Source: a virus (lineage: Duplodnaviria; Heunggongvirae; Uroviricota; Caudoviricetes). From it: a stretch of DNA of 42,407 bases. The stretch spans positions 1 to 42,407 of IMG/VR virus record IMGVR_UViG_2565956608_000007; one strand, given 5' to 3'. The notes beneath the pieces were generated by a model. The model was not told the origin of the DNA, searched no databases, and saw nothing but the letters and a program-made list of their open reading frames with translations. This document shows positions 1-42,407 of this stretch, piece after piece. How positions within the stretch are numbered: position 1 is the first letter of the stretch; each line of letters starts with the position of its first letter. A program made the translations under genes and the position numbers.

Positions 1-1506
<1,506 letters not shown>

Positions 1507-1530
1507 ATAAAAAAGCCCGCATCAGCGGGC
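1507..1530 (-). terminator. Rho-independent terminator (minus-strand orientation) between attL and csiD
   Basis: GCCCGC-ATCA-GCGGGC hairpin at 1515-1530 preceded on the plus strand by AAAAAAAA, i.e. followed by a T-run on the minus strand. Confidence 0.5.
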
Positions 1531-1662
1531 TTTAATGTCATAGGGAGTCGCGACTCCGTTGCGTATCCTTTTTTGTCTCCTCACCGTCTGGTCGGTGTCC
1601 TGCTGAGACTTATAACTTCCTGTTTTTGTTGGTGTAGTCCTTACACCGTCCAATCATGATTG

Positions 1663-1692
1663 GCTGGCGGGAGTTGAACTCGCGTCCGAAAT
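1663..1692. repeat. attL core: 30-bp copy of the ssrA 3'-region sequence (GCTGGCGGGAGTTGAACTCGCGTCCGAAAT)
   Basis: 29/30 identical to 41355-41384, which lies inside the intact ssrA gene; about 120 bp beyond the integrase stop. Confidence 0.65.
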
Positions 1693-1742
1693 GTATTTAA
1701 CTCATTGAAAATAAACATTTCTATTGCTGTTATATACCTCAA

Positions 1743-1759
1743 GTGCATTTTACGTGCAT
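1743..1759. repeat. 17-bp direct repeat GTGCATTTTACGTGCAT (left arm), candidate integrase arm-type or accessory site
   Basis: Identical 17-mer at 41239-41255, both on the prophage side of the att cores. Confidence 0.45.
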
Positions 1760-1814
1760 ATTGAGGTCTGTCTAACGTCCTGATTCTGTCCAACATTTTG
1801 AAATATTTCCCCCG

Positions 1815-2987
1815 CTACAGCGCGGCTGAAATCGCGGTTTTACCGTCATATTCAGCCAGGTATTTACCGTAGTTGCGGAATATCATTTCCGGCCCTTTGT
1901 GGCCCATCTGTCCGGCAAGCCAGAATAGGTTAACGCCCTGGCTAATATGCTTGGTGGCGAATGTGTGCCGCGTCTGGTACGGGTTACGATAGCGCACGCC
2001 AGCTTTTTTCAGGGTCGGCACCCATGCTTTTTTACGGATAGCGTCGGCGTTCGCCCAGGGGTCTCCCGTTTTCGGGTCGCTGAATATGAACTCACTTTTC
2101 ATGAAGGTGTATTGCTTCTGCGCCTGCAGGGCCGCCAGCGCCTCACTGTTCAGCTCCACCTTTCGGGTACCGGCTTTTGTCTTGGTGCCTTTAAGTACCC
2201 CTACGACACTGGCCGCCTGAACGTGGGCTGTGTTCGCGATGGTGTCGAGATCAGGCCAGCGCAGCGCGCACAGTTCGGAGCTCCGCAGACCGGTATTGAA
2301 AGCAAAGCGGAACAGGTTTTCCCATTCCGGGTACCTGCAGCTCTGGTAAATGGCGAGGGTCTCCGCTGGCGTGAACGGGTCAACCTCGTAATCGTCGGCG
2401 CTCGGGCTGCTGTCGATCACGTGGTACCGGCTGGCGCTGACGAGGGTTACCGGGTTAATGGTCAGCAGGCCATCCGTAACAGCTTCATCGATGGCGCTGC
2501 GCAGAAATGAAAGGTTATTCCTGGTCGTTTTCAGTTTTGTTTTCCGGCTGGCTATCCAGTTTTTAAGGACCGCTGGCGTCAGTTCTGACACGTGGAGTTT
2601 ATGCAGGGCTGACAGCGCCGACAGGCATTTTTCATAACCGTTGATAGTCGACGGGGACAGGTTGCGGTTCTGGCAGATTTTCAGGTACTCGTCCAGGTAA
2701 GACTTTATGTTTTTGGTTTTCTTCACCACCCCGAACAGCTCCAGTTTTTTGGAGTTGGGGAAATATTTCGCATATTCAAAGGTGCCACTGACGATCTGGT
2801 TTTGTATCTCCCCGAGCAGGCGCTCGGCGTACTTAACACCGCGCGCGTTTGCTTCCATTTTGGAGAGGGGCTCCCGGCACAGAACCCCTTTGTATGTGAA
2901 AGTGATAACCAGAGTGTCGCCAGTTTTATGCTGGCGGATGGTTACTCCTCTTGGGAGAGATAATGATCCTTGTTCTTTCTTGCCCAC
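1815..2987 (-). CDS. int: tyrosine integrase (lambda-type site-specific recombinase)
   Basis: 390-aa ORF with C-terminal R..HxxR..Y catalytic signature (RHTFATKHI ... RNYGKY); 3' end abuts attL. Confidence 0.9.
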   Translation of the reverse strand: MGKKEQGSLSLPRGVTIRQHKTGDTLVITFTYKGVLCREPLSKMEANARGVKYAERLLGEIQNQIVSGTFEYAKYFPNSKKLELFGVVKKTKNIKSYLDEYLKICQNRNLSPSTINGYEKCLSALSALHKLHVSELTPAVLKNWIASRKTKLKTTRNNLSFLRSAIDEAVTDGLLTINPVTLVSASRYHVIDSSPSADDYEVDPFTPAETLAIYQSCRYPEWENLFRFAFNTGLRSSELCALRWPDLDTIANTAHVQAASVVGVLKGTKTKAGTRKVELNSEALAALQAQKQYTFMKSEFIFSDPKTGDPWANADAIRKKAWVPTLKKAGVRYRNPYQTRHTFATKHISQGVNLFWLAGQMGHKGPEMIFRNYGKYLAEYDGKTAISAAL

Positions 2988-3151
2988 TTCGAAACCTCCG
3001 TTAAGTCAATCCAGCGTTCTTTAACGCCATCGACTTTTAATACATGTACTCCCTCCTTCCATAACCCCCTTTGTATCCGTTTGTTAACGGCTTCTACCGT
3101 TTCCCCCGCGTCCCTGCAGTATGTAGAAAGGGGTACACAGTCAAGACTCAT
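2942..3151 (-). CDS. xis: excisionase-like DNA-binding protein (start chosen at internal ATG)
   Basis: Small ORF overlapping the int start by 46 nt; lambda Xis-like pattern (ETVEAVNKRIQRGLWKEGVHVLKVDG); upstream in-frame start at 3202 also possible. Confidence 0.55.
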   Translation of the reverse strand: MSLDCVPLSTYCRDAGETVEAVNKRIQRGLWKEGVHVLKVDGVKERWIDLTEVSKWARKNKDHYLSQEE

Positions 3152-3440
3152 GGCTGACCTCCTGCCCGAAAGCCTGGGCATTTTCCAGTTCATTAGCGGC
3201 ATAAATCAGGGCGTTGTGATGCGCGCGAAAACCACCATCAAGTTCGCGAGCAGCTCTGTCGCGCAAGATGTCGATCGCAGCCTGATAGTCATTCTGGTAA
3301 TCGGCCGAACTGGCCGGCAGCTCCGCCAGCACCATCAACATGTTTTCCGGGTCGATGGGAATGGTGGCGAGCCCAAGCTCTTTGGCCTCCGCCGCTAAAC
3401 GGGTCCAGCGTTCAATAATTTCAGTGGTACCTTTTTTCAT
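3141..3440 (-). CDS. hypothetical protein (early left operon)
   Basis: 99-aa ORF with GAGG ribosome-binding site upstream of the ATG at 3438-3440. Confidence 0.5.
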   Translation of the reverse strand: MKKGTTEIIERWTRLAAEAKELGLATIPIDPENMLMVLAELPASSADYQNDYQAAIDILRDRAARELDGGFRAHHNALIYAANELENAQAFGQEVSHES

Positions 3441-3448
3441 GGCATGCC

Positions 3449-3544
3449 TCAGAAACCTATCAAAAATTTATACTCAATCAGCGCGCCGAACACGACGGCC
3501 ACCAGCAACAGGCCAAACAGCAGAGAAAGGAAGAATGCTTTCAT
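3449..3544 (-). CDS. small hydrophobic peptide, 31 aa (MKAFFLSLLFGLLLVAVVFGALIEYKFLIGF)
   Basis: ATG overlaps the stop of the upstream gene as ATGA; AAGGA ribosome-binding site; single predicted transmembrane helix; below the size cut-off of the ORF track. Confidence 0.35.
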   Translation of the reverse strand: MKAFFLSLLFGLLLVAVVFGALIEYKFLIGF

Positions 3545-3762
3545 TTTCTGTCCTTCAGTTTGCTGTATCGTTCATGGCTCATTACTTCCCAGTTCTGGCC
3601 GCCGTCTCGGGACAGCAGCCGCCAGCGGCGATTAACCCTCAGGCTCAGGTTTCCGGAGCGGTGCATACGGCAGGGATGAATTCGCCTGGCTCTGAACTGG
3701 CGGAGCACATGGACCGCCTGCAGGTGCACCCACTCAGGAATTCGTATCGCTGTCAGGGCCAT
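3541..3762 (-). CDS. hypothetical basic (Arg-rich) protein
   Basis: ORF from internal ATG at 3760-3762 with AGGAGA ribosome-binding site; tight packing with neighbours. Confidence 0.4.
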   Translation of the reverse strand: MALTAIRIPEWVHLQAVHVLRQFRARRIHPCRMHRSGNLSLRVNRRWRLLSRDGGQNWEVMSHERYSKLKDRK

Positions 3763-3946
3763 TGTCCTTCTCTCCTGCTGGTGGGGTGATCGTGTAACCG
3801 GCGCGTTCAGCCATCCATAAAAAAGTCTCCAGCGATGCTGTAACCTCTCCGTTCTGAACCGGGCGCGCGTGGATAACTTTCCCATTCTCGATTGTCAGCA
3901 CGATATTTACTGGTTCGTGCGTGATAATTGGTGTCTGATCACTCAT
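3734..3946 (-). CDS. hypothetical protein
   Basis: 70-aa ORF from ATG at 3944-3946 with GGAG ribosome-binding site; overlaps the upstream gene end by 8 nt. Confidence 0.45.
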   Translation of the reverse strand: MSDQTPIITHEPVNIVLTIENGKVIHARPVQNGEVTASLETFLWMAERAGYTITPPAGEKDNGPDSDTNS

Positions 3947-4304
3947 GGCTTGTCTCCGCTGTGACTGATTTTTTTTTCTTGGCAAACTCGACCACCTCAG
4001 CAATGAGATCGTCGATTAATGCCTTTCCGCTTTCTGTCAGGAATTCACCGCTGCCATTAACATCAACAGCGCTGCTGTAAATTCCCTTGATAGCTTTTAC
4101 GCCTTCGACATTCCCGTACTCACTGATCGCAAGCCTTTCGAATTTTCTCAATAATCCATCAAGAAGAATCTCTGTTAACTCGACCGTGTTAATGCCGCCT
4201 TTATTGAGCTTAATAACAAGGCAGTTACTGCCTGTTTTACGCTGGTGGCGTAATAACGCTGCCTTTAAAATTCTGCGTCGGTAGGTGTTGATTAAATTAT
4301 CCAT
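3939..4304 (-). CDS. hypothetical protein
   Basis: 121-aa ORF with strong GAGGAGG ribosome-binding site upstream of ATG at 4302-4304. Confidence 0.6.
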   Translation of the reverse strand: MDNLINTYRRRILKAALLRHQRKTGSNCLVIKLNKGGINTVELTEILLDGLLRKFERLAISEYGNVEGVKAIKGIYSSAVDVNGSGEFLTESGKALIDDLIAEVVEFAKKKKSVTAETSHE

Positions 4305-4338
4305 TGCGCTGCTCCTCCTCCAAACTAATAACTATTTC

Positions 4339-4518
4339 CTATTCTTTTTCGGTCCAGTCATGAATATCAGAGGCTAGGTCATAAACAAGAGCGCAAATCG
4401 TTTTAAGTTGGAAGTGGTCGAGCTTGTCGTGATATTCAAATAAAGTTTGCGACAGACCCGCTAGTTGCTCATCTTTGATATTCACGCCCTGAATATCCTG
4501 CCTTGTTAAAATGCTCAT
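4339..4518 (-). CDS. hypothetical small protein
   Basis: ORF in early left operon; start chosen at internal ATG (MSILTRQ...); weak ribosome-binding site. Confidence 0.3.
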   Translation of the reverse strand: MSILTRQDIQGVNIKDEQLAGLSQTLFEYHDKLDHFQLKTICALVYDLASDIHDWTEKE

Positions 4519-4624
4519 AATTAACGTCCGTATGCTTTTTTTAGGTAAAGACGAGCGATTACCTCGTAACCGCAAGCCGCATAAAGGCATGCTGTTCTAT
4601 ATGCCGATTTATTAATGATGAAAG

Positions 4625-5017
4625 TCATACGAAGCGCCTCACAGCCAAAGAAGCGACCACCCGACCGTGAATTTTGATTTCTTTCTGTTCATCAGCATTA
4701 AGGGTGAAAGTTTCGTAATGATGGTTATCAGAGATGATTTTTAATGAGCCATCAGCTAATGGCTCAATTCTCTTAATGAAAAGGCATGGGCGACCAAAAG
4801 CATCCATTGTGTAAACATAAATTCCAGAGGTAAGCGCACTTCCACCGCAATCAACGAAAGCCACAACCTCACATGGTTCGATGGTCGGCTGCATTGAATC
4901 ACCTTCCATCCGGCAGCTTTGAACGCGGTTGCCAAAGTCATTAATGTTGTCAGATCCGAACAGCATCTGAGGCGTTTTAATTGGCTTATTAATTGCGACG
5001 GAATTTTGCATTCTCAT
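4625..5017 (-). CDS. stand-alone S24 (LexA/UmuD-like) peptidase-domain protein
   Basis: 130-aa ORF with GDSMQP serine motif and downstream FIKRI lysine motif typical of S24 peptidases; no HTH domain; GAGG ribosome-binding site. Confidence 0.7.
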   Translation of the reverse strand: MRMQNSVAINKPIKTPQMLFGSDNINDFGNRVQSCRMEGDSMQPTIEPCEVVAFVDCGGSALTSGIYVYTMDAFGRPCLFIKRIEPLADGSLKIISDNHHYETFTLNADEQKEIKIHGRVVASLAVRRFV

Positions 5018-5077
5018 TTCCTCAGGGTGAGTTTGGCCCCACCAAGAAAGGTGTTAATTGAATAATGTTAATTAATT

Positions 5078-5509
5078 TTAAATCTTGTCGGCTTGCTTGC
5101 AGATGGTTTCTTGCAAGTCGTCTAATTTTTCATAAACGATAGTTAGCGTACCGATAGCCGACAATTCCGGAGGCATACAATCCATAGCGTTGGATAAAGC
5201 CATTCTGCAATTGCCAATATCCGCAGACCATGAATTAAGTTGATTGGAAGTTATAATGCTTGTTGGCTCTGTAAAATCACCACACTGCTCGTTTCCTGAA
5301 ATGAGCCACAGAACATCAGAATGAAGAATGTTAGCCAATTGGATTAACTGGTCAGCAAACGGAACAGTTTTTTCCGTTTCCCAGTTGTTAATGGTTTCGG
5401 TTGTTAAACCAAGATGATCAGCCAAAAAATCCTGAGACAGTCGAAGCGAAGATCTTTGATTTAATATTCTTTTGCCGATGGTTTTGGCTACGGTGATTTG
5501 AGTATTCAT
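5078..5509 (-). CDS. HTH (XRE-family) DNA-binding protein, first gene of leftward early operon
   Basis: 143-aa ORF with N-terminal helix-turn-helix (LRLSQDFLADHLGLTTETINNWE); preceded by operator-like palindromes. Confidence 0.7.
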   Translation of the reverse strand: MNTQITVAKTIGKRILNQRSSLRLSQDFLADHLGLTTETINNWETEKTVPFADQLIQLANILHSDVLWLISGNEQCGDFTEPTSIITSNQLNSWSADIGNCRMALSNAMDCMPPELSAIGTLTIVYEKLDDLQETICKQADKI

Positions 5510-5552
5510 TTCATTGGCTCCGTTGTTTGCCGATGAATGAACTTTAAGTCAT

Positions 5553-5572
5553 GCAATAACTTATTGCAATAA
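5553..5572. promoter_or_regulatory. OL-like operator: overlapping palindromes GCAATAAcTTATTGC and TTATTGCAATAA
   Basis: Perfect 12-bp palindrome at 5561-5572 and 15-bp near-palindrome at 5553-5567 upstream of the leftward operon; the TTATTGCA motif recurs once in the cI-cro intergenic region (6457-6464). Confidence 0.5.
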
Positions 5573-5669
5573 CAAAACTTATTTTTCTTTTGCGATTTAG
5601 TTTAATGCATTGATTTTTTTGATTAAATTTTGTTATTAAACTGCATACTTACAGCTACAGACAAAGAAA

Positions 5670-5689
5670 AAGCCGCTTAAAAGCGGCTT
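5670..5689 (-). terminator. Rho-independent terminator downstream of the repressor gene
   Basis: AAGCCGCTT/AAGCGGCTT inverted repeat, followed on the minus strand by a T-rich tract. Confidence 0.5.
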
Positions 5690-5710
5690 CAAAAGGTGGG
5701 GTGTTGAAGG

Positions 5711-6409
5711 TTAGAGCCTATTGTAATTGATTGATTCATGCATTATGGCTTTACCCATCACGTAAAGGTCATCTTGGTTTTCTTCCGTGATATACCATTT
5801 CTCATATGCCGGATTATCCGATAAGACTGCCAGCCTGTTTCCCTGCATCTGGAGACGTTTTAGGTGAAATGTTTTACCAAAAACAAAAACATACACACCA
5901 TCCGTTAGAAAGTGTCGGACGGAAATGTCTACGAAGACACGATCACCGGAATTGAACGTGCTGGCCATGCTGTCGCCATTGACGGTCATTACTTTTACGA
6001 CATCTTCACTACGATTCCCGAAGAGGGATTTTGCATGTTGAGTCGTGAACTCAATAGCGTGTAAAACCTCCACATATTCTGAAAGCATGAACGTGCCAGG
6101 CCCTGCACTCACTGAAAGGTCAAGAACCTCGACCCTGAATATGCCAGCGTTATCCTTTACCTCCCTTTCGGGCATGGTCTCTATCACATAGCCCTGTCTA
6201 TGAGGCACATGATTTTTTCCAGTTGATAGCCATTCAGGGCTCACACCCAGCGCATTAGCAATCTCAACCAACTTACGTGTTGTGTTGGTTTTGCCTGCAA
6301 CAAGACGCCAGATAGCTGGTTGCGAAACCCCAACTTTCATCGCTAATTCTGCCTGTGTAAGGCCTGCGTCAACCATCGCTTTTTGAAGACGATCTGAGAA
6401 TGTGTTCAT
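5711..6409 (-). CDS. cI: CI-like prophage repressor (HTH + S24 autopeptidase domain)
   Basis: N-terminal HTH (LTQAELAMKVGVSQPAIWRL) and C-terminal S24 motifs (GDSMAS ... FHLKRL); divergent from Cro-like gene. Confidence 0.85.
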   Translation of the reverse strand: MNTFSDRLQKAMVDAGLTQAELAMKVGVSQPAIWRLVAGKTNTTRKLVEIANALGVSPEWLSTGKNHVPHRQGYVIETMPEREVKDNAGIFRVEVLDLSVSAGPGTFMLSEYVEVLHAIEFTTQHAKSLFGNRSEDVVKVMTVNGDSMASTFNSGDRVFVDISVRHFLTDGVYVFVFGKTFHLKRLQMQGNRLAVLSDNPAYEKWYITEENQDDLYVMGKAIMHESINYNRL

Positions 6410-6518
6410 ACCAATAAGCCTATACAAAAAGTTATTAAGTGGCAAATACGATAAGTTATTGCATAAAGTTATTCAAGGCTATACTCTTTCCCTATGTTCA
6501 ATAACTTTTGGTATTTTT
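6410..6518. promoter_or_regulatory. cI-cro intergenic operator/promoter region (OR-like)
   Basis: Four copies of AGTTATT/AATAACT (6430-6436, 6454-6460, 6467-6473, inverted at 6500-6506) between divergent repressor genes. Confidence 0.55.
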
Positions 6519-6746
6519 ATGATCAATCAACATGTCAAGAGAGCTATCGATATTCTCGGCGGCCAAGCTGCATTAGCAAGGGCGTGCGGGGTTACTCAAC
6601 CGGCTGTATTTCGCTGGCTTAATGGTAGCCGGGTTAAGGCTGATCATGTCATGTCCATTGTTAAAGCTACTGGTGGTGAAGTTAAAGCCTACCAGATCCG
6701 CCCAGACCTTCCAGATACATTCCCTCACCCGGGCAATGAGGTGTGA
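6519..6746 (+). CDS. cro: Cro-like / YdaS-like HTH protein
   Basis: 75-aa product MINQHVKRAIDILGGQAALARACGVTQPAVFRWLNG; divergent from cI; start taken at internal ATG to avoid overlapping the cI start. Confidence 0.65.
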   Translation: MINQHVKRAIDILGGQAALARACGVTQPAVFRWLNGSRVKADHVMSIVKATGGEVKAYQIRPDLPDTFPHPGNEV

Positions 6747-6747
6747 T

Positions 6748-6957
6748 ATGTCGCACTCAATCACTACCGAAAACCAAATTAAGCCATTGGATATCGATTA
6801 TCGCGATCCGCGCGGTGTGATTGTGCATGTCACCGGCTGGAATCGGGATAAGCAGCAGGTGTATTTCACCAGGCAGAATTATCCGCATGAATGCATGCAG
6901 CCTGTCTGGAAGTTCCAACAATATTTTACAAAGGTCTCGGAGGCGCAAAATGCGTGA
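6748..6957 (+). CDS. hypothetical protein
   Basis: 69-aa ORF with GAGG ribosome-binding site directly after the cro stop. Confidence 0.5.
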   Translation: MSHSITTENQIKPLDIDYRDPRGVIVHVTGWNRDKQQVYFTRQNYPHECMQPVWKFQQYFTKVSEAQNA

Positions 6958-7315
6958 TTACGGAAAGGTGTCGTCTGAGTTTTGGTTAGACCAGAACGGC
7001 AACAAATGGAAAGTGCCCACGATCAAAGGTCGCCTGAAAATGCGCGTACCCTGCCATCGCGCACTACGCGAATTTGTTCTTTGGCGCGACGGTTTCAAAT
7101 GCCGTCATTGTGGTAGTCAAGACCGCATTAAATTGGTCGCAGATCACATTGTATCGCGACGTAACGGTGGGGCTCACCACCCAGACAACATGCAGTGTTT
7201 GTGTGATTCCTGCAATGCGCGCAAGGCATCCCTGGTTGATGCCAAATTCCAGCCAAGGCCTGATGTAAGTGAGGTTATTTGTTCTGATGGAGGGGTGATT
7301 GATGGCACGCATTAG
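6950..7315 (+). CDS. HNH endonuclease
   Basis: Cys/His motif CRHCG ... DHIVSRRNGGAHHPDNMQCLCDSCNARK; GGAGG ribosome-binding site. Confidence 0.75.
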   Translation: MRDYGKVSSEFWLDQNGNKWKVPTIKGRLKMRVPCHRALREFVLWRDGFKCRHCGSQDRIKLVADHIVSRRNGGAHHPDNMQCLCDSCNARKASLVDAKFQPRPDVSEVICSDGGVIDGTH

Positions 7316-8312
7316 AACAATTAAACCTGAGTTCTGGACTGATGAGAAGATTGTCGAATGCTCATTTGAGGCGCGCCTGATGTTTATCGGAATGTTCAAT
7401 TTTGCCGACGACAAAGGCAATCTGGTGCGCTCCCCGAAGCGTATCAAGATGCAGATTTTCCCTGCGGACATGATCGACTGCGAGCCGTTAATTAAAGAAC
7501 TTAGCCTGGCTGGGTTAATCAGTGAGTATTCAGTGAATGGTGTTGAATATATTCACATTGATGGTTTTTCTAAACACCAGAAAATTAACCGACCATCCGC
7601 AACAACAATACCTACTCCAGAAGAAGTCGCTGATAGCTCACGGAAACCAGCACCTAATTACATGGATGGTTCAGTGAATGATGATGAAAAACAAACATAT
7701 GATTCACATGCAAGCAATGGAGTTAACACTGAGGACTCACTGAGTGCTCACGGCGAACTCACTGACGGAAGGGAAAGGAAGGGAAGGGAAGAGGAAAGGA
7801 ATAAAACTAATTTGTCCGATTCGAATCGGACTGATGGCGATAAACCTGACGAGTCGAAAGGGAAACCTTCACAGGAAAAACCTGATTCAGAATCAGATGA
7901 TGCTGAAGGCCAAGATCCAGTCGATGTCGCTTTCGAAAATATTTTTTGGGGGGCAGGTCTGAGAAAGGATGCCAAGGTCAAGGCTAAGTCAGCGTTCAGG
8001 ACCAAATATCGCGACTGGAAAAAAGCGAACCGAGGTACGCCTGAGAACTTCGCCGTTATGCTGGCTGAAGATATCAGCCTCCGGGTGAAAACACAGCAAA
8101 TGGGGTTCGACAAACTCCTGCCAGCGTCATACCTGAACGGAGAGCGCTGGAACGATGAAAAACCAAATGGAGCTCCTCAGATATCCGCAAGCGCAAACGC
8201 CATCGGTGGGACAGGGGCTTCCTGGTTCGCAAAACCAAGTGACGGTTCGGCTGAGGTATTTATCAGCCAGGCAGCCATTGACCGCATGAAGCGCGGAGCT
8301 AACCGCCCATGA
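7302..8312 (+). CDS. putative replication initiation / replisome organizer protein
   Basis: N-terminus ARIRTIKPEFWTDE resembles conserved phage replication-protein N-domains (recalled, not searched); position upstream of the primase-helicase; acidic low-complexity linker. Confidence 0.5.
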   Translation: MARIRTIKPEFWTDEKIVECSFEARLMFIGMFNFADDKGNLVRSPKRIKMQIFPADMIDCEPLIKELSLAGLISEYSVNGVEYIHIDGFSKHQKINRPSATTIPTPEEVADSSRKPAPNYMDGSVNDDEKQTYDSHASNGVNTEDSLSAHGELTDGRERKGREEERNKTNLSDSNRTDGDKPDESKGKPSQEKPDSESDDAEGQDPVDVAFENIFWGAGLRKDAKVKAKSAFRTKYRDWKKANRGTPENFAVMLAEDISLRVKTQQMGFDKLLPASYLNGERWNDEKPNGAPQISASANAIGGTGASWFAKPSDGSAEVFISQAAIDRMKRGANRP

Positions 8313-8415
8313 AAAGAATCCTCAAACGTCTACTGGTTGCTGGCTATAACCGCGGCTTTTTGCGTGAGGAATTCGTGACTATGTGCTTTATAAAATTCGA
8401 TTTACGGAGTGTGTG

Positions 8416-10287
8416 ATGACCCCTGCTGAGTTATCTGAAAAATTGTGGGACAACGCCGAAAGAGTTGCGAAATACCTGCTTCCACGAGGACACCTCGAGG
8501 GCAAGGAGTGGTGCGCTGGTAATACCAATGGTGATGCCGGTAAGAGCCTGAAAATCAATCTCGGGGGTAAGAAGACTTGGGCGGATTTTGCAAGCGGCGA
8601 CAGCGGAGACCTGCTGGATCTTTGGGTGTTGGTGCGTAACTGCCAACTGCACGACGCTATGCGAGAAGCGAAAGAGTTCCTTGGGCTGAAGGACGACGAT
8701 AACCACTTTGAGGCAAAGAAGAAGACCTTCTCTCGCCCAACCAAAAAAGGCGTTAAAAAGGCGAGTCATTGCTACGACTACCTGGCTTCCCGTGGTATCA
8801 CCCGGGAGACAGCCGATCAATTCCGTGTTTCGGATGCAGTTGTCTGGTACCACGATGAAAACCGCGAAATTCCGGCAGTAGCGTTTCCGTATCTTCGCAA
8901 TGGCGAGCTGTTGCAGGTAAAGCGAATCGGCACTGAACGACCAAATGGCAAAAAGTTGATCATGGCTGAGGCGGATTGCGAACCATGTCTGTTTGGCTGG
9001 CAGGCTATGGACGCGAAAGCCCGAGCTGTTGTGCTTTGCGAAGGAGAGATTGACTGTATGACCTACTCGCAATTCGGTATCAGTGCTCTATCGGTACCGT
9101 TCGGCGGGGGAAAAGGTGCCAAACAGCAGTGGATCGAATACGAGTATCACAACCTCGACCGATTCGAAGAAATTTGGTTAAGCCTCGATAACGATGATGT
9201 TGGGCGGGAAGCCGCAAAAGAAATTGCTCGCCGTCTGGGTGAGCATCGTTGCCGCCTGGTAGAGCTGCCGCACAAAGATATCAACGAATGCCTAACTGCC
9301 GGGGTGAGCGAGGATGAAATCTGGCAATACTTAGGGACCGCTAAATTCTTTGACCCTGATGAACTCTGTTCTGCGGGTGATCTCCTTCAGGAAACACTGG
9401 ATGCATTCGAACATCGAGATGTTGGGTTATTTTCCAGCCCGTGGGATTCGCTGAACAATAATTTTAAATTCCGAGCCGGTGAACTGACGCTGGTTAACGG
9501 AGTGAACGGCCACGGTAAAACCGAGCTGGTGGGGCATATCGCAGTCAATGCCATGAGCCAAGGAGTTCGCGTATGCATTGCATCGCTGGAACTTAAGCCT
9601 GGGAAAATGTTGGCTCGTCTTACCCGGCAAACCATTTGCAGAAAAAACCCAGAACGTACTGAAATTATCATGACTAACGAGTGGTTTTCTGATCGTCTTT
9701 GGGTGTTCAAGCTCACCGGAACAGCAAAGGCCGGTCGTCTGTTGGAAATATTTGCCTATGCCAGACGCCGTTATGGAATCGATCTTTTCGTAATCGATAA
9801 CTTGGCAAAATGTGGGCTCGATGAAGAGGACTACGGTGGTCAGAAAGAATTTATCGATACCCTCTGCGACTTCAAAAATGAGCACAACTGCCATGTTCTG
9901 CTGGTAACGCATGCCAGAAAAACAAACGAAGCTGCACCAACAGGGAAAATGGATGTTAAAGGCACTGGCGCTTTAACCGACATGCCCGACAACGTTATGG
10001 CCGTCTGGCGTAATATCCCGCGAGAACTGGCGCAGCGCAAGGCTGAAAGAATGGGGTATGAGAGCCTTGATAAGGACGAGCAGACTGCTATCCAAATGCC
10101 CGCCTCAATGATTCGCCTGTTGAAACAACGTGAAGGGGAAGGCTGGATCGGAGACATAGGAGCCAATTTTGATTCCAGATCACATCAGTTTATCGAGGGT
10201 GATAAAGGGCCCTTCAATTACTTGGCTGGCAAACAGCAAAGTGAACTTGATATTGAGTGGGAAGCCACCAACGCAACGAGGTATTAA
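8416..10287 (+). CDS. bifunctional primase-helicase (Toprim domain + DnaB-like P-loop helicase)
   Basis: Toprim motif VVLCEGEIDCMTY; Walker A GVNGHGKTE and Walker B DLFVIDNL; GGAG ribosome-binding site before ATG at 8416. Confidence 0.8.
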   Translation: MTPAELSEKLWDNAERVAKYLLPRGHLEGKEWCAGNTNGDAGKSLKINLGGKKTWADFASGDSGDLLDLWVLVRNCQLHDAMREAKEFLGLKDDDNHFEAKKKTFSRPTKKGVKKASHCYDYLASRGITRETADQFRVSDAVVWYHDENREIPAVAFPYLRNGELLQVKRIGTERPNGKKLIMAEADCEPCLFGWQAMDAKARAVVLCEGEIDCMTYSQFGISALSVPFGGGKGAKQQWIEYEYHNLDRFEEIWLSLDNDDVGREAAKEIARRLGEHRCRLVELPHKDINECLTAGVSEDEIWQYLGTAKFFDPDELCSAGDLLQETLDAFEHRDVGLFSSPWDSLNNNFKFRAGELTLVNGVNGHGKTELVGHIAVNAMSQGVRVCIASLELKPGKMLARLTRQTICRKNPERTEIIMTNEWFSDRLWVFKLTGTAKAGRLLEIFAYARRRYGIDLFVIDNLAKCGLDEEDYGGQKEFIDTLCDFKNEHNCHVLLVTHARKTNEAAPTGKMDVKGTGALTDMPDNVMAVWRNIPRELAQRKAERMGYESLDKDEQTAIQMPASMIRLLKQREGEGWIGDIGANFDSRSHQFIEGDKGPFNYLAGKQQSELDIEWEATNATRY

Positions 10288-10289
10288 AA

Positions 10290-10601
10290 ATGGATCGCCT
10301 AATTAGAGAAATGTCGTACCTCTTTACCAAGCAGCGTTTTTTGGAGCTTCAGGAAGCGGCCAAAGACATCGCAATCGGTCATAGTGACTTTCCTGAGTGT
10401 TTCGGTCTTATTGCTGACGCCATCGCTGAATTTGTTGAAGACACTCCTGATGATGAGTGGCGAGAGTATGAAAAAATCCTCATGCACTACGTTGCTATGC
10501 GTACTCTGACGCTGTGGGGTAACGGGGATAAAGTTACTGATGTCCAGTGGGCACACCCTGGCTGGTTTGGCACTGCTGAAAAGGGAGAAACCATTCAATG
10601 A
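10290..10601 (+). CDS. hypothetical protein
   Basis: 103-aa ORF, stop overlaps the next start (ATGA). Confidence 0.5.
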   Translation: MDRLIREMSYLFTKQRFLELQEAAKDIAIGHSDFPECFGLIADAIAEFVEDTPDDEWREYEKILMHYVAMRTLTLWGNGDKVTDVQWAHPGWFGTAEKGETIQ

Positions 10602-11380
10602 AACTGGAAGCAGCACTCAAACATTTTAGTCCTCAGGGAATGCATATCAGCGACGATGTAAAGGGAACCTCTCCGGATCGTCTCACCGGCACTGATGTTA
10701 TGGCAGCGATTGGTACCACCAGCAGCCGTGCGCGGTTCGGCCTGGCGGCGTTCTTCGGTAAAGCGGGAATCAGCAAAACGGATGAACAGCTCGCAGTTCA
10801 GGCGCTGGCGCGATATGCGATGGATGTCGCACCGAAGAATGTTCGCAAAGCAGCTGGTGGCCAGTTCGGATGGTGTATGCAGATGTTGGCACAATTTGCC
10901 TTTGCTGATTACTCACGTTCAGCGGCTACCAGCGTGACGTGTCACAGTTGCAGTGGTACCGGGTTTATCTCCAGGAATGAGGATGTGGTTAAACATCCTG
11001 GTATTTTCGACGCCGACGGTGCTGAAGTAGTTGCCCCGAAGATTAAAAATGAGCTGGTGAATAGGGTTTGCGGAACATGCGGAGGAAAGAAAGTGATCCT
11101 TGCCCGGTGCAGGTGTGGCGGTAAAGGCGAAGTGTTGGACCGCAAAGCGACCAAAGACCGCGGCGCACCGGTTTTCAAAACGTGTGAACGTTGCTCTGGT
11201 AATGGCTTCTCTGCTATCTCCTCGGCTACAGTACACCGCGCCATTCTGAAGCGTCTCCCTGACCTCCATCAATCCTCATGGTCACGCAACTGGAAACCCT
11301 TCTATGAAATGCTGGTGGATACTCTGCGCCAGGGGGAGCGTCACGCAGCAGTGGAATTTGAGAAGGCGACAACTTATTAA
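10598..11380 (+). CDS. zinc-finger protein, putative late-gene antiterminator (Q-like)
   Basis: Four CxxCxGxG motifs; located between replication and lysis modules and followed by a promoter plus terminator pair. Confidence 0.4.
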   Translation: MKLEAALKHFSPQGMHISDDVKGTSPDRLTGTDVMAAIGTTSSRARFGLAAFFGKAGISKTDEQLAVQALARYAMDVAPKNVRKAAGGQFGWCMQMLAQFAFADYSRSAATSVTCHSCSGTGFISRNEDVVKHPGIFDADGAEVVAPKIKNELVNRVCGTCGGKKVILARCRCGGKGEVLDRKATKDRGAPVFKTCERCSGNGFSAISSATVHRAILKRLPDLHQSSWSRNWKPFYEMLVDTLRQGERHAAVEFEKATTY

Positions 11381-11442
11381 TATGATCGGAGCAAATGTCG
11401 ACACTTTTTTGCGCGTTAGTGTTGACTTTGCATAAGGTTGTC

Positions 11443-11470
11443 TTGTAAGCTTCTGATTATGGAGTATAAC
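11443..11470 (+). promoter_or_regulatory. candidate late promoter (PR'-like): -35 TTGTAA, 16-bp spacer, -10 TATAAC
   Basis: Sigma70-like hexamers read by eye directly downstream of the Q-like gene and about 25 bp upstream of a terminator. Confidence 0.3.
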
Positions 11471-11494
11471 GCCTGTAGATAATTAACCTCGAAA

Positions 11495-11519
11495 AGCCCG
11501 CCACGTTGCGGGTTTTTTT
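11495..11519 (+). terminator. Rho-independent terminator (tR'-like)
   Basis: CCCGC-loop-GCGGG hairpin followed by TTTTTTT. Confidence 0.55.
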
Positions 11520-11674
11520 GTACCCGCATTTCCCGCGCACCGCCCGCGCATTCAATACGTCGAACCAATCCATTTGAAATGAGCCTTTGAGGAAGTCAGT
11601 TAGCGCTGGCGAGCCTCGACGGGCTGGTTTCCTGTGCGGCAAAGGTTCATTTCAAAGTAAGGCATACGCATATC

Positions 11675-12160
11675 ATGAGCATCACGCAAGAACGGCTGAA
11701 AGAGGTTCTGAAGTACGACCCTTTGACTGGTTTATTTGTTTGGATCAAGCGAACAAACTCTCGGTCTACGCCAGGCAATATAGCCGGGAACGCAGATACG
11801 TACGGCTATATCCAGATAATGATCGATAAGAAATTAATCTTCGCTCATCGGTTGGCTTTTTTATACATGGATGGTGCGCTGCCGCCAGCTGATAAGTGTG
11901 TCGATCATATCAATGGCAATCCCAAAGATAACCGATGGGACAACTTACGTATCGTTACCCAGTTTGTTAATCAGCAGAACAGGCATAAGGCCAGAAAAGG
12001 TGCGAAATCTGGGCTAATTGGAGCAAACTGGTGCAAGGATCGTGGCCTGTGGCGTTCTGCGATTAGCGTCAACGGGAAACGCAAAGATCTCGGTAGTTTC
12101 CAAACTGCGGAGTTGGCTCACGAGGCTTACATGAAAGCTAAAGCTGAAATGTGTCGTTAA
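11675..12160 (+). CDS. HNH homing-type endonuclease
   Basis: DHINGNPKDNRWDNLR HNH motif. Confidence 0.7.
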   Translation: MSITQERLKEVLKYDPLTGLFVWIKRTNSRSTPGNIAGNADTYGYIQIMIDKKLIFAHRLAFLYMDGALPPADKCVDHINGNPKDNRWDNLRIVTQFVNQQNRHKARKGAKSGLIGANWCKDRGLWRSAISVNGKRKDLGSFQTAELAHEAYMKAKAEMCR

Positions 12161-12441
12161 CGCCTACACGAATAAAATAAATTAAGCCCTGCCTGTATTA
12201 GTGGGGCTATTTATTTTCTACACAACGGAAATCGCTTTGAGTATGTGACGACATCCCGGTGAGACCAGGCACACTTCCCTGGCGCGGCAAAGCGATACCC
12301 ATTGTGATGAAGCTCAGCGGCGAGCTAGGGAATAGTTTTGCGGTGAATATTCTGGATAAGTAGCCACAAGGCGCGCGTAACCCAATCGGCAGCGCACCGA
12401 TGGAAGCTGGTTCGACTCCAGCCTTCACAATCATTACTACG

Positions 12442-12465
12442 GGCTACCTTCGGGTGGCCTTTTTT
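12442..12465 (+). terminator. Rho-independent terminator with UUCG tetraloop
   Basis: GGCTACC-TTCG-GGTGGCC followed by TTTTTT. Confidence 0.55.
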
Positions 12466-12682
12466 GTTTCCCCTCCTTCTGAGAGAACTCACGGCAATGA
12501 AGTATTGACCGGCGGAATGATTTCGGCGTAATTTGTTTGTGTGGTGAATCCTTTCTAAGCGAAAGGGCGTTCCAGTCAACTGCTATCTGCAGGTATGCGC
12601 GCGGCTTTGCTGACTGGGGTAGAGTCACCGGGAGGCACCCGGCACCATGACAACAACAATACAAGTTTCAAATTCCTTGAGA

Positions 12683-12710
12683 GCCTGCCATAAAACGCAG
12701 GCCTTTTTTT
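12683..12710 (+). terminator. Rho-independent terminator
   Basis: GCCTGC-loop-GCAGGC followed by TTTTTTT. Confidence 0.55.
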
Positions 12711-12860
12711 ATGGTTTTGCAAACTGCTGCTACGCTTTGAGTTGTGGGAAGTAACTGAATGCCCGGTGGTTCTCCTGGACCGATAGTGAATCAGCCGATA
12801 CAGCTTCACCTCTGAGCATAAGTCTTACTCACACCTACCTTACAAATAGTCAACTCATTA

Positions 12861-12887
12861 GCCCGCCATCAACAGCGGGCTTTTATT
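12861..12887 (+). terminator. Rho-independent terminator
   Basis: GCCCGC-loop-GCGGGC followed by TTTTATT. Confidence 0.5.
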
Positions 12888-12939
12888 ATTTCCCCTCAAA
12901 CTTACTGAGAGGATTCATAGCAATTACAGAGGGGGCGTA

Positions 12940-13329
12940 ATGTCCGATCCATTAACCGGCACTGGTGCAGTTCTCGGCGGAGGCCTGCTGGGTTCAGTCC
13001 TGTATGGTGTCTTTACTCATACAGATTTCGGCGTGGTGTTTGGAGCGTTTGGTGGTGCGGTGTTTTACGTCGCGACAGCTGCAAACCTTACGCGTGCTCG
13101 CCTGGCTGCATATTTCCTTACATCATTCATTGTTGGAGTGCTTGGCGCCGGGTTTGTTGGTTCATGGCTAAATGCTGCCTCGAGTTATGAAAAACCACTG
13201 GATGCACTCGGTGCAGTGATTTTGTCTGCACTGTGTATAAAAATCCTAACTTTTCTTAATAACCAGGACCTGAACACCCTGTTCGGTTTTTTCTCACGGT
13301 TACGCGGAGGAGGGGGAAATGGTAATTGA
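12940..13329 (+). CDS. holin
   Basis: 129-aa hydrophobic protein with multiple predicted transmembrane segments at the head of the lysis cassette; GAGGGGG ribosome-binding site. Confidence 0.65.
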   Translation: MSDPLTGTGAVLGGGLLGSVLYGVFTHTDFGVVFGAFGGAVFYVATAANLTRARLAAYFLTSFIVGVLGAGFVGSWLNAASSYEKPLDALGAVILSALCIKILTFLNNQDLNTLFGFFSRLRGGGGNGN

Positions 13330-13597
13330 CCCGTCAGCTGTCTTTAACGCGTTTATCTGCTCGGTGATCGTCGTCGTTCTGATGTTCTACCAGCGCCATG
13401 GTGCCCGGCACCGTCCTTTTATCTCAATCCTGGCGTATATAACCATCCTGGTTTACGCAGTAATCCCATGGCAATTCATCTTCGGCCTCTATCGTGACTC
13501 CAGTTGGCTGGTGGTGATGTCGAACCTCCTGATATGCGCAGCTGTTATGAAGGTCCGGGGAAATCTGGCACGTCTGGTTGATCTTCTGAGGCACTAA
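13319..13597 (+). CDS. second holin-like membrane protein
   Basis: 92-aa hydrophobic protein between holin and endolysin. Confidence 0.5.
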   Translation: MVIDPSAVFNAFICSVIVVVLMFYQRHGARHRPFISILAYITILVYAVIPWQFIFGLYRDSSWLVVMSNLLICAAVMKVRGNLARLVDLLRH

Positions 13598-14139
13598 TGA
13601 CAAAAGACGAAATTTTTGACGCCATTCTTGGCAAAGAGGGCGGGTACGTTAATCACCCCGACGACAAAGGCGGCCCAACAAACTGGGGGATCACGCAAGC
13701 GGTAGCTCGCGCCCACGGTTATAACGGTGATATGCGCAACCTTACCCGCCAGCAGGCGCTGGATATCCTGACTGCTGACTACTGGACAGGGCCACGCTTC
13801 GACCTTGTTTCTGAGGTATCACCAGCCATCGCTGCCGAACTCTGCGACACAGGCGTAAACATGGGCCCATCAGTTCAGACCAAATGGTTTCAGCGCTGGC
13901 TGAATGTGTTCAACATTCAAGGCACGCTCTATCCCGATCTGATTGCTGATGGTTTTATCGGTCCGCGAACTATCAGCGCGTTAAAAAGCTATCTTTCCCG
14001 GCGCGGAAAAGAGGGTGAGTTGGTTATGCTTCGGGCCCTGAATTGTAGCCAGGGTCAGCGTTATCTTGAGCTGGCAGAACAGCGCAGCGCGAACGAGACG
14101 TTTGTTTATGGCTGGGTAAAGGAGCGGGTGGTTATATGA
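13597..14139 (+). CDS. endolysin, GH108-type muramidase with peptidoglycan-binding domain
   Basis: N-terminal motif EGGYVNHPDDKGGPTNWGIT characteristic of GH108 lysins; start overlaps upstream stop (TAATG). Confidence 0.85.
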   Translation: MTKDEIFDAILGKEGGYVNHPDDKGGPTNWGITQAVARAHGYNGDMRNLTRQQALDILTADYWTGPRFDLVSEVSPAIAAELCDTGVNMGPSVQTKWFQRWLNVFNIQGTLYPDLIADGFIGPRTISALKSYLSRRGKEGELVMLRALNCSQGQRYLELAEQRSANETFVYGWVKERVVI

Positions 14140-14405
14140 CGCTTGAGTTGATTACCGGATTCGTTATCGCGGTGTTTGCTGCTATTGCCGCCGCGTTTGG
14201 CCTGGGTCATTCACGCGGAACCAGCAAAGCGGAAGCGAAATCAGAACTGCAGCGCACCGAAGATAATGCAGCGGCCACGGTCGCAGCAGCAGATCGCCGG
14301 GTAGAGACAACGAAAGAGGCCAGCAATGTACAGCAGACCGTTAACCATATGCCTGGCGATGATGTTGATCGTGAGCTGCGCACAAACTGGACCCGTAAAG
14401 GTTGA
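14136..14405 (+). CDS. i-spanin (Rz-like)
   Basis: N-terminal transmembrane helix then charged periplasmic region; ATGA overlap with endolysin stop. Confidence 0.65.
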   Translation: MTLELITGFVIAVFAAIAAAFGLGHSRGTSKAEAKSELQRTEDNAAATVAAADRRVETTKEASNVQQTVNHMPGDDVDRELRTNWTRKG

Positions 14406-14556
14406 GGTTGTAGACACGGCTTGCGACTGGGTTAAACCCATCTACGGAACGGATCACGACTGGGATGTGCTGGACCGCCAGACGAAGAAAGACATCCTGG
14501 CGCATAACAAAACGTGGCAGGTGAACTGCCAAAAGGAGAAAGTCGATTTGAAGTAG
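14326..14556 (+). CDS. o-spanin (Rz1-like lipoprotein)
   Basis: Signal peptide with lipobox-like IVSC; begins inside the i-spanin gene in another frame and extends past it. Confidence 0.6.
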   Translation: MYSRPLTICLAMMLIVSCAQTGPVKVEVVDTACDWVKPIYGTDHDWDVLDRQTKKDILAHNKTWQVNCQKEKVDLK

Positions 14557-15234
14557 TAAAGCGGATAGACCGCCGCCGAAAGGTAATGCAGCAGTCATGA
14601 TGCTGCCCCGAGTCGCGTAATGGCGAGCAGGTATAGCAGACAGTTGTGAGGGTAAGTAAGGGAACATGCTCCGGTAAAGCAGCACGAACGCCATACGCGC
14701 ACCGGTTATCAGCGGCTAATAAGCGACAGAGACTCAAGGGCATGAGCGTGGCCACTTCGGGTAGTGGCAGCCATTACAAAGCTCACCTGCTGGTGGGCTT
14801 GATAATGGTTATAAACATAAGCAGTTTAATCAATCATATGATCATCTTACGCAATTGGATTTCTTCCTGCCCGTTGAGTTGGGCGTACTCCACTAATTGC
14901 TTAATAAGCGATTCTTTGTCATTAGACATCAAGGAAGAAACGTAAAGACCAGTTGTCCATTCAAAAACGCTCACTAAGGATAAGGGCGATTTTCTTGAGT
15001 ACTGATAATTTATTGAGAAGTTATTGCAGATTCTTTTCTTTTCCATGGGGTAAATTTGTACTTAATGCAAATTATCGGCATTTATAATGCTGTAATGGTT
15101 TGAGATAAATGAGTACTTCACTTTGGGTAAAAGATACTTTAGCACCGCTAAAAATAGTAGGATTAATCTTAGATTGTTGTTGTTTTTAGCAAAATATGAA
15201 TAATAAATTCAACTAAACACAACGATAACAACCG

Positions 15235-15684
15235 ATGAAAATTCAATCTATTACAATCGCTTTTCTGGTGGCGATATCGTCACCCTCATACTCAGCCTTT
15301 CAGGAAAGGGAATACAATACCTGGTATCAGAAAGATGCAGTGCTTTACGACATTACGCAGACCTCAGAGGGATTGCCTGTCATGATAAGCATCTCTCAAC
15401 CCGGGAGGGGAGCAGCAAATATGCTGGTGTCCTATATGTCCGATGGCAGTTGTGGAGATAAGAAGGAGTTGCTTAATGTGAATGGGAAGGATGTTCCTGC
15501 AACTTACAGGTGTGTATCGGTCGGGGCAAACAGGATTGAGCACTTTGCAGTTAATGATGCCGAAAAGGTCAATGAGATGGTTAACCACCTCAAGTCAGAT
15601 TTCACTTTGCTGCTTCAGAACGATATCAAAGTCTGGGCTGCGAACATAAAGACGCCGAAGTATGGCATAGCACCAAGATTTTAA
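15235..15684 (+). CDS. secreted protein of unknown function (cargo)
   Basis: 149-aa ORF with N-terminal signal peptide MKIQSITIAFLVAISSPSYSA; sits in a visibly AT-rich segment and is followed by a terminator. Confidence 0.6.
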   Translation: MKIQSITIAFLVAISSPSYSAFQEREYNTWYQKDAVLYDITQTSEGLPVMISISQPGRGAANMLVSYMSDGSCGDKKELLNVNGKDVPATYRCVSVGANRIEHFAVNDAEKVNEMVNHLKSDFTLLLQNDIKVWAANIKTPKYGIAPRF

Positions 15685-15698
15685 ATCGCTATATCTAA

Positions 15699-15718
15699 CC
15701 GCCTGAAGGCGGTTTTTT
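15699..15718 (+). terminator. Rho-independent terminator
   Basis: CCGCC-TGAA-GGCGG followed by TTTTTT. Confidence 0.6.
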
Positions 15719-15736
15719 AATGGCAATAACATTGGT

Positions 15737-15782
15737 TATCCCCTGAAAGGGATAAAGCACTGAATATCCCTTTCAGGGGATA
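15737..15782. repeat. perfect 18-bp inverted repeat (TATCCCCTGAAAGGGATA ... TATCCCTTTCAGGGGATA) with 10-bp spacer
   Basis: Second arm is the exact reverse complement of the first; each arm is itself a near-palindrome. Confidence 0.7.
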
Positions 15783-15787
15783 AATCG

Positions 15788-15811
15788 GCCTCGCAATAGC
15801 GGGGCTTTTTT
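15788..15811 (+). terminator. Rho-independent terminator
   Basis: GCCTCGC-AATA-GCGGGGC followed by TTTTTT. Confidence 0.55.
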
Positions 15812-15849
15812 CTGCGCCTCGTACGCGCATTTCAGAGAGTCTTTCAGTA

Positions 15850-15917
15850 GTGAGCCTGAGGAGCATCGTTAAAGGTGGCGACCTCTCTCGGGCGGTGCTC
15901 CTGTACGACAGGCTCAC
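15850..15917 (+). promoter_or_regulatory. long interrupted inverted repeat in the 5' leader of the cargo operon
   Basis: GTGAGCCTG/AGGAGCA pairs with TGCTCCT/CAGGCTCAC around a ~28-nt loop; ends 5 nt before the AAGGAAA ribosome-binding site. Confidence 0.45.
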
Positions 15918-15934
15918 ACCTTAAAGGAAACGCA

Positions 15935-16363
15935 ATGAAGAAATTTTTCACTGATGCGATAGCAAAAATAACTTTTTACGCGCTGCTCGCCGCTTTGCTA
16001 TTTGCTGTTACTACAGGGGCCGGTTCTTTATTGAGAGTAGTTGCCGCCGCCTACTGGGTGATCGTATTGCTTGGCGCGGTAGTTGGTTTGTTAGCTCTCA
16101 TTATTACGTTTGGTGTCGAGTATTCAAAGGATGATAAGTCCAGGCGGGAGGGTATTGAATACCTTGAACGCTTTGCTAAGCGCAAGAACGCAATAGCAAG
16201 AGTATGGGGATGGTTCTGCCTGGTGCTGGGTGCTTCCATGCTTGCATACGGTGGGTGGGTGTTTACAGCGGTAGCCTACGTAATAGCGTCATTGTTTGTG
16301 CGCCTGTGCTGTTCGCTTGCTCGTGATAAGGTCGAGAAACTAACCAAAAAAGAGGTGGCTTGA
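15935..16363 (+). CDS. integral membrane protein of unknown function
   Basis: 142-aa ORF from ATG 15935, about four hydrophobic segments. Confidence 0.6.
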   Translation: MKKFFTDAIAKITFYALLAALLFAVTTGAGSLLRVVAAAYWVIVLLGAVVGLLALIITFGVEYSKDDKSRREGIEYLERFAKRKNAIARVWGWFCLVLGASMLAYGGWVFTAVAYVIASLFVRLCCSLARDKVEKLTKKEVA

Positions 16364-16548
16364 TGGCTCGCTTAAATGTCGAAGTAATCCCGCCGAGTAA
16401 TGAGCAAATAAACCAGGTGATTGAAGAAATAAGCCGGAAATACGCACGTAAGCCACTTACTCCGCAGATCGAAGGCGAGCTCCAGCGTGAAGCTGCTCGA
16501 CTGGTGCGCCGGTTTACAAAAACGAAAGTTACTTTAGTGAGAGATTAA
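16360..16548 (+). CDS. small hypothetical protein
   Basis: 62-aa ORF, start overlaps upstream stop. Confidence 0.5.
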   Translation: MMARLNVEVIPPSNEQINQVIEEISRKYARKPLTPQIEGELQREAARLVRRFTKTKVTLVRD

Positions 16549-16552
16549 CTCG

Positions 16553-16957
16553 ATGAAAAAAATAACTGTCACGGTATCGGGTATTTCTCCATTTGTAATG
16601 GAAGTGGACTATCGCCCGGAAAAAAGTGAATTAGGTAATATTCTTCGAGCTCTTTCATGCGCAGCTGAAATTGTTTCAAGAGAGGCGGTGAAAATCGGCG
16701 AGGAAATACCCGTGGATATACTTCGTGAAACTGAATCATCCTTTCATTTAACAGATTGTGAACCTGCCGACACCGGGAAAACCGTTTATGAGGCAGTTTT
16801 TGAACTGAATGATGGTAAAAAAATCCTCGGCTATTCGGATCAAGACCAACCGAAGGCGAACGGAGAATATTACCACTGTGCAGCTACCAAAGACATGAAA
16901 GGGCGAGTTATCGTAGTGGCTAAATATGTCACTAATTTCCGTTTTACTCCGCTTTAA
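16553..16957 (+). CDS. hypothetical protein
   Basis: 134-aa ORF 5 nt after the previous stop; same operon. Confidence 0.6.
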   Translation: MKKITVTVSGISPFVMEVDYRPEKSELGNILRALSCAAEIVSREAVKIGEEIPVDILRETESSFHLTDCEPADTGKTVYEAVFELNDGKKILGYSDQDQPKANGEYYHCAATKDMKGRVIVVAKYVTNFRFTPL

Positions 16958-17024
16958 AGCTGATATTACAGGAGCCCTTCACTGAGGGGCTTCGATAATG
17001 TTTTTTGAGTGAGGATTGTTCAGA

Positions 17025-18029
17025 ATGGCTTCGATAAAAGAATCCACTGATGCCAATGGACAATCAAAATATTACGTCCACTGGAAGGATGAAAAATCCG
17101 GTCATGGACGCCGCCGCATTTTTAAGAATATTGATGATGCCGCACATCTTTTCTGGCAAAAACAGAATATCGAGCTGGATTGTCGAACTGCCAGCTGGAC
17201 CGGAATAGACCATTCCTGGACTTTCCGAAAGTTAATTCTGTTTTATCTGGGGTATCAGGCCGGCAAGCTGGAAAAAAATATCATACGGCTGTCGTCATAT
17301 ACGAAATGCCGTCACGATCTTCTCGCGGTAGACGGGCCGATACTGGAAAAAAATATTCTCCATATCAGCCATCGTGATATCGGTGATTCGGTTCGCACCG
17401 GCTGCCATCGCTGGATTCGTTCGGCTTTCTTCCTGCTGGTGGAAAAACGACTCATCGCTTTTAACCCTGTTGACCGTCCCGCGCGCCGGAAGCGTCGACC
17501 CATCACCATACCGCCATCATCATCGGTCAGGGAGCTACTGAATAACGCGCCAGTTCGTGAGCGTATCGCGTGCTGGCTCGGGATTTGTGGCCTGCGAATC
17601 GGTGAGGCTCTGGCGGTTACGTATAACGACGTGTCAGCCGACTGGATCGACATCCGGGGGCATGTTGTTGACGGCGTTATACATGAGGGGCTGAAAAGAG
17701 GAGTGGAGCGCCGGGTACGGATGCCGCGTGAGCTTTTCGCGTTGCTGGATAAAAGTAAACTCGGTACCTCTGAGCCTCTTATCTGCAACCAGTTTACCGG
17801 CACATGCCTCGCTACCAGCTACGGCACTCAGGGCGTTCTCGTCAGAACCCTGAACGACTATGGCATTAAGCGATTCCATCATCTTCGCCACTTTGCTGTA
17901 TCTCGCCTGGCAAACAAAGGCGTCGATATCCTGAAGGTTTCCCGACTTATTGGGCATTCGAACATCAAAACCACAATGGACGTTTACGGTCACCTGTTCG
18001 GTGAAGTGGTGGAGATGGATTTGGACTGA
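17025..18029 (+). CDS. second tyrosine recombinase / integrase embedded in the prophage
   Basis: C-terminal HHLRHFAVSRLANKGVDILKVSRLIGHSNIKTTMDVYGHL (HxxR ... Y signature); GAGGA ribosome-binding site. Confidence 0.85.
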   Translation: MASIKESTDANGQSKYYVHWKDEKSGHGRRRIFKNIDDAAHLFWQKQNIELDCRTASWTGIDHSWTFRKLILFYLGYQAGKLEKNIIRLSSYTKCRHDLLAVDGPILEKNILHISHRDIGDSVRTGCHRWIRSAFFLLVEKRLIAFNPVDRPARRKRRPITIPPSSSVRELLNNAPVRERIACWLGICGLRIGEALAVTYNDVSADWIDIRGHVVDGVIHEGLKRGVERRVRMPRELFALLDKSKLGTSEPLICNQFTGTCLATSYGTQGVLVRTLNDYGIKRFHHLRHFAVSRLANKGVDILKVSRLIGHSNIKTTMDVYGHLFGEVVEMDLD

Positions 18030-18033
18030 GTTA

Positions 18034-18067
18034 TCCACATAGTGGAAATATTAGGGCGATCCACTAT
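18034..18067. repeat. TCCAC-containing near-palindrome (TCCACataGTGGA) and extra TCCAC half-site just 3' of the second recombinase
   Basis: Read directly; starts 5 bp after the recombinase stop. Confidence 0.4.
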
Positions 18068-18121
18068 CTCCCCATTCTGCGCGGCCTCCGGTCATTAAAT
18101 CGCAGTTTTCCCGAAAAAAAG

Positions 18122-18215
18122 GATATGCCGCATTTTTACCCCCTCTGATATGCCGCACTTGGCACCAGAGAGGACGCGGCCTGCACGCCAGAATTTACCG
18201 CGTGATACGCCGCAC
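18122..18215. repeat. three direct repeats of GATAYGCCGCA upstream of terS
   Basis: Copies at 18122, 18147 and 18204, spaced 25 and 57 bp. Confidence 0.6.
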
Positions 18216-18273
18216 CCGGATCGGAGAAATTGGATTTTGAACAAAAAATAATCACATTGACTTAGGCGGAAGT

Positions 18274-18876
18274 ATGGCTCCTAAAAAAAGCTTCAGAAAA
18301 GCCTACGTCGGTATCGTTATGGACATGGCATTAGCCCGTAGCAAAATCAGCAATCGGATGGTTGCTCAGCGCTTAGGTGTGGACGAGACGACGATCCGTC
18401 GCTGGCGTAAAGAGAATATCGAGTTTGAGCGCGCTTTCACTGAGGCTCGCGAAGCTCTCAGAGAGAAAATAAACCGCGTCGCCGGTAAGAGCCTGGACGT
18501 TCGTAAACGGAAGGTTGTCACCACATCGCCGGATGGTGTGAAAACCACGATTGAAGATGTGCTGCCCACGCACAACGATATTGCTGTTTTCTCAAAGGTG
18601 CTCGGTCTTGGTACCAGCGTCTATAGCGAGGAAGAACGTCAGCGTGATGTGCTTCGCGAGGTGATGAAACATAAGGTAGCCGGGAAATACTCCGCGCTGG
18701 AGGCGGCGCAGCTGCTTGAGGCTGAGGGAGTAAAAGTTCCGGCAACCCTGCTTATGGAGCTGGGAGCACCGAAAATTTTCGAACCGTTCAACAATATGGA
18801 CGAGGCAGCCAAAGCCGACGCGGCGAACCTGACCCCGCAGGAAGCAGCCGATATCTACAAAAAAATCCTGGGCTGA
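18274..18876 (+). CDS. terminase small subunit (HTH-containing)
   Basis: 200-aa ORF immediately upstream of terL with N-terminal HTH (RMVAQRLGVDETTIRRWRKEN). Confidence 0.55.
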   Translation: MAPKKSFRKAYVGIVMDMALARSKISNRMVAQRLGVDETTIRRWRKENIEFERAFTEAREALREKINRVAGKSLDVRKRKVVTTSPDGVKTTIEDVLPTHNDIAVFSKVLGLGTSVYSEEERQRDVLREVMKHKVAGKYSALEAAQLLEAEGVKVPATLLMELGAPKIFEPFNNMDEAAKADAANLTPQEAADIYKKILG

Positions 18877-19022
18877 AAATTGCAAAAACAGGCGTTTCGA
18901 ACCGTAAAAACGCTATGCACTTTTTGACCCGTTTTATGCACGTTTTATTCATCCCGATTTGACCACTTTTCTGTTCAAAACAGAGGCTTCACGCCGTTTG
19001 CGTGATGGGTGCTGTTGCGCCA

Positions 19023-19073
19023 GTGCGGGTAACGACCATTATGTTAAATCGGGGCGTTTTTGAGGAATTTTTC
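19023..19073 (+). promoter_or_regulatory. conserved ~50-bp element, copy 1 (GTGCGGGTAA-N6-TTATGTTAAAT ...) upstream of terL
   Basis: Near-identical to 22918-22968; contains ATG of a short MLN... uORF. Confidence 0.5.
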
Positions 19074-20691
19074 TGTGCCGATCCCGTTCCCCTTTGACTT
19101 CCGCAAACCGGACTATACCGCCGTGTTTGAGTGGAGAATGGAGAGGCTGGAGCGGATCAGGAAAGCGCCTGAAATGCTTCCGGCACTCCGTGAGTTTTAC
19201 CGCACTAACCCGGCTCAGTTCATCATCGACTGGGGTATGACGACGGACCCGCGTAACCTCGATTATGGCCTGCCTGCCACCATCCCGTTTTTGCTGTTCC
19301 CCCGCCAGGAGGAATGGATTAACTGGATCATGGACAGGCGCGCAAGTCTTGAGCATGGACTGACAGAAAAAAGCCGCGAAATGGGGCTGAGCTGGACCTC
19401 TATCGGTCTGGCCTGTTCGCTTTGCCTGTTCAACAAAGAAATGGTGATCGGGTTCGGTTCCCGTAAAGAGGAATATGTCGATAGCACCGGCGACCCGAAA
19501 GCGCTGTTCTGGAAGGCACGGAAGTTTGTCGAGCTGCTGCCGGTTGAGTTTCGCGGTTCATGGAGTGACAAAAAACATGCCCCTTACATGCGCGTGGAGT
19601 TCCCGGAAACGGGCGCGGTCATTAAGGGAGAGGCTGGCGATAACATTGGCCGTGGTGACCGTACCACGCTTTATTTCGTGGATGAGTCGGCATTTCTCAA
19701 ACGGCCATTACTCATCGATGCTGCGCTCTCTCAGACGACCCGCTGCCGTATAGACCTCTCATCCGTCAACGGCATGAATAACCCGTTTGCCCGTAAGCGC
19801 CACAGCGGAAATATCCCGGTGTTTACGTTCCACTGGCGCAGCGACCCGCGCAAGGATGATGAGTGGTACCGCAACGAATGTCTGAAAATTGATGATCCGA
19901 TTATCGTTGCTCAGGAACTGGACCTGAACTACAGCGCATCCACAGAGGGGATCCTCATTCCTTCTGAATGGGTGCAGGCTGCCGTCGATGCGCATATCAA
20001 ACTGGGTATTCAGCCCAGTGGCCAGCGCCTCGGCGCAATGGATATCGCAGACGAAGGGAAAGACAAAAACGGCTTTTCTTGCCGCTATGGCTTCCTTCTG
20101 CAGAACGTTCACGAATGGTCTGGCATTGGCAGCGACATCTACGCTTCTGTCGTTAAATCGTTTGGGTACTGTGACGATTACGGTCTGGATGAGTTCCGTT
20201 TCGATGAGGACGGTCTGGGTGCTGGTGCGCGTGGCGATGCTCGCGTGATAAACGAGCTCAGGCAGGCTGAAGGCCGGGGAACAATCACAGCTACGCCTTT
20301 CCGTGGTAGCGGTAGCGTATTCGATCCGGAAGATGAAGCCGTCCCTGGTGATAACGGTAAAGCGGCGCGCCTGAATAAAGACTTCTTCGCGAACGCGAAA
20401 GCACAGAGCTGGTGGCATCTTCGCAAGCTGTTTCGAAACACCTTCCGCGCGCTGAACGGGATGGACTACAACCCCGACGAAATCATTTCGATAAGCAGCG
20501 AGATAGAAAATATTGACCGCCTGCTGATGGAGCTTTCACAGCCTACATGGTCGAAAAACGCCGTCGGTAAAATCCTCGTGGATAAACAGCCGGAAGGTAC
20601 AAAATCGCCGAACCTCGCCGACGCCGTGATGATTAACTACGCGCCGATGGATTCCTCTCTTGATAATTGGGCCAAACTGGCCGGAGCGTGA
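19060..20691 (+). CDS. terminase large subunit
   Basis: 543-aa ORF with ATPase Walker B-like YFVDE and nuclease region; TTG start from the ORF track, true start uncertain. Confidence 0.85.
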
Positions 20692-20692
20692 C

Positions 20693-22162
20693 ATGTCCCG
20701 TAAGAAACGCCAGAACGGCGCACAAAAGCCCGTTGCGACAGCTGACGGGTACAACAATTTCACGGCCAAACTTGGCAGCGACACCAGAAACATACAGACG
20801 GGCGGAATGTACATGCCCGGGTACATCAGCCGTAACAGGGTGATGCTGGAGTTTGCGTATCGTTCATCGTTCCTCGTTGGTGCCGGTGTGGACGCGATGG
20901 CTGATGATATGACCCGCAAGGGGATTAACATCAGCTCAAAGCTGAAACCTGGACAAAAGGGCAAGCTCGAAACCTTCTGGGATGAGCTCGCTATATGGGA
21001 TGGTCTTAACGATAACCTCAAATGGTCACGATTATACGGTGGCGCGGTGCTGGTGGTCCTGCTTGAAGGGCAGGATATGTCCTCTCCCCTGAAACTGGAT
21101 CGCATCAAAGAGGGGCAGTTTAAGGGAGTGATGAGCCTTGACCGCTGGATGGTTAACCCGAGTTATTACGATCTCGTTACCGATTACGGTCCCGATTTTG
21201 GGAAACCGAAATATTACAAGGTAATCACGAACCAGCAGGGGATTCCCCCCTGGAAGATCCACCATAGCCGCGTTATCCGCATGGAGGGCGATACGCTTCC
21301 TTTCCAGCAGGCCCAGACGGAAAACGGCTGGGGGATGTCTGTTGTGGAGCGTATTTTCGAGCGTATCGAGGCGTTTGATACTGCGACCGTCGGCACCACA
21401 CAGCTGATCCACAAAGCGCATCTGCGAACCTACAGCATTGAAGACCTGCGCAAGATTCTTGCTACCGGAGGCGACCTTGAAAAGGCGCTGATGAAGCACC
21501 TGGACATGATACGTCAGTTCCAGACCATCGAAGGCATGACCATCATGGATGGTAAGGATAAGTTCGAAACCCACAGCTATACGTTTGCGGGTATCGCTGA
21601 TGTCCTTCTGCGCTTTGCTGAGCAGGTTTCCGGCGCGACGGGAATTCCTCTCGTCCGTTTGTTCGGGCAGTCCCCTGCAGGTTTCAACACCGGCGACGGC
21701 GATCTGGAAAACTACTACAGCCGGGTTAACTCGCTGCAGGAGAGACGCTTACGCCGCCATATCCGCTGGTTGCTCGATATCTCCTGGCGTTCTCTGTTCG
21801 GTGAGCCACTGCCTGATGATTTTACTTTCGAGTTTAACAAGCTCTGGGAGATGTCAGACGTGGACCGTGCAACGATGGCGAACAATGTGGTTACTGCACT
21901 CGGTACCGCCGTTCGTGACCTCGGAATGCCTCCGGCAGCCGCGCTTAACGACCTCAGGAACATTTCTGATGTGATTGGGATCGGTGGTTCTATCACTGAC
22001 GAGGACATAGAAGATGCGAAGGCCCAGTGGGAGGAGGATGAACCTGAAACCATCCCTCCGCCGCCGTTCGGAGATCCAGTATCGAAAAAGCCTGTTGGCG
22101 ATAGCAAACCAGATAGGGCAGATCGTCGATGGTACCTACGATGGTTCACAGGCCAGCGCTGA
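20693..22162 (+). CDS. portal protein
   Basis: About 490-aa ORF directly after terL; portal-like size and position; start set at ATG 20693. Confidence 0.7.
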   Translation: MSRKKRQNGAQKPVATADGYNNFTAKLGSDTRNIQTGGMYMPGYISRNRVMLEFAYRSSFLVGAGVDAMADDMTRKGINISSKLKPGQKGKLETFWDELAIWDGLNDNLKWSRLYGGAVLVVLLEGQDMSSPLKLDRIKEGQFKGVMSLDRWMVNPSYYDLVTDYGPDFGKPKYYKVITNQQGIPPWKIHHSRVIRMEGDTLPFQQAQTENGWGMSVVERIFERIEAFDTATVGTTQLIHKAHLRTYSIEDLRKILATGGDLEKALMKHLDMIRQFQTIEGMTIMDGKDKFETHSYTFAGIADVLLRFAEQVSGATGIPLVRLFGQSPAGFNTGDGDLENYYSRVNSLQERRLRRHIRWLLDISWRSLFGEPLPDDFTFEFNKLWEMSDVDRATMANNVVTALGTAVRDLGMPPAAALNDLRNISDVIGIGGSITDEDIEDAKAQWEEDEPETIPPPPFGDPVSKKPVGDSKPDRADRRWYLRWFTGQR

Positions 22163-22766
22163 CAGCATTTCGAAAACGCTGGTGGACTATTCCGAGGTAA
22201 TCAGCGACTGGGCAGAGCAGGTCGGGCGAAGGATGTTTGCCCAGGTCGAGCAGGAGGAATGGAACCTGTGGAAATCGGTATCAGAGGAAATCGGCGCTGG
22301 CCTGCGCGATGTGGTGGGTAATACCCCCGTCGGTCAGGTGGCGCAGGATATCGTGTATCGCCAGATTCAGCTGATGAAGTCCCTGCCGCTGGAAGCAGCC
22401 GATCGCGTGATGGACATACAACAGCGCGCAATGCAGGCGGTTATCAGTGGCGAACGTCCGGACGAGCTCTACGAGATGATCATGGCCTCCGGTGACGTGG
22501 CCGCCAGCAGGGCGCAGCTGATTGCCCGTACAGAGATTGGACGTGCTACCGGCGCGCTGACGCAGGCCAGAGCCCTTTCGGTTGGCTCAGAGGGCTACTG
22601 GTGGCGTATTGAGGGGGCCGGAACGCGGGATTCTCACCGCAAGATGAAAGATAAATTTGTGCGCTGGGATAACCCGCCGACGCTGGACGGTATGATCGGA
22701 CACGCCGGATGTTTGCCGAACTGCAAATGCTGGCCTGAAGTACAGATTCCAGCACCGAGAAAATGA
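22014..22766 (+). CDS. Mu F-like head morphogenesis protein
   Basis: C-terminal motif GMIGHAGCLPNCKCW typical of MuF/SPP1 gp7 proteins; 5' end overlaps the portal ORF by 149 nt, start uncertain. Confidence 0.65.
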   Translation: MRRPSGRRMNLKPSLRRRSEIQYRKSLLAIANQIGQIVDGTYDGSQASADSISKTLVDYSEVISDWAEQVGRRMFAQVEQEEWNLWKSVSEEIGAGLRDVVGNTPVGQVAQDIVYRQIQLMKSLPLEAADRVMDIQQRAMQAVISGERPDELYEMIMASGDVAASRAQLIARTEIGRATGALTQARALSVGSEGYWWRIEGAGTRDSHRKMKDKFVRWDNPPTLDGMIGHAGCLPNCKCWPEVQIPAPRK

Positions 22767-22917
22767 AAAATACGGCTTTGAGCATTCATTTCATGCGAAC
22801 TGCAATACCCGCGAAATGTTATGAAAATGTTGTATTCGAAAAGGCCGATTTTCAGCCCAGTTAATCGCTACTTTTACGGCTTTAAGGGGACATTTTAATC
22901 GAGTTCATTTTCGTCGG

Positions 22918-22968
22918 TGCGGGTAAGAACCCTTATGTTAAATAGCCCGTTATTTCGAACATTTTTCC
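22918..22968 (+). promoter_or_regulatory. conserved ~50-bp element, copy 2, upstream of the protease/scaffold gene
   Basis: Matches 19023-19073: identical 10-mer and 11-mer blocks plus a similar downstream tract. Confidence 0.5.
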
Positions 22969-22979
22969 CATCTCACAAG

Positions 22980-23002
22980 GTCGCCTCCGGGCGGCCTTTT
23001 TG
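22980..23002 (+). terminator. Rho-independent terminator
   Basis: GGTCGCC-TCCG-GGCGGCC followed by TTTTT. Confidence 0.5.
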
Positions 23003-23027
23003 TTGCCCGTAATCGAGCAGGTAACCC

Positions 23028-24299
23028 ATGAAATATTTCTTCACTACACGCCTGGGCGAAACGCGCTATCTGACGGCGGACGGTTCGCTGCTGTGTAAAG
23101 ACGTGCCGATCGCACGCACAGGGACGCAGGTCTATTTGCCTGAGGAAATCGACCTCGAACCGGACGGCACCGGCACGGTGACAGTCTGGCGAACAGAAGA
23201 CGAGGTGTTTTCCCCGGAGACGATGGCGAGCTTTGAGGGCGTAGCCGTCACGCTGGGGCATCCAGAGGACAGCCTGGGCAACATCGTTTTCGTGAACCCT
23301 TCTAACTTCGCTGAGTTGGCACACGGACACATTCAGAACGTCCGGCGCGGCACCGGCGATAAATCGGATCTGCTCATTGCTGACGTGCTGATTAAACGGC
23401 AGGAAGCAATCGACGCGGTGAATTCTGGCCTGACGGATGTCAGCTGTGGCTATGACGCGCAGTACAAGCAGCTGGCACCCGGCAAAGGCAAGCAATACCA
23501 AATCACAGGTAACCACCTCGCTGTCGGCATCGACCGGGGGCGTGCTGGTGGCCGCTGTGCAATCGGGGATTCCATCCCATCAACAACAAAGGAGAAGCCT
23601 GTAATGTCATGGCTTAAAAAACTGGCTCAGGCCATTAAGACGAAAGATGAGGATGCACTGGCAAAACTCATCGACGAAGCGCCGGATATGCCGTCTGATG
23701 GCATGCCTTCAATCCCCGGTTCCTCTATCACCATCAACATTCCTTCACAGGCCACAGCCTTACCTGAGGGAAATCGCACCACTACGGACGAAGGCGATCC
23801 GAACAAAGGCAAAACCGGCACCGGCGATGAAGAAATTCCGGAGTGGGCGAAAGCGCTGCTGGTTCGTCTGGAAAAGCTGGAGGGTAAAACCACCGACGGC
23901 GATCCGGACCCGGGCAACATGACCACCGACGAAGACGAAGAAGAAAACCGCAAAGTGACGGGCGACGCAGCCTTTAAGCGCAACCTGATCGCCGATGCGG
24001 AAATTATTTGCCCTGGCTTCCAGCCTGCTGGCGATAAGAGCCTGAAACGTCAGGTGCTGAATCACGCAATGCGCACCGGTGACAGCCTGAAATCGTTCGG
24101 TGTGGATGATTTCTACAAAGCGCCTAAGGCAACTGTCGACGCGGTGTTTACTGCCGCCGTGGCGCTGCATAAGGCGAAAAATCAGCTGACCCCGCTGAAT
24201 AACATTACCCGCACCACGGACAGCGGAATCAGCACTAAACACCTTTCCCCGGCAGAACTGAACAAGGTCAACGCCGAATTCTGGGCAAAAAACAAATAA
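23028..24299 (+). CDS. putative prohead protease / scaffold protein
   Basis: 423-aa ORF between MuF-like and capsid genes; charged, repeat-rich C-terminal half typical of scaffolds. Confidence 0.5.
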   Translation: MKYFFTTRLGETRYLTADGSLLCKDVPIARTGTQVYLPEEIDLEPDGTGTVTVWRTEDEVFSPETMASFEGVAVTLGHPEDSLGNIVFVNPSNFAELAHGHIQNVRRGTGDKSDLLIADVLIKRQEAIDAVNSGLTDVSCGYDAQYKQLAPGKGKQYQITGNHLAVGIDRGRAGGRCAIGDSIPSTTKEKPVMSWLKKLAQAIKTKDEDALAKLIDEAPDMPSDGMPSIPGSSITINIPSQATALPEGNRTTTDEGDPNKGKTGTGDEEIPEWAKALLVRLEKLEGKTTDGDPDPGNMTTDEDEEENRKVTGDAAFKRNLIADAEIICPGFQPAGDKSLKRQVLNHAMRTGDSLKSFGVDDFYKAPKATVDAVFTAAVALHKAKNQLTPLNNITRTTDSGISTKHLSPAELNKVNAEFWAKNK

Positions 24300-24310
24300 G
24301 GTAAATCATC

Positions 24311-24814
24311 ATGGCAGGTACTGCATATTTAACGCGCATGCCCCTGGGCATTGCCGGGGGCGTTACCCGTCCTCGTGATCTCACCATCGAGCCGGTTAGC
24401 CTGGACCACACGAAGCAGTTCGCGTCCTACGGGCTGGTTGGTAAATACGTGAACGATAAATTCGTTCCGCTGGAATCTGGCGACACCATCAGCAAAGTGA
24501 AAGGGATTCTGGTTCGTCCGTTCCCGATCACTTCTGCTCTGGACCTTGCTTACATCGGTGTGACGGCTAATCAGGTTGGTGACAACCTGAAACGCGGTTA
24601 CACCTGCGTAATTGCTACCGCAGGCAACGCGGCGACCGCGAAAAAAGGAGATCCGGTTTACGTTCGCGTAGCTGGTGGCACCACTCAAAGCCCGGTTGGC
24701 TCCTTCGTGCTGTCTCCGGACTCTACCGCATCAAATACACCTCAGCTGCCAAATGCAGAGGTCATGGGGCCGGGTGAAGCCGACGGCCGTATTGAAATCG
24801 CTTATAACATCTGA
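24311..24814 (+). CDS. putative capsid decoration / structural protein
   Basis: 167-aa ORF immediately upstream of the major capsid gene. Confidence 0.4.
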   Translation: MAGTAYLTRMPLGIAGGVTRPRDLTIEPVSLDHTKQFASYGLVGKYVNDKFVPLESGDTISKVKGILVRPFPITSALDLAYIGVTANQVGDNLKRGYTCVIATAGNAATAKKGDPVYVRVAGGTTQSPVGSFVLSPDSTASNTPQLPNAEVMGPGEADGRIEIAYNI

Positions 24815-24825
24815 GGGAATAAGTA

Positions 24826-25773
24826 ATGTTTACAATTGACAGAGCGACCATCGACTCCACCGGCGCGTTTCTCGTCGGCGAACTGGAGCGCATGGATCAG
24901 ACGCTGAACATGCCTTTAGTGTCCTACAAATGGTCACGCGACATGCCGCTGCGCAGCGACATTTCTATCGCTGATGAAGTGTCATCCTTCACTAATACCG
25001 ATTTCGTGGGCGTTGGTGGTCCAAACCCTAACGGTAAAAACTGGATCGGCAAAAAAGCTACTGCCATTCCTGGTATCGAACTCGATATTCAGCCTACCCG
25101 TAACAACCTCACCTTGTGGGGGCAGGAAATCAGCTGGACGGTGCCGGAACTGGCTTCTGCCCAGAAACTGGGCCGTCCGGTTGATGCCCAGAAATACGAA
25201 GGCATGAAACTGAAGTGGAACATGGACACCGACGAACAGGTTTATATCGGTGATAACGAGCTCGGCGTTGCTGGCCTGCTGAACCTGCCGGATGTTACTC
25301 CTGTTGCTGCAGCTGCAGCGTGGACCGCAACCACCGATCCGGATGTGATTGTTCAGGATATCAACCTGGTACTGTCTGATGGCTGGGTTCGTTCTGGTTA
25401 TGCGGTCTGCCCGGCGAAAATCGGTCTGGCGCCGGAGCTGTTCGGCCTGCTGGCGAGCAAAAAGGTTTCCTCTGCAGGGAATATCTCTGTGCTGGAATAC
25501 GTGAAGATTAACACCATCGCGTTTCAGGAAAACGGTACACCACTGGAGATCGTCTCCATGAAGTGGGCCTCCAAGCGTGGCGCTGGTGGCGCGCATCGTA
25601 TCGTTGCTTACACCCAGGACGAAAAATACGTTCGCTTCCCTATGGTTCCTCTGCTGAACACGCCGCTGGAGTATCGCGGCCTGCAGCAGCTGACCACTTA
25701 CTACGGCAAGCTGGGCCAGGTGGAAACCCCGTATTCCAATACGATCTCTTACCTGGACGTTCCGGCGTCTTAA
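24826..25773 (+). CDS. major capsid protein
   Basis: 315-aa ORF in the capsid position, followed by a strong terminator. Confidence 0.6.
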   Translation: MFTIDRATIDSTGAFLVGELERMDQTLNMPLVSYKWSRDMPLRSDISIADEVSSFTNTDFVGVGGPNPNGKNWIGKKATAIPGIELDIQPTRNNLTLWGQEISWTVPELASAQKLGRPVDAQKYEGMKLKWNMDTDEQVYIGDNELGVAGLLNLPDVTPVAAAAAWTATTDPDVIVQDINLVLSDGWVRSGYAVCPAKIGLAPELFGLLASKKVSSAGNISVLEYVKINTIAFQENGTPLEIVSMKWASKRGAGGAHRIVAYTQDEKYVRFPMVPLLNTPLEYRGLQQLTTYYGKLGQVETPYSNTISYLDVPAS

Positions 25774-25782
25774 CCTGAAACA

Positions 25783-25805
25783 GGCGGGGAAACCCGCCTT
25801 TTTTT
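25783..25805 (+). terminator. Rho-independent terminator after the capsid gene
   Basis: GGCGGG-GAAA-CCCGCC followed by TTTTTTT. Confidence 0.65.
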
Positions 25806-25819
25806 ATGGAGCAAAAAAC

Positions 25820-26230
25820 ATGAAATACGTTGTTTCCGGTGGCGCTACTCTCAGCTTTGCCGACGGTTCTAAATTTGAGTTGTCTCAGGGCATCCACGAC
25901 AGTTCCTCTTTCCCGAAAGAAGTGAAGGACCACTGGGCCTTTAAAGCCTATGCGCGCCCGATTGACGAAGCCGACCTGGCGAACGAGCAGAGCAATGAAG
26001 ACCTTTCCGCGAGCCTTGTTCTCCTGGCAGAAGAAAATAACACCCTGAAAGCGCAGCTGGCTGAGCATGAAAAAACCATCACCGCGCTGGGGAATGAAAA
26101 CACAGACCTGAAAGCGCAGCTGGCAGCTGCTCAGGCACCTGCAGGCGGTAAACCTGCCGACAGCACGGACAAAACTGATAACACCGGCGGGGACGCGAAA
26201 AATGCCAAAAAACAGCAGGCTTCCGACTAA
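25820..26230 (+). CDS. hypothetical protein with coiled-coil segment
   Basis: 136-aa ORF with TGGAG ribosome-binding site. Confidence 0.5.
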   Translation: MKYVVSGGATLSFADGSKFELSQGIHDSSSFPKEVKDHWAFKAYARPIDEADLANEQSNEDLSASLVLLAEENNTLKAQLAEHEKTITALGNENTDLKAQLAAAQAPAGGKPADSTDKTDNTGGDAKNAKKQQASD

Positions 26231-26612
26231 CGAGCAGTTCCGCACCGACTTTCCCGAGTTCGCCGATAAAACCCGCTACCCTGACCCCTCAGTGAATTTC
26301 TATCTGGGGCAGGCCGATTCACTCCTGAATCAGGACGTACAGGGCGATCAGTTCGTCTACCTTGCTGAACTATTCACGGCTCACTATACGGAGCTGCGCG
26401 GCCGCACGCTGGCCGCCGCTGCCGCTGGCGGTGTGAACAGCAACGGCGCAGCAGGTGTCGTGTCCTCTAAGTCCGTGGATAAGGTTTCAGTGAGCTATGA
26501 CGTGTCCGGGGTAATCAATCCGGATGCCGGTTTCTGGAACAGCACCGCCTACGGGCGCGAGTTCTACTGGTGGTGGTCGATGTTCGGCGCTGGTGGCAGG
26601 CAGCTGCTATGA
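26202..26612 (+). CDS. putative head-tail connector protein
   Basis: 136-aa ORF in head-tail joining position. Confidence 0.45.
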   Translation: MPKNSRLPTNEQFRTDFPEFADKTRYPDPSVNFYLGQADSLLNQDVQGDQFVYLAELFTAHYTELRGRTLAAAAAGGVNSNGAAGVVSSKSVDKVSVSYDVSGVINPDAGFWNSTAYGREFYWWWSMFGAGGRQLL

Positions 26613-27115
26613 AAAGCGGGTTAACGGTTCGTGCTGATAACGCCGTGGCTGTTCTGGAATCCCTCCGCCAGCTATCCGGAATGGATGTGCTGGTGGGAAT
26701 ACCTGAGGACAAGGCAGGACGTGAGGATGGCTCTCCGATTAATAACGCGGAACTGGGCTATCTCCACTCGACGGGTGCAACGGTGGAAATCGACGGTACA
26801 ACGGTCACGCTTCCCCCGCGTCCTTTTCTGGATATGGGGATCGAGGATTCAAAACCCCGAACCACTGCGCACCTGAAGGCAGCGGCAACCGCCGCGCTGG
26901 AGGGGCAGACTGAAGCAGCAGTGCGTGAGCTGGAGAGCGCCGGACAGATTGCCCGTGACGCTGCAAAAGCCGTTATCGGTGCTGGCGACCGGTTGCACCC
27001 GCTTTCTGAGAAAACCCTAGAACGCAGAAGGGCCGAAGGCATTCCCGGTGACAAGCCGCTGTATGCCCACGGATACCTGCTGCGCTCAATTAACTACGTC
27101 GTGAGGAAAAAATAA
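26609..27115 (+). CDS. phage structural protein (head-tail joining region)
   Basis: ATGA overlap with upstream stop. Confidence 0.5.
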   Translation: MKSGLTVRADNAVAVLESLRQLSGMDVLVGIPEDKAGREDGSPINNAELGYLHSTGATVEIDGTTVTLPPRPFLDMGIEDSKPRTTAHLKAAATAALEGQTEAAVRELESAGQIARDAAKAVIGAGDRLHPLSEKTLERRRAEGIPGDKPLYAHGYLLRSINYVVRKK

Positions 27116-27519
27116 TGCCTCTTCTCGATGTGAGCGATGTTCTTCTCGATCCCGACTTCATGGACACCAGCCTGGTGTGTCACCGGCAGGTTCAGACGAT
27201 GGATGAGGACAATTTCACGAAAAACACAGCTCAGGATATCCCGTTCTCTGGCGTGGTGACGGTTGACCGTTCTCTGGAAGCCAGACGAATGGCGGCAGGC
27301 CAGAACATTAACGGCGCGATCCTCATCGTGACGCAGTTCAGATTAACCCAGGGCCAGCCCGGTACAGACAGCGCCCCGCGACTCGATGCCGATATCGTGA
27401 GCTATAACGGGCGTGCTTACCGGGTGACATTTGTCGATCCGTACACCAGTTACGGCGCCGGATTCGTCCAGGCGCATTGTGAGCTGGTGGACTTTAACGG
27501 AGGGACGCCAGTTGAGTAA
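27115..27519 (+). CDS. phage structural protein (head-tail joining region)
   Basis: 134-aa ORF, start overlaps upstream stop. Confidence 0.5.
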   Translation: MPLLDVSDVLLDPDFMDTSLVCHRQVQTMDEDNFTKNTAQDIPFSGVVTVDRSLEARRMAAGQNINGAILIVTQFRLTQGQPGTDSAPRLDADIVSYNGRAYRVTFVDPYTSYGAGFVQAHCELVDFNGGTPVE

Positions 27520-28057
27520 TGACAGCACCGCGCGCGGTTATCTGACGCCTGTCGGGGATAGTCCCCAGTATGACGAGGCGCTGGAGCGTGAAATCAGCCG
27601 GTGGATTCGTGGCGTTTCTGGCTTGCCGGCCGCGCTTGTTTTCCCCCGATGGACTGACCCGCAGCCGCAGATCCCAAACAACGGGGTGACGTGGTGCGCC
27701 TTCGGTATCACTACCGTTCCCCAGCCGTTAAGCCAGTCCGATGTTCAGGTTTCGGAAGAACAGTCCGAGCAATGGACATGGGAACAGGTAACGGTGATTT
27801 GCTGCTTCTATGGCCCTCTGGGGGCCAACACTGCATCAACTTTCCGCGCGGGAATATTCGTCGAGCAAAACAACGCTGAGCTGAATCGCTCGGGGCTTTC
27901 GCTGGTGGAGGCCGGAACTATCTACAACCTGCCAGAGCTCATTAATAACCAGTGGGTGAGGCGCTACGACCTCACCATCACGCTGTCCCGCAAAAACATT
28001 CGTACCTACAACGTCCGGACGCTGCAAGATGCGCCCGTCTCATTTTTCGGAGACTAA
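27512..28057 (+). CDS. phage structural protein (possible TTG start)
   Basis: ORF continues the structural operon; GGAGGG ribosome-binding site before TTG at 27512; upstream ATG at 27431 would overlap by 89 nt. Confidence 0.4.
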   Translation: MSNDSTARGYLTPVGDSPQYDEALEREISRWIRGVSGLPAALVFPRWTDPQPQIPNNGVTWCAFGITTVPQPLSQSDVQVSEEQSEQWTWEQVTVICCFYGPLGANTASTFRAGIFVEQNNAELNRSGLSLVEAGTIYNLPELINNQWVRRYDLTITLSRKNIRTYNVRTLQDAPVSFFGD

Positions 28058-28060
28058 ATT

Positions 28061-29206
28061 ATGCCGCAGGGATTACCTGTATCTAACGTTGTTAATGTCG
28101 ACGTGATCATTGGGCCGCGTGCGGCTACTGGTCGAAACTTTGGTTCGCTGCTCATTCTCGGGAGCTCAACGGTTATCCCGGTTTCTGAGCGCATTCGCCT
28201 CTACTCATCCCCTGAAGATATCGGCACTGATTTCGGCGTGGATAGCCCGGAATATGAAGCCGCGACCGTGTATTTCTCACAGTCACCAAAACCGCAGCAG
28301 GTGTATGTCGGTCGCTGGGCTAAAACGCTGGTATCGGCTGAAAGCGGTTCGACGGAAACGCTGCTGCAGGCGGTGAACGCCGTTCTGAATTACACGAATT
28401 GGTACGGTCTGGCCGTGGCTGACGATGAAGATATCGACGATGCCGACTGGCTGAGCGTGGCCGCTGCGATCGAGGCCTCAAGTCTCAGCCGAATTCTGGC
28501 GATTACCACTGCAGAGCCTGAGACGGTAAACGCGACCTCCACTACCGACCTGGCTTATAAGCTGAAGGCGGCAAAATACGCTCGCACGTTTGTGCAGTAT
28601 TCCACCAGCAGCAAGTACGCCGCGCTGTCTGCGTTTGGCCGCGCGTTTACTGTGAATTTCAACGGCAGCAACACCACCATTACCCTGAAATTCAAGCAGG
28701 AGCCGGGGATCACCTATGAAACCCTGACTACCAATCAGGCGGCGGCGCTGGATGCCAAAAACTGCAACGTATTTGTGTACTACCAGAACGATACGGCCAT
28801 TCTGCAGCAGGGCGTCATGTCCAGCGGTGATTTCTTCGATGAACGCCACGGGCTCGACTGGCTGCAGAACTACGTTCAGACCAACCTGTATAACCTGCTC
28901 TACACCAGCACAACCAAAGTCCCACAGACCGATGCGGGTGTTACGCGCCTCCTTTCCAATGTTGAGCAGTCTATGGATCAGTCCGTCACGAACGGGCTGG
29001 TGGCTTCTGGCGTATGGAACGGTGGCCCGATTGGGCAGCTGGATTCCGGCGACACACTGACAAAAGGCTATTACGTCTACGCGCAGCCGATTTCCGAGCA
29101 GGCGCAGGCAGACCGTGAAGCACGTAAGGCACCGGTTATTCAGGTGGCCTGTAAGCTGGCGGGTGCGGTCCATTTCGCTGATGTGCAGATCAACGTCGTT
29201 CGCTAA
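28061..29206 (+). CDS. putative tail sheath protein
   Basis: 381-aa ORF directly upstream of a small tube-like protein, chaperone and tape measure. Confidence 0.55.
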
Positions 29207-29217
29207 GGAGAACATGA

Positions 29218-29658
29218 ATGGCTACTTATTCTTTTATGGACGTCACGGCGTCCCTCTCCGGCCCGACCGGCGAGATTGATCTGGGCTACGGTTCCGCCAG
29301 TTCAGAGGAGGGGATCACTGTTGCAATGGGCGGCCCCAAAAATACCATGACCATCGGCGCTGACGGCGAAGTGATGCACAGCCTGCACGCGGATAAAAGC
29401 GGCACGGTAACCGTCAACCTGCTGAAGACCTCGCCGACAAACAAAAAGCTGTCGCTGGCGTACAACGCGCAGAGTCAGTCCTCAGGTACCTGGGGAAACA
29501 ACGTCATTGTGATCCGAAACAAGGTGAGCGGAGACATCATCACGGCGCGCAGCGTGGCGTTCCAGAAACAGCCGGATAACGCCAACGCTAAAGCCGGTAA
29601 TACGATGCCCTGGGTGTTTGACTGCGGCAAAATCGACCAGGTTCTCGGAGAGTTTTAA
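29218..29658 (+). CDS. putative tail tube protein
   Basis: 146-aa ORF between sheath and chaperone. Confidence 0.55.
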   Translation: MATYSFMDVTASLSGPTGEIDLGYGSASSEEGITVAMGGPKNTMTIGADGEVMHSLHADKSGTVTVNLLKTSPTNKKLSLAYNAQSQSSGTWGNNVIVIRNKVSGDIITARSVAFQKQPDNANAKAGNTMPWVFDCGKIDQVLGEF

Positions 29659-29661
29659 CAG

Positions 29662-30114
29662 ATGGAATGCTCAATCAAAGGCCACGATTACCGCGTGGCA
29701 AAACTCAGCGTTTTTGACCAGCTGAAAGTGACCCGCAAACTGCTGCCGGTGCTGGCGGGCATGATGTCAGATTTCGGGAGCATTCGCTCCCTTCTGCCTG
29801 CTGATGGCAAAATCGACACCGTGAAATTCGATCAGCTGAAACCGGTGTTTGAAACCCTGCTCCCGCGTATCGCTGAGGAACTGTCTTCCCTGACCGAAGA
29901 AGACACCAACGCGATTATTCATCCTTGCCTGGCCGTGGTATCACGCAAGCACATGGACGGATGGACGCCGGTATTCAACAGCGGTCAGCTGATGTTCGAT
30001 GATATCGACCTGCTGACGATGCTGCAGCTGGTGGCGCGGGTGGTCGCCGATTCACTGGGAAATTTTTTGCCCGTGAGCCCTACCAGCGCGACGCCGGGCC
30101 AGCCTCAGGGTTAA
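29662..30114 (+). CDS. tail assembly chaperone (short, in-frame product)
   Basis: 150-aa ORF between tube and tape measure genes. Confidence 0.55.
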   Translation: MECSIKGHDYRVAKLSVFDQLKVTRKLLPVLAGMMSDFGSIRSLLPADGKIDTVKFDQLKPVFETLLPRIAEELSSLTEEDTNAIIHPCLAVVSRKHMDGWTPVFNSGQLMFDDIDLLTMLQLVARVVADSLGNFLPVSPTSATPGQPQG

Positions 30115-30302
30115 CCCTCAACAGCCTGCCTGACGGGCTGTCTTATCTCCTTGACCCGGTTGACGCCGGGTTAATCCCTTATTACGCGCTGAAGGATGGA
30201 TCTGTCGATCTGTGCGATATCGCGCTGATGAATGACCACCTGGCCGTTAAAGCTGACAACCAGCGCCGTATAGAGAAATGGAGAGAGGATAATGAACGCT
30301 GA
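29662..30302 (+). CDS. tail assembly chaperone, putative -1 frameshift-extended isoform
   Basis: The -1 frame is open from 30003 to the stop at 30300-30302; slippery A_AAT_TTT / T_TTT_TTG at 30060-30069; extension ends 11 nt into the tape measure gene. Confidence 0.4.
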
Positions 30303-32301
30303 GACTATTAAAGATTTCCTCGTCTCGCTCGGTTTCGATATCGACGAAGCAGGCGCGGAAAAGTTCGATTCAGTCCTCGCCGGTACGACCGCAAACGCTA
30401 TCAAAATGGGGCTGGCCGTCGAAGGCGCCGCGCTTACCGTGGTGGCCTTTACGGCTAAGATCGCCTCCGGTCTGGATAATCTCTACTGGGCGTCACAGCG
30501 CACCGGCGCGACGGTTCAGGGGATTCAGTCTATTGGCTATGCGGTTTCGCAGGTGGGCGGCAGCGTTGACGCGGCGCGCACCTCTCTGGAAAGCCTCTCC
30601 CGGTTTGTTCGTAACAATCCCGGCGCGGAAGGCTTCCTGAATCGCCTGGGCGTACAGACCCGTGACGCCAGCGGCAACATGCGCGACATGGCCGCTATCT
30701 TTACGGGCGTCGGCCAGAAGCTCAGCAGCATGCCGTATTACCGGGCTAACCAGTATGCGCAGATGCTGGGCATTGACGAAAATACCCTCATGGCGATGCG
30801 CCGGGGTGTGGGCGGTTTCTCCGGGCAGTACAGCGCAATGGCGAAAGCTATCGGCTTCAATGCTGACGAGGCGGCCAGAAGCTCAAACAAATTCATGACC
30901 TCCCTGCGCGAGTTCGGCGCGATGGCAGGCATGGCCCGTGACAAAATCGGTTCTAATCTTGCTGGTGGTCTGGCGGGTTCGCTGGACACGCTGCGCCGCC
31001 ACATCCTAGATAACTTCCCGCGCATCGAGCAGACCCTGACGAAAGCCATAAAGGGCATTCTGGCGCTCGGGGACATTATAGGGCGGCTGTTCTTCCGGCT
31101 TATTGAGGGGACATCCAGCCTTATCACCTGGTGGCAATCGCTGGATAAGCAAACGCGGGAGCTAATCTCGTTGTTCGGCGCGCTGACGATTGCGCTGCGC
31201 ATTCTGAACAGTACGTTCTGGATGTCGCCGATTGGCCTCATTACCGCGCTGGCGGCGGGGATTGCCCTTCTGTGGGAGGACTATCAGACCTGGAAGGAAG
31301 GCGGGGACAGCCTGATTGACTGGGGCAAGTGGAAGCCGGAAGTCGACGCCGCGCTGAAGATGGTTCGTGACCTTAAAACGACCGTTAACGAACTGGCGAA
31401 AGCGCTGGCGAAACTGCTCAACATTGACCCTAAATCATGGTCCCTGAAGTGGGATTTCAGCAACTTCATCGACCAGATGGGCGAGTTCAGCAAAATGCTG
31501 AATATGATTGCCGACCTGCTCAACGCCATTAAAGATGGCCGCTGGGCTGATGCCGCCAGCATTGGCAAACAGATGCTTAATCAGGGTAGCGAAAATCCGT
31601 CAGCGATGCCGATGGTAACAGACAGCGCTAACAGTGCCGCTGACTGGATTCAAGATAAGTTTGGTGTCGATCCTCGTAATGTTGGTCGGTGGATAAAAGG
31701 GAGATTTGGCGATGATGAGCCTGAACAGCTCGGCCAGTCAGTCAAGCGGCCACAGCCAACTAAAGCAGGCTCTGAACTGCTGGGATGGATGCAACCGATG
31801 CTTACCAACCTGGAACAGCTCTACCGACTTCCGGAAGGTTTGCTGCGCAGTGTGGCCATCACGGAATCGGGCGGTAATCAGTTCGCCGTTTCAGGCGCTG
31901 GCGCTAAAGGTCTGTTTCAGTTTATGGATGGTACAGCGCGTGACATGGGGCTGCGCGGGAATGATGTTTTCGACCCGGAGAAGGCCGCGCAGGCAGCCGC
32001 AAAGTATCTTTCACAGCTGCTGCAGGCGAACGGCGGTGACCTGAGCAAAGCGCTGGCCTCTTATAACTGGGGGATCGGGAACGTGCAGAAGCACGGGATG
32101 GCCCTTATGCCTCAGGAAACCCGAAACTACATTCCGAAAGTGTTAAGCAATATGCCTGCGCCCGGGGCTCAGGTACAGCAACAGAACACCTATCACATCT
32201 ACGGTGGTGGTGATCCGCGTTCTGTTGGTACCGAGGTCGAGCGCCGCCAGCAGTCGGCAAACGCTCAGGTTATGCGCGGCAATCAAACGAAGGTGGGCTA
32301 A
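30292..32301 (+). CDS. tail tape measure protein with C-terminal lytic transglycosylase (SLT) domain
   Basis: 669-aa ORF; SLT motifs ITESGGNQFAVSGAGAKGLFQFM ... YNWG. Confidence 0.8.
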   Translation: MNAETIKDFLVSLGFDIDEAGAEKFDSVLAGTTANAIKMGLAVEGAALTVVAFTAKIASGLDNLYWASQRTGATVQGIQSIGYAVSQVGGSVDAARTSLESLSRFVRNNPGAEGFLNRLGVQTRDASGNMRDMAAIFTGVGQKLSSMPYYRANQYAQMLGIDENTLMAMRRGVGGFSGQYSAMAKAIGFNADEAARSSNKFMTSLREFGAMAGMARDKIGSNLAGGLAGSLDTLRRHILDNFPRIEQTLTKAIKGILALGDIIGRLFFRLIEGTSSLITWWQSLDKQTRELISLFGALTIALRILNSTFWMSPIGLITALAAGIALLWEDYQTWKEGGDSLIDWGKWKPEVDAALKMVRDLKTTVNELAKALAKLLNIDPKSWSLKWDFSNFIDQMGEFSKMLNMIADLLNAIKDGRWADAASIGKQMLNQGSENPSAMPMVTDSANSAADWIQDKFGVDPRNVGRWIKGRFGDDEPEQLGQSVKRPQPTKAGSELLGWMQPMLTNLEQLYRLPEGLLRSVAITESGGNQFAVSGAGAKGLFQFMDGTARDMGLRGNDVFDPEKAAQAAAKYLSQLLQANGGDLSKALASYNWGIGNVQKHGMALMPQETRNYIPKVLSNMPAPGAQVQQQNTYHIYGGGDPRSVGTEVERRQQSANAQVMRGNQTKVG

Positions 32302-32888
32302 TGGATATTCTCTCTACGCTCTTTCAGCAGCAGAGCCGGAAAATAGGGATGATTGTCCCCAGTGTGGTTGTTTCTGAAAAGCATACCGACACGCTGGAGA
32401 TAACAGAGCACCCTGTCGAGGTCGGGGCTGCCATTGCCGATCATGCCTACAAAAAACCGTCTGAAGTGGTGATGGAGGTCGGTTTCGCTGGTGGTGGATC
32501 GTTGCTGGATTTTGCCAGTAACCTGACGGCTACCAGCCTGCTCGGTCTGAGTCCCCAGCAGACGTATCAGGAGATACTCGACCTGCAGGCGAGCCGTATT
32601 CCTTTCGATGTGGTTACGGGCAAACGGCTGTACAGCAACATGCTGATCCGCGCGCTGGAAGTGACGACAGACAAGACAACCGAAAACGTCCTGTCTGCCG
32701 TCCTCACCCTGAGGGAGGTTCTTATCTCGCAGACGCAGCAGATCACCGTCGCGGATAAAACCAACATGAAGGACGGGGCCAGCACGTCGTCGGTACTGAA
32801 TACCGGCAACAAAACCACAAAGCCGCCAAATACCTCGCTGTTGAAAAGCATTACGGGTAATGGGGCATCATTACTGGGGCTCGGCTAA
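32301..32888 (+). CDS. tail / baseplate protein, function unassigned
   Basis: Start overlaps the tape measure stop; operon position. Confidence 0.5.
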   Translation: MDILSTLFQQQSRKIGMIVPSVVVSEKHTDTLEITEHPVEVGAAIADHAYKKPSEVVMEVGFAGGGSLLDFASNLTATSLLGLSPQQTYQEILDLQASRIPFDVVTGKRLYSNMLIRALEVTTDKTTENVLSAVLTLREVLISQTQQITVADKTNMKDGASTSSVLNTGNKTTKPPNTSLLKSITGNGASLLGLG

Positions 32889-33190
32889 TGGCAATTCAGG
32901 AAATCCCACTGACAGCGGATAACCAGCAATTCAGCATCATCCTGGCGGGGACCACCTGGCGGATTAGCATCATATGGCGCGATCTGTACTGGATTATGGA
33001 CCTGCAGAACGACAGAGGGGAGCCGGTAATCTCCGGTATTCCTCTCGTCACCGGCGCTGACCTGCTGGCGCAGTACGCCTATATGGGCCTCGGATTTAAG
33101 CTGGTGGTGGTCTGTGACGACAGTACACAGGATTATCCGACGAAAACCGACCTGGGCGGCCGCAGTCATTTACTGGTATCAACGGAGTAA
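32888..33190 (+). CDS. tail / baseplate protein, function unassigned
   Basis: 100-aa ORF, overlapping start/stop. Confidence 0.5.
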   Translation: MAIQEIPLTADNQQFSIILAGTTWRISIIWRDLYWIMDLQNDRGEPVISGIPLVTGADLLAQYAYMGLGFKLVVVCDDSTQDYPTKTDLGGRSHLLVSTE

Positions 33191-33192
33191 GC

Positions 33193-34254
33193 ATGTCACA
33201 GAACTGGATGAGACATTTCGAGTTGCAGCTCCTGGACGAGAACGGGCAGGGGATTGAACTCAGCGATTTTAAAGTAACCTTTACGATCGACTGGTTCAAC
33301 ATCAGCAGCGCGTCACGGGTGGGGACGTTCAAAATTTACAACCTGTCTGCAGATACCTCCAACCGTATAACCGGCAAAGAGTTTTCGAAAGTTCGGCTGA
33401 TTGCCGGTTACGACGGTATCGCGCCGGAGGTATCGGCAAGCGACGTCGGGACCGTTCGCGAAGTCGACGCGGCGGACGTGGGACAGAGTGATGGCCGCAA
33501 CTATGGACTTATTTACAGCGGTGAAATTCGCTACTCGGTCACCGGTAAAGACAGTCCTATTGATTCCTACGTCCTGATTCAGGCAGCCGATACGGATCTG
33601 GCTTTTGCCACCAGCATAACCTCGCAGACGCTGGCGGCCGGTTACACAGTCGCAGACGTGAACCGCGCGCTGATGAAAGACTTCGAGGCCAAAGGCGCGA
33701 CCGAAGGCCTTACCCCTGAAATGCCTGCTACCGTATTCCCCCGTGGCCGGGTGCTGTTCGGCATGACACGGCACCTTATGGATAACGTGGCCGGACAATG
33801 TGGCGCAACATGGCAATTCGTGGATGGCCAGCGGCAGATGGTGGCGAATAACGAATATGTTCACGATGCGATTGTGCTCAACAGCGCCACCGGGCTTATC
33901 GGCATGCCGCAGCAGACCATCGGCAACGGCGTAAACGTCCGCGCGCTGATTAACCCGAACATCCGGGTTAACGGGCTCATTCAGCTGGATCAGGCTTCCG
34001 TGTATCGTACCGCGCTGTCGAACAACGATATCGCTATGGCTGGTGGGCAGATCACCGACCAGAACACGGACGGAAATATCACGCTAAGCGGCACCACGGC
34101 GCAACCTGCCAGTATCGCAACGGATGGCGTTTATATTGTGCGCGGGATTATGTACACTGGCGATACAAGGGGCCAGGCGTGGTACATGGATATGATGTGC
34201 GAAGCGCGTGGCGCGGCGGATCTCCGCACTCAGGACTCGCTTAATCGGGGGTAA
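33193..34254 (+). CDS. putative baseplate hub / tail protein
   Basis: 353-aa ORF before the spike gene, in the position of the Mu-type hub gene. Confidence 0.45.
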   Translation: MSQNWMRHFELQLLDENGQGIELSDFKVTFTIDWFNISSASRVGTFKIYNLSADTSNRITGKEFSKVRLIAGYDGIAPEVSASDVGTVREVDAADVGQSDGRNYGLIYSGEIRYSVTGKDSPIDSYVLIQAADTDLAFATSITSQTLAAGYTVADVNRALMKDFEAKGATEGLTPEMPATVFPRGRVLFGMTRHLMDNVAGQCGATWQFVDGQRQMVANNEYVHDAIVLNSATGLIGMPQQTIGNGVNVRALINPNIRVNGLIQLDQASVYRTALSNNDIAMAGGQITDQNTDGNITLSGTTAQPASIATDGVYIVRGIMYTGDTRGQAWYMDMMCEARGAADLRTQDSLNRG

Positions 34255-34256
34255 AT

Positions 34257-34598
34257 TTGAAAGCCTTAGCCATTTTAATTGTTGCCTTTATGTCATTTGG
34301 GGCATCAGCAAGCGGGTACACCGCTTATTGTGGGCCTTACACCATCACTGCAAGGTTGGGTGAAATGGACATAATTAACGGTGAACGCGTCACATCGCAG
34401 AAAATTACAAATCTTGGTGCTGATGGCATTAAGATTGATATGGGGCTTATGCCTGCTAAAGATGGCAACAATTATGGCTTTGAATACATTCGCCGTCCGG
34501 GTACCGAAACGCGATTCCTGAATGTCCAACTGCTGCAGAATAGCATGGACGCGCCGAAAGTTATCGGCTCTTTCCCATGCAAAAAAGTTTCTGATTAA
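34257..34598 (+). CDS. secreted protein of unknown function (moron inside tail cluster)
   Basis: Signal peptide MKALAILIVAFMSFGASA; visibly AT-rich relative to flanking tail genes. Confidence 0.55.
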   Translation: MKALAILIVAFMSFGASASGYTAYCGPYTITARLGEMDIINGERVTSQKITNLGADGIKIDMGLMPAKDGNNYGFEYIRRPGTETRFLNVQLLQNSMDAPKVIGSFPCKKVSD

Positions 34599-34613
34599 AG
34601 TAATTAATGGACT

Positions 34614-35036
34614 TTGTTTATGGCGGTCAGCAGGTCAAAGAAAATAGTTTTATTAGTTGTCATTGTTGTAGGTTATTTAATTGGAAACCATAAAAACAAT
34701 GAAACTGACAAAGTGTCTGGTAATACCGAAGCCCCTGAAAAGGCTGCAGCGCAACAATCAAGTAATACTCCTACTTTGTCAGAGGATGTTCTTTTAAAGA
34801 ATGAAGTGATATTTACCTGTAAGGATATCGCCCGATCTTCTTTATCGTTGCCGGACACATTCGAAACCGAACAGACTGAAAGCGGGATCGACGAGAAAAA
34901 TGGAAAGCAAGTTTATTACTTTACCCTGCATTTTTCTGGAATGAACGCCTTCAATAGTCGAATCACTCATACAATAGAGTGTTACGGGACGGTAGGAGAC
35001 AAAAACCGAACTGTTACCTATAAAACATTCAACTAA
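34614..35036 (+). CDS. membrane-anchored protein of unknown function (moron inside tail cluster)
   Basis: N-terminal transmembrane helix (KKIVLLVVIVVGYLIG); AT-rich; followed by its own terminator. Confidence 0.55.
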   Translation: MFMAVSRSKKIVLLVVIVVGYLIGNHKNNETDKVSGNTEAPEKAAAQQSSNTPTLSEDVLLKNEVIFTCKDIARSSLSLPDTFETEQTESGIDEKNGKQVYYFTLHFSGMNAFNSRITHTIECYGTVGDKNRTVTYKTFN

Positions 35037-35057
35037 CCCGCCACCCGGCGGGTTTTT
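35037..35057 (+). terminator. Rho-independent terminator after the moron pair
   Basis: CCCGCC-ACCC-GGCGGG followed by TTTTT. Confidence 0.6.
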
Positions 35058-35076
35058 GCTTTCTGGAGCCTACCAA

Positions 35077-35829
35077 ATGGCAGTATCTGACCAGACCCGC
35101 AGCGGCGACCTTGCCGAAACATTCAAATCTGAGCGGGACACGACAAAAAACCAGATCCGCGTCGCTTTGCCTGGTATCGTTCAGTCATTCGACCCTGACG
35201 CGGTGACGGCGGTTGTGCAGCCTGCTATCCGCTCTGTTGAAACCGATAACGACGGCAACCGCGTTACCAAAAATTACCCGCTGCTGGTGGATGTGCCGGT
35301 GGTATTTCCGCGCGGCGGCGGCTGCACGTTAACTTTCCCGGTAAAAGCCGGCGATGAATGCCTGGTGATTTTTGCCGATCGCTGCATCGATTTCTGGTGG
35401 CAGAACGGCGGGGTGCAGGAGCCTGTCGACGACCGGGTGCATGATTTATCGGATGCGTTCTGTATCGTCGGGCCCCAGTCACAGGCGCAGAAAATCAGCG
35501 GAATCAGCACGGGGGCCGCTCAACTGCGCAGCGACGATGGAAGCACGTTCTTTGAGCTCGACCCCACTACGCAGAAAATTAAAATCGTAGCGCCTGGCGG
35601 TCTGGATGTAGTTACTCCACTGGCCGACTTCTCGGCGAAAGTTACAATTCACGGGCTCCTGTCCTGGCTGGGTGGAATGGTGGGTTCAGTTGCTTCTGGC
35701 GTTGCATCCAAAATCACTGGCGCTGTCGAGTTTATCGGTACCGTTAAAGCTAACGGCAAGTCAATTGATGATACGCACACTCACGGCGGCGTACAGCACG
35801 GCACCAGCAACACAGACGGGGTGAACTGA
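35077..35829 (+). CDS. baseplate central spike protein (Mu gp45-like)
   Basis: Motif PLLVDVPVVFPRGGGCTLTFPVKAGDECLVIFADRCID typical of baseplate spike N-domains; ATG at 35077. Confidence 0.65.
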   Translation: MAVSDQTRSGDLAETFKSERDTTKNQIRVALPGIVQSFDPDAVTAVVQPAIRSVETDNDGNRVTKNYPLLVDVPVVFPRGGGCTLTFPVKAGDECLVIFADRCIDFWWQNGGVQEPVDDRVHDLSDAFCIVGPQSQAQKISGISTGAAQLRSDDGSTFFELDPTTQKIKIVAPGGLDVVTPLADFSAKVTIHGLLSWLGGMVGSVASGVASKITGAVEFIGTVKANGKSIDDTHTHGGVQHGTSNTDGVN

Positions 35830-36182
35830 TGCGATACAGACGTGAAGACGCCGACGGTGATTACACCTTTGGCAGCGGCGATGATACCTGGCTGATTAAC
35901 TCACCGGAGGCCGTGGCGCAGGCGGTAAAAACGCGATTCGAATTGTGGTATGGGCAATGGTTTCTCGACACCACCGAGGGGACACCGTGGATTCAGTCCG
36001 TACTCGGTAAGCAGAAGCCGGAAACCTACAACCTGGCGATCCGTAAGCGCATCCTCGAAACGCGGGGCGTTAAATCCATTCTCTCTTTCAATACGACAGT
36101 GAACACTACGACGCGCCGCGTCCAGTTCTTCGCTGAAATCGACACCATCTACGGAATAACGACAGTAACCAGCGAGGCATAA
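35829..36182 (+). CDS. baseplate protein (GpW-like)
   Basis: 117-aa ORF between spike and J-like genes. Confidence 0.5.
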   Translation: MRYRREDADGDYTFGSGDDTWLINSPEAVAQAVKTRFELWYGQWFLDTTEGTPWIQSVLGKQKPETYNLAIRKRILETRGVKSILSFNTTVNTTTRRVQFFAEIDTIYGITTVTSEA

Positions 36183-37382
36183 ATGGCCCTCAATTTGGAC
36201 ACACTCGGCTTATCGGCAACGGTAACCGCTGAGGGGATCAGTGCGCCTGATTACCAGACGATACTCGATACCCTGACGAGCTATTTTCAGCAGATTTATG
36301 GCAGTGACGCTTATCTGGAGCCAGACAGCAAAGACGGCCAGATGGTGGCGCTGGTGGCGCTGGCTATTCACGATGCCAACAACACGGCCATCTCCGTTTA
36401 TAACTGCTTCTCACCTGCTACGGGTTACGGTGCAGCGCTGACGAGTAACGTAAAAATTAACGGTATCGCGCGCCGGGGGGCGACGAATTCTACCGTGGAT
36501 CTGGTTCTGACAGGTACTGCCGGGACGTCCATTACAAACGGTACTGTGAAGGACACGAATAACGTGATCTGGCGACTTCCTGCCTCGGTGACGATCGGTG
36601 TCGGCGGTACCGTGACGGTAACTGCAACCTGTTCAAACAGCGGAGCGGTTGCGGCGCTGGCTGGGACGATTACCACTATCAACACGCCGACCCGTGGCTG
36701 GGCTTCAGTAACCAACCCGGCGGCGGCCACCGTAGGCGCACCGGCGGAAACCGACGCAGAGTTGCGCATCAGGCAGGGGCAAAGCGTCGCTCTGCCCTCA
36801 CTCACACCGTTTGAAGGTGTCGACGGTGCGATCGCCAACGTTGCAGGCGTGACACGTCACAAGCTCTACGAGAATGATACTGGTGCAACCGACAGCAACG
36901 GTCTGCCTCCTCATTCCATTTCCGCCATCGTCGATGGGGGGGATGTTACCGAGATAGCCCAGACAATCAGGGGAAACAAAGGGCAGGGAACAGCCACTTA
37001 TGGGACGACATCTGTCACGGTACCGGACACCTACGGCAACCCACACGTGATCAGCTTTTCGCGGTCTACTGATGTGCCAATTTATGGACATATCACCCTG
37101 AAGGCATTCACCGGCTACACGTCGCAAATTGGCGTACAGATTCAGCAGGCCGTCGCGGATTACATCAACGGGCTGACCATCGGCGACGATGTGCTGCTTA
37201 GCAGGATTTATTCTCCGGCGAACCTCGGCGTAGTGAGTGGCGGCAATGCGCGCTACTACGACATACAGGAGCTGCTGATTGGCAAATCAGCCGGTAGCGT
37301 AGCGGCGGCAAACATCATCATCGCCTATAACGAATCCGCGTCGTGTAAACCCGAAAACATTGTTCTAACGGTGACGTCATGA
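36183..37382 (+). CDS. baseplate J-like protein
   Basis: 399-aa ORF, size and position typical of baseplate J. Confidence 0.7.
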   Translation: MALNLDTLGLSATVTAEGISAPDYQTILDTLTSYFQQIYGSDAYLEPDSKDGQMVALVALAIHDANNTAISVYNCFSPATGYGAALTSNVKINGIARRGATNSTVDLVLTGTAGTSITNGTVKDTNNVIWRLPASVTIGVGGTVTVTATCSNSGAVAALAGTITTINTPTRGWASVTNPAAATVGAPAETDAELRIRQGQSVALPSLTPFEGVDGAIANVAGVTRHKLYENDTGATDSNGLPPHSISAIVDGGDVTEIAQTIRGNKGQGTATYGTTSVTVPDTYGNPHVISFSRSTDVPIYGHITLKAFTGYTSQIGVQIQQAVADYINGLTIGDDVLLSRIYSPANLGVVSGGNARYYDIQELLIGKSAGSVAAANIIIAYNESASCKPENIVLTVTS

Positions 37383-38059
37383 GCAAGTACACGGACTTAA
37401 TCACCAACTATCACGCCACGAAGCCGAAATTTTTTGATCACGTCGACCTGAGCACGCGGCCACTGATTGATATCACTACCGCAACCCGGGGGCTGGTAAG
37501 CGCTTTCGATATTGATACCGCTGTCGGCGTCCAGCTCGATACGCTCGGCCTCTGGATTGGTCGCAGTCGCATTGTCAGCCAGCCGATAAGCGGCGTGTAT
37601 TTCAGTTGGGATACTGACGGGCTCGGATATGACCAGGGCGTATGGCAAGGCCCATATGATCCAGATGCAGGCTATACCACGCTGAGCGATACAACCTATC
37701 GCATCGTTCTTAAGGCAAAAATCGCCATCAACAACTGGGACGGCCGCAATGATTCGCTGCCTCCCATCCTTGACGCTGCAACTGCAGGCTCTGGCCTGAA
37801 GATGCAGATCGTCGACAACCAGGACATGACGATCTCGGTCTGGGTATTTCCCGAGACAGATATATCAAATGTGTCTCTCGAACTAATCGCCGCTATCAAA
37901 CAGGGCTATCTCACCGTTAAAGCAGCTGGCGTATGGGCCGGTGACGTGGAAACGCCTTCGGTAGAAACACCGTCAGAAGGCTCTAAATTCTTTGGCTTCG
38001 ACATGGACAACGAATATATCGCCGGATTTGATGATGGCGCATGGGGGAAATTACTGTAA
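37379..38059 (+). CDS. baseplate / tail protein adjacent to fiber
   Basis: 226-aa ORF overlapping the J-like stop. Confidence 0.5.
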   Translation: MSKYTDLITNYHATKPKFFDHVDLSTRPLIDITTATRGLVSAFDIDTAVGVQLDTLGLWIGRSRIVSQPISGVYFSWDTDGLGYDQGVWQGPYDPDAGYTTLSDTTYRIVLKAKIAINNWDGRNDSLPPILDAATAGSGLKMQIVDNQDMTISVWVFPETDISNVSLELIAAIKQGYLTVKAAGVWAGDVETPSVETPSEGSKFFGFDMDNEYIAGFDDGAWGKLL

Positions 38060-39177
38060 TGGCAATAAATAACTTTAAACCATTCGCGACAGCAGCGAAT
38101 GCTAACGTGATGTCCCAGGCTGACTGGGAAGGGCTTCCGGCTCTGCTCTCTGGTTTTACTTCAGGCAAGGCGGCCAGCGCAGAGGTAAATAAGGCAATCC
38201 GGCAGGCCAGCTTTATCGCGGCAGCGCTGGCGCAGTACACCGCCAACAAAAGTGGGCTGGATGTGCTTGATGATGCTGATTTGAACGGGTTCATTACCAA
38301 AATGACCACTGCATTTGGTAAGGATTTCCAGGCGCTGGACGCCACGCTAACAGCACTTGCCGGCCTCGCTACTGGAGCAAACAAGCTTCCGTATTTCACC
38401 GGGACAGATACCGCGGCACAAACTGACCTTACGCAGATCGGTCGGGACGTTATCGGTCAGACAACCGTGGCGAACCTTCTCACATACCTCGGTTTGGGAG
38501 ATGGCACAGGAAGGCTTATTAATGTCCAGACTTTTACGGCTAGCGGAACATATACCCCAACCGCCGGAACAAAATTTGTTATCGCTGAGGTTCTTGGAGG
38601 TGGCGGCGGTGGCGGCAGTAACGCGGCTACGCCAAGTTCAGGGGCGGCGGCAGGTGCTGGCGGAGCTTCAGGTGCCTATGCAGTTTGCAAGCATACACCG
38701 ACAGGGCCGGTAAGTGTTGTTATTGGTGCTGGTGGGGCTGGCGGAGTATCTACGGCAGCTGGTGCTGATGGTAGCACAGGCGGGACATCATCTTACGGCG
38801 CAGTATCAGCACCTGGTGGGCGTGGAGGCCCCAGAGGCGTGGCGTTTAATAACTTCCCTACGGGTGGAAACGTTGCGACTGGTTCATCTGGTGTTACTGG
38901 TTCAGTTATTGTTGGTACACCTGGTACCGGCGGATCATATGGCATTCTTTATTCAGATTCGAATGCTACAGGCGGCGGTGGAGCAAACAGTATTTATGGC
39001 GCAGGCGGAATTGCCATAACAATCAACAGCGGTGGATCAGGTACTTCACAAGGGGCTGATGCCAATGGTTATGGTTCTGGTGGCGGTGGTGCTGTTTCTG
39101 TGCATACGGCGACAGCATCCAGTTCACGTGGAGGCAATGGCACGCCAGGGATTGTAATTATCTGGGAGTACGCATAA
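38059..39177 (+). CDS. tail fiber protein with glycine-rich C-terminal region
   Basis: Conserved fiber-like N-terminus (MAINNFKPFATAANANVMSQADWEGL); C-terminal half dominated by GG/GxG repeats; TAATG overlap with upstream gene. Confidence 0.75.
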   Translation: MAINNFKPFATAANANVMSQADWEGLPALLSGFTSGKAASAEVNKAIRQASFIAAALAQYTANKSGLDVLDDADLNGFITKMTTAFGKDFQALDATLTALAGLATGANKLPYFTGTDTAAQTDLTQIGRDVIGQTTVANLLTYLGLGDGTGRLINVQTFTASGTYTPTAGTKFVIAEVLGGGGGGGSNAATPSSGAAAGAGGASGAYAVCKHTPTGPVSVVIGAGGAGGVSTAAGADGSTGGTSSYGAVSAPGGRGGPRGVAFNNFPTGGNVATGSSGVTGSVIVGTPGTGGSYGILYSDSNATGGGGANSIYGAGGIAITINSGGSGTSQGADANGYGSGGGGAVSVHTATASSSRGGNGTPGIVIIWEYA

Positions 39178-39584
39178 TGAAAGAATTTGCAGTAGTTAAA
39201 GATGGTATGGTGGTTAATATTATTTTGTGGGGTGGCGAAGATAACGGCTTTGCGAAAGATATTGATGGTGAACTTATCGCAATTCCAGAAGAGATTCAGG
39301 TCGGTATTGGCTGGAGTTATGAAGGTGAGAAATTTGCATCCCCTCCTGAACCGGATAAAACTAAAGAGCAGCTAATTCAGGAAGCAAACCTTGAAAAAGA
39401 GGGGCGCATAAATTCAGCCAATGATTACATGAACAGCAAGCAGTGGCCTGGCAAAGCTGCGATTGGTCGTCTAAAGGGTGACGAATTGGCCCAGTACAAC
39501 CTTTGGCTTGATTACCTGGATGCACTGGAAGCGGTTAATACATCTACTGCACCAGATATCACCTGGCCTCAGCAACCAGAATAA
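39177..39584 (+). CDS. tail fiber assembly protein (Tfa-like chaperone)
   Basis: C-terminus AAIGRLKGDELAQYNLWLDYLDALEAV typical of Tfa chaperones. Confidence 0.7.
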   Translation: MKEFAVVKDGMVVNIILWGGEDNGFAKDIDGELIAIPEEIQVGIGWSYEGEKFASPPEPDKTKEQLIQEANLEKEGRINSANDYMNSKQWPGKAAIGRLKGDELAQYNLWLDYLDALEAVNTSTAPDITWPQQPE

Positions 39585-39590
39585 AAACAT

Positions 39591-39615
39591 GGGGCGCAAG
39601 CGCCCCTATTTTTCT
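39591..39615. terminator. bidirectional terminator between convergent tfa and acyltransferase genes
   Basis: GGGGCGC/GCGCCCC inverted repeat flanked by A-run on one side and T-run on the other. Confidence 0.6.
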
Positions 39616-39624
39616 CGTTGGTTG

Positions 39625-40668
39625 TCATATTAAAGCTTTTCGTAAAAGCGTCTTCCCAATTAAAACACCTTTTCGCTCTACAGTTTTATGCGCAAAATAA
39701 CAAACTATAAATAACAATGTTAATATTTGAATGTTGCTGTTGATATATGGGATTTGTAATTTTGAAACCACTAGTGACAAAGTATACCAAATCCAGTTAT
39801 GGAACAAGTATACAGCATAAGTCATTTCAGACAGTAAATTGCATGCTTTGGATTCAATGAATTTATCTCTAAACAACCACGAAACAAGGAAAATAATAAC
39901 TCCTGTAAATGCGTAGTTGTACTGGCCCCAGAATGGATTTATTTTCTCAATGAGAGATAAATGCAGATAGAACATAATTACGATGGATGCTAAAGCAATA
40001 ACCCGATTAACTAACTTATGCTCTACAAGATACACTACTACACCGATAAACAAAAATGGCGTATACAATGTAAAGTAAGCATTATGAAAATCATTAGCCA
40101 CAGGGAAAGGGTTAATGCTGGATATAAAAAACGATACAACAAGAAGGAGAACAGTCAAAACGTTTCCTTTGTTTATTATACCAGCTTTTTTAACTAATCC
40201 CATAAACACGTAGAACATCATTTCTATTCTTAGTGTCCATTCTACGCCAGCTAATGAAAGTGGAGTGTTAAAGAAATCACCTATGAGCAAAAGTCTTGGG
40301 ATTAGTATAGTTAGAGGTGGAACACCAGCACCGTTATAATACTGAACTAACATTTCTGCAATAACTGCAAAAATGTATAAAGGATATATTCTAAAAATCC
40401 TTTTTAAATAAAATTCAAAAGTTGCTTCTTTTTGTAAAACGTGGGTTATGATATATCCTGAAACAAGAAAGAAGATTACAACCCCCATAGCCCCACCGAA
40501 ACTGGCATCGGCAAGTAGACCGTAAAATGATCTAAGTGTTACGTGGTTACTTGGATCGCTCGCCCACGAAGCTAAATCTTTGTTGAACTTGTGGCCTAAC
40601 ACCACAAGAGAGAATGCAAAGATACGCATGTAATCTAAAAAAAGAATTCTACGATTGTTCATTTTCAT
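39625..40668 (-). CDS. acyltransferase family 3 membrane protein (OafA/Oac-like O-antigen acetyltransferase)
   Basis: About 347-aa polytopic membrane protein with acyltransferase-3-type N-terminus (RILFLDYMRIFAFSLVVLGH); markedly AT-rich; located between tail genes and attR. Confidence 0.75.
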   Translation of the reverse strand: MKMNNRRILFLDYMRIFAFSLVVLGHKFNKDLASWASDPSNHVTLRSFYGLLADASFGGAMGVVIFFLVSGYIITHVLQKEATFEFYLKRIFRIYPLYIFAVIAEMLVQYYNGAGVPPLTILIPRLLLIGDFFNTPLSLAGVEWTLRIEMMFYVFMGLVKKAGIINKGNVLTVLLLVVSFFISSINPFPVANDFHNAYFTLYTPFLFIGVVVYLVEHKLVNRVIALASIVIMFYLHLSLIEKINPFWGQYNYAFTGVIIFLVSWLFRDKFIESKACNLLSEMTYAVYLFHNWIWYTLSLVVSKLQIPYINSNIQILTLLFIVCYFAHKTVERKGVLIGKTLLRKALI

Positions 40669-40809
40669 CAAAATCTTATTGTTGATGAGGCTATTTTATA
40701 GCATGAACAGCGAAATTCATAACAGGTTGGTGGTTGGGGTGGTGAAAAATCTCATCATGGAAGAAAAATCTGGCTGTCAGCGTTTATTAATGCTGGCAGC
40801 CAGCACATT

Positions 40810-41076
40810 TTACAGCCCAACCTGGCGAACTGTCGGGAACTCAGAAACCAGCCACATATCGGCCTCTTCAAACATATCCTCCAGCATGCGGTTGAGTTTT
40901 TCCCGATCGTTTTTGCTGGCATCGCTATTCAAGCCGTTCGCCTGCATCGGCTTCACCCTCACTTCGGCATCAGGGAAGATCTGGTGCACTCGCTTCGTCA
41001 GCTCAGCCAGGATAATCTCTCTGGCCCCTTCAAGTCCCTCTACATTTCGCTTGTCATAAACCAGTTCAACGAACAT
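40810..41076 (-). CDS. dinI: DinI-family protein
   Basis: 88-aa ORF resembling DinI (acidic C-terminus EEADMWLVSE); GGAGG ribosome-binding site; two LexA boxes upstream. Confidence 0.7.
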   Translation of the reverse strand: MFVELVYDKRNVEGLEGAREIILAELTKRVHQIFPDAEVRVKPMQANGLNSDASKNDREKLNRMLEDMFEEADMWLVSEFPTVRQVGL

Positions 41077-41095
41077 AAAAGCCTCCGGAAAACCA

Positions 41096-41135
41096 CTGTG
41101 GTTGTATACAGTATTTTTACTGTAAAAATAAACAG
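41096..41135. promoter_or_regulatory. two tandem LexA (SOS) boxes
   Basis: aCTGTggttgtatACAGta at 41096-41111 and taCTGTaaaaataaACAGtg at 41120-41135, both fitting CTGT-N8-ACAG; 20-60 bp upstream of the dinI-like start. Confidence 0.7.
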
Positions 41136-41195
41136 TGTCAAGGCATGGGCTGCGCGAGGAAGGGAAGTATTTTTGTTACCCTTAGTTACAAATAG

Positions 41196-41230
41196 AAAAA
41201 CCCCAGACCGTGAGATCTGGGGTTCTTTTA
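41196..41230. terminator. bidirectional Rho-independent terminator downstream of ssrA
   Basis: CCCCAGA-loop-TCTGGGG hairpin with A-run 5' and T-rich tract 3'. Confidence 0.55.
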
Positions 41231-41238
41231 AAGTGCAC

Positions 41239-41255
41239 GTGCATTTTACGTGCAT
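41239..41255. repeat. 17-bp direct repeat GTGCATTTTACGTGCAT (right arm)
   Basis: Identical to 1743-1759. Confidence 0.45.
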
Positions 41256-41347
41256 TTTTTTGTCTTTTCTCGGTCTGCGCTCTGTCTGGTCAGAGTCCGT
41301 AAGTAGCTGTTTTTATTGCCGCTGTCCGGTTGTAGTCCTATCAAAAG

Positions 41348-41710
41348 TGGTGGAGCTGGCGGGAGTTGAACCCGCGTCCGAAATTCCTACATCCTCGGTA
41401 CTACATGCTTAGTCAGTCTTTACATTCGCTTGCCAGCTGCGGACGGACACGCCACTAACAAACTAGCCTGATTAAGTTTTAACGCTTCAACCCCAGGCAG
41501 GGCTTCCACGCGATCTCTTTTGGGTTTGACCTCTCTTGATCCCCGTCCTAAGAGCGGAGGCTAGGGAGAGAGGGCTCTAAGCAGGTTATTAAGCTGCTAA
41601 AGCGTAGTTTTCGTCGTTTGCGACTATTTTTTGCGGCTTTTTACGAGGCCAACCGCCCCTCGGCATGCACCTTGGGTTTCGCAAATCCCGTCGAATCCAG
41701 AATCAGCCCC
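41348..41710 (-). ncRNA. ssrA: tmRNA (transfer-messenger RNA, SsrA)
   Basis: Minus-strand sequence begins GGGGCTGATTCTGGATTCGACGGG and ends ...GGTTCAACTCCCGCCAGCTCCACCA; 363 nt; directly downstream of smpB. Confidence 0.95.
41355..41384. repeat. attR core inside ssrA (GCTGGCGGGAGTTGAACCCGCGTCCGAAAT)
   Basis: 29/30 identical to 1663-1692. Confidence 0.65.
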
Positions 41711-41924
41711 AATGTGTAACGGTAAGTATACCAGATTTATGAGCAGCATGACTAGCCCAAAAGGCGTTATCATCCTGGAATTAGCGCCTGCATAGTATGA
41801 TTTTTTTTCGATTAAGCAATGGGATGGCTACATCTGTGTCAGATTTGACAGTCGATAAGATGTTCATTCGCGCCACCGGATAGGGAGGCGCGGTGAGGAT
41901 TTGATTAGTATCGCTTATATAGGT

Positions 41925-42407
41925 TTAACGGTGGGCATTTTTCATGATACGCGCTTTATCCACCTGCCATTCGCGTTCTTTGATATCTGAACGTTTATCG
42001 TGCTGTTTCTTACCTTTGGCGACGCCGATTTTCACTTTGCACCAGGCATTTTTCCAGTACAGGGAGAGCGCCACTACGGTATAGCCTTCTCGATTGACGC
42101 GACCGTACAATGAGTCCAGTTCGCGCTGGTTGAGAAGTAACTTGCGGGTACGGGTAGGATCGCACACCACATGCGTGGAGGCCACAGCCATTGGCGTGAT
42201 GTTAGCGCCAAACAGAAATGCCTCTCCGTCGCGCAGAAGGACATAGCTGTCGCTGATATTGGCTTTTCCTGCGCGCAGGGATTTAACCTCCCAGCCTTGC
42301 AGGGCAAGTCCCGCTTCGAACTCTTCTTCGATAAAGTATTCGTGACGGGCGCGCTTGTTAAGCGCGATGGTCGCTGAACCAGGTTTATGTGCTTTTTTCT
42401 TCGTCAT
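41925..42407 (-). CDS. smpB: SsrA-binding protein SmpB, complete
   Basis: 160-aa translation [58 protein letters not shown]... recognised as enterobacterial SmpB. Confidence 0.95.

Follow-up and report, generated by a model that had tools for sequence, protein, structure and literature searches.

The 42,407-nt stretch of DNA analysed here (the window) is E. coli chromosome, with glaH at one end and smpB and ssrA at the other, and it contains about 39.7 kb of phage DNA between glaH and ssrA/smpB. The evidence strongly favours the interpretation of this DNA as a prophage related to phage LMessi, integrated at the tmRNA gene ssrA, that restored the 3' end of the gene with phage sequence and displaced a host 3' end in which a 5-nt deletion (the scar) was already present. 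The ssrA-like sequence at the left end of the prophage is, with a high degree of confidence, its distal junction (P-O-B'), made up of a phage arm, the shared core and the host 3' end minus CTCCA.

The coordinates of the relevant features are collected in Table 1. ARAGORN and Rfam identified ssrA as the only tmRNA gene in the window, and Pfam and PHROG assignments outlined a prophage gene content encompassing Int, Xis, a CI-type repressor, a primase/helicase, terminase, portal, major head, tail sheath and tape-measure proteins. A tyrosine recombinase gene adjoins the att junction and a 3' segment of ssrA forms a direct repeat at both ends of the element, as expected for site-specific integration. 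In the orientation of ssrA the left junction corresponds to attR, and it can be termed attL in window coordinates only. Two open reading frames overlapping this junction, of 51 aa (1641-1796, minus strand) and 60 aa (1477-1659, plus strand), returned no Pfam match and were discarded as spurious.

Table 1. Features of the window relevant to integration at ssrA.
Feature	Position	Strand	Basis
glaH (csiD), host flank gene	1..978	-	325-aa ORF; annotated glaH in matching E. coli genomes
B' arm: host DNA 3' of ssrA at unoccupied sites, original tmRNA trailer	1480..1662	-	Base-for-base identical to the NC101 empty site
Original host terminator hairpin, 3' of the displaced end	1512..1533	-	Terminator-like AAAGCCCGCTGATGCGGGCTTT followed by a T run; downstream of ssrA in NC101
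Perfect 14-bp palindrome CCAATCATGATTGG	1650..1663	.	Sequence and alignment to attB
5-nt scar site: ssrA C356-A360 (CTCCA) lost, equivalently U357-C361	1662..1664	-	Gap relative to NC101 attB
Displaced ssrA-like core, 30 nt, one mismatch at 1680	1663..1692	-	Repeat match to ssrA
Phage P arm, core to int	1693..1814	-	Colinear with LMessi attP
Tyrosine integrase with arm-binding domain	1815..2987	-	Pfam Arm-DNA-bind_2 and Phage_integrase; PHROG integrase
Excisionase	2942..3202	-	PHROG 2917 excisionase, E = 1e-40, residues 16-84
Acyl_transf_3 O-acetyltransferase (possible O-antigen modifier), ssrA-proximal cargo	39625..40671	-	Pfam/PHROG
DinI-like protein, ssrA-proximal cargo	40810..41076	-	Pfam/PHROG
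Phage P' arm, trailer of the working ssrA	41172..41347	-	About 90% identical to and colinear with LMessi attP
Putative phage-supplied intrinsic terminator for the ssrA transcript	41196..41227	-	Hairpin of 14 pairs and T run on the ssrA strand; conserved in LMessi
Intact ssrA (tmRNA, tag ANDENYALAA)	41348..41710	-	ARAGORN and Rfam, 295.8 bits, full length
smpB, host gene upstream of ssrA	41925..42407	-	160-aa ORF; annotated smpB in matching genomes

The left copy of the repeat (GCTGGCGGGAGTTGAACTCGCGTCCGAAAT) and ssrA positions 41355-41384 are identical at 29 of 30 positions, and a comparable match was obtained in none of 100 shuffles, with zero expected by chance. Beyond the core the copy continues as ...CCAGCCAATCATGATTGG. 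Read in the sense of ssrA, it presents ...CGCCAGCCAATCATGATTGG where the gene presents ...CGCCAGCTCCACCA, and the longer readings are ...ATTTCGGACGCGAGTTCAACTCCCGCCAGCCAATCATGATTGG and ...ATTTCGGACGCGGGTTCAACTCCCGCCAGCTCCACCA, respectively. The first-pass annotation of this DNA, made from the letters alone, had described a 30-bp core followed by divergence from ssrA, and these results bear it out. The patchy similarity it reported outside the core is also real: TGTTTTTGTT at 1621-1630 resembles TGTTTTTATT at 41310-41319, and TGTAGTCCT at 1633-1641 is matched at 41331-41339. These short outlying similarities are explained by the host-side arm and the phage arm 3' of ssrA being about 65-70% homologous overall. 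One point needs correcting: the likeness to the tmRNA end does not stop at CCAGC. Alignment to attB revealed a 5-nt gap past CCAGC, and the CCA with which 'CCAATC' begins, on the far side of this gap, is the CCA end of the tmRNA itself; the same CCA, in ssrA sense, forms part of the palindrome at 1650-1663.

The origin of the left copy was addressed by searching 5,426 complete E. coli genomes, a collection that does not include the genome of the window, with the left flank joined in silico to ssrA. Unoccupied sites were detected in 709 of these genomes, with the joined sequence present in one piece and always 5 nt longer than the query construct. In one of them, NC101, ssrA ends in ...CCAGCTCCACCA and is directly followed by ATCATGATTGG..., the left flank of the window; the ATCATGATTGGACGGTGTAAGG... 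immediately downstream of ssrA in this genome reproduces that flank base for base. The 5-nt gap is the sole difference found in the comparison of the NC101 attB with window positions 1480-1662, and in the NC101 alignment the unoccupied attB equals the outer halves of the two junctions except for the scar. A gap of 5 nt at the same place is also observed relative to the distal junction of the same phage in strains 25-07338 and isolate 44. The match to the empty site argues that the left copy is the original ssrA 3' end of the host and its trailer, minus CTCCA (tmRNA positions 356-360). Without these bases the acceptor stem is short of four of its seven pairs, the G3-U357 alanine identity pair among them, and the discriminator base is gone as well. 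The first-pass annotation had doubted that the copy was simply the original host end, and had conceded that an empty-site relative with the left flank following a normal CCA end would reveal its core boundaries to be misplaced. Such relatives exist, and the 3' boundary of its core was indeed misplaced; the copy thus appears to be the host end after all, but one that carries a 5-nt deletion.

The complementary evidence comes from free phages. The attP of LMessi (PP925823.1) reads P arm-GGGTTCAACTCCCGCCAGCTCCACCA-CTTTTGATAGGAC... and continues with the trailer and hairpin terminator that the window has 3' of ssrA; it also contains an intact ...CCAGCTCCACCA and the CTCCACCA end. When window positions 41100-41363 are joined to 1672-1830, the result is colinear with the LMessi attP region (88.5% identity over 416 nt) and shows no break at the joint, so that the LMessi attP equals the joined prophage ends with an intact gene 3' end in place. 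An intact CCAGCTCCACCA is likewise present in the attP of phages PhiR12_5 and LLS. Since the joined ends rebuild an attP colinear with that of LMessi, and the latter is intact, the working tmRNA most likely owes its end, trailer and terminator to the phage, the phage DNA encompassing at least the last 7 nt and at most the last 24 nt of the gene. Positions 41348-41355 (the CTCCACCA end) are phage-derived, and the stretch up to 41348-41371 may be as well. The terminator now serving ssrA (41227 to 41196) belongs to the phage, and the original host terminator (1533 to 1512) is unused. The earlier proposal that the terminal nucleotides of the intact tmRNA and its terminator were supplied by the phage is hence corroborated by the LMessi attP. 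In addition, the 15-mer TGCATTTTACGTGCA has exactly two copies in the window, one per arm (1744-1758 and 41240-41254), against 0.12 occurrences expected, and is a candidate arm-type integrase site.

The position of the exchange can be narrowed down from the single mismatch in the core. The A in ssrA-sense GCGAG (1680) is phage-derived and travels with the same P arm in 25-07338 and isolate 44. Because GCGAG A accompanies the P arm in these two strains, the exchange is placed, in ssrA sense, 3' of position 1680; the first difference between the arms, which has to be 3' of the exchange, sets the other limit. The crossover hence maps inside GTTCAACTCCCGCCAG (1664-1679 and 41356-41371), which spans the T-loop and the 3' strand of the T-stem into the acceptor strand, setting the ends of the prophage to within this 16-nt exchange interval. 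The alternative raised in the first-pass annotation, a crossover away from the block of identity, is not sustained by the phage-derived A or by the colinear attP. The 5-nt gap falls 3' of GTTCAACTCCCGCCAG, and the displaced copy therefore differs from ssrA 3' of the crossover, the arrangement that defines an ssrA switch.

These results can be assembled into a putative sequence of events. The Int of a complete-looking, LMessi-like temperate phage with a contractile tail would have carried out recombination between attP and the T-loop/3' segment of E. coli ssrA. The attP would have brought along a perfect copy of the ssrA 3' end (GGTTCAACTCCCGCCAGCTCCACCA) together with its own trailer and terminator, and the displaced fragment would comprise the P arm through GCGAG A, the shared core, and the host 3' end and trailer minus CTCCA. 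The scar allele, CGCCAGC-----CA, would already have been present in the lineage and been kept while the elements at ssrA were swapped, the present phage integrating either into a scarred ssrA, which it would repair, or as the tandem neighbour of an older element that has since disappeared. Excision mediated by Int and Xis, with the exchange 5' of the scar, is predicted to return the scarred end to ssrA and generate a tmRNA-defective cell, yielding an attB that reads ...CGCCAGCCAATCATG (scarred ssrA) and an attP that reads ...CGCCAGCTCCACCACTTTTGATAGG.

Conservative site-specific recombination deletes no bases. Strains 25-07338 and isolate 44 both have the P arm of this phage, with its A, next to an intact displaced ...CCAGCTCCACCAATCATG. 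Because this P arm adjoins an intact copy in other strains, the present phage did not create the 5-nt scar; an origin in its recombination was rejected on these grounds and in view of the intact attP of free phages. Identity with the attR lesion of CP4-57 in K-12 was also dismissed, since T357 is the sole base missing there. Within the E. coli collection, the P-arm junction was matched at 96.8% identity at best.

A 33-mer spanning the scar was located exactly in 542 of the 5,426 genomes, at 550 places, some genomes harbouring two copies, and it lay under an annotated ssrA in 0 of 40 sampled rows. No fewer than four different elements adjoin the scar, three of which sit on identical or nearly identical flanks. 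In UTI89 it adjoins a prophage with an Int 67% identical to that of the window, a different P arm and three cargo genes between int and att; in EC21GDE043, a P4-like element; in H22, a P2-like prophage with an integrase essentially unrelated to the window Int; and in O157 strain 272, the O157 island, which has only CGCCAG in common with ssrA. The flank at window positions 1-1662 is 100% identical to that of UTI89 over 1,662 nt and one base off that of EC21GDE043, and NC101 differs from it at 14 positions. With three near-identical backgrounds presenting the same scar beside three elements, the simplest reading is an inherited scar and swapped elements. On the basis of the shared flanks and parsimony, it is probable that the scar predates the present phage, as an inherited allele beside which elements have been exchanged. 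The suspicion, in the first-pass annotation, of an att history more complex than one event is thereby endorsed by the identical scar beside the UTI89 prophage and the EC21GDE043 element.

The 5-nt loss is one of several alleles of the displaced copy. The intact form, represented by H2 and CFT073-type genomes, was estimated by row sampling at about 400, and the form lacking T357, typified by CP4-57 in K-12, at about 500 by the same procedure. A 4-nt loss, as in A36, yielded 78 exact matches, and the 5-nt loss of the window and UTI89 is that present in the 542 genomes. This graded series suggests that the CCACCA/C-run stretch is deletion-prone. Only 1 nt (C) of microhomology was found flanking the scar when looking for a basis for recurrent 5-nt deletion; stepwise loss (T, then CCA, then C) would fit the allele series, as an unproven route. 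Some displaced copies (e.g. in NZ_CM129847.1 and NZ_CP116916.1) represent additional alleles that exceed the 4-nt-loss form by 1-2 nt.

The main competing explanation posits that the phage entered an intact ssrA and that the displaced end lost 5 nt independently after integration. Displaced copies are under no selection, small deletions of 1, 4 and 5 nt are all seen at the same spot, and the scar sits on at least two B' haplotypes, one B2-type and the other O157/K-12-type. Given these haplotypes and the Salmonella case in the literature, the scar must have arisen more than once or moved by recombination. The authors of PMC10107115 also suggest that such switches are acquired independently after integration. 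Against this, decay in place would have to account for the identical scar beside a different prophage on the identical 1,662-nt UTI89 flank, and beside a P4-like element on the EC21GDE043 flank with its one mismatch. Three identical 5-nt deletions, with 1 nt of microhomology, on near-identical backgrounds are an unlikely coincidence, and we regard post-integration decay as improbable.

Two further scenarios locate the origin of the left copy elsewhere, and both fare considerably worse. If the attP of the phage carried a pseudo-end with the 5-nt deletion and the crossover took place 3' of the scar, ssrA would derive wholly from the host and the left copy wholly from the phage, and both observed junctions would follow exactly, with no later mutation. 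The attPs of LMessi, PhiR12_5 and LLS all present the intact CCAGCTCCACCA, however, and two other strains have an intact copy next to this P arm. Such an exchange would moreover have only 3 nt of identity (CCA) available, and the same scar accompanies integrases that are essentially unrelated (H22) or different (EC21GDE043, O157 strain 272), all of which renders this scenario very improbable. The least credible option, to which we assign almost no weight, is that the left copy is the remnant of an older island, part of a tandem array, between the prophage and the host flank. Published work describes tandem arrays at ssrA, and the genomes with two scar copies (the 550 places in 542 genomes) are in line with it, but the segment that runs from int across the P arm and into the core aligns colinearly with the LMessi attP and the DNA beyond the core is that of the empty-site attB down to glaH, leaving no room for a remnant. 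Between positions 1480 and 1815, no DNA was found that is neither host nor LMessi-like.

The favoured explanation, with a scar older than the present phage, admits an extension that we put forward tentatively and consider somewhat less likely to hold than to fail. The scar could be a heritable allele that outlives the elements beside it, leaving about 10% of E. coli genomes with a permanently defective host tmRNA end, their tmRNA function dependent on continuous occupancy of ssrA and each incoming phage repairing the gene through its attP. If true, this would constitute a ratchet in which lysogeny is rewarded and curing is penalised. The published view is a different one: there, each switch is taken to have been acquired on its own, following a given integration.

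The arrangement in the window is a further instance of the known ssrA phage regulatory switch, with a different element. In PMC10107115 and PMC5148205, excision of CP4-57 (K-12) and CP4So (Shewanella oneidensis) is described to move a one-base lesion (U357) to ssrA and to inactivate tmRNA, and this is presented as a phage regulatory switch. As in the window, CP4-57 provides ssrA with a working 3' end and a terminator, the displaced host copy (psaA) is defective, and the B' trailer belongs to the same sequence family; excision of CP4-57 passes the defect to ssrA, as is predicted for the window element. The K-12 lesion, however, is a single-base loss (T357) instead of 5 nt, and CP4-57 is a degraded P4-like island with IntA/AlpA, whereas the window contains a complete-looking tailed phage with a lambda-type Int/Xis pair. 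No significant similarity was detected between the window Int and K-12 IntA (best E = 0.63). The window element hence resembles CP4-57 at the att site, but by its gene complement, with an Xis assigned to PHROG 2917, it falls outside the CP4-57/P4-like family.

The exact 5-nt allele is shared with other elements. Table 1 of PMC10107115, which draws on Williams 2003, lists CGCCAGC-----CA for RS218 (Eco48X), O157:H7 EDL933 (OI-108) and Salmonella LT2 (Stm27X), and the displaced copies of RS218/UTI89-type Eco48X, OI-108 and Stm27X are in this respect like that of the window, even though the UTI89 prophage differs in its Int, P arm and cargo as outlined above. The same table gives CGCCAGCTCCACCA as the displaced copy of Fels-2, SopE-phi and CFT073 Ecoc48X. 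These share with the window the integration site and a 3' end restored by the phage, but their displaced copy is intact, as in H2, 25-07338 and isolate 44, and their excision is predicted to be harmless. LMessi and its relatives phiES15 and phi467 resemble the window element in having an Int 94% identical (LMessi), a colinear attP and the same arm motif, trailer and terminator. Unlike the window element, LMessi is a free phage with an intact attP that has no bearing on the scar of the host, and the P-arm bases next to the core differ (GACACGGG and GACGCGAG). The allele frequencies, the persistence of the scar across element turnover and the WB61 isolate described below go slightly beyond the literature read.

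When a fusion of ssrA and the scarred trailer was used to query the 5,426 genomes, a gap-free match was obtained in a single genome, WB61 (NZ_CP020025.1, 4046-4404). The full-length ssrA of this isolate ends in ...CGCCAGCCAATCATG and abuts the trailer and ypjA with no island; the single ssrA of WB61 thus combines an empty site with the loss of 5 nt from the acceptor stem. Acceptor pairs are missing or broken in the Rfam alignment, which scores 270 bits versus 296, and ARAGORN built only an aberrant 407-nt gene, not the normal 363-nt gene. The WB61 tmRNA is presumably defective, and WB61 may represent the predicted excision product of a scarred lysogen, or else an artefact of assembly. The structure of the molecule, with acceptor pairs, G3-U357 and the discriminator gone, points to the scar inactivating tmRNA, and PMC10107115 reports that excision-induced ssrA mutations placed in E. 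coli tmRNA abolished trans-translation. Pfam and PHROG assignments indicate that both int and xis are intact in the window prophage, and curing it is predicted to yield a tmRNA-defective cell relying on ArfA. The persistence of the lesion through element turnover, hinted at by these data, bears on the persistent occupancy of ssrA and on the safety of prophage curing.

Several additional observations were made on the att region and the prophage. The palindrome CCAATCATGATTGG starts with the tmRNA CCA end in the intact attB and is conserved in the attP of phage LLS. The two copies of TGCATTTTACGTGCA, itself an imperfect palindrome (TGCACGT.AAAATGCA region), are overlapped by a promoter-like site and a hairpin at 1747-1774 (minus strand) and 41230-41258 (plus strand). 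The early region of the prophage contains a match to the STnc100 sRNA family at 12512-12714 on the plus strand (Rfam, 55.7 bits versus a gathering score of 47). Furthermore, the host trailer and terminator (1480-1662) share 85.8% identity over 162 nt with the P' arm of LLS (PQ299149.1, 2500-2700), and in UTI89-type lysogens the 23 nt that follow ssrA are the same as the first 23 nt of the host trailer. The likeness of the LLS trailer therefore indicates that some ssrA phages carry a near-copy of the whole host trailer, giving long homology between attL and attR apart from the scar.

Follow-up and report, generated by a model that had tools for sequence, protein, structure and literature searches.

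Lambda-like regulation and a contractile tail have been found together in the Salmonella phage SEN34, a mitomycin-induced member of the genus Brunovirus and of the 'temperate 26' lambda cluster, whose tail was characterized by electron microscopy (PMC5261728). In E. coli, elements residing at the 3' end of ssrA were described by Williams 2003 and are tabulated in PMC10107115, among them Eco48X of strain RS218, Ecoc48X of CFT073 and Oi108 of EDL933, in each of which the element supplies the functional 3' end of the gene. Here, we have analysed a window of 42,407 nucleotides, the term denoting the whole stretch of DNA, which contains a prophage of 39,692 bp located between glaH (csiD) and ssrA-smpB of E. 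coli (Table 1). This element is very probably an apparently complete temperate phage genome, constituting a new SEN34-like (Brunovirus-type) mosaic of a lambdoid myophage that was inserted into the 3' part of ssrA by a tyrosine integrase. Its pairing of lambda-style control with a contractile-tail virion is ordinary, because the same combination was earlier described for SEN34 (PMC5261728).

The apparent completeness of the prophage and its location at ssrA between csiD and smpB, both put forward in the original prediction, are supported, the location by the att repeats, the empty site and the sequence of attP. The proposed limits (1663-41384) coincide with the outer boundaries of a direct repeat of 30 bp that contains one mismatch, is found at 1663-1692 and 41355-41384, reads GCTGGCGGGAGTTGAAC[T/C]CGCGTCCGAAAT and corresponds to the tmRNA 3' end. 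When left flank, core and ssrA are joined in silico to represent the unoccupied site, the resulting sequence is matched as a single piece in 709 of the 5,426 complete E. coli genomes, and it was aligned in strain NRG 857C. In ATCC 11775, a different phage occupies the same junction. In the free phage LMessi (PP925823), whose attP is of the same type as that of the element and includes the ssrA 3' end, the right arm, this 3' end and the left arm are contiguous (L003:840-1110). Since a duplicate of the final 37 nt of ssrA and a terminator are present in the phage attP, a working ssrA is rebuilt at the right end of the prophage and a displaced fragment remains at its left end. Strand exchange would most likely occur in the T-loop, a stretch of 7 nt (AGTTGAA) enclosed by the inverted repeat of the T-stem, and the sole polymorphism of the core is located just 3' of this loop in the orientation of the window. 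The distal att copy contains one C>T change, and 5 nt (GTGGA) are missing directly to its left, so that the junction reads CATGATTG-----GCTGGCG compared to the native CATGATTGGTGGAGCTGGCG. As these 5 nt belong to the acceptor/CCA end, curing of the prophage is predicted to inactivate ssrA. The end predicted to result from excision, CGCCAGC-----CA, is identical to that of the Eco48X and Oi108 class in Table 1 of PMC10107115.

Table 1. Features of the window, with positions numbered from its first nucleotide.
Feature	Position	Strand	Description
glaH (=csiD)	1-978	-	99.8% identity to E. coli ATCC 11775
Distal att copy (bacterial flank / core / phage P' arm)	1663..1692	.	Displaced ssrA 3'-end fragment
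Candidate arm-type Int binding repeat, P' arm	1743..1759	.	GTGCATTTTACGTGCAT; identical 17-mer in P arm
Integrase, 390 aa	1815..2987	-	Arm-DNA-bind_2, SAM-like and Phage_integrase catalytic domains
Excisionase	2942..3202	-	phrog_2917, E=1e-40
Putative toxin-antitoxin pair	3541..4003	-	ParE-like toxin domain (residues 52-109 of ORF 3541-3885), preceded by phrog_340 ORF 3734-4003
First two leftward-operon genes	4625..5509	-	DicA-like HTH protein 5078-5509; stand-alone S24 peptidase-domain protein 4625-5017
CI repressor	5711..6445	-	HTH_3 and Peptidase_S24
Operator region between cI and cro	6429..6507	.	Candidate AAGTTATT repeats
Cro, 75 aa	6519..6746	+	YdaS/P22_Cro-type HTH
HNH endonuclease	6821..7315	+	Likely start near 6950
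Replication module	7299..10287	+	Initiator 7299-8312 (phrog_1408); Toprim/DnaB-like primase-helicase 8383-10287
Q antiterminator	10598..11380	+	PF03589, E=4e-53; phrog_127, E=1.5e-101
Putative pR'-tR'-like pair	11358..11518	+	Promoter-like site, then hairpin and T7 run
HNH_3-AP2 homing-type endonuclease	11675..12160	+	Between Q and lysis genes
STnc100 sRNA family match	12512..12714	+	In leader bearing three further strong terminators
Lysis cassette	12940..14556	+	Two holins, endolysin, Rz, Rz1
Holins	12940-13329, 13319-13597	+
Endolysin	13597-14139	+	GH108 and PG_binding_3
Rz; overlapping Rz1	14136-14405; 14326-14556	+
Low-GC cargo genes	15235..16957	+	Four proteins without assigned function
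Second tyrosine recombinase, 334 aa	17025..18029	+	Catalytic R, HxxR, H, Y
Recombinase-TerS spacer, about 245 bp	18030..18273	.
Small terminase-like protein	18274..18876	+	N-terminal HTH; C-terminal tail matches SEN34 TerS C-terminus
TerL	19060-20691	+
Portal	20696-22162	+	PF06381
MuF-domain head morphogenesis protein	22014/22038-22766	+	PF04233, E=7.5e-13, residues 134-239
Head and neck genes	23028..28057	+	DUF2213, cement protein, major capsid PF09950, DUF4054, adaptor, neck terminator
Tail genes	28061..32301	+	Sheath (DUF3383/phrog_205), tube (KPP10_Orf10), assembly chaperone, DUF6889, tape measure
Baseplate and fibre	32301..39584	+	Dit-like, plug, hub, spike, wedge, Baseplate_J, DUF2612, Gly-rich fibre, fibre assembly protein
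Acyl_transf_3 acyltransferase	39625-40671	-	Cargo next to attP
DinI-family protein	40810-41076	-	Cargo next to attP
Phage P arm and proximal att core	41196..41384	.	ssrA terminator hairpin 41196-41230; arm-type repeats 41233-41255; last 7 nt of ssrA 41348-41354; core 41355-41384
ssrA (tmRNA), complete	41348-41710	-
smpB	41925-42407	-

Searches of Pfam and PHROG recovered, in full length, the control and lysis genes that had been proposed for the left half of the element, comprising int and xis, the latter overlapping the start of the former by 46 nt, cI and cro, Q with its putative promoter-terminator pair and the genes for holin, endolysin and Rz/Rz1. The prediction had overlooked two genes for HNH endonucleases, one for a ParE-like toxin and one for an additional tyrosine recombinase. 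The repressor and cro genes are divergent and separated by repeated candidate operators, an arrangement that is lambdoid: AAGTTATT occurs nine times in the window, compared to 1.1 copies expected by chance, and four of these copies are found within 79 bp between cI and cro. No match to an N-like family was obtained in Pfam and PHROG for nine ORFs of the leftward strand, which comprise all except ORF 3541-3885; the latter was scanned against Pfam and PADLOC. Replication of the lambda O/P type is ruled out by the initiator and the primase-helicase. At the end of Q, the promoter-like site TTGAGA-17-TATGAT (11358-11386) is followed after about 100 nt by the hairpin GCCCGC..GCGGGT with its T7 run (near 11487-11518), and further strong terminators are predicted at 12441, 12683 and 12860 ahead of the lysis genes. 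The placement of a Q-type antiterminator and of this putative pair ahead of the genes for lysis and morphogenesis thus also appears lambdoid.

In the virion module, the same databases confirmed the previously noted MuF-domain protein, sheath, tube, spike, W-like wedge and Baseplate_J proteins and a tape measure whose C-terminal part carries an SLT domain (residues 508-604). The description of the head as Mu-like holds for the MuF domain (PF04233), but neither for the portal, which belongs to PF06381 and is not gpH, nor for the capsid, which belongs to PF09950 and is not gpT. A portal, protease and capsid of the Mu type (gpH, gpI, gpT) are ruled out, their place being taken by PF06381, PF09950, DUF2213 and an E217/Pam3 cement protein. 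Depending on its start, the MuF ORF overlaps the 3' end of the portal gene by 71-149 nt, and two small cargo genes (34257-35036) are embedded in the baseplate operon between hub and spike. The genes for sheath, tube and baseplate lead us to predict the morphology of a myovirus.

Between lysis and packaging genes, the element contains a segment in which low-GC cargo, encoding one protein with a signal-peptide-like N-terminus and one rich in hydrophobic segments, both as read from the sequence, and two small proteins, adjoins the second tyrosine recombinase. The recombinase is catalytically intact as judged from the R, HxxR, H and Y residues, which are invariant across homologues. It could in principle be the integrase of a separate element, so that the region would comprise two elements, in tandem or as a composite. 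Integrase clades that target late genes of prophages are known (PMC10111431), and in E. coli DX6 two related prophages appear to be present at a distance of about 40 kb. We consider such a composite highly improbable, as a single att repeat pair bounds the element and the recombinase region lacks flanking direct repeats, save for the two-copy matches D1-D4, which are at chance level. In addition, a TerS-like gene follows the recombinase in 71 of the 71 informative viral contigs, and the linkage extends to Rep3/ParA plasmid-like contigs of Yersinia and Serratia (42-47% identity), where it is kept even if TerL and portal are of other families. Due to this constant linkage, the recombinase behaves like a permanent component of the packaging module and not like an insertion. 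The assignment of the neighbouring gene as TerS-like is based on weak PHROG and NCBIfam matches, its position and a 16-residue C-terminal match. In the spacer between both genes, inverted TCCAC half-sites adjoin the stop codon of the recombinase, and three direct GATAYGCCGCA repeats are candidate pac or TerS binding sites. Tentatively, recombinase and TerS-like gene may form an obligate packaging-associated cassette of two genes, with the recombinase acting on a site in the spacer next to the pac-like repeats; no description of such a cassette was found in the literature searched. In analogy to Cre and its loxP site next to pac, the enzyme could cyclise terminally redundant injected DNA or resolve multimers, or it could alternatively help the terminase to form genome ends; simple genetic linkage or a relic of plasmid maintenance could also explain the synteny.

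The claim that the long ORFs are intact agrees with our comparison, in which no frameshift was detected relative to the late genes of SEN34 or the early genes of LMessi. Inducibility, which had been considered probable, is plausible, since CI is of the LexA type and keeps the Ala-Gly site, Ser and Lys required for autocleavage, all readable in its sequence, and since SEN34 is a viable phage induced by mitomycin and LMessi a phage isolate that was deposited as complete genome. A less likely reading, to which we assign a small but appreciable probability, is that of a defective (cryptic) prophage, whose ORFs are intact but whose lytic cycle is blocked by lesions in cis-acting sites or by newly joined modules that are incompatible, for example in the specificity of Q for the late promoter or in the pairing of TerS and pac. 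At a coverage of at least 80% of the early half, neither the 5,426 complete E. coli genomes nor the 50,697 phage records contain this exact mosaic, and 2.5 kb of low-GC cargo (14556-17016) are placed between LMessi-like and YP3/SEN34-like segments. Moreover, the closest chromosomal relative, a DX6 prophage with 95% identity in the late half and the same ssrA site, carries three frameshifts, in its lysozyme, portal and baseplate J genes, and the lineage therefore does decay. Conversely, all compared protein-coding genes of the element are full length, the C-terminal tail of the TerS-like protein fits the type of TerL, many IMG/VR contigs contain the block of recombinase, TerS, TerL and portal with an identity of 96-100%, and the autocleavage residues of CI are retained.

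For a functional phage, domains and gene order suggest a life cycle in which, during lysogeny, the LexA-type CI would hold off Cro and the rightward operon by binding to the AAGTTATT operators. Upon induction, RecA-stimulated cleavage of CI would release Cro, the replication initiator, the primase-helicase and Q, and the latter would permit read-through of the terminators that precede the lysis genes into a late operon of roughly 25 kb. By homology, this operon would provide a headful-type terminase, a head composed of PF06381 portal, MuF protein and PF09950 capsid, and a contractile tail with a simple E217/Pam3-like baseplate.

The late module of the element is common to SEN34, YP3 and the DX6 prophage. 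All 26 late genes of SEN34 from 2 to 27 have collinear full-length counterparts with 33-99% protein identity, the small cargo genes of its baseplate operon are 96-99% identical to the two found here, and an acyltransferase gene likewise follows the fibre genes on the opposite strand. Both phages share a temperate lifestyle, an int gene, the lambdoid-style layout of immunity, Q and lysis genes and the contractile-tail virion. SEN34 differs in its early region, which contains O/P-type replication, RecET/Gam and nin genes, and it has a different TerS, no second recombinase and an integrase without detectable similarity to the one described here. Its DNA matches 49% of the late half at 84% identity and about 7% of the early half, the latter entirely within the terminase gene, and genus-level similarity, by ICTV practice roughly 70% of nucleotides genome-wide, is not reached over the whole genome.

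The early module is instead common to LMessi, at 88-99% protein identity, and includes int, xis, the HTH/S24 pair, CI (99.6%), primase-helicase (99.4%) and Q (99.2%), with cro being unannotated in the LMessi record. LMessi, in contrast to the element, is a siphovirus whose head and tail genes are of the HK97 type and which also encodes glycosyltransferases; the two HNH genes are absent from the equivalent positions of its genome, and the identity of its lysis genes amounts to only 44-93%. The relationship to Pseudomonas phage E217 and cyanophage Pam3 is confined to a distant sequence level, with matches to Pfam families that bear their names, namely the cement protein (PF22758), the baseplate plug (PF22479) and, weakly, the hub (PF22759). 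We take the arrangement of Dit-like, spike, wedge and J proteins to resemble that of these minimal myophage virions, neither of which is known to belong to a lambdoid temperate phage of enterobacteria. Finally, the element resembles lambda in the order of att, int and xis, followed by cI, cro, replication, Q, lysis and late genes, in the overlap of xis and int, in its S24-domain repressor and in the promoter-terminator pair after Q. Unlike lambda, it encodes an initiator and a primase-helicase in place of O/P, a GH108 endolysin and a contractile tail, and it is integrated in ssrA, whereas lambda integrates at attB between gal and bio.

The window joins E. coli chromosome to a prophage bounded by a 30-bp direct repeat with one mismatch (GCTGGCGGGAGTTGAAC[T/C]CGCGTCCGAAAT), whose right copy belongs to the intact 3' end of ssrA. 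The outer ends of this repeat coincide with the edges at 1663-41384 of the original prediction, and the element, counted with a single att copy and the interval between the repeats, has a size of 39,692 bp. The proposed insertion at ssrA, between csiD and smpB-ssrA, is supported by unoccupied sites and by a free phage. A synthetic empty site, in which left flank and left core (1300-1692) were joined to the ssrA body (41385-41800), finds a single-piece match of 99.3% identity in 709 of 5,426 complete E. coli genomes, and in NRG 857C glaH is followed by 680 bp and then by ssrA, with nothing between. The Escherichia siphovirus LMessi (PP925823) contains, in one contiguous stretch, the right arm of the window (41195-41354), the last ssrA nucleotides, the core and left-arm-like sequence leading into int, which corresponds to the attP expected from both junctions of the window. 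The core holds the tmRNA T-arm GCGGG-AGTTGAA-CCCGC and its only mismatch (T at 1680 versus C at 41372) is located just right of the loop, from which we infer that strand exchange would proceed in the T-loop. An identical 17-mer (GTGCATTTTACGTGCAT) is found in both arms at 1743 and 41239, and because the integrase carries an Arm-DNA-binding domain, these are plausible candidates for arm-type integrase sites. A hairpin/T-run terminator for ssrA, read directly from the sequence, is provided by the phage arm (41196-41230). The left flank at 1500-1662 truly resembles this arm and was considered as remnant of an older one; since empty sites carry this flank as well, it represents the trailer and terminator native to ssrA, which the phage arm mimics.

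Features of the prophage and its chromosomal flanks
Feature	Position	Strand	Remarks
glaH (csiD)	1-978	-	99.8% identity, e.g. with ATCC 11775 and NU14
att, left (distal) copy	1663-1692
Integrase	1815-2987	-	Arm-DNA-binding domain
Excisionase	2942-3202	-	overlaps integrase gene
ParE-like ORF	3541-3885	-	toxin domain in C-terminal part (PF24732, E=7e-19)
Small overlapping ORF	within 3541-4003	-	phrog_340; precedes ParE-like ORF
Stand-alone S24 domain protein	4625-5017	-
DicA-like protein	5078-5509	-	HTH only
CI repressor	5711-6445	-	HTH_3 and Peptidase_S24
Cro	6519-6746	+	75 aa; YdaS/P22_Cro type
HNH endonuclease	6821-7315		classic HNH; early-right operon
Q antiterminator			PF03589, E=4e-53
HNH_3-AP2 endonuclease	11675-12160		homing type; between Q and lysis genes
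STnc100	12512-12714		Rfam match
Second tyrosine recombinase	17025-18029	+	334 aa
TerS-like protein	18274-18876	+	200 aa; HTH
Sheath			DUF3383 (phrog_205, E=9e-135)
Tape measure			SLT domain at residues 508-604
Acyl_transf_3 acyltransferase and DinI-family protein	39625-41076	-	beside attP, opposite strand to late operon
ssrA (tmRNA)	41348-41710	-	tag ANDENYALAA
att, right (proximal) copy	41355-41384		inside ssrA
smpB	41925-42407	-

The distal att copy lacks five nucleotides of the tmRNA acceptor/CCA end. Its sequence, CATGATTG-----GCTGGCG, contrasts with CATGATTGGTGGAGCTGGCG in the unoccupied site and is equivalent to CGCCAGC-----CA on the tmRNA strand (window 1655-1692). The same gap is present in ATCC 11775 and O157:H7 beside elements quite unlike this one, one other strain has a 4-nt variant and an identical 60-nt junction was found in at least 136 complete genomes. 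We considered the gap as a novel 'ratchet' and rejected this view, as its class is already tabulated, after Williams 2003, for RS218 Eco48X and EDL933 Oi108 (PMC10107115, Table 1). With such a junction, precise excision is predicted to yield an intact attP and an inactive ssrA. This phenomenon is already known from CP4-57 of K-12, where damage to the tmRNA gene upon prophage loss is proven by experiment and an analogous one-base change after excision inactivates trans-translation (PMC10107115).

The lambda-like int/xis, the CI/Cro switch, Q with its promoter-terminator pair and the lysis cassette of the original prediction were all matched by domain or sequence. For the integrase, LMessi annotates 415 residues and the window has stop codons within that N-terminal extension. 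We rejected a truncated gene; the Arm-binding domain begins at residue 12 of the 390-aa ORF, which suggests that the LMessi call is probably over-extended. The ParE-like ORF, which is accompanied by other small early ORFs, and the phrog_340 ORF preceding it may constitute a toxin-antitoxin pair of the early-left operon, for which PADLOC returned no match. The adjacent HTH-only and S24-only genes (4625-5509) resemble a second CI-type repressor in two pieces, an arrangement that LMessi keeps with 99% and 89% identity. In CI itself, the Ala-Gly site, the serine of GDSM and the lysine of KR are legible, and four of the nine copies of the octamer AAGTTATT in the window (1.1 expected) are located within 79 bp between cI and cro. 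The Cro frame is unannotated in LMessi, whose record calls ORFs of 42 and 111 residues at 6300-6763 where the homologous DNA of the window encodes, in other frames, Cro and a 69-aa DUF4222 protein. We thus discarded the 42-aa ORF (6494-6622) in favour of Cro, and cro is probably mis-annotated in the LMessi record.

The rightward early genes encode, in order, the DUF4222 protein, the HNH endonuclease, a replication initiator, a Toprim/DnaB-like primase-helicase and Q, while neither an N-like protein nor O/P-type replication genes were found among the early genes of the prophage. A reading of 6821-7315 and 7299-8312 as one frameshifted replication gene was dismissed, as 6821-7315 encodes an HNH endonuclease of its own. 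A promoter-like site (TTGAGA-17-TATGAT, 11358-11386) spans the stop codon of Q and is followed downstream by a GC hairpin with a T7 run at about 11487-11518. Ahead of the lysis genes are the HNH_3-AP2 endonuclease, in whose place LMessi has other genes, three further strong terminators and the STnc100 match. Just upstream of the latter, the stretch 12330-12460 contains a tRNA-like T-arm (GCTGGTTCGACTCCAGC), with a strong terminator behind it, and could represent the remains of a tRNA gene in the leader between Q and the lysis genes; ARAGORN, run on the window, called no tRNA for the T-arm near 12400.

Two holins, a GH108/PG_binding_3 endolysin and overlapping Rz/Rz1 genes make up the lysis cassette. 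It is followed by about 2.5 kb of low-GC cargo genes and by the second tyrosine recombinase and the HTH protein assigned as TerS. PADLOC, run on ten cargo proteins, gave no match. The head genes encode TerL, a PF06381 portal, a MuF-domain protein, DUF2213, an E217/Pam3-type cement protein, a PF09950 capsid protein and neck proteins, the tail genes the sheath, a KPP10_Orf10 tube, a chaperone, DUF6889 and the tape measure. Baseplate and fibre genes comprise a Dit-like protein, plug, hub, spike (PF18352), wedge (phrog_120), Baseplate_J, DUF2612, a Gly-rich fibre and a fibre assembly protein. Sheath, tube, SLT-bearing tape measure, spike, wedge and Baseplate_J were thus each recovered as proposed. 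The observations of the original prediction hold and its interpretation is largely correct, except for the Mu-like head, which is right for the MuF domain only, as the portal and capsid proteins do not belong to Mu families. Two small low-GC genes are located inside the baseplate operon (34257-35036), and the N-termini of their proteins, judged by eye, resemble membrane anchors or signal peptides. With genes 20 and 21 of the Salmonella myovirus SEN34 they share 96-99% identity, whereas the flanking baseplate genes show just 72-84%, which suggests that this cargo cassette was exchanged recently. At the position of the acyltransferase/DinI pair, SEN34 and the prophage of E. coli DX6 (NZ_CP126345.1) carry analogous genes; a modification of O-antigen or surface polysaccharide is a possible function of the acyltransferase.

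The claim that the long ORFs are free of frameshifts is corroborated by both phages. SEN34 late proteins 2-27 each match the window in one frame, collinear and essentially at full length, whereas SEN34 TerS has no counterpart. The overlap between portal and MuF genes is not a lesion, as the SEN34 portal aligns in one frame through its final residue. LMessi early proteins also align at full length (CI 99.6%, primase-helicase 99.4%, Q 99.2%), with the sole exception of a 49-aa hypothetical ORF that is broken into two frames in the window and probably does not represent a gene. The closest chromosomal relative, the prophage that DX6 carries at this ssrA site, shows 95% identity in the late half and contains three annotated frameshifts (lysozyme, portal, baseplate J), none of which is present in the window. 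Near ssrA, DX6 appears to harbour two related prophages of this type about 40 kb apart (~1.18 and 1.22-1.24 Mb), possibly a tandem array, in which the frameshifted copy is the one proximal to ssrA. Induction of the window prophage via SOS is plausible.

The protein assigned as TerS matches TerS families weakly, and PDB sequence searches with it and the second recombinase returned weak generic matches and nothing better. The final 16 residues of the TerS-like protein (NLTPQEAADIYKKILG) correspond to the very C-terminal end of SEN34 TerS (DLTTDQAAELYKKMMG), with SEN34 TerL being 80% identical to that of the window, and in relatives with a different TerL this tail is replaced and the N-terminal two-thirds are retained. 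A tail that is exchanged with the TerL type agrees with a TerS whose head binds DNA and whose tail binds TerL. Of 295 homologues of this protein found, the 120 listed are all 96-100% identical, which makes for a shallow alignment. The second recombinase is 23% identical to the integrase and retains its catalytic residues (R, HxxR, H and Y, the last within VYGHL), which do not vary among homologues down to 36% identity. SEN34 lacks both this gene and a TerS-like gene of the window type. In all viral contigs retrieved by either gene, the recombinase precedes the TerS-like gene by about 250 bp (71 of 71 IMG/VR loci with enough upstream sequence). The pair is also found upstream of unrelated terminases in plasmid-like Yersinia pestis and Serratia contigs encoding Rep3 and/or ParA, where its two genes stay together even though TerL and portal differ. 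The spacer (18030-18273) contains inverted TCCAC half-sites (TCCACATAGTGGA ... ATCCACTAT) near the recombinase stop codon and three direct GATAYGCCGCA repeats (18122, 18147, 18205). Since the repeat motif varies jointly with the TerS allele among relatives, it constitutes a candidate pac site. In phage P1, Cre/loxP adjoins pac. By analogy, the second recombinase might act in a similar role, although the conserved arrangement could reflect genetic linkage alone; no clear lox-like core was definable in the spacer, and inverted repeats that would make the enzyme an invertase were not convincing.

Beyond annotation, the finding carries little weight, as it describes one more SEN34-like lambdoid myophage mosaic at a known integration hot spot of E. 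coli, and of its features only the recombinase-TerS cassette might merit further study. For users of the host strain, the prophage adds an acyltransferase, a possible surface polysaccharide modifier, a DinI homologue and a ParE-like toxin, and after its curing the tmRNA gene is predicted to be non-functional.

SEN34, of the genus Brunovirus, was induced with mitomycin C, identified as myovirus by EM and described as genetically lambda-like prototype of a new lambda cluster (PMC5261728). The prophage, known here from its genes, resembles it in the joining of lambdoid control genes to a contractile-tail virion. No phage record and no complete E. coli genome searched covers 80% or more of its early half. 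The record of the Yersinia phage YP3 (PV092592), whose late module is 90-99% identical to the window, contains two baseplate/fibre gene sets and a gin invertase and looks like a chimeric or composite assembly. LMessi shares the early half of the window but differs in its virion genes, which are those of an HK97-type siphovirus. Judged from its genes, the combination of an LMessi-type early half with a SEN34-type virion marks the prophage as an ordinary lambdoid mosaic of the published SEN34-like type.

Follow-up and report, generated by a model that had tools for sequence, protein, structure and literature searches.

The prophage in ssrA and its recombination genes

The window, that is, the whole stretch of 42,407 nucleotides that was analysed, carries a prophage of about 40 kb contained between two core repeats and inserted in the tmRNA gene ssrA (Table 1). 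Its flanks identify the host as E. coli: in many complete genomes of this species glaH is found directly beside ssrA, the left flank of the window being joined there to an intact ssrA.

Table 1. Positions of the attachment-site elements and genes of the prophage and its flanks
Feature	Position	Strand	Remarks
glaH (csiD)	1-978		left flank
attL core repeat (B-O-P')	1663-1692		30-bp direct repeat with 41355-41384, one mismatch
IHF-like site TTTCAATGAGTTA	1698-1710	-	one mismatch to WATCAANNNNTTR; consensus match only
int-proximal (P') pair AAGTGCATTTT + ACGTGCATATT	1741-1751, 1752-1762	+	+66 to +87 from the overlap centre
Three GTC[T/C] units in 11-bp phase	1766, 1777, 1788 (1766-1791)	+	directly after the int-proximal pair
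Tyrosine integrase (Int), 390 aa	1815-2987	-	beside attL; Pfam PF12167, PF00589
Excisionase (Xis), 69 aa	2942-3151	-	overlaps the start of int; phrog_2917 excisionase, E=2e-40 (PHROGs)
Intrinsic terminator, 14-bp stem and T-run	41196-41227	-	3 bp outside the outermost arm unit
Inverted unit GTGCAC	41233-41238		abuts the int-distal pair
int-distal (P) pair, ACGTGCATTTT twice	41237-41247, 41248-41258	+	contains the 17-mer 41239-41255
Four GTC[T/C] units in 11-bp phase	41262, 41273, 41284, 41295 (41262-41298)	+	after the int-distal pair
attR core repeat (P-O-B')	41355-41384		inside functional ssrA; overlap candidate 41364-41370
ssrA (tmRNA)	41348-41710	-	ARAGORN
smpB	41925-42407		beyond ssrA

The 7-bp overlap is probably AGTTGAA (1672-1678 and 41364-41370), which corresponds to the T-loop of ssrA and is flanked by GCGGG and C[T]CGC. 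We placed the crossover in this T-loop because the block that is invariant across all related phages ends at GGGAGTTGAAC (GAAC) and the T at 1680 is phage-derived. With such a crossover, the phage arm would supply the last nucleotides of ssrA, from the T-loop to the 3' end.

The integrase carries at residues 12-80 an N-terminal arm-binding domain that matches PF12167 (Arm-DNA-bind_2) over its full length (E=6.9e-20). AF2 modelling of Int residues 1-100 reached a pLDDT of 64 from the single sequence; the final run used an 18-sequence alignment and gave a model (pLDDT 80) of three strands and one helix. Coherent fold matches of this model were AP2 domains, the arm-binding domain of the HPI integrase (3jtz, 3rmp), lambda Int (1z1b) and Tn916 Int (1bb8). 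In a search of the PDB by sequence, lambda and Tn1549 Int were matched over their core-binding and catalytic domains only, and the N-domain stayed without a match. PF12167 is the arm-binding domain of the IntBPP-1 subgroup (PF12167/DUF3596), which comprises the integrases of BPP-1, the Stx2a phage and Gifsy-2 and whose members are termed putative integrases (PMC8138268); a beta-stranded insertion in the catalytic domain also characterises the subgroup. The integrase of the window resembles this subgroup by its full-length PF12167 N-domain with a predicted three-strand/one-helix fold, and it resembles the P4-like integrases through the arm-binding domain of the Yersinia HPI integrase (3jtz; 3rmp, 'recognition of attP substrates by P4-like integrases'). 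In the searchable literature on arm-type sites at ssrA, on DUF3596 and on PhiR12, no description of the arm sites of these integrases was found. The small protein encoded beside int aligns with the annotated xis products of phiES15, LLS and phiNP, and a Pfam search with it returned no family match.

Tandem 11-bp units on both sides of the core

The initial annotation had drawn attention to an identical 17-bp direct repeat, GTGCATTTTACGTGCAT, in the two prophage arms. Exactly two copies of this repeat are present, both on the + strand. Counted from the att core repeat into the prophage, the copy at 1743-1759 lies at a distance of 51 bp and the copy at 41239-41255 at 100 bp, in agreement with the distances given there; no further match to GTGCATTTTACGTGCAT with up to three mismatches was found in the 42,407-nt window. 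Three recurring words of at least 17 nt occur in the whole window, namely the att core, the GTGCATTTTACGTGCAT repeat and a coding tandem repeat (26044/26107). At this last place, in the structural-gene region of the prophage, lies a 63-bp tandem duplication (26024-26124) with 76% identity over 38 nt and an exact 18-mer. The longest word common to the two arms (122 and 155 bp) measures 17 nt; when the arms were shuffled 2000 times with dinucleotides preserved, it was most often 7 nt and at most 13 nt long. The initial annotation had also proposed that the copies would flank the core in attP. Phage LMessi and two IMG/VR contigs (L013 and L018) possess a contiguous attP in which one pair stands on each side of the core, and this proves the arrangement after circularisation.

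Each 17-mer corresponds to two tandem 11-bp units with the consensus A[A/C]GTGCAT[T/A]TT. Together with the inverted GTGCAC, the attP comprises five units, arranged as two tandem pairs with a spacing of 11 bp plus a single inverted copy (a 2 + 3 split). The int-distal units, inverted one included (41233-41258), lie at -134 to -109 from the overlap centre, and a distance of 196 bp separates the two pairs in the attP of this prophage. All units are outside the core, in phage-derived DNA on both attP sides, and their GTGCAT hexamer is unrelated to the core arms GCGGG/CCCGC.

Searches of IMG/VR gave about 490 relatives for the window's integrase and about 500 for the LLS type. In the int-proximal arms drawn from integrases 90-99% identical to that of the window, the pair starts 74 bp past the core GGG (+74) in 56 of the 59 distinct arms, and on the other side it starts 122 bp before the core GGG (-122) in 41 of 41 distinct arms. 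The hexamers are 96% conserved, as compared with 65% for the core-side spacer, 79% for the IHF-like region and 80-85% for the sequence beyond. In phiES15, PhiR12 and many IMG/VR loci, the pair and int are separated by cargo genes (about 1.4 kb), and the pair remains at the core. Cargo is also present beside the int-distal arm of the window (39625-41076, minus strand); it consists of a low-GC gene of the acyltransferase-3 family (39625-40671), possibly involved in O-antigen or surface acetylation, and of a DinI-like gene (40810-41076, minus strand) with a promoter-like match at 41141-41113.

The same layout was found with other unit sequences in more distant relatives. Clade B (LLS, phiNP, Kp4866-6 and about 40 distinct IMG/VR arms), whose Int is about 66% identical to that of the window, uses the same ssrA core and has two int-proximal units xCG[G/T]nnC[C/T]TTT (CGKnnCC) at the same +74; LLS and phiNP carry a pair of this kind on the opposite arm as well, at the equivalent place and together with a palindromic inverted copy. 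Pseudomonas phage JBD68 (Int 38% identical) carries ATGACAGC twice on each side of its tRNA-like core (3' end), with an inverted copy of the ATGACAGC unit outermost on the distal arm. Pseudomonas phage MD8 (Int 31%) has TGGTACAnAAG twice and a second such pair 184-195 bp away. No repeats were seen in the short stretch inspected of Halomonas phage H4907 (Int 33%). Four integrase clades thus display one layout with four unit types (GTGCAT, CGKnnCC, ATGACAGC and TGGTACA), and Xis co-varies too. Judged by the layout shared with LLS/phiNP, JBD68 and MD8, the two-pair arrangement is a trait of the family and the unit sequence is specific to each clade.

These comparisons bear on the idea of a chance repeat, or of a neutral remnant of a duplication between the arms. 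The exact identity over 17 nt does depend on the inner spacer variant TTTAC, which is not common to both arms in most relatives; these have TTCAC as spacer on the int-distal side and TTTAC or TTTAA on the opposite one, and they retain the GTGCAT hexamers. The exact identity is partly incidental, the functional unit being the tandem 11-mer. In the shuffled arms the common word never exceeded 13 nt, the hexamers are the best-conserved non-core positions across about 100 distinct arms, and analogous pairs persist in relatives down to 31% Int identity, all of which makes chance or neutral descent extremely improbable.

Another explanation could be that the repeat acts as a nucleic-acid hairpin, either a terminator or a processing signal in the 3' trailer of pre-tmRNA or in int read-through RNA, the similarity between arms being secondary. 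A terminator-like hairpin was indeed called at 41230-41258 on the + strand, and palindromes occupy the outer int-distal end in the window (GTGCAC/GTGCAT), in clade B (GGAGCCG/CGGCTCC) and in JBD68 (ATGACAG/CTGTCAT), with a symmetric double change (GGAGTCG/CGACTCC) in the E. coli remnant arm. However, pairing is possible for the outer int-distal units only, since in clade B, JBD68 and MD8 the int-proximal pairs consist of units that are repeated directly, are not palindromic and are unable to pair. In clade A (the GTGCAT type), the flanks repeat directly (G-TGCA-T in both units) and not symmetrically, the palindrome is broken in several variants, so that a conserved stem with compensatory changes was not found, and a strong terminator is already present 3 bp from the hairpin candidate. 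We consider this explanation very unlikely.

In the lysogen, that neighbouring terminator (41196-41227) would stop the transcription of ssrA some 120-150 nt beyond the mature 3' end, and in the phage form it would stop int read-through. By analogy with lambda tI/sib, whose position it shares across att from int, a sib-like retroregulation of int is conceivable. Two other inverted repeats were considered in the arms. The first, CTCTG-TCTGGT-CAGAG (41280-41295, int-distal arm), shows compensatory variants (CACTG/CAGTG, and CACCG/CGGTG in clade B), and its common variant TGCTG/CAGTG can pair on the + strand only via G-T wobbles; it may be a structure of the pre-tmRNA trailer or a symmetric protein site. 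The second, ACCTCAA...TTGAGGT around the int-proximal pair, was dropped as a hairpin since its variants are not consistently compensatory.

The units could also be operators through which a phage or host transcription factor controls an arm promoter, with no relation to recombination. A sigma-70-like match (10/12) at 1774-1747 on the minus strand does overlap the int-proximal pair, but one such match is what chance predicts in the int-proximal region, and no equivalent promoter match overlaps the int-distal pair. Moreover, a constant distance to the core on both sides, across four integrase clades and several host genera, is unexpected for an operator, and we give this possibility scant credence.

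Int, Xis and the lambda layout

The arms contain further elements that might take part in recombination. On the int-proximal side, the IHF-like site occupies +23 to +35, in the interval that separates the core from the units, and 58 of the 82 distinct arms retain a match there with at most one mismatch. On the int-distal side there is no IHF consensus match at up to one mismatch, and only phased GTCY units are present. These GTCY units follow the pairs in an identical register in both arms (12 bp past the second hexamer, then 11, then 11), with further units at 41324 and 41335. They are common to clades A and B, none was seen in JBD68, and two of the int-proximal ones fall within IHF-consensus matches (+98 to +110 and +116 to +128). 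The int-distal array sits between the pair and the core, where X1-X2 lie in lambda. From this arrangement, the phased GTCY units are candidate sites for Xis or for another bending protein.

Since the initial annotation had left the choice between integrase and accessory factors, the possibility has to be weighed that the GTGCAT units bind Xis or another accessory bender, the arm sites of Int being some other motif such as GTCY. Xis is encoded beside int and, like Int, it differs between clade A and clade B (the LLS/phiNP type), with a distant Xis-like ORF present in JBD68 too; because both proteins differ between the clades, co-variation with the units cannot separate Int from Xis. Likewise, neither protein is singled out within clade B, because identical Int N-domains and identical Xis coexist there with varied units. 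Xis-type proteins bind head-to-tail repeats about one helical turn apart, as at lambda X1, X1.5 and X2 (PMC4880445), and a second phased motif, GTCY, does exist in both arms. However, the sites of lambda Xis are on one arm only, as head-to-tail repeats between an arm-type site and the core, and the GTGCAT units do not fit this description, being on both arms with one of them inverted. The int-distal GTCY array fits it better. In addition, the GTCY units and the recognition-helix-like residues of Xis (NKRxQRGxW) are both kept in clades A and B, so that Xis would be better placed on GTCY than on GTGCAT. Finally, five units split as 2 + 3 fit the lambda arm-type pattern. Binding of Xis or of another bender to the GTGCAT units is thus unlikely, and the layout favours the integrase.

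The comparison with lambda, whose attP has five arm-type sites (PMC4880445), was made on the sequence NC_001416. There, P'1-3 are tandem sites at +53 to +82 that touch the int stop codon, P2 is inverted at -112 to -103, P1 lies at -142 to -133, H' at about +30, and the tI/sib hairpin just outside P1. The two layouts agree closely. In common are five extra-core sites distributed on both arms; a tandem set near the int stop (+53 to +82 in lambda, +66 to +87 here); a distal set around -110 to -140, in which one site is inverted in each system; and a terminator hairpin outside the distal set. Between the core and the proximal set, lambda has H' and the window an IHF consensus match. They differ by the sequence of the unit, which is unrelated (GTGCAT here, C/AAGTCACTAT in lambda), by its period (11 bp against 10 bp) and by the split (two plus three here, three plus two in lambda). 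The distal arm here is without an IHF consensus, the N-domain of Int belongs to PF12167 and not to PF09003 as in lambda, and the core is in the ssrA T-loop whereas that of lambda is in the gal-bio attB. In the KplE1/HK620 module, from an enterobacterial prophage at a tRNA-type gene, IntS reportedly has arm-type sites, and the TorI RDF has separate sites.

Taken together, these data suggest that the 17-mers are arm-type sites, bound by the N-terminal domain of the heterobivalent tyrosine integrase that the prophage encodes, a reading to which we assign a probability of roughly 0.7. It relies on the position and number of the units, on their conservation, on their co-variation with the integrase clade and on the presence of an arm-binding domain in Int. 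The assignment to arm-type or accessory sites made in the initial annotation is therefore strengthened by the constant distance to the core, the top conservation within the arms, a clade-linked sequence in a kept layout and the Int N-domain, and it is refined by the 11-mer as unit, by the number of five units and by the lambda-like layout. We infer that Int rather than Xis is the binder, as we infer the respective parts of the sites in integration and excision and those of IHF and Xis. According to this model, the catalytic and core-binding domains of Int would occupy the T-arm core of ssrA, and the N-terminal domains of the same protomers would reach the distant 11-bp units, bridging them to the core. 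IHF would bend the P' arm DNA between core and units at the IHF-like site (+23 to +35), and bending of the P arm would be ensured by another factor or by Xis, possibly at the phased GTCY units. The intasome would in this manner be assembled, and its directionality set, in the lambda fashion.

Remnant arms at ssrA and the meaning of the attP map

The end of ssrA was compared with the empty site of E. coli A13, and the displaced ssrA 3' end at attL (1661-1667, junction 1663/1664) was found to lack the TGGAG of TGGTGGAGC. Out of 102 distinct attL junctions of related prophages, 20 have lost 1-5 nt from the same 8-nt stretch, across several host flanks and with both integrase clades, and the identical 5-nt loss accompanies a clade B prophage that occupies this E. 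coli flank (L177). Among 5,426 complete E. coli genomes, none has the damaged end of the window joined directly to ssrA. Because the attL-side end is without TGGAG and none was found joined to ssrA, precise excision would damage tmRNA, leaving it without the acceptor 3' strand and CCA, and the host may depend on the prophage arm for its tmRNA.

The 'bacterial' flank of attL itself (1500-1662) is a decayed int-distal arm of an ssrA phage of the LLS/phiNP type, 83% identical to the LLS attP. This remnant has a unit pair and a palindrome of its own, GGAGTCGCGACTCC GTTGCGTATCC (about 1544-1570), as well as phased GTCY units of its own and a minus-strand terminator (1512-1533). Since the decayed arm is found also in E. 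coli strains whose site is unoccupied, a phage once supplied the ssrA 3' end and the terminator of these strains. Klebsiella/Enterobacter-type ssrA flanks (L026, L034, L091, L146, L156 and others) also present tandem pairs, about 135-160 bp from the ssrA core and at 12-bp spacing, namely CGTGTACC, AGGTGCCTAA, TGGGCCTA and TGGTGC[T/C]AA, each present twice. They are probably arm sites that additional families of elements have left behind at the tmRNA gene.

The present analysis provides a map of an attP of about 260 bp (about -171 to +87 of the T-loop, outer terminator included) with its five 11-bp units, its IHF-like site and its terminator. The concept is the ordinary lambda paradigm repeated, and the value of the map is practical. 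It serves a widespread group of enterobacterial ssrA-integrating prophages, for whose integrase group the arm sites were previously unmapped, public records of these phages annotating only the 20-26 bp core. It can be used for setting prophage boundaries, for integration vectors and for the design of binding experiments. The layout rule extends to PF12167-type integrases, and the two-pair layout in four clades would be the first map for this subgroup.

Several phage clades compete for one and the same T-loop crossover in ssrA, where their arms come to lie next to each other, and in the window a decayed LLS-type arm abuts a GTGCAT-type attL. It is tempting to propose, although we regard this as tentative and rather doubtful, that the arm units and the Int N-domain diversified together at constant geometry, and that the arms, not the core, set the specificity among co-resident ssrA elements. 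If so, each integrase would assemble only on its own arms, without cross-excision or deletions between tandem elements, and these phages would constitute natural orthogonal pairs of N-domain and arm site on one common attB.

Follow-up and report, generated by a model that had tools for sequence, protein, structure and literature searches.

A 31-codon reading frame in the leftward operon of an Escherichia coli prophage is a real gene: it is conserved, translationally coupled to both of its neighbours, modular and restricted to phages, and it encodes a hydrophobic, helical product. We consider it very probable that this product is a translated membrane peptide. That it acts by binding a partner in the membrane, through a motif at the helix interface, is the reading we favour, tentatively and with a confidence just short of even.

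The reading frame and its setting in the leftward operon

The window (the whole stretch of DNA analysed, 42,407 nt) is a segment of E. coli chromosome with a prophage of ~39.7 kb. Its bases 1-1650 are 100% identical to the glaH region of E. coli strains such as ATCC 11775, and the edges of the prophage are marked by a 30-nt direct repeat at positions 1663-1692 and 41355-41384, the second copy of which lies within the 3' end of the tmRNA gene. On the minus strand, a leftward block of ten co-directional genes, which overlap or are separated by small gaps, runs from position 5509 to 1815. It begins with an XRE-type HTH gene (5078..5509), a short S24-peptidase-like gene (4625..5017), an 83-aa gene (4339..4590), a 121-aa gene (phrog_1737) and a 70-aa gene (phrog_340). 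These are followed by a gene for a 73-aa ParE-like, toxin-like protein (3541..3762; Pfam ParE_like PF24732, E=1.7e-19; phrog_1525), which is the upstream neighbour of the peptide frame. Its downstream neighbour encodes a 99-aa protein to which no function is assigned (3141..3440; phrog_36586, E=2.4e-49) and which has no Pfam match. The block ends with an excisionase gene (phrog_2917) and the integrase gene (1815..2987).

A gene for a cI-like repressor (5711..6445, minus strand) precedes this block and is followed by a terminator-like hairpin (5690-5669). Operator-like palindromes, consisting of TGCAATAAnTTATTGCA and half-sites, are located at 5551..5637, just ahead of the gene with which the leftward operon begins, and the same 17-nt palindrome and related half-sites recur in the cI/cro intergenic region (6414-6516). 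Operator-like repeats flank the cI region in the same arrangement as OL and OR of lambdoid phages. The leftward block can reasonably be taken as an "early left operon" that would be repressed in the lysogen; the repeats would point to repressor control, but the consensus scan predicted no promoter. With repeats in common with the cI/cro region standing ahead of the operon, this organisation suggests that the peptide would be made from a repressor-controlled leftward transcript after induction or infection, and not in a quiescent lysogen.

The peptide frame itself spans 3449..3544 of the minus strand including the stop codon, from an ATG at 3544-3542 to a TGA at 3451-3449, and its 31 codons specify the 31 residues MKAFFLSLLFGLLLVAVVFGALIEYKFLIGF. 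Its start overlaps the TGA stop of the ParE-like gene in an ATGA at 3541..3544 (minus strand). The position, length and overlap given in the preliminary description are all correct. The overlap is near-universal among the ~100 loci described below; the exceptions are one context that has the stop of the upstream gene 14 nt ahead of the start, and phage phi467, which has TGATGA. The boundaries of the ParE-like gene, a 73-codon ORF, are those that gene callers, PGAP among them, have drawn at related loci.

A Shine-Dalgarno-like GAAGGA is present within the 3' end of the ParE-like gene, 6 nt before the peptide ATG (3551..3556, minus strand). Its predicted pairing with the anti-SD sequence amounts to -5.4 kcal/mol, compared with a background of -3.1 +/- 2.5 kcal/mol for random 22-mers drawn from the window, and we therefore grade the ribosome-binding site at this locus as moderate and not as strong. 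It had earlier been described as good: the Shine-Dalgarno sequence exists, but its strength is only moderate. In other genomic contexts the peptide gene has the ribosome-binding site GGGAGG, with a predicted pairing of -10.3 kcal/mol. At the other end, the peptide's stop is fused to the Shine-Dalgarno sequence of the downstream gene in a TGAGG at 3447..3451 (minus strand), and the downstream ATG follows 8 nt on, at 3440. The ATGA upstream and the stop/SD TGAGG downstream bear out the translational coupling that had been claimed between two genes of a co-directional leftward operon. Ribosomes that finish the upstream gene would restart at the overlapping ATGA (termination-reinitiation), and the stop and last codons of the peptide would in turn supply the ribosome-binding site of the next gene.

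This arrangement leaves its mark on the peptide sequence. Across loci, the terminal peptide codons double as the Shine-Dalgarno site for whichever gene comes next, and the last 2-5 residues (IGF, VR, MNY, MNF or MDFGG) co-vary with the identity of that gene. Because the tail behaves in this way, residues 1-28 are regarded as the functional core.

Conservation, cassette behaviour and distribution

The same frame of 28-34 codons is carried by ~100 phage and prophage loci. A degenerate DNA pattern for GALIEYKF was scanned against IMG/VR viral contigs and returned 92 stretches; one of these is a chance match and one a degenerate allele, while the rest contain a family ORF of 28-34 codons. Selection was measured on a set that is free of the bias of this search pattern, namely loci reached via neighbouring genes together with phi467 and E. 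coli genomes found by blastn. In the 39 distinct DNA sequences of this set, pN/pS is 0.27 over codons 1-28, and the annotated frame has the lowest pN/pS among the six frames. The value is 0.37 for the hydrophobic part (codons 1-19) versus 0.063 for codons 20-28, and the adjacent ParE-like gene has a pN/pS of 0.096 in the neighbour-selected loci. Synonymous variation occurs along the frame, at K2 (AAG/AAA), S7 (TCT/TCC/AGC), L13 (TTG/TTA/CTG) and L28, and within the motif at G20 (three codons), L22 (four codons), E24 (GAG/GAA) and Y25 (TAT/TAC). The motif GxLIEYKFL also holds in homologues that were found without using it as a search pattern. Judged by these substitution patterns, the peptide frame is under purifying selection and is a genuine gene, beyond chance. 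The preliminary description had been prepared to give up the gene if the frame were not conserved in homologous regions; with ~100 loci retaining it at a pN/pS of 0.27, it withstands that challenge.

These values also bear on whether the signal could belong to something other than a minus-strand gene, either to the plus-strand ORF at 3340..3789 or to a non-coding element, an explanation that we find hardly credible. The plus-strand ORF is indeed open over 149 codons, and the antisense frame lacks a stop in every homologue, but its pN/pS is 0.55-0.80. Moreover, the plus-strand ORF overlaps with the ParE-like gene, and the Pfam match of the latter establishes which strand codes there; an Rfam search found no relevant family at the locus. 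When the peptide was recoded synonymously 20,000 times, the antisense frame remained open every time (100%); we therefore consider it a by-product of composition, and the plus-strand ORF was rejected as a candidate.

Presence of the peptide gene is variable. The ParE-like gene and the 74-aa gene served to retrieve 101 loci, of which 68 have the peptide gene and 33 lack it; the gene is dispensable, since one third of otherwise similar phages are without it. Two pairs of loci are especially clear in this respect. In L199 and L201, an ATGA joins the 74-aa gene directly to a 70-aa gene (MNKGQQSAYPCP...), while in L029 and L076 the peptide unit is inserted between the same two genes. Alignment of the former with the latter gives a clean difference of ~107 nt, with gATGAA microhomology at both edges. 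Present or absent between identical flanks, the peptide gene is, on the evidence of these alignments, a discrete and self-contained accessory cassette of ~107 nt, which would have been inserted among the genes of the leftward early operon in temperate phages of Enterobacteriaceae. Decayed or fused alleles turn up occasionally: L081 carries MKIQHQDYGAVAAVVFGALIEYKFLIGF, and P0017 is an 85-aa in-frame fusion of the peptide with the 74-aa gene.

The flanking genes vary as well. Upstream of the peptide gene, at least five unrelated genes are found in different loci (the ParE-like, 74-aa, 137-140-aa and 160-167-aa families and a 204-aa gene), and downstream of it at least eight, likewise unrelated, of which the 99-aa gene is the most frequent, being replaced by seven other families elsewhere. 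A functional tie to the ParE-like gene or the 99-aa gene was considered and rejected, as unrelated genes replace both in other loci. In these contexts no constant neighbouring gene points to a partner, which counts against the binding of a membrane partner that we favour.

The tight coupling at both ends, together with last codons that encode the downstream Shine-Dalgarno site, could also mean that the ORF is merely a translational relay, which passes ribosomes from the upstream to the downstream gene while the peptide itself is functionless. The flanking genes of L199 and L201, which are coupled directly and do without the peptide, would fit with a product of no consequence. The same loci make a relay unnecessary, however, because direct ATGA coupling works without the cassette. 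Selection furthermore acts on the amino acids, as indicated by the pN/pS of 0.06 in the motif and by two-step synonymous changes such as TCT to AGC, and we judge a pure relay to be highly improbable.

The peptide had been called unannotated. This holds for PGAP, which omits it in both RefSeq records inspected (NZ_CM147701 and NZ_CP033635), but it has been deposited, called and catalogued elsewhere. The exact peptide is found on 224 contigs as "hypothetical protein", for example GCJ07740.1 (E. coli) and KDF72504.1 (Enterobacter kobei), and its 90% identity cluster has 55 members. Prodigal-type pipelines call it, and a gene was called at the same place in 10 out of 10 contigs inspected; it is also an annotated CDS in phage LMessi (XNS37525.1) and in phage phi467 (CUW01254.1). 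In addition, the Entero67K catalogue of Enterobacteriaceae microproteins (Fesenko et al. 2024, "The Cryptic Bacterial Microproteome"; PMC11188072) lists in its Table S2 the sequence MKPFLLSMLFGLLLVAVVFGALIEYKFLMNY from Citrobacter (NZ_CP011132.1) as predicted microprotein cluster Citrobacter_76875. This cluster represents the same family, as MKPFLLSMLFGLLLVAVVFGALIEYKFLMNY also occurs among the loci of the present analysis. The catalogue enters it as an "intergenic" smORF, without phage context, coupling, cassette behaviour or function (PMC11188072). The family is thus already known as hypothetical-protein deposits and from this one catalogue, and since these deposits and the Table S2 entry are all that was found, we regard it as catalogued but not described. 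Literature searches retrieved no experimental study of the family and no paper with the motif in its main text.

The distribution is narrow. Of 185,579 genomes that each represent a species, 11 have a family member (Pseudocitrobacter, Citrobacter, Enterobacter and Trabulsiella), as do 19 of 5,426 complete genomes of E. coli. Among GenBank phages there are two records with a member, and the plasmid collection that was searched contained no match. As far as these collections extend, the family is found only in Enterobacteriaceae and is phage-restricted, in temperate phages. A phmmer search of 1.84 billion representative proteins returned four clusters; because all four belong to the same family, it has no distant relatives and no larger proteins that bear the motif among these sequences. 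Profile searches gave no significant assignment either. In Pfam the best match was PsbX (PF06596; 17.0 bits against a cut-off of 25, E=0.0059), which is a hydrophobic match only, and NCBIfam gave no significant family. In PHROG the best match was phrog_15251, which at E=0.084 for the window peptide and E=0.0092 for the best of 17 family members is not significant. The best hit of a PDB profile search, colicin A helix 9 (E=0.41), was likewise not significant and was taken as compositional.

The predicted product and its possible action

The product is very hydrophobic (GRAVY 1.98), and its best 19-residue window, residues 5-23, has a summed apparent insertion free energy of -3.8 kcal/mol (on the Hessa scale). 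AlphaFold2, run without an alignment, predicts a single helix over residues 2-30 with a mean pLDDT of 95.7. These properties agree with the earlier description of a short hydrophobic single-helix peptide. With 31 aa in the window and 28-34 aa in homologues it is well below the 50 aa that bound small membrane proteins, and one membrane-spanning segment is predicted, although the catalogue lists the homologue as "nonTM" (PMC11188072). This segment, AFFLSLLFGLLLVAVVFGALI, corresponds to codons 3-23 (3476..3538, minus strand), and its residues vary yet stay hydrophobic. The helix ends in the near-invariant motif G-[ATS]-L-I-E-Y-K-F-L, encoded by codons 20-28 (3461..3487, minus strand). In an alignment of 17 diverse members, M1, L13, G20, L22, I23, E24, Y25, K26 and F27 are invariant and L14 and L28 nearly so, while small residues are kept at positions 7, 11 and 16.

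All variants carry K or R at the N-terminus, and the net charge of the C-terminal side varies with the tail, from 0 to -2. By the positive-inside rule, an N-in/C-out topology is weakly favoured; the small size of the charge difference that would set it counts against this assignment. Inserted into the inner membrane through its single hydrophobic helix with a probably cytoplasmic N-terminus, the peptide would have E-Y-K-F-L at the periplasmic interface, so that the N-in orientation would place the whole motif G-x-L-I-E-Y-K-F-L at this border of the membrane. In the reading that we tentatively favour, motif and helix would bind an inner-membrane component that is conserved among Enterobacteriaceae, and this binding would alter envelope or membrane-protein function to the benefit of the phage, as other small single-span peptides do. 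The constraint on the motif could just as well reflect lipid binding or self-association in place of a protein partner. The activities suggested in the preliminary description (host killing, inhibition of division, modulation of membrane proteins) are plausible only as analogies.

The border between helix core and motif can also be read as a processing site. Residues 1-20 would then form a cleavable Sec signal, cut after V-F-G, with the conserved C-terminal 8-13 residues (ALIEYKFL...) released to the periplasm as an effector or signal. Some features agree with this: K2 and a hydrophobic run are followed by V18-F19-G20 and A21, and an invariant G20 together with V, A or I at position 18 conforms to the -1/-3 rule. 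Moreover, evolution is slower in the C-terminal block than in the N-terminal part (pN/pS 0.06 vs 0.37), and Phobius predicted a signal peptide ("SIGNAL_PEPTIDE") for the Citrobacter_76875 homologue (PMC11188072, Table S2). For the same entries, however, SignalP 6.0 was negative (PMC11188072). The hydrophobic run of ~20 residues has the length of a membrane anchor and lacks a helix breaker or polar c-region (the h-region measures ~16-20 residues), and the AlphaFold2 helix continues unbroken through the supposed cleavage site. The released product would itself be hydrophobic, and no conserved receptor-like neighbour exists. We therefore regard cleavage as very unlikely, and it is very unlikely indeed that an export signal frees ALIEYKFL with its variable tail of 0-5 residues to act in the periplasm as an effector, or as a signal between phages or from phage to host. 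If it did, this would amount to arbitrium-like communication in phages of Gram-negative enteric bacteria, with the variable tail conferring specificity.

An intact helix in the membrane might instead act as a small membrane-damaging toxin, which oligomerises, dissipates the membrane potential in the manner of type I toxins or holin-like peptides and arrests the host after induction. We consider this unlikely. The small residues conserved at positions 7, 11, 16 and 20 could support helix packing, and in the window the toxin-like ParE-like gene adjoins the peptide, which resembles the type I toxins TisB, DinQ, Hok, Ldr and TimP in length, extreme hydrophobicity and inner-membrane targeting (PMC3567139, PMC7667032, PMC8309996). 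Type I toxin genes, however, form their own transcription unit with their own promoter, a structured and regulated 5' UTR and an antisense or trans RNA antitoxin, whereas the peptide gene is coupled inside a polycistron. It has neither its own promoter nor a 5' UTR, it shares the 4-nt overlap with the upstream gene in nearly all contexts, and a consensus scan showed neither a strong promoter-like nor a terminator-like site within ~570 nt of the ORF. On the opposite strand, the scan found no promoter-like site for an antitoxin RNA and Rfam gave no match, a novel RNA being one that would escape Rfam.

The likeness to holins is limited too. Holin genes are found in a lysis cassette next to the endolysin, whereas the lysis genes of this prophage, which match those of HK639 and LMessi, lie at ~12.5-14.5 kb in the window and are late genes; the peptide gene is ~9 kb away, at 3.5 kb, in an oppositely oriented operon. 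The charged hydrophilic C-terminal domain of holins, a tail that is also typical of many type I toxins, has no equivalent in the eight residues after the helix core, EYKFLIGF, with a net charge of ~-1. In addition, a depolarising product that is made early would damage phage production, and the most conserved part of the peptide is the interface motif and not the helix core.

The binding of a membrane partner, as favoured here, should also be weighed against superinfection exclusion or defence. The peptide would then block the entry of competing phage DNA at the inner membrane, or protect the infected or induced cell, like Imm, an early protein of T4. In support of this, a present/absent accessory cassette in a mosaic region is what is seen for many phage exclusion and moron genes, the host range is narrow, and the predicted membrane location would have the conserved motif face the periplasm. 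The known exclusion proteins HK97 gp15, T4 Imm and P22 SieA are larger than the peptide (PMC10883804), the peptide gene lacks its own promoter and belongs to an operon apparently repressed in lysogens, and there was no match to the PADLOC defence profiles at E<=0.1. We judge an exclusion function to be unlikely as well.

Comparison with known small membrane proteins and phage peptides

Small membrane peptides are routinely lost in annotation, and several of them are potent regulators or inhibitors of membrane machines. AcrZ, MgtS, MgrB, KdpF, CydX and YohP are small single-span proteins that act by binding larger membrane proteins (PMC12648545), and YohP is inserted into the membrane post-translationally (PMC7549839). 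Like the phage peptide, these enterobacterial regulators have fewer than 50 residues and one hydrophobic helix, and they are often skipped by annotation. Unlike them, the peptide is phage-encoded and located inside an early operon, and searches of Pfam, NCBIfam and the PDB revealed no sequence relationship. The peptide family provides a clean test case for this kind of protein: its nine-residue motif is under strong constraint, its host range is narrow, and there are natural pairs of phages in which the cassette is the sole difference. With these three features, the outcome of deleting or transplanting the gene would be straightforward to read. Any host target that came to light would offer a phage-derived handle on inner-membrane function in Enterobacteriaceae.

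Among phage proteins, Kil (47 aa) and CIII (54 aa) of lambda are small, non-essential host modulators that are encoded in the early left operon. The peptide gene resembles them as a small accessory gene whose place is in a leftward early operon, with the immunity region on one side and xis/int on the other. The peptide is similar in sequence to neither protein, and neither of them spans the membrane: Kil is soluble and targets FtsZ, while CIII is an amphipathic inhibitor of FtsH.

The 37-aa LysM of phage M, which inhibits MurJ, and protein E of phiX174, which inhibits MraY, are precedents for a phage peptide of essentially one membrane helix that specifically inhibits a host membrane enzyme. 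LysM and E are the sole lysis functions of ssRNA and ssDNA phages, whereas the phage studied here has a separate late lysis cassette and its peptide is early and dispensable. Rather than a new kind of system, the peptide gene is an accessory gene of a mosaic prophage region, and it represents an uncharacterised family within a familiar class.

Annotation and rearrangement of the peptide gene

Comparison of the related phage and prophage loci revealed that the gene for the 31-aa hydrophobic peptide (3449..3544, minus strand) is annotated in some records and passed over in others. PGAP/RefSeq leaves it unannotated both in L001 (NZ_CM147701.1; 3628..3723) and in L207 (NZ_CP033635.1; 2501..2596), while Prodigal-type pipelines and phage submitters do call it, and its annotation is therefore inconsistent. 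The opposite strand carries a 149-codon open frame (3340..3789, plus strand), antisense to the peptide and ParE-like genes. Since the part of this frame opposite the peptide was open in 100% of synonymous recodings, that stretch was dismissed as a by-product of composition.

Two rearranged alleles of the peptide were found. In the related locus L081 (IMGVR_UViG_2751185945_000008), a hybrid allele opens with the initial 11 codons of the 74-aa gene, one of the alternative upstream neighbours of the peptide gene in related loci, and continues with the final 17 codons of the peptide. The homologous protein P0017 represents the second allele; it is 85 aa long and fuses the 74-aa protein in frame with the peptide, which would supply the 74-aa protein with a C-terminal membrane anchor. 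Residues 9-27 of the peptide showed a weak, non-significant likeness (E=0.41) to residues 174-191 of colicin A (PDB 1col_A), which belong to hydrophobic helix 9 of its pore-forming domain (IAGILLAAVVGALIDDKF); this likeness is probably compositional.

A toxin-like neighbour and further cargo

The ParE-like toxin-like gene (3541..3762, minus strand) overlaps by 29 nt with an upstream 70-aa gene (3734..3946, minus strand; phrog_340), an arrangement like that of an antitoxin-toxin pair. A Pfam search with the 70-aa gene gave no match, and this putative antitoxin falls outside every recognised family. Some related phages (L135 and L152, at about 3126-4144) have two other genes downstream of the ParE-like gene and a 135-aa gene: the first encodes a membrane protein of 64 aa with two helices, and the second is lipoprotein-like and 275 aa long (product MKKAIMASIIALSAIGLVGC...). 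They add to the membrane-directed cargo of the mosaic region that also holds the peptide gene.

Prophage ends and repressor-like genes

The prophage is delimited by a 30-nt direct repeat (1663-1692 and 41355-41384; 97% identical). The right copy lies inside the 3' end of the tmRNA gene (ssrA; 41348..41710, minus strand), which indicates that ssrA is the integration site of this ~39.7 kb prophage. The integrase is located at the end opposite the tmRNA gene, adjoining glaH. A second 30-nt repeat (83%; 1740-1769 and 41236-41265) lies just within both prophage ends.

The leftward operon starts with a gene for a 143-aa XRE-type HTH protein (5078..5509, minus strand), which had weak PADLOC matches to RmrA/CapH-like HTH. 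The next gene (4625..5017, minus strand) is a stand-alone one of 130 aa, at whose position an S24 family peptidase is annotated in related loci. Together, and in addition to the cI-like repressor, these genes look like a split repressor-like pair. An operator-like palindrome, TGCAATAAnTTATTGCA, is common to the regions upstream of the leftward operon (5551-5637) and between cI and cro (6414-6516), as are AATAAC/GTTATT half-sites, and this combination resembles the OL/OR arrangement of phage lambda.

Follow-up and report, generated by a model that had tools for sequence, protein, structure and literature searches.

A conserved stand-alone S24 domain related to CI repressors in the early-left operon of HK97-like prophages

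To our knowledge, S24 (LexA-like) domains have been known in two forms, as repressor modules that cleave themselves and as UmuD/HumD polymerase accessory proteins. Among the latter are 'pre-cleaved' proteins that consist of the S24 domain only, namely UmuD' and HumD of phage P1, with gp26 of N15 and gp23 of phiKO2. Engineered C-terminal fragments of LexA and lambda CI likewise contain the catalytic S24 core with no cleavage site of their own, which is the architecture needed for a trans-acting enzyme, and such a LexA fragment reportedly cleaves LexA in trans (work by Kim and Little, Cell 1993). The cleavage of UmuD is also intermolecular and takes place in UmuD dimers (PMC9926225, citing McDonald et al. 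1998), while HTH-less 'CI' proteins without an assigned role have been noted in Stx phages (PMC8951638).

The stretch of DNA analysed here (the window, 42,407 nt) carries an HK97-like (Hendrixvirinae-type) prophage of about 40 kb with ssrA as its integration site. A preliminary description of the window had pointed to a complete CI repressor and, beyond the cI terminator, to a separate promoter with operator-like palindromes, an HTH protein and an isolated S24 peptidase domain; all of these elements were found in place on the minus strand. The HTH protein and the S24 protein are referred to below as HTH-143 and S24-short, respectively, and the features of the region are as follows.

3939..4304, minus strand: downstream gene of 121 aa (phrog_1737) with an arginine-rich N-terminus
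4339..4518, minus strand: short gene downstream of S24-short (phrog_8959), encoding 59 aa if read from its likely start
4625..5011, minus strand: S24-short gene, 128 aa; stand-alone domain of predicted S24 Ser-Lys peptidase type, without HTH and without cleavage-site region
5012..5077, minus strand: intergenic region between HTH-143 and S24-short, with three in-frame stop codons
5078..5509, minus strand: HTH-143, first gene of the PL operon, 143 aa; Cro/CI-type HTH, flexible linker and two-helix C-terminal module
5510..5540, minus strand: conserved PL leader, TCATCGGCAAACAACGGAGCCAATGA, with a GGAG Shine-Dalgarno sequence
5541..5569, minus strand: putative early-left promoter PL; -35 TTGCAA at 5569-5564, 17-nt spacer, -10 TAAAGT at 5546-5541; overlapped by the operator
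5552..5568, no strand: perfect 17-bp palindrome TGCAATAA(C/G)TTATTGCA, with C at the centre of the window copy; putative CI left operator (OL)
5669..5690, minus strand: intrinsic-terminator-like hairpin, a 9-bp stem followed by a T-run, which ends the cI transcript
5711..6409, minus strand: cI repressor gene, 232 aa from the likely ATG at 6409; HTH, S24 domain and SAG cleavage motif
6410..6518, no strand: cI-cro intergenic region (OR), with AAGTTATT-type repeats and, at 6447-6463, a near-copy (15/17) of the left-operator palindrome

The CI repressor is complete and canonical, with matches to HTH_3 (E=5e-10) and Peptidase_S24 (E=2e-16); its ORF as listed (5711-6445) reaches a TTG at 6445. A Cro-like gene (YdaS / P22 Cro family) starts on the plus strand at 6519, and cI is followed by equivalent terminators in each immunity type examined. 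HTH-143 and S24-short are real genes heading a leftward operon that is distinct from cI and predicted to be controlled by CI. The same prophage also encodes, with a LexA box, a homologue of DinI, which is another protein that binds activated RecA (RecA*).

The S24 ORF as listed covers 4625-5017 and encodes 130 aa, while the start used across the family is the second ATG at 5011 (128 aa), which is supported by a GAGGA Shine-Dalgarno sequence 7 nt upstream and by the lack of the first ATG in some relatives. The protein matches Pfam Peptidase_S24 (PF00717) with E=3.2e-9 and 37 bits (cut-off 23.3), the match being limited to profile positions 34-116 of 116. Ser39 of the GDSM motif (codon 4895-4897) and Lys80 of the FIKR motif (codon 4772-4774) align with LexA S119/K156, lambda CI S149/K192 and UmuD S60/K97, and the catalytic dyad, the loss of which had been named as a possible objection, is kept. 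Only 38 residues precede the catalytic serine, no HTH was matched, and the N-terminus aligns just past the cleavage sites of LexA, lambda CI and the prophage's own CI; the canonical Ala-Gly or Cys-Gly site, about 35 residues before the serine, is absent. The earlier view of the protein as an isolated catalytic domain is right as to the dyad and the missing canonical site but not as to Cys-Gly in general, since one Cys-Gly does exist (C55-G56, 'DCGG'), the only one in the protein and located downstream of the catalytic serine rather than in the canonical N-terminal position. S24-short has the S24 beta-fold; its AlphaFold model is only of moderate confidence (pLDDT 74), and neither the single sequence nor the family profile found anything in a sequence search of the PDB. 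A metal site formed by four conserved cysteines was also considered and rejected, as only C33 and C55 are kept in divergent members. Judging from the alignments, S24-short is an 'enzyme-only', pre-cleaved S24 domain that begins approximately at the cut point of LexA and CI, and it is predicted to be a Ser-Lys peptidase.

S24-short represents a real, compact family, which was examined across about 90 related prophage loci. Its members form 146 protein clusters, nearly all of 128 aa, and occur in 334 IMG/VR loci; the clade is sharply separated, its members being recovered at E<1e-29 and the next matches, at about 1e-14, being full repressors. The length of 128 aa is fixed in genomes of Enterobacter, Citrobacter, Kluyvera, Salmonella and Escherichia and in phages of Cronobacter and Aeromonas, and S24-short is a core early gene of widespread HK97-like prophages of Enterobacter, Citrobacter, Salmonella, E. 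coli, Cronobacter and Aeromonas. The median dN/dS of 0.088 (2263 pairs) indicates strong purifying selection. Ser39 and Lys80 are invariant among 66 distinct proteins, and the divergent members P0158, P0160 and P0162 retain GDSM and IKR; one cluster at the 90% identity level (P0065) has leucine instead of the catalytic serine.

The conservation data bear directly on whether the two ORFs might be a decaying, functionless remnant of a duplicated or frameshifted repressor gene, a possibility that the preliminary description had itself raised. HTH-143 and S24-short do lie in the same reading frame, 66 nt apart, and S24-short resembles the C-terminal domains of CI, but three in-frame stop codons separate the two ORFs, HTH-143 has as its C-terminal half a helical module that bears no relation to S24, S24-short has a fixed length across genera and a dN/dS of 0.09, and its gene also sits behind unrelated upstream genes. 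A frameshifted repressor or pseudogene is refuted by these data, and a remnant of any kind is hardly credible. Another candidate, an anti-phage defence system, was rejected as well: S24-short gave no matches to the PADLOC-DB 2.0 defence models at E up to 0.1, and HTH-143 gave generic HTH matches only (RmrA and the N-terminal HTH of CapH). Literature searches for a characterised homologue of S24-short found none. In databases the protein is labelled as 'CI-like repressor' or 'helix-turn-helix transcriptional regulator', and these labels are wrong because it has no DNA-binding domain.

The nearest relatives outside the family are HTH+S24 repressors. S24-short is 31% identical to the S24 domain of its own CI, and its PHROG family (phrog_6201) also matches the C-terminal domain of CI; S24-short derives from a CI-type S24 domain. 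With the C-terminal S24 domains of CI, notably those of the window CI lineage, it has in common the dyad of the GDSM serine and the (I/L)KR lysine, at 31-35% identity, whereas it has neither the HTH domain nor the cleavage-site hairpin, and it is a separate gene of the lytic PL operon while cI is a lysogenic gene. It is much closer to LexA/CI domains than to the stand-alone maturation peptidases of the S24/S26 clan (such as the Ni-SOD maturation protease SodX and signal peptidase I); unlike the latter, S24-short is a cytoplasmic protein in which neither a signal nor a membrane segment is evident, and no adjacent gene for a dedicated precursor substrate was identified.

In overall design S24-short is comparable to UmuD' and especially to P1 HumD: HumD-type proteins and S24-short are both phage-encoded, about 115-130 aa long, begin at the position of the cleavage site and keep Ser and Lys. 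A UmuD-like factor had been among the roles suggested at the outset, and S24-short might be a pre-activated UmuD' analogue that joins host UmuC in the replication of the damaged induced prophage. This is very improbable, as S24-short has no significant sequence similarity to UmuD (BLASTP E=0.56) or HumD (E=0.42), the NCBIfam UmuD model PRK10276 gave no match at E<0.1, the closest relatives are CI repressors, and Cronobacter phage ENT39118 carries a separate, genuine umuD-like gene besides S24-short. The motifs also differ (full GDSMxPT in S24-short, ADSHH in HumD), and so does the control, HumD having an annotated LexA site while S24-short is predicted to be regulated by CI and has no LexA box nearby.

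The prediction of CI control comes from the sequence upstream of HTH-143. The 17-bp palindrome, which is overlapped by a 12-bp palindrome, TTATTGCAATAA, at 5561-5572, has its only other near-copy within 42 kb in the cI-cro intergenic region (two matches versus 0.10 expected by chance). PL was read by eye, its score of 8/12 being under the scanner threshold of 9/12, and the automatic scan reported none; in six further immunity types, a sigma-70-like -35/-10 pair is placed equally far from the conserved leader. The leader is common to loci where HTH-143 comes first and loci where P97, an unrelated 97-aa protein, comes first. Where CI is of the window type, the palindrome is present even if P97 follows (locus L097), and it is absent from HTH-143 loci with other CI types (L072, L074, L076). 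Every immunity type has its own motif common to its left and right control regions. Since the palindrome tracks the CI type and not the HTH gene, it is interpreted as CI's own left operator, and HTH-143 and S24-short would thus be CI-repressed early-left genes and not a second immunity system. The separate promoter and operator-like palindromes past the cI terminator are therefore present, as had been noted, but the palindromes are not those of the HTH protein. An autoregulated or toxin-antitoxin-like cassette, with the palindrome as the HTH protein's own operator, is ruled out by the same distribution, and a second immunity circuit, also proposed earlier, is unlikely because PL, with its CI operators, should be shut by CI in the lysogen. 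No LexA box was found in 4200-6800, and matches over the whole window were at chance level.

HTH-143 is composed of an HTH (approximately residues 3-70), a linker (69-87) in which a Cys-Gly occurs at residues 75-77 (QCG), and a two-helix 'SWS' domain (88-143), which is conserved and forms the C-terminus. It matches HTH_19, HTH_3 and Phage_CI_repr, and partially DicA (NF007257, 49 bits with a cut-off of 101, over the HTH only, residues 8-76); the score against RstR was 33 bits (cut-off 80). Both scores lie below the curated cut-offs for full-length HTH-only repressors of the DicA/RstR type, and the C-terminal module of HTH-143 is different. Among 85 loci, the gene upstream of S24-short encodes an HTH protein in 36, P97 in 42, an SWS-only protein in 4 and another protein in 3. 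Whether grouped by upstream gene or by CI type, S24-short alleles are as identical between groups as within them, and identical S24-short proteins were found in both HTH-143 and P97 contexts. S24-short occurs with at least 14 CI types from several lineages, and its alleles track none of them. The notion of a 'split' HTH + S24 pair is not borne out, the upstream gene being variable and the S24 alleles the same whichever the neighbour; HTH-143 belongs to a set of genes that replace one another in the first position of the operon and is not the other half of S24-short.

A looser partnership might still exist in the form of a two-component module, in which S24-short is bound or regulated by the upstream protein (HTH-143 or another with the SWS domain, or P97) or in turn processes it. 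In the case of HTH-143, the two proteins would amount to a split, cleavable regulator, with the QCG of the linker (75-77) as the site. The directly upstream gene comes from one of two small families in 89 of the 92 loci, the model of HTH-143 shows an HTH joined by a disordered linker to a helical hairpin, and its Cys-Gly, found in most homologues, lies in the linker, which is the location of the LexA/CI sites. However, the two upstream families are unrelated (hhalign probability 0.4%, the value on which P97 was also rejected as a distant relative of the SWS module), the S24 alleles do not differ with the partner, Cys-Gly is changed to YG or FN in two HTH-143 homologues, and SWS-only proteins have no domain to be cut off. 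Such a module is quite unlikely. No candidate Ala-Gly or Cys-Gly substrate site in the products of neighbouring genes is invariant.

The best inference, to which we give a probability of roughly 0.4, is that S24-short is a Ser-Lys peptidase that acts in trans and is produced only when CI no longer represses its operon. In the lysogen, CI would shut PL and S24-short would be absent. Upon CI cleavage (SOS) or infection, PL would fire and the 'enzyme-only' peptidase would be made, its substrate cleft free of any cleavage loop of its own; it may then work in trans on a target that all these phages and hosts share, and it does not seem matched to any particular CI or neighbouring gene. Ala/Cys-Gly cleavage loops that lie exposed in LexA-superfamily proteins (CI, whether residual or resident, host LexA, UmuD) might be the most plausible substrates, and their cleavage would reinforce derepression without RecA. 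That S24-short is a natural, RecA-independent 'repressor-cutter' which, as soon as its own CI begins to fail, acts in trans on LexA-superfamily proteins in general (remaining CI, LexA of the host and the repressors of other prophages in the same cell) is rather unlikely; if it were true, induction would be irreversible, and SOS and inter-prophage competition would be rewired.

Several points speak against a trans-acting peptidase. P1 HumD, which needs no cleavage activity, also keeps Ser and Lys, so retention of the dyad alone is not proof of catalysis by S24-short. If an enzyme that destroys CI were made from PL immediately after infection, the establishment of lysogeny should suffer, yet the phages are temperate. 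Trans-cleavage as known from the S24 family takes place within dimers, and S24-short has no detectable BLAST similarity to most co-occurring CI types. The precedents are laboratory constructs or cleavage within a homodimer, whereas S24-short is natural, conserved and separately encoded.

S24-short might also operate without catalysis, as an anti-repressor that forms mixed oligomers with CI or host LexA and weakens their cooperative binding to DNA. This kind of subunit poisoning would give positive feedback on derepression. It would be consistent with the derivation of S24-short from the S24 domain of a CI-type protein, by which such repressors dimerise, with expression, as deduced from the CI operators, only once CI repression begins to fail, and with the presence of an S24-type CI in 84 of the 85 scored loci (CI was not scorable in the remaining one). 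It is nevertheless decidedly unlikely: almost identical alleles (88-98%) are found beside at least 14 widely differing CI types, which they do not track, the partners include lambda-like and P22-like CI with no BLAST similarity to S24-short, and the invariance of the active-site motif would be left unexplained.

The absent co-variation with phage partners would fit a host-conserved target, and RecA might be such a target if S24-short lay in the groove of the activated filament, like LexA, UmuD, lambda CI and DinI, and damped the co-protease competitively. LexA, UmuD and CI bind RecA* through their S24 domains (PMC9926225), and the LexA-boxed DinI homologue, a RecA* binder too, is encoded by the same prophage. 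In the RecA-UmuD and RecA-LexA structures, however, much of the contact is made through the cleavage-site region (PMC9926225), which S24-short does not have, and the invariant catalytic motif is not required for such a role, so that binding of this kind is unlikely. The effect of a RecA* binder could be to shield freshly synthesised CI, or to restrain SOS functions and competing prophages.

The S24-short family would add a third form of S24 protein, derived from CI and without a DNA-binding domain or a cleavage site of its own, in which the catalytic motif is under strong selection and which is apparently wired to appear only once CI repression lifts. If S24-short is a trans-acting peptidase, the lysis-lysogeny switch would gain a new level of control, as might the interplay of prophages with one another or of phages with the SOS response; otherwise, the family is still a clear and testable example of the reuse of a repressor domain for another purpose.

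An Rfam scan of 2900-7000 gave no credible match, and a leader hairpin before the S24-short gene had one compensatory change only and could not be told apart from shuffles. The leader of about 45 nt 5' of the S24-short gene (AACACCTTTCTTGGTGGGGCCAAACTCACCCTGAGGAAATG) is conserved regardless of the upstream gene. Downstream, a phrog_1737 homologue is found just past S24-short in all loci with downstream sequence except L097, the sequence of which ends about 670 nt past its S24 gene, and the 59-aa gene (phrog_8959) comes after S24-short in most related loci.

Flanked by csiD (1-978, minus strand) on one side and the tmRNA gene ssrA (41348-41710, minus strand) on the other, the prophage measures about 40 kb. 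A 17-nt repeat, GCTGGCGGGAGTTGAAC, is present at 1663-1679, adjoining the integrase end, and at 41355-41371, at the 3' end of ssrA; it is likely the attachment (att) core, and the prophage therefore spans approximately 1.66-41.37 kb. Another 17-nt repeat, GTGCATTTTACGTGCAT, is found at 1743 and 41239. The elements of the immunity region, from cI to the S24 gene, all lie on the minus strand and are read from right to left; they are given here with the integrase gene:

1815-2987, minus strand: integrase
5711-6445 (ORF; likely start ATG 6409), minus strand: cI, 232 aa, with HTH_3 and Peptidase_S24 domains and an SAG cleavage motif
5690-5669, minus strand: terminator-like hairpin with a T-run
between this hairpin and the HTH-143 gene, minus strand: AT-rich spacer
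5078-5509, minus strand: HTH-143, a 143-aa HTH protein
66 nt: gap between the HTH-143 gene and the S24 gene
4625-5017 (ORF; gene start revised to give 4625-5011), minus strand: S24-short, an S24-domain protein

The S24-short gene was placed at 4625-5011 because nearly all of its homologues are 128 aa long, the Shine-Dalgarno sequence GAGGA has the right spacing from the second ATG, and some relatives lack the first. The ORF matches Pfam Peptidase_S24 (E=3e-9) at profile positions 34-116 only, as well as phrog_6201, labelled 'CI-like repressor' (E=6e-41), and shares 31% identity with the S24 domain of the prophage's own CI. In a multiple alignment, Ser39 (GDSM) and Lys80 (FIKR) of the 128-aa protein align with S119/K156 of LexA, S149/K192 of lambda CI and S60/K97 of UmuD, and its N-terminus aligns just past the cleavage sites of these proteins. 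The partial Pfam match, the retained dyad and the position of the N-terminus agree with the preliminary description of an isolated S24 catalytic domain. S24-short is thus a CI-derived S24 catalytic core without a DNA-binding domain and without the cleavage-site hairpin, an architecture here called 'enzyme-only' or pre-cleaved.

A search of 5.8 billion proteins found 146 clusters of this protein, nearly all of 128 aa, with Enterobacter, Citrobacter, Kluyvera, Lelliottia, Kosakonia, Salmonella and E. coli as named hosts; phage records include Escherichia phages LMessi and Fostie, as well as Cronobacter phage ENT39118 and Aeromonas phage AsXd-1, both classified in Hendrixvirinae. A profile run against 1.84 billion cluster representatives gave scores below 1e-29 for no more than a few, all from the family, the next matches (about 1e-14) being 200-250-aa proteins, most with recognisable HTH and S24 domains. 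The family is thus real and compact. The median dN/dS is 0.088 among 71 distinct coding sequences; Ser39, Lys80 and the surrounding blocks are invariant in all 66 distinct proteins, and the divergent members P0158, P0160 and P0162 (45-59% identity) retain GDSM and IKR. Purifying selection on the putative active site is evident from these comparisons. The same synteny occurs in related divergent loci, whose S24 genes share 46-66% identity with these three queries. In a few loci (L122, L166, L110 and phage CharmingMan, H17) the S24 gene, or that of P97 (an unrelated 97-aa protein often encoded upstream of it), is frameshifted or split; the S24 gene is therefore occasionally lost, though overall selection on it is strong.

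A perfect 17-bp palindrome, TGCAATAA-C-TTATTGCA, is located at 5552-5568. The only further near-copy in the 42 kb, matching at 15/17, lies between cI and cro (6447-6463); 0.10 matches were expected by chance, against two observed. By inspection, the palindrome overlaps a promoter with -35 TTGCAA (5569-5564), a 17-nt spacer and -10 TAAAGT (5546-5541), which scores 8/12, just below the threshold of the automatic scan, and was not reported by it. The locus was compared with others that carry a close S24 homologue: 80 from IMG/VR, 7 from genomes and several from phages and E. coli. Gene order was constant: cI, terminator, promoter region, the gene directly upstream of the S24 gene, the S24 gene, the rest of the leftward operon, xis and int. 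The immunity region is mosaic: HTH-143 occurs with the CI type of the window and with two others only 33-39% identical to it, and in L097 the window CI type is paired with a different upstream gene. The palindrome was found wherever CI is of the window type, L097 included, but not where HTH-143 stands beside another CI type (L072, L074, L076), which argues against autoregulation of HTH-143 through it. Every immunity type has its own motif common to its left and right control regions, for example:

L074: TTTATCAA
L083: GTATTAATA
L005: AGTACTA
L006: ACCGGCGGT

A -35/-10 pair also occurs in every type at an equal distance from the conserved leader TCATCGGCAAACAACGGAGCC. Since the palindrome follows CI type and each type has its own left/right motif, the palindrome is assigned as the left operator of CI and the promoter as PL, the early-left promoter. 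The HTH-143 and S24 genes are therefore CI-repressed early-left genes, their regulation by CI operators being deduced from the comparison of loci. The assignment fits the earlier placement of both at the head of the leftward early operon and argues against the second immunity circuit proposed with it.

The PL leader TCATCGGCAAACAACGGAGCCAATGA (5510-5540, minus strand) is conserved across immunity types and unrelated first genes (L005, L006, L072, L083, L097), and the first codons after it are also common (MNT in the window, LMessi and several P97 loci; other homologues start otherwise); the conservation suggests either a recombination joint or a functional 5' element. A second leader of about 45 nt precedes the S24 gene (AACACC-TTTCTT-GGTGGGGCCAAACTCACCCTGAGGAAATG; 5012-5052, minus strand) and is conserved in about 85 loci regardless of the upstream gene; the small hairpins possible beside its Shine-Dalgarno sequence showed only one compensatory change across these loci and were indistinguishable from shuffles.

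HTH-143 matches HTH_19, HTH_3 and Phage_CI_repr, and the DicA and RstR models over the HTH only, below cut-offs. Its C-terminal half (residues 88-143, SWSxDxxxC...TLxxxxxKL) is a conserved two-helix module, SWS, unrelated to S24. The HTH-143 and S24 ORFs share a frame with three stop codons between them; these stops, the non-S24 C-terminal half of HTH-143 and the conservation of the S24 gene behind unrelated genes rule out a frameshifted remnant of one repressor. In two overlapping scorings, the upstream gene carried SWS in 42, P97 in 47 and neither in 3 of 92 loci, and, where the 128-aa gene was clean (85 loci), encoded HTH-143 in 36, an SWS-only protein of 72-78 aa in 4, P97 in 42 and another protein in 3. 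SWS also occurs in fusion proteins whose N-terminal region is unrelated to the HTH (P0151-P0154) and stands alone in L012, L117, L131, L144 and L147; it lay directly upstream of the S24 gene in all five stand-alone loci seen and in every HTH-143 locus, and is a mobile domain. P97 and SWS proved unrelated by profile-profile comparison, and no known function was found for either.

Mean identity of S24 alleles is 0.95 and 0.92 within the neighbour groups and 0.93 between them, and identical S24 proteins occur in both contexts; the alleles do not track the upstream neighbour. S24-short is thus not half of a split HTH and S24 pair, the upstream gene being interchangeable among unrelated families. 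A partner-dependent module of S24-short and its upstream gene, to which the Cys-Gly in the disordered linker of HTH-143 would lend support, is weakened by the unrelatedness of the partner families and the identity of S24 alleles across them. The neighbouring CIs belong to at least 14 types, lambda-like and P22-like among them, from several S24 lineages, and all bear S24; the S24 alleles follow CI type no more than the neighbour, identity being 0.94-0.96 both within and between types. S24-short is accordingly independent of the identity of both neighbouring gene and CI, and the lack of co-variation with CI speaks against its poisoning CI as a mixed subunit.

No significant similarity was found between S24-short and UmuD or P1 HumD, the NCBIfam UmuD model did not match it, no LexA box was found near its gene, and phage ENT39118 carries it together with a separate gene 50% identical to UmuD. 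These points rule out identification with UmuD'/HumD, earlier suggested as a UmuD-like factor, and make a UmuD'-like role unlikely. HumD-type proteins likewise start at the cut site and retain Ser and Lys, so that the dyad by itself does not prove catalysis; the motif around it, however, is degraded in HumD (ADSHH), whereas GDSMQPTI is invariant in S24-short.

The favoured reading is that S24-short would be absent from the lysogen, would be made as soon as PL is derepressed and would then act, as a Ser-Lys peptidase whose substrate cleft is free, on a target that the phages of this group and their hosts all share. Exposed Ala/Cys-Gly loops in proteins of the LexA superfamily (CI, LexA, UmuD) are the candidates. 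Intermolecular cleavage was reportedly established by Kim and Little in 1993 for engineered LexA C-terminal fragments. Against such a peptidase, trans cleavage among S24 proteins of this superfamily normally takes place within dimers, and a protein that cut CI directly after infection should hamper lysogenisation. For UmuD, intermolecular cleavage is established (PMC9926225). Binding of S24-short to RecA* is a weakened alternative, as the protein lacks the cleavage-site region, through which LexA and UmuD contact RecA in their complexes with it (PMC9926225).

The family is already present in databases as phrog_6201 and under the NCBI names 'S24 family peptidase' or 'helix-turn-helix transcriptional regulator', the latter being wrong for S24-short. 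Literature searches found no functional study of it; a genomic survey records that Stx phages carry 'CI' proteins without an HTH, whose role is unknown (PMC8951638). What is new here is a CI-derived S24 domain without a cleavage site that has become fixed among the core early-left genes of a phage group, and it would be of greater interest if trans cleavage were demonstrated.

A 59-74-aa protein (phrog_8959) is usually encoded downstream of the S24 gene. Homologues of a 121-aa protein (phrog_1737; 3939-4304, minus strand, in the window) are encoded just downstream of S24-short wherever downstream sequence exists, except in L097, whose sequence ends about 670 nt past the S24 gene. The conserved arginine-rich N-terminus of the 121-aa protein, YRRRIxxAALxRxxRKTG, recalls the RNA-binding arm of N-type antiterminators. 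After this gene the early-left operon encodes a ParE-like toxin domain protein (3541-3765, minus strand; PF24732, E=7e-19), conserved in most related loci; a small ORF upstream of and overlapping it (3734-3949, minus strand; phrog_340) may encode its partner.

The right end of the prophage encodes a 348-aa multi-pass membrane protein (39625-40671, minus strand), which we take, from its sequence alone, to resemble the acyltransferase-3 type, an O-antigen-modifying accessory gene. Also at this end is an 88-aa DinI-family protein (40810-41076, minus strand; Pfam DinI, E=3e-23), and upstream of its gene (41096-41135) lie two LexA boxes, CTGTGGTTGTATACAG and CTGTAAAAATAAACAG, both perfect and spaced by 24 bp; the prophage of S24-short thus carries a LexA-regulated accessory gene modulating RecA*.

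Follow-up and report, generated by a model that had tools for sequence, protein, structure and literature searches.

Predicted operators at both early promoters of a lambda-architecture prophage and their inheritance with a 434-type repressor gene

In this study, part of the window, i.e., the whole 42,407-nt stretch of DNA that was analysed, was identified as what is very probably the immunity cassette of a prophage with lambda architecture; its repeated words are predicted operators for the prophage's own 434-type cI and, probably, for Cro. As in lambda, the order from left to right is leftward operon, promoter with sites (OL/PL), terminator, cI, divergent region with sites (OR), and cro. The most likely operator unit is a 14-bp pseudo-dyad, ATA(C/A)-N6-TTAT, or 16 bp with the flanking A/T, (A)ATA(C/A)-N6-TTAT(T). 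Its halves are unequal: the AAGTTATT half is almost invariant and the opposite half is weaker. As the repetition of AAGTTATT-type words is genuine and points to predicted sites of the prophage's own repressor at both early promoters, the switch is an ordinary, previously uncharacterised example of the textbook lambda-style type. A literature search on related phages found no publication with operator or regulation data for the LMessi-like phage group.

Predicted operators, promoters and proteins of the immunity region

The features of the region are collected in Table 1. The gap of 109 nt between cI and cro holds three strict sites and one weak site, and four copies of AAGTTATT lie there (6429, 6453 and 6466 on the + strand, 6500 on the - strand), in agreement with the AGTTATT/AATAACT repeats reported between these genes in the preliminary description. 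A further copy is found at 5555 (- strand) in the left-hand region. OL2 abuts the -35 hexamer of PL and is invariant in all loci with the same cI, and OL1 spans this hexamer and the beginning of the spacer. OL1 matches the site at 6458-6473, copy 3, in 15 of 16 positions, and copy 3 stands to O-B as OL1 does to OL2. OL2 and the weaker OL1, 13 bp apart behind the cI terminator, would thus present over the -35 and spacer of PL the same two-site module as OR. In OL1 and copy 3, the left arm (TTGC) departs from the half-site. Neighbouring sites spaced at 13 bp would share 1-3 bp, a difficulty for simultaneous binding by two dimers. This tight packing and the site over the cro leader are modest oddities of the region.

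Table 1. Features of the immunity region and of the first genes of the PL operon, in window coordinates
Feature	Position	Strand	Sequence	Description
Stand-alone S24-domain protein, 130 aa, second PL gene	4628-5017	-		Pfam and PHROG matches
HTH protein, 143 aa, first PL gene	5081-5509	-		Pfam HTH_19 and Phage_CI_repr; phrog_4836
Conserved 5' leader, RBS and ATG of first PL gene	5505-5541	-		recombination joint, left cassette edge
Putative PL	5541-5569	-		-35 TTGCAA (5564-5569), 17-nt spacer, -10 TAAAGT (5541-5546); read from sequence
Immunity cassette	5542-6734	.		left-hand operators, PL core, cI terminator, cI, OR, cro minus last few codons; bounded by break and resumption of homology with relatives
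OL1, weaker operator	5555-5570	-	ATTGCAATAAGTTATT	one consensus half; core of the palindromes noted earlier
OL2, strong left-hand operator	5568-5583	-	AATAAGTTTTGTTATT	ATAA/TTAT arms form a perfect dyad, 6-bp spacer; strict pattern
Intrinsic terminator 3' of cI	5669-5690	-		9 pairs then T-run (terminator scan); divides cI transcript from PL
cI repressor, 232 aa	5711-6409	-		434-type HTH and S24 autoprotease; Pfam HTH_3 4e-10, Peptidase_S24 2e-16
Putative PRM	6417-6445	-		-35 TTGCCA (6440-6445), 17-nt spacer, -10 TAGGCT (6417-6422)
O-A, OR3-like	6421-6436	+	TATACAAAAAGTTATT	strict pattern; invariant; in spacer of putative PRM
O-B, OR2-like	6445-6460	+	AATACGATAAGTTATT	strict pattern; abuts PRM -35, overlaps PR -35
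Copy 3, weak half-matched site	6458-6473	+	ATTGCATAAAGTTATT	over PR -35 and spacer; 13 bp from O-B
Putative PR	6459-6485	+		-35 TTGCAT (6459-6464), -10 TATACT (6480-6485); read from sequence
O-C	6500-6515	-	AATACCAAAAGTTATT	strict pattern; cro leader, ends 3 nt before cro ATG
Cro, 75 aa	6519-6746	+		all-alpha YdaS/P22-Cro type; Pfam YdaS_toxin 7e-19, P22_Cro 2e-7

All promoter positions were placed by hand, since a sigma-70 scan returned zero promoters at threshold and left PL and PR uncalled; PL scores 8/12, under the threshold of the scan. In the heteroimmune Escherichia phage CharmingMan and in the E. coli G3/10 prophage, -35 and -10 hexamers are placed as in PL with respect to the conserved leader. 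The putative PR has an unusually short spacer of 15 nt; its -10 reads TATAAT in loci L039 and L040, and relatives show TTGCCx-17-TATTAT here. A PRM-like arrangement is present in five different cassettes, with spacers of 16-17 nt and 6-8 nt between the -10 and the ATG. With 7 nt between the -10 of the putative PRM and the start codon of cI, the cI mRNA is probably leaderless. O-C lies downstream of the predicted PR start, and AATAC-type elements are found at its position in L041 and L008.

The cI translation carries LexA-like S24 features from which self-cleavage in SOS induction is predicted: a candidate cleavage site at Ala102-Gly103 (VSA102-G103PG), the GDSM serine and the HLKRL lysine. Residues 4-64 of cI align without gaps to residues 2-62 of the 434 repressor (phmmer E 6e-13); 434 residues Q17, Q28, K38 and R43 have retained equivalents in cI, and Q29, S30 and Q33 correspond to P, A and R. 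The nearest solved structures to Cro are Xfaso-1 Cro (3bd1) and XPH1. An N-type antiterminator was looked for as the first PL gene; no homologue of N was recognised, and the gene there encodes the HTH protein. In relatives this gene encodes a 97-101-aa protein without a family match. The LMessi annotation includes a Q-like antiterminator. In a lysogen, cI dimers on the predicted sites would keep PR and PL off and regulate PRM. RecA-stimulated self-cleavage of cI at Ala102-Gly103 would release the sites, and PL would then serve a leftward operon extending to int.

Enrichment and conservation of the motif

A motif search across the prophage, which the preliminary description had proposed, returned 9 copies of AAGTTATT in the window against 1.13 expected, a count reached in 0 of 100 shuffles; five of the nine fall within about 310 nt of non-coding DNA. 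The core GTTATT/AATAAC occurs seven times in the two intergenic regions (0.42 expected; 0 of 2000 shuffles reach 7). For the strict pattern ATAM-N4-WGTTATT, the window has five matches where 0.06 are expected, and four of these lie in the two regions. The fifth match (15725-15739) adjoins the terminator of an accessory gene and is probably unrelated, since the 7 viral contigs in which its exact 22-mer was found all lack this cI. In a scan of a viral collection with ATACNNNNAGTTATTGCA, the matches listed were chance ones, and among them several motif copies occurred only in contigs already known to have this cassette. An Rfam and ORF search of the left region found nothing there.

The longest word common to both regions has 14 nt: ATGCAATAACTTAT (5551-5564) recurs as its reverse complement at 6451-6464. 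A shared word of 14 nt was reached in 1 of 2000 dinucleotide-preserving shuffles. Over a 30-nt stretch, 5555-5584 and 6444-6473 are 80% complementary. Exact shared words of 12-13 nt do occur in the shuffles, a TTGCA -35 hexamer is part of each 30-nt module, and the regions are AT-rich; the similarity of OL and OR might therefore be that of paralogous AT-rich promoters, with shared -35 and -10 elements and UP-like sequence, or be due to chance, with no site specific to a regulator. This is most improbable. O-A and O-C lie away from any -35 and yet carry the full 15-nt pattern, invariant between variable flanks; 0-1 of 2000 shuffles surpassed the enrichment values; and each exchange of the cassette brings an entirely different motif, although the host RNA polymerase stays the same.

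The proposed sites are invariant among loci whose cI is 87-100% identical, and the non-coding DNA around them is variable. In this comparison, which comprises only about four independent sequence variants, 1 of the 20 variable positions in OR lies inside the 42 site positions (hypergeometric P = 3e-4) and 0 of the 50 in OL lie inside 5555-5583 (hypergeometric P = 4e-8). On the left, the block 5555-5586 is invariant, and 5552 and 5554 immediately outside it vary. On the right, O-B is invariant save one base in one locus, and O-C is invariant between the variable flanks 6498, 6499 and 6517, 6518. Copy 3 is less constrained: L040 differs from it at one arm base, and L039 at two bases of the spacer. 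A metagenome scan with the N-terminal domain of cI added no divergence to the footprint, because the only 6 additional cassettes were identical; it also yielded many related helices with clean dyads.

These data also bear on the unit of recognition. The palindromes described upstream of the leftward operon are present as quoted (GCAATAACTTATTGC at 5553-5567 and TTATTGCAATAA at 5561-5572), and the palindromic -35 hexamer TTGCAA contributes to both. As the primary binding unit, the 15-bp (7-1-7) and 12-bp palindromes were rejected: position 5554 within the former is changed from C to A in L039, position 5552 just beyond its left end also varies among same-cI loci, and neither the 1-bp arm spacing nor the divergent arms fit the 4-6-4 geometry of the relatives. 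The register ATGC-AATAAC-TTAT / ATAA-GTTATT-GCAT, i.e., the exact 14-mer common to OL and OR, is disfavoured on the same grounds, and would be a less likely alternative unit. The half-site TTATTG/CAATAA, which had been suggested as common to both regions, was found in two of the four OR copies. It did not hold as a general unit: the invariant part is (A)AGTTATT, and the G/C position is variable (T at 6499 in three same-cI relatives; 5554 varies in one, L039). A third left-hand copy (5622-5637, with GTTATT at 5632-5637) was discarded; it is not conserved among same-cI loci.

Exchange of immunity cassettes among relatives

The closest relatives of the cassette-bearing prophage are Escherichia phage LMessi, which has the same cassette at 96% identity, and an Enterobacter prophage. 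LMessi, CharmingMan and the G3/10 prophage share a backbone with the window (S24 gene, PL leader, DUF4222 and primase-helicase). CharmingMan and the G3/10 prophage differ in carrying other cI/cro/operator cassettes, with TACC-N4-GGTA and AATAC/GTATT motifs, respectively. Homology with them stops at 5541 and resumes at 6735 in CharmingMan and at 6720 in the G3/10 prophage. The 5505-5541 leader is 94-97% identical in both, and the DNA on either side of it differs. The swapped block thus runs from about 5542 to about 6720-6735, and the left-hand sites travel with cI, OR and the HTH of Cro.

Each foreign cassette has its own motif, common to its OL and OR. For example, CharmingMan has TACC-N4-GGTA twice in OL and three times in OR, and locus L043 has ATAG-N6-CTAT three times in each; L041 and L008 have ATAS-N6-STAT, and L007/L094 likewise share a cassette-specific motif between OL and OR. 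A longest-exact-match search between OR and the sequence 3' of cI in 21 loci was too insensitive for degenerate operators, and was replaced by reading of the sequences, a k-mer matrix and dyad scans.

The left-hand sites also separate from the gene that follows them. The same cI and OL were found with three different first leftward genes, and one first leftward gene was found with two different cassettes. It is highly improbable that the left-hand palindromes are an autoregulatory operator of the downstream 143-aa HTH protein rather than a cI/Cro operator, even though they lie about 45 nt upstream of its gene, the protein has Phage_CI_repr and HTH_19 domains, and binding to their own promoters is common among small HTH regulators. 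Locus L024, whose cI is identical, combines the same left-hand sites with a 97-aa non-HTH first gene, and L039 has these sites with yet another first gene. CharmingMan and the G3/10 prophage are without the HTH gene, and dyads at the same place still match their own OR. In addition, the left-hand motif recurs four times between cI and cro. Since the sites stay with cI when the first gene changes, they do not appear to belong to the HTH protein. The invariant sites, the swapped cassettes with their own shared motifs and the dissociation from the first gene support the view that one cassette-encoded repressor acts at both promoters. The control of both early promoters by one repressor, as proposed earlier by analogy with lambda, is thus supported in silico. 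In these comparisons, the operators, the DNA-binding domain of the repressor and Cro are inherited together as an immunity unit.

How this repressor reads the sites is suggested by the relatives. The recognition helix QPTIWRL is paired with ATAC, QPSVWKL (L043) with ATAG, and QPAIWRL, found here, with ATAC/ATAA; in relatives with the near-identical QPTIWRL helix, the position of O-A, counted from the cI ATG, is occupied by a perfect dyad, ATAC-N6-GTAT. Binding to direct repeats is known for repressors such as P2 C (PMC2995052), and with this precedent the sites could instead be read as P2 C would read them, as AAGTTATT(GCA) direct repeats with spacings of 13 and 24 nt, or by Cro alone, and not as 434-style dyads for cI dimers. 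Three of the OR copies and the two on the left run in direct orientation, conservation is much stronger in the right half than in the left, both PL and PR have the 13-nt tandem arrangement, and the HTH of Cro likewise lies inside the swapped cassette. Such a reading is nevertheless unlikely: the cI domain is of the 434 type and not of the P2 C type, close relatives have clean 4-6-4 dyads at homologous positions, O-C is inverted relative to the other sites, and OL2 is a dyad with perfect arms. Recognition of pseudo-dyads by cI dimers is preferred.

Comparison with lambda, 434 and 933W, and significance

Besides gene order, the switch resembles that of lambda in having one motif at both early promoters and neighbouring OR sites 24 bp apart (O-A to O-B, centre to centre), with one site in the PRM spacer and one abutting the PRM -35, a probably leaderless cI mRNA, and an S24 self-cleavage domain on cI. 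Lambda operator sites are 17 bp long. The operators here differ in both sequence and length (14-16 bp, ATA(C/A)-N6-TTAT), and there is no clean OR1-type site between the -35 and -10 of PR. Unlike in lambda, a half-matched site lies 13 bp from O-B and an extra site lies in the cro leader; OL consists of one strong and one weak site, and the OL-OR distance is only about 0.87 kb. The first PL gene encodes an HTH protein, and Cro is of a different fold type. Activation and looping behaviour, like the promoter positions, are predictions from the sequence.

The closest solved DNA-binding domain to the N-terminal domain of cI is that of the 434 repressor. In phage 434, 14-bp sites occur in OL and OR, with the outer 4+4 bases conserved and the centre non-contacted (PMC1636474). 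The same 14-bp, 4-6-4 geometry is found at O-A, O-B, O-C and OL2 in the register that we infer. The half-site here is ATA(C/A), compared with ACAA in 434, and ACAA was not found in this role; the sites are also more asymmetric and more tightly packed. Because the half-sites (ATAC/ATAA) and three residues of the recognition helix differ, the immunity type would be different from that of 434. In the lambdoid Stx phage 933W, the repressor binds multiple OL and OR sites with affinities and cooperativity that depart from lambda (PMC3317979). Variants of the lambda paradigm are thus already known, and the 933W repressor sequence and operators are unlike those described here.

The stand-alone S24 protein of the PL operon is 31% identical to the C-terminal domain of cI. 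A switch wired unlike lambda may be imagined, with no canonical OR1, strongly asymmetric sites 13 bp apart at PL and PR, a further operator, fully conserved, that covers the leader and RBS of cro, and, as the first genes released from PL, those for the HTH protein and for a free S24 domain that acts on cI, e.g., by mixing into cI oligomers. This proposal is doubtful; if true, it would describe a lambdoid switch with repressor-controlled feedback through a "repressor-domain mimic".

In sum, the understanding of phage switches is unchanged by this result. The heteroimmune 434-type cassettes with clean dyads may form a small natural data set that relates recognition-helix residues to half-site bases. 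For the LMessi-like temperate phages of Enterobacter and Escherichia, the analysis provides a testable operator map, with sites, a probable half-site, promoters and boundaries.

Layout of the immunity region

The window is a prophage containing an integrase, a leftward early operon, a repressor/cro pair, replication and lysis genes, and a structural module. Its cI protein is 100% identical to copies in Enterobacter intestinihominis and about 20 IMG/VR viral contigs, and its DNA is 96% identical to that of Escherichia phage LMessi. The left-hand sites (OL) and those between cI and cro (OR) lie about 0.87 kb apart.

Features of the immunity region in window coordinates; operator sites and promoters are putative
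Feature	Position	Strand	Details
Left non-coding region	5510-5710		upstream of the leftward operon
OL1	5555-5570		weaker copy, left arm TTGC
OL2	5568-5583	minus	AATAAGTTTTGTTATT
Terminator	5669-5690		intrinsic, 3' of cI; terminator scan
cI	5711-6409	minus	232 aa; Pfam HTH_3 and Peptidase_S24
cI/cro divergent region	6410-6518		109 nt
O-A	6421-6436		TATACAAAAAGTTATT
O-B	6445-6460		AATACGATAAGTTATT
Copy 3	6458-6473		weaker copy, left arm TTGC
O-C	6500-6515	minus	AATACCAAAAGTTATT
cro	6519-6746	plus	75 aa; YdaS/P22_Cro families; nearest solved structure Xfaso-1 Cro
PL			-35 TTGCAA 5564-5569, 17 nt, -10 TAAAGT 5541-5546
PR			-35 TTGCAT 6459-6464, -10 TATACT 6480-6485
PRM	6410-6445 region	minus	TTGCCA, 17 nt, TAGGCT; ends 7 nt before the cI ATG

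The public LMessi annotation (L001, PP925823) lacks cro; over the YdaS/P22_Cro ORF it shows two other-frame or extended ORFs (locus 5896-6359), equivalent to window positions 6494-6622 and 6622-6957. It also places a 49-aa CDS (locus 4945-5094) across the OL region; in the left region of the window, the ORF search found no ORF of at least 20 aa and the Rfam search no family. An HNH endonuclease gene (6950-7312, plus strand; Pfam HNH, 1e-9) lies between a DUF4222 gene and the replication genes. It appears to be an insertion absent from LMessi, because LMessi homology stops at about 6972.

Probable operator motif and its register

The words quoted in the preliminary description were all found in the sequence, and they cluster strongly. 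AAGTTATT occurs nine times in 42 kb (1.13 expected), with five copies inside the two short non-coding regions; GTTATT/AATAAC occurs seven times in the 310 nt of these regions (0.42 expected), a count reached in none of 2000 shuffles. An exact 14-nt word at 5551-5564 recurs inverted at 6451-6464, a length matched by one of 2000 dinucleotide shuffles, and a 30-nt module shows 80% similarity between the left region and OR.

Alignment of the copies gave a 16-mer with one half almost invariant; its core, ATA(C/A)-N6-TTAT, has a 4-bp arm on either side of a 6-bp centre. As the most likely unit, this register is supported by two independent lines of evidence. The first is homology to the phage 434 repressor: the cI N-terminal domain aligns with its residues 2-62 without gaps (E = 6e-13), keeping the equivalents of Q17, Q28, K38, and R43 and replacing Q29, S30, and Q33 with P, A, and R. 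Individual residue-base contacts of the 434 repressor are reportedly known from co-crystal work. Its sites are 14 bp long, occur in OL and OR, and have conserved outer 4+4 bases (PMC1636474). The present cassette shares the 434-type geometry and departs only in the half-site; it is thus a different immunity type from 434. The second line comes from relatives with the recognition helix QPTIWRL (QPAIWRL in the window), many loci of which have, at the site corresponding to O-A, the perfect dyad ATAC-N6-GTAT.

Since the evidence backs this register, the TTATTG/CAATAA half-site proposed as common to both regions was close but shifted: two OR copies lack its G/C, which in three same-cI relatives is T at O-C (6499). 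Position 5554 of the left-hand 15-bp palindrome is likewise variable, with C replaced by A in L039, a same-immunity locus. Packed half-sites, together with the self-complementary -35 TTGCAA, seem to give rise to the 15-bp and 12-bp palindromes as by-products.

The strict pattern ATAM-N4-WGTTATT matches five times in the window (0.06 expected), four matches being O-A, O-B, O-C, and OL2; it was composed after the sites were seen, so these figures describe rather than test. The fifth match to this pattern is outside both regions, at 15725-15739 (ATAACCAATGTTATT; arms ATAA/TTAT). It directly follows the terminator of the accessory gene at 15235-15684, which is AT-rich and encodes a 149-aa protein whose N-terminus is signal-like. 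This match is probably unrelated to immunity, because none of the seven IMG/VR contigs with its exact 22-mer belongs to the same-cI set.

The same-immunity loci comprise about four sequence variants (the window type, L034-38, L039, and L040; cI identity 87-100%). Among them, 20 of the 109 OR positions vary, one of them inside O-A, O-B, and O-C, which together account for 42 positions (P = 3e-4), and variable positions flank O-C on either side. In the left region 5555-5586 is invariant, with 50 of the 127 cassette non-coding positions variable (P = 4e-8). Copy 3 is under looser constraint (L040 differs at one arm base, L039 at two spacer bases), and conservation of a further GTTATT at 5632-5637 was not found among these loci.

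Ownership of the left-hand sites

The left-hand sites might instead be an autoregulatory operator of the 143-aa HTH protein encoded just downstream; the key test between this and the lambda-like reading is which genes the sites travel with. In CharmingMan and the E. coli G3/10 prophage, two heteroimmune relatives with the same backbone, homology to the window ends at 5541 and returns at 6735 and 6720, respectively; therefore, the swapped block holds the left-hand sites together with cI, OR, and the Cro HTH. The related locus L024 combines an identical cI and unchanged left-hand sites with a different first PL gene, the 97-aa non-HTH gene found in the G3/10 prophage, and in L039 the sites precede yet another first gene. 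On this comparative evidence, the left-hand sites travel with cI and cro rather than with the HTH gene. The 37-nt leader of the first PL gene, with its RBS and start codon (5505-5541), is 94-97% conserved across three heteroimmune phages ahead of different first genes, and appears to be the recombination joint between immunity cassette and PL operon.

Each foreign cassette carries its own motif at both OL and OR: TACC-N4-GGTA in CharmingMan (two copies at OL, three at OR, and one elsewhere in 8.3 kb), ATAG-N6-CTAT in L043 (three at OR, three downstream of cI), ATAS-N6-STAT in L041 and L008 (confined to OR and to a pair 1.1-1.5 kb downstream of cI), and GGTATATTT-type words at both places in L007 and L094. 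A k-mer sharing matrix of every OR against every OL was enriched on the diagonal and between same-type cassettes. The comparison thus favors one repressor acting at both early promoters, as first proposed. In the QPTIWRL relatives, 1.1-1.5 kb of extra genes separate cI from the OL pair (L041, 3200-4700; L008, 3200-4260), the position of rexAB in lambda; one extra gene of L041 is preceded by its own inverted repeats, TGCAAGCAC/GTGCTTGCA.

Proposed switch and its place among lambdoid designs

The promoter scan called none of PL, PR, and PRM at its threshold, and these promoters are treated as hypotheses. In CharmingMan and the G3/10 prophage, hexamers stand at the same distance from the conserved leader as those of PL. 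The PR -10 is TATAAT in L039 and L040, and its spacer is only 15 nt, versus 17 in relatives. Five cassettes, including L041, L008, L043, and L231, have promoter-like -35/-10 elements (16-17 nt spacer) ending 6-8 nt before the cI start codon, with an OR3-like site within the spacer. This recurrence suggests that cI mRNA may be leaderless across this phage group, as in lambda.

In the proposed wiring, OL1 would cover the PL -35 and spacer and OL2 would abut the -35. O-A would lie within the PRM spacer, as OR3; O-B, 24 bp away, would abut the PRM -35 and overlap the PR -35, as OR2; O-C would cover the cro leader, downstream of the putative PR start. Looping between OL and OR is possible. SOS-driven self-cleavage of cI is plausible, because the Ala102-Gly103 site, GDSM serine, and lysine are present.

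The first two genes of the PL operon (4628-5509, minus strand) encode the HTH protein (phrog_4836, "CII-like") and then a 130-aa protein with a stand-alone S24 domain (phrog_6201, E = 6e-41). This second protein shares 31% identity with the C-terminal domain of cI, keeps the GDSM serine and lysine, and lacks a DNA-binding domain. The S24 gene is retained in heteroimmune relatives, and a 97-101-aa protein without family match can take the place of the HTH gene. Together, the two resemble a cI-like protein split in two, or else a paralogue of a repressor domain that is itself under repressor control.

Binding of cI at multiple OL and OR sites is the textbook lambdoid design, and this cassette has its structural features; no N gene is recognizable. 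Variants of the switch are documented, for example in 933W (PMC3317979); the literature search found no publication on LMessi-like phages. Because both promoters carry site pairs packed 13 bp apart, a clean OR1 is missing, a putative operator overlies the cro leader, and the first PL products are the HTH and free S24 proteins, there is a small probability that the switch is non-standard. In sum, the cassette is a fresh example of a known lambdoid design.

Follow-up and report, generated by a model that had tools for sequence, protein, structure and literature searches.

A purine-only tract inside a prophage initiator gene as a probable strand-asymmetric segment of a lambda-type replication origin

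The replication origin of phage lambda lies within the gene of its own initiator, O, and consists of four iterons, an A+T-rich region of 38-40 bp in which the strands are asymmetric in their purines, and an inverted repeat. The O-some causes the neighbouring purine-asymmetric region, which is A+T-rich, to open, and the single strands so formed are bound by O (PMC5043065, PMC3349717). In the sequence of lambda gene O the four annotated iterons are followed by ACAAAAGAAAAAAGAAAAGA, which encodes TKEKRKD, and then by the inverted repeat. The same succession is found in the Salmonella phage ES18 and the coliphage mEp043, where the iterons precede an A-rich purine tract ending in AAAAACA(C/T)TAT and then GTCCGAAAGTGTTCGGAC; in ES18 gp59 a rep_origin has been annotated as 'similar to lambda ori', and gp61 of the same phage is a primase/helicase. 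Another proposed origin has been described in gene 18 of the P22-like phage L, where it takes the form of six imprecise 11-bp repeats, TGTCCAACGGA (PMC8022706). Moreover, the iteron plasmids (P1, F, RK2, pSC101, R6K) combine helically phased iterons and a winged-helix Rep protein with an adjoining opening region and a strand-specific capture (PMC5043065). A literature search, in which the older work on lambdoid origins was thinly covered, brought up no earlier polypurine tract or TCASTGA repeat family in phage origins.

The stretch of DNA that we analyzed (the window; 42,407 nucleotides, Caudoviricetes) contains a replication initiator gene on the plus strand at 7302-8312. The encoded protein has 336 amino acids when counted from the ATG at 7302. 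ORF calling puts the start at the TTG at 7299, but the homologues begin with MARIRT, which favours the ATG, and the homologues P0001-P0020 are 336 amino acids long with the N-terminus MARIRTIKPEFW. Among the PHROG families the ORF matches those named 'replication initiation protein' (phrog_1408, E 1.3e-40), and a comparison with Pfam yielded no family at E <= 0.01, the N-domain of Phage_rep_O (PF04492) included. The closest proteins come from Enterobacter, and a megablast search showed the gene to be absent from 5,426 complete E. coli genomes; on these two grounds the identity of an E. coli prophage was rejected. A scan of genome contigs returned mostly distant homologues of the N-domain from many phyla, which are uninformative for the tract discussed below.

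The domain structure of the protein is that of a DNA-binding module connected to a recruiting module by a long and flexible segment, as far as can be judged from structure prediction. The N-terminal domain (7302-7610, plus strand; residues ~1-100) is predicted to be a winged helix (AlphaFold pLDDT 80-92, order H-H-E-H-H-E-E) and is the presumed iteron-binding module. The top Foldseek matches in the PDB are all winged-helix DNA-binding domains (CodY, BlaI/MecI, ArsR, F93), with a probability of at most 0.97 and E-values of 0.13-1 that are weak because the query contains long disordered parts; the result is consistent with a winged helix. Residues 116-203, between this domain and the helical C-domain, have a pLDDT of ~30; here lies an acidic, proline-rich and serine-rich linker (7832-7913, plus strand; pLDDT ~30) that is truly length-variable among the homologues. 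The C-terminal helical domain (FENIFWGAGLRK...YLNGERWNDEKP; 7914-8150, plus strand), the presumed recruiter of a primase/helicase, is homologous to the C-domains of ES18 gp59 and of the mEp043 'O' protein. Indeed, a tblastn comparison of residues 168/205-310 with lambdoid 'replication protein O' genes gave identities of 45-56% (E 1e-27 to 3e-28). This C-domain is always followed by a toprim primase/helicase gene, with an identical order of genes in ES18, mEp043, Fraca and L168. In the window its presumed partner is a toprim and DnaB-like primase/helicase at 8383-10287, plus strand (Pfam Toprim_2, AAA_25, DnaB_C; phrog_239, E 7.5e-147).

The first-pass annotation had pointed to a purine-rich imperfect repeat between 7740 and 7810, and the repeat is indeed present as an uninterrupted run of 35 purines on the coding strand at 7767-7801, GGAAGGGAAAGGAAGGGAAGGGAAGAGGAAAGGAA, made up of 17 A and 18 G. 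Purines account for 39 of the 40 bases of 7767-7806, and the runner-up among the purine-only or pyrimidine-only runs of the window is only 14 nt long, so that the tract is not due to chance. Tandem Repeats Finder describes it by a period of 5 (6.8 copies, 83% match) or a period of 10 (3.4 copies, 88% match, score 54), and it can be written as (GGAAR)n. Nearly all relatives that have this N-domain carry the tract behind their last TCACTGA; in this phage it encodes GRERKGREEERN(K). The peptide quoted in the annotation, GRERKGREEERNK, is correct and corresponds to residues 156-168 counting from the ATG at 7302; as had been supposed, it is a charged linker that falls within residues 116-203 and is probably disordered. 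Its amino acids are restricted to K, E, G and R, the four that have all-purine codons, with AGG for every Arg and GGA for every Gly. Codon usage inside the tract (all Arg AGG, all Gly GGR) is a circular test for a tract that was itself delimited by its purines, and we therefore relied on a synonymous-site comparison among distant pairs. With an A+T content of 49% and a dG of about -26 per 20-mer (mean of the window, -27), the tract has an average duplex stability. The formation of H-DNA would be speculative, for the tract is homopurine but its mirror arms are imperfect (best arms 13 nt with 2 mismatches, centre 7779.5). An 11-bp-period repeat just upstream (7727-7765) and a perfect 9+9 palindrome just downstream (7814-7831) had been missed by the annotation.

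The upstream repeat, for which Tandem Repeats Finder reports a period of 11 at 7727-7765, comprises four iteron-like units at an exact 11-bp spacing (7726-7765: ACACTGA, TCACTGA, TCACGGC, TCACTGA), and the array stops one base before the tract. Three further copies are located upstream of the four-unit array, namely a distal pair (7519-7536), in which two TCAGTGA motifs follow each other at an 11-bp interval within the wing-encoding part of the N-domain, and an isolated TCAGTGA (7671-7677), whose position 96 nt before the tract fits the 11-bp lattice (-96 = -8 - 8x11). Exact TCASTGA motifs occur 5 times in 247 bp where 0.053 are expected (Poisson P ~3e-9), and in 60 distinct relatives 180 of the 248 TCANTGA sites located at most 140 nt upstream of the tract share one 11-bp lattice. 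The repeats are found in two reading frames, which together with the lattice would be impossible for a protein repeat, and thus reflect a constraint on the DNA. The TCA codon of Ser124, which forms part of the isolated motif, was unchanged in all of the 135 distant pairs compared. A sister family, the N-domain of which is 43% identical, has four NACGCG units at 11-bp intervals and, behind them, a (GGAAR)n tract of its own that is 39 nt long; to judge from the sequences, the repeat specificity changes with the type of N-domain.

On the other side the tract merges into an A+T-rich 14-mer, AATAAAACTAATTT (7800-7813; 13 of 14 bases A or T), and together its 3' end and this 14-mer form the least stable 20-mer of the gene (7794-7813; nearest-neighbour dG -20.4, against a window mean of -27.2 with an sd of 2.8). 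The classical definition of a DNA-unwinding element applies to the 14-nt tail alone and not to the 35-nt tract. The perfect 9+9 palindrome GTCCGATTC/GAATCGGAC follows at 7814-7831 and encodes SDSNRT (DNA hairpin dG -6.4 to -8.1). Its dyad is kept in all initiators that have the same C-domain: ES18, mEp043 and about ten types of N-domain have homologous GTCCGA-N3-6-TCGGAC elements, in which the inner pair shows a compensatory change from T-A to A-T. Where a subfamily has another C-domain, this conserved dyad is missing or different. Repeats, tract and dyad together correspond to residues 142-177 of the 336-residue initiator, within the segment 116-203 where the pLDDT is below 50.

The comparison at synonymous sites indicates that the constraint acts on the DNA, beyond the peptide. 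Over 536 distant pairs, which are pair counts over 58 phylogenetically related sequences and overstate independence, the fraction of identical amino acids that were encoded by the same codon was 0.84 both in the repeats and in the tract, versus 0.42-0.47 in the folded N-domain. The value for residues 73-78, which contain the distal TCAGTGA pair, was also 0.84, whereas the remainder of the folded domain gave 0.42-0.47. For instance, the codons of Ser146 (TCA), Leu153 (CTC), Thr154 (ACT), Glu158 (GAA) and Arg159 (AGG) were identical wherever the residue was shared. Part of the synonymous conservation could represent a mutational bias, with slippage keeping the repeat homogeneous. The tract itself was kept in nearly all of the 60 distinct sequences, with substitutions that are almost all exchanges between A and G. 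Nevertheless, a long unbroken tract is not indispensable, since it is cut to 11-14 nt or interrupted in some subfamilies with the same N-domain, e.g. by (GGATAC)3 in the L130-type genes.

The pentameric repeat is the indel hot spot of the gene and yields frameshifted initiator alleles in some prophages. Near-identical relatives carry an insertion of 5 nt (L101) and an independent one of 5 nt (L169/P0022), the tract of the sister family shows a deletion of 4 nt (L215) and an insertion of 9 nt (L216); such unit changes within the tract are the only indels seen between relatives that are otherwise near-identical. Three of these alleles shift the frame (+5, +5, -4) and one does not (+9); the +5-nt alleles encode an N-domain protein of 221 amino acids. 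The tract is thus slippage-prone, as the annotation had proposed, and the comparison of lengths among homologues gave a divided answer: the length varies among near-identical relatives but is constant in 18 intact homologues that share the N-domain type (61-97% identity), save for one additional residue in P0016. Likewise, the tract measures 35 nt in 15 of 16 close IMG/VR relatives and in all 11 intact protein clusters of at least 80% identity. The real length-variable linker is found further downstream, at residues ~195-205, with insertions of up to ~35 residues in P0016, P0017 and P0076. The indels resemble those of contingency loci (tetra- and pentanucleotide repeats in phase-variable genes) in that the gain or loss of units in a short coding tandem repeat shifts the frame; in contrast to such loci the tract is imperfect (83-88% match) and short, and most relatives have one and the same length.

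The 3' end of the tract is also the junction at which the origin plus DNA-binding module is swapped against helicase-recruitment modules, which supports the suggestion that the repeat may mark a domain boundary. The homology to the phages Fraca, LMessi and CharmingMan begins at 7801, the last base of the tract. In a pairwise blastn with Fraca, 6719-7002 matched at 94% and 7801-10500 at 96%, with no match between. Where the Fraca-type phages have 458 bp, this phage has a cassette at 7003-7800 (plus strand) that spans the greater part of the HNH gene and the winged-helix N-domain, together with the TCASTGA repeats and the purine tract. The N-module occurs with at least four different combinations of C-domain and helicase loader, which set in right behind the tract, the break being located directly after GGAA(TAAAAC), and the tract stays with the N-module whether a lambda-P-like protein, a DnaC/IstB-like protein or a primase/helicase follows. 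About ten types of N-domain or repeat are found on the C-domain of this phage, each with short repeats at a spacing of 10-12 bp, then a purine-rich segment of 50 nt (purine fraction 0.68-0.90, against a gene background of 0.53-0.59), and then the dyad.

The layout corresponds to that of ori-lambda. The shared features are the repeats, a purine tract that encodes mainly charged residues (TKEKRKD in lambda, GRERKGREEERNK here; K, E and R in common), an inverted repeat, an acidic linker and a helicase-recruiting C-domain, and the purines are on the same strand as in ori-lambda, ES18 and mEp043. More specifically, of the characteristics of ori-lambda we found the position inside the linker-coding part, four or more repeats, the strand asymmetry of the purines and an inverted repeat to the right, whereas of the A+T-rich region of ~40 bp only the 14-nt tail at 7800-7813 is represented. 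The tract differs from the A+T-rich segment of lambda in being 51% G and built of pentamers. The N-domain falls outside Pfam Phage_rep_O, although its predicted fold is winged-helix-like all the same. The repeats here have a 7-bp TCASTGA core and follow an 11-bp lattice, as opposed to the 18-bp dyad iterons of lambda, which are ~20-24 bp apart. Between the C-domain and its counterpart in lambda O there is no homology (an alignment gave 16% identity), and its partner is a primase/helicase instead of lambda P and the host DnaB. With ES18 and mEp043 the phage shares a homologous right half, i.e. the tract tail AAAAC..T, the GTCCGA..TCGGAC dyad, a C-domain that is 46-56% identical and the downstream toprim primase/helicase. 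The left half is replaced, by a lambda-O N-domain with lambda iterons in ES18 and by TGTCAC..GTGACA iterons in mEp043, and the tracts of these two phages are A-rich (76-80% A+T versus 58% here). Gene 18 of phage L has the 11-bp (helical) spacing in a lambdoid initiator gene in common with our locus, and there too the repeats were read as iterons, but its repeat sequence and protein are different and a purine tract is not part of the description to which we compared it (PMC8022706). By analogy, the helically phased short repeats and the winged-helix initiator would also relate the locus to the origins of iteron plasmids, which in contrast to this one are placed outside the rep gene and as a rule require DnaA boxes.

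Taken together, the tract is probably the strand-asymmetric segment of a lambda-type replication origin that is located in the linker-coding part of its own initiator gene, and the most likely candidate for that origin comprises the repeats (7726-7765), the tract (7767-7801) and the dyad (7814-7831). The winged-helix N-domain would bind the 11-bp-phased TCASTGA repeats at 7726-7765, and probably also those at 7671 and 7519-7536. By analogy to ori-lambda, the resulting nucleoprotein complex would stress the adjacent 47 bp (the (GGAAR)n tract plus AATAAAACTAATTT) and the duplex would open at or beside the A+T-rich 3' edge, where the all-purine and all-pyrimidine strands could serve as a strand-specific single-stranded target. 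The GTCCGA..TCGGAC dyad and the C-domain, homologous to their counterparts in ES18, may then recruit and load the primase/helicase encoded downstream. A requirement for all-purine DNA would limit the peptide to K, E, G and R, and the 'charged low-complexity linker' would therefore be largely a by-product. On this reading it would be the known design of lambda in an initiator family that has not been described before.

A flexible spacer of K, E, G and R that was expanded by slippage, in DNA devoid of any cis function, would be compatible with the predicted disorder of the region, with the indels in the tract and with its different lengths between subfamilies (11-40 nt); moreover, a 5-nt unit that is read in three frames automatically gives G-R-E-G-K. 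We nevertheless consider this unlikely. The tract persists in nearly all of the 60 sequences while their N-domains diverge to ~52% identity, it does not drift like a low-complexity region, with synonymous sites about twice as conserved as those of the folded domain, unrelated types of N-domain have a different purine-rich tract at the same place, and in lambda the equivalent segment belongs to an experimentally defined origin. A smaller chance still is given to the proposal that the segment is chiefly a recombination 'linker', a short stretch common to unrelated replication modules that promotes their exchange. The exact mosaic junction at 7800/7801 relative to Fraca, LMessi and CharmingMan and the fusion of the N-module plus tract to at least four types of C-domain and loader, each with the break right after GGAA(TAAAAC), are in line with it. 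However, the tract differs by N-domain type (GGAAR repeats, GAGCAGGAACAGG, AAAAGAAA) and is therefore not what is shared across the junction; the common part is the TAAAAC...GTCCGA dyad segment on the right. A role in recombination is compatible with an origin and is probably a by-product of it, as the junctions fall where the constraint on the protein is lowest.

Regulation at the level of translation or transcription appears less plausible again. The AGG codons and the Shine-Dalgarno-like GGAGG and AAGGA strings could cause a ribosome pause or a programmed frameshift, leading to a truncated N-domain-only protein, or provide an internal start for the C-domain. AGG makes up 4 of the 11 codons of the tract, compared with 7% of the Arg codons elsewhere in these genes, the SD-like GAGGAAAGGA is positioned 11 nt before an in-frame TTG at 7812, and a truncated protein of this kind is what the +5-nt alleles encode. 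Yet it is the purine richness that is conserved across the types and not the AGG codons or SD-like strings, the lambda, ES18 and Fraca types use AAA, GAA and CAG codons, and the tract contains no slippery heptamer; a translational element is thus very improbable. An Rfam search of 6300-8500 at a permissive threshold revealed no known RNA element, the only match being a chance one to U1_yeast (E 0.34). That the palindrome and the pyrimidine-rich complement of the tract on the minus strand form an intrinsic terminator of leftward antisense transcription is hardly credible. A scan did place a site on the minus strand at 7831-7814, with AAATTAGTTT as its tail, and the complement of the A-rich tract is T-rich in mEp043 and ES18, but the scan gave 2 sites where 2.0 are expected from shuffles, the T-run does not abut the stem, the tail in this phage is a mixture of C and T, and no leftward promoter was found nearby. 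The match at the palindrome was accordingly judged to be due to chance, and neither the promoter nor the terminator scan returned anything above the shuffle expectation. Within the preferred reading of an origin, a more specific and doubtful proposal is that the G-rich tract is an innovation of this initiator family with two connected functions. It would act both as an opening or strand-capture element that is not A+T-rich, for example via a homopurine-homopyrimidine triplex (H-DNA) under supercoiling or because the initiator or the primase/helicase binds the pyrimidine strand sequence-specifically, and as a mutational switch. In the latter capacity the gain or loss of a pentamer would turn the initiator off, and possibly on again, and the 221-residue protein, left with the iteron-binding domain only, could repress the origin.

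The finding of a lambda-type arrangement at this locus raises a small but real question on the role of the strand-asymmetric segment, in that the tract is G-rich and A+T-richness is evidently unneeded here. For annotation it means that a 'charged low-complexity linker' in such genes is to be read as an overlapping cis-acting DNA element, and that frameshifted alleles at the tract mark replication-defective prophages. In addition, it provides a concrete candidate origin for a widespread and unannotated group of enterobacterial prophage initiators, which belong to no Pfam family and have hundreds of matches in IMG/VR and in genomes. Through the homology of the right half, the lambda design would extend to about ten different DNA-binding modules.

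The purine repeat that the first-pass annotation had placed at 7740-7810, within a replication-protein gene, is real, and the peptide quoted for it was right. Its core is an uninterrupted purine run, GGAAGGGAAAGGAAGGGAAGGGAAGAGGAAAGGAA, at 7767-7801 (35 nt, 17 A and 18 G). Tandem Repeats Finder (TRF) calls a period-5 and period-10 array there, 39 of the 40 bases in 7767-7806 are purines, and the second-longest run of pure purine or pure pyrimidine in the whole 42.4-kb window measures 14 nt. The tract lies inside an ORF at 7299/7302-8312 (+) that matches PHROG 'replication initiation protein' families and no Pfam family. The neighbourhood of this initiator gene is that of a lambdoid early-right operon, with a cI-like repressor (5711-6445, minus strand), a Cro/YdaS-like gene, an HNH gene before the initiator (6821-7315), a toprim/DnaB-like primase-helicase after it (8383-10287) and antiterminator Q (10598-11380). 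The stretch from the initiator stop to the probable ATG of the primase/helicase (MTPAELSEKL), 8312-8416, matches in position a small ORF of ~35 aa annotated in phages LMessi and CharmingMan, and gp60 in ES18.

Directly 5' of the tract, at 7727-7765, TRF and a repeat finder detected a repeat with an 11-bp period. Direct reading gives four units (ACACTGA, TCACTGA, TCACGGC and TCACTGA) at a spacing of exactly 11 bp, the last of which is separated from the tract by one base. The core, TCASTGA, is a near-palindrome of 7 bp, and further exact copies occur at 7671 and as a pair at 7519/7530, which makes five in 247 bp versus 0.053 expected from the remaining window (Poisson P about 3e-9). Directly 3' of the tract follows AATAAAACTAATTT, and no 20-mer of the gene is less stable than the one that it forms with the 3' end of the tract. 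Next, a perfect 9+9 palindrome, GTCCGATTC/GAATCGGAC, is found at 7814-7831. The distal pair (7519-7536, two TCAGTGA 11 bp apart) lies within the code for the predicted beta-hairpin 'wing' of the N-terminal domain (residues 73-78). It is some 230 bp away from the main array, does not fall on the 11-bp lattice of that array, and may serve as a distal iteron or in autoregulation or looping. A change of the single central base inverts the first copy in Klebsiella phage Kp4865-4 (TCACTGAGTATTCAGTGA).

An AlphaFold model of the initiator, with 25 homologues as input, comprises a confident N-domain (residues about 1-100, pLDDT 80-92), a long segment of low confidence (residues 116-203, pLDDT about 30) and a helical C-domain (residues about 205-280). 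The top Foldseek matches of the model are all winged-helix DNA-binding domains, though with weak E-values. Considering this three-part model, the repeats, tract and palindrome are encoded in a linker that is probably disordered, in line with the linker idea of the first-pass annotation. Relatives of the first ~100 residues (ARIRTIKPEFW..., the winged-helix domain) with 40-60% identity are found on genome contigs (L008-L085) of very diverse bacteria, i.e. Alpha-, Beta-, Gamma- and Deltaproteobacteria, Planctomycetes, Acidobacteria, Actinobacteria and Bacteroidetes, which points to a very widespread, un-named family of initiator DNA-binding domains.

In lambdoid phages the origin resides within the initiator gene and the initiator is modular. 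Direct reading of ori-lambda (NC_001416) showed that the central part of gene O holds four annotated iterons, followed by ACAAAAGAAAAAAGAAAAGA, which encodes TKEKRKD, and by an inverted repeat, GTCAGAGAATTC..GAATCCTCTGAC. Residues 168/205-310 of the window protein, its C-half, are homologous (45-56% identity, E about 1e-27) to the C-halves of 'replication protein O' in ES18, mEp043, SEN22, Sf101, epsilon34 and Stx phages. ES18 gp59 carries a rep_origin annotated as 'similar to lambda ori', and a toprim primase/helicase comes next. The DNA of ES18 and mEp043 runs from iterons through an A-rich purine tract ending AAAAACA(C/T)TAT to GTCCGAAAGTGTTCGGAC and the C-domain. At the position of GTCCGAAAGTGTTCGGAC the window has TTGTCCGATTCGAATCGGACT; the GTCCGA/TCGGAC arms of the two dyads are identical, and the seventh pair shows a compensatory change (T-A to A-T). 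Since both C-domain and dyad match, the right half is homologous to, and not just like, that of a recognised lambda-type origin; the left half (DNA-binding domain plus repeats) is of another kind.

An IMG/VR scan that used an alignment of the C-domain yielded 80 loci, which together with nine earlier loci (window included) gave 64 distinct upstream regions. In these, about ten N-domain or repeat types are joined to a window-type C-domain, and every type has repeats, a purine-rich segment and a dyad in that order. The repeats are short, type-specific and spaced 10-12 bp (e.g. GGGGCTT, NACGCG, GTAACGC, GTCAC, the lambda iterons and TGTCAC..GTGACA); the second part has a purine fraction of 0.68-0.90 over 50 nt versus 0.53-0.59 over the whole gene; and the third is a GTCCGA-N3-6-TCGGAC dyad with a DNA hairpin dG of -6.4 to -8.1. 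A scan with the N-half (80 loci, with the window and two earlier loci about 60 distinct sequences) showed that the (GGAAR)n tract starts 8 nt past the last TCACTGA in nearly all of them, independent of the downstream context, which includes a DnaT-like C-domain plus a lambda-P-like or a DnaC/IstB-like gene, another C-domain plus an IstB-like gene, or an ES18-type C-domain plus primase/helicase. As the tract occurs there whatever C-domain follows, it is part of the module of DNA-binding domain and repeats. In a sister family, whose N-domain is 43% identical, the repeats are four NACGCG units on an 11-bp lattice, and a (GGAAR)n tract of its own measures 39 nt; the repeat sequence thus varies with the DNA-binding domain. 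In one subfamily (loci L130, L132, L136, L138, L149 and L156) a (GGATAC)3 hexanucleotide repeat, encoding TDTDTD, replaces most of the purine tract, of which just GGAAGGGAAAG, 11-14 nt long, is left. Not all members of this N-domain family, therefore, have a long purine run.

The suggestion that the tract marks a domain or recombination boundary was supported by comparison with phage Fraca, to which the window is homologous at 6719-7002 (94%) and again at 7801-10500 (96%), with an unrelated cassette at 7003-7800; on the right, the junction falls on the final base of the tract. Slippage, also proposed at first, holds as a mutational property. Relative to the window gene, locus L101 has one substitution and has gained a 5-nt unit in the tract, truncating the protein at 221 aa, and in another lineage (P0022/L169) an independent +5 (GGAAA) in the tract has the same truncating outcome. 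In the sister family, L215 has lost 4 nt of the tract (truncation at 152 aa) and L216 has gained 9 nt with the frame kept, and these are the sole indels across 1.1 kb. The length comparison was divided: among intact homologues with the same N-domain (61-97% identity) the tract is constant apart from a one-residue insertion in P0016, whereas between subfamilies it spans 11 to 40 nt. The truly length-variable linker in the homologue alignment lies 3' of the palindrome and not at the tract.

The 798-bp cassette, which stands in place of 458 bp of Fraca, comprises the greater part of the HNH gene, another initiator N-domain with its repeats, and the purine tract. The HNH ORF opens with the start codon and first ~17 codons of a Fraca-type initiator (MRDYGKVSS/P..FW; window 6821-7315 and 6719-7002, L001 2259-2542), and the HNH-initiator pairing is also present in L169. 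Possibly the HNH gene moved together with the origin and DNA-binding module or aided its mobilisation. In the initiator gene, a T6G6 homopolymer pair at 7942-7953 lies in the C-domain code (FENIFWGAG), and protein cluster P0015 (227 aa, 19 member sequences) is frameshifted precisely there (..FENIFGGRSEKG..); the site is either a second indel-prone site of this gene or a recurrent sequencing error.

By analogy with lambda, we propose that the region acts as an origin: the initiator would bind the phased repeats, the strand-asymmetric segment beside them and its A+T-rich edge would open, one strand would be captured, and the C-domain would load the primase/helicase. What the comparisons show directly is the anatomy, the homology of the right half to an origin annotated as lambda-like, the conservation of the DNA, the joint inheritance of tract and module, and how junction and indels behave; binding, opening and activity as an origin are inferred. 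The chief mismatch is that the tract, at 51% G and of average stability, is not a classical unwinding element; in addition, some subfamilies get by with 11-14 nt of it. A pure linker without cis function agrees with the position of the tract in the low-pLDDT, probably disordered segment, but is disfavoured by the shared layout across N-domain types and by the conservation at the DNA level. Of the 248 TCANTGA sites in the 140 nt upstream of the tract, 180 fall on a single 11-bp lattice (-8, -19, -30, -41 ... -129), a pattern that a protein repeat cannot yield, because 11 is not a multiple of 3 and the window motifs are read in two frames (I-S-E and L-T-D versus S-V-N and S-L-S). Moreover, where an amino acid is shared, the fraction of identical codons (536 pairs below 80% N-domain identity from a 58-sequence codon alignment, not independent as the sequences are related) is 0.42-0.47 in the folded N-domain, 0.84 at residues 73-78 (distal motif pair), 0.93 at residues 123-128, and 0.84 at both residues 142-155 (repeat array) and 156-167 (tract). 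The tract residues are K, E, G and R only, the four amino acids with possible all-purine codons, and replacements among relatives are exchanges within this set. These comparisons favour selection acting on the DNA.

A role as recombination 'linker sequence' could coexist with an origin but does not suffice as an explanation, since the N-domain types do not share the tract sequence. A translational pausing or frameshifting element would find its basis in the rare AGG codons and the SD-like strings; these, however, are not conserved across types, and Rfam gave no matches. On the minus strand, the conserved palindrome at 7814-7831 followed by the pyrimidine-rich complement of the tract resembles a terminator, the tail of which would be richer in T in mEp043 and ES18, but such sites are no more numerous than expected from shuffled sequence.

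With respect to the host, the initiator gene had no megablast match among 5,426 complete E. coli genomes, although the right half of the gene matches coliphage Fraca at 99.6% identity. The nearest full-length proteins are from Enterobacter hormaechei, E. kobei and E. bugandensis, and the window is therefore probably an Enterobacter prophage.

We found no description of this N-domain family, the TCASTGA repeats or the G-rich pentameric tract in a literature search that covered older work thinly. Repeats of 11 bp in gene 18 of phage L have been proposed as an origin (PMC8022706). The unusual trait of the putative origin described here is that its asymmetric segment is G-rich, not A+T-rich, and is also an indel hot spot.
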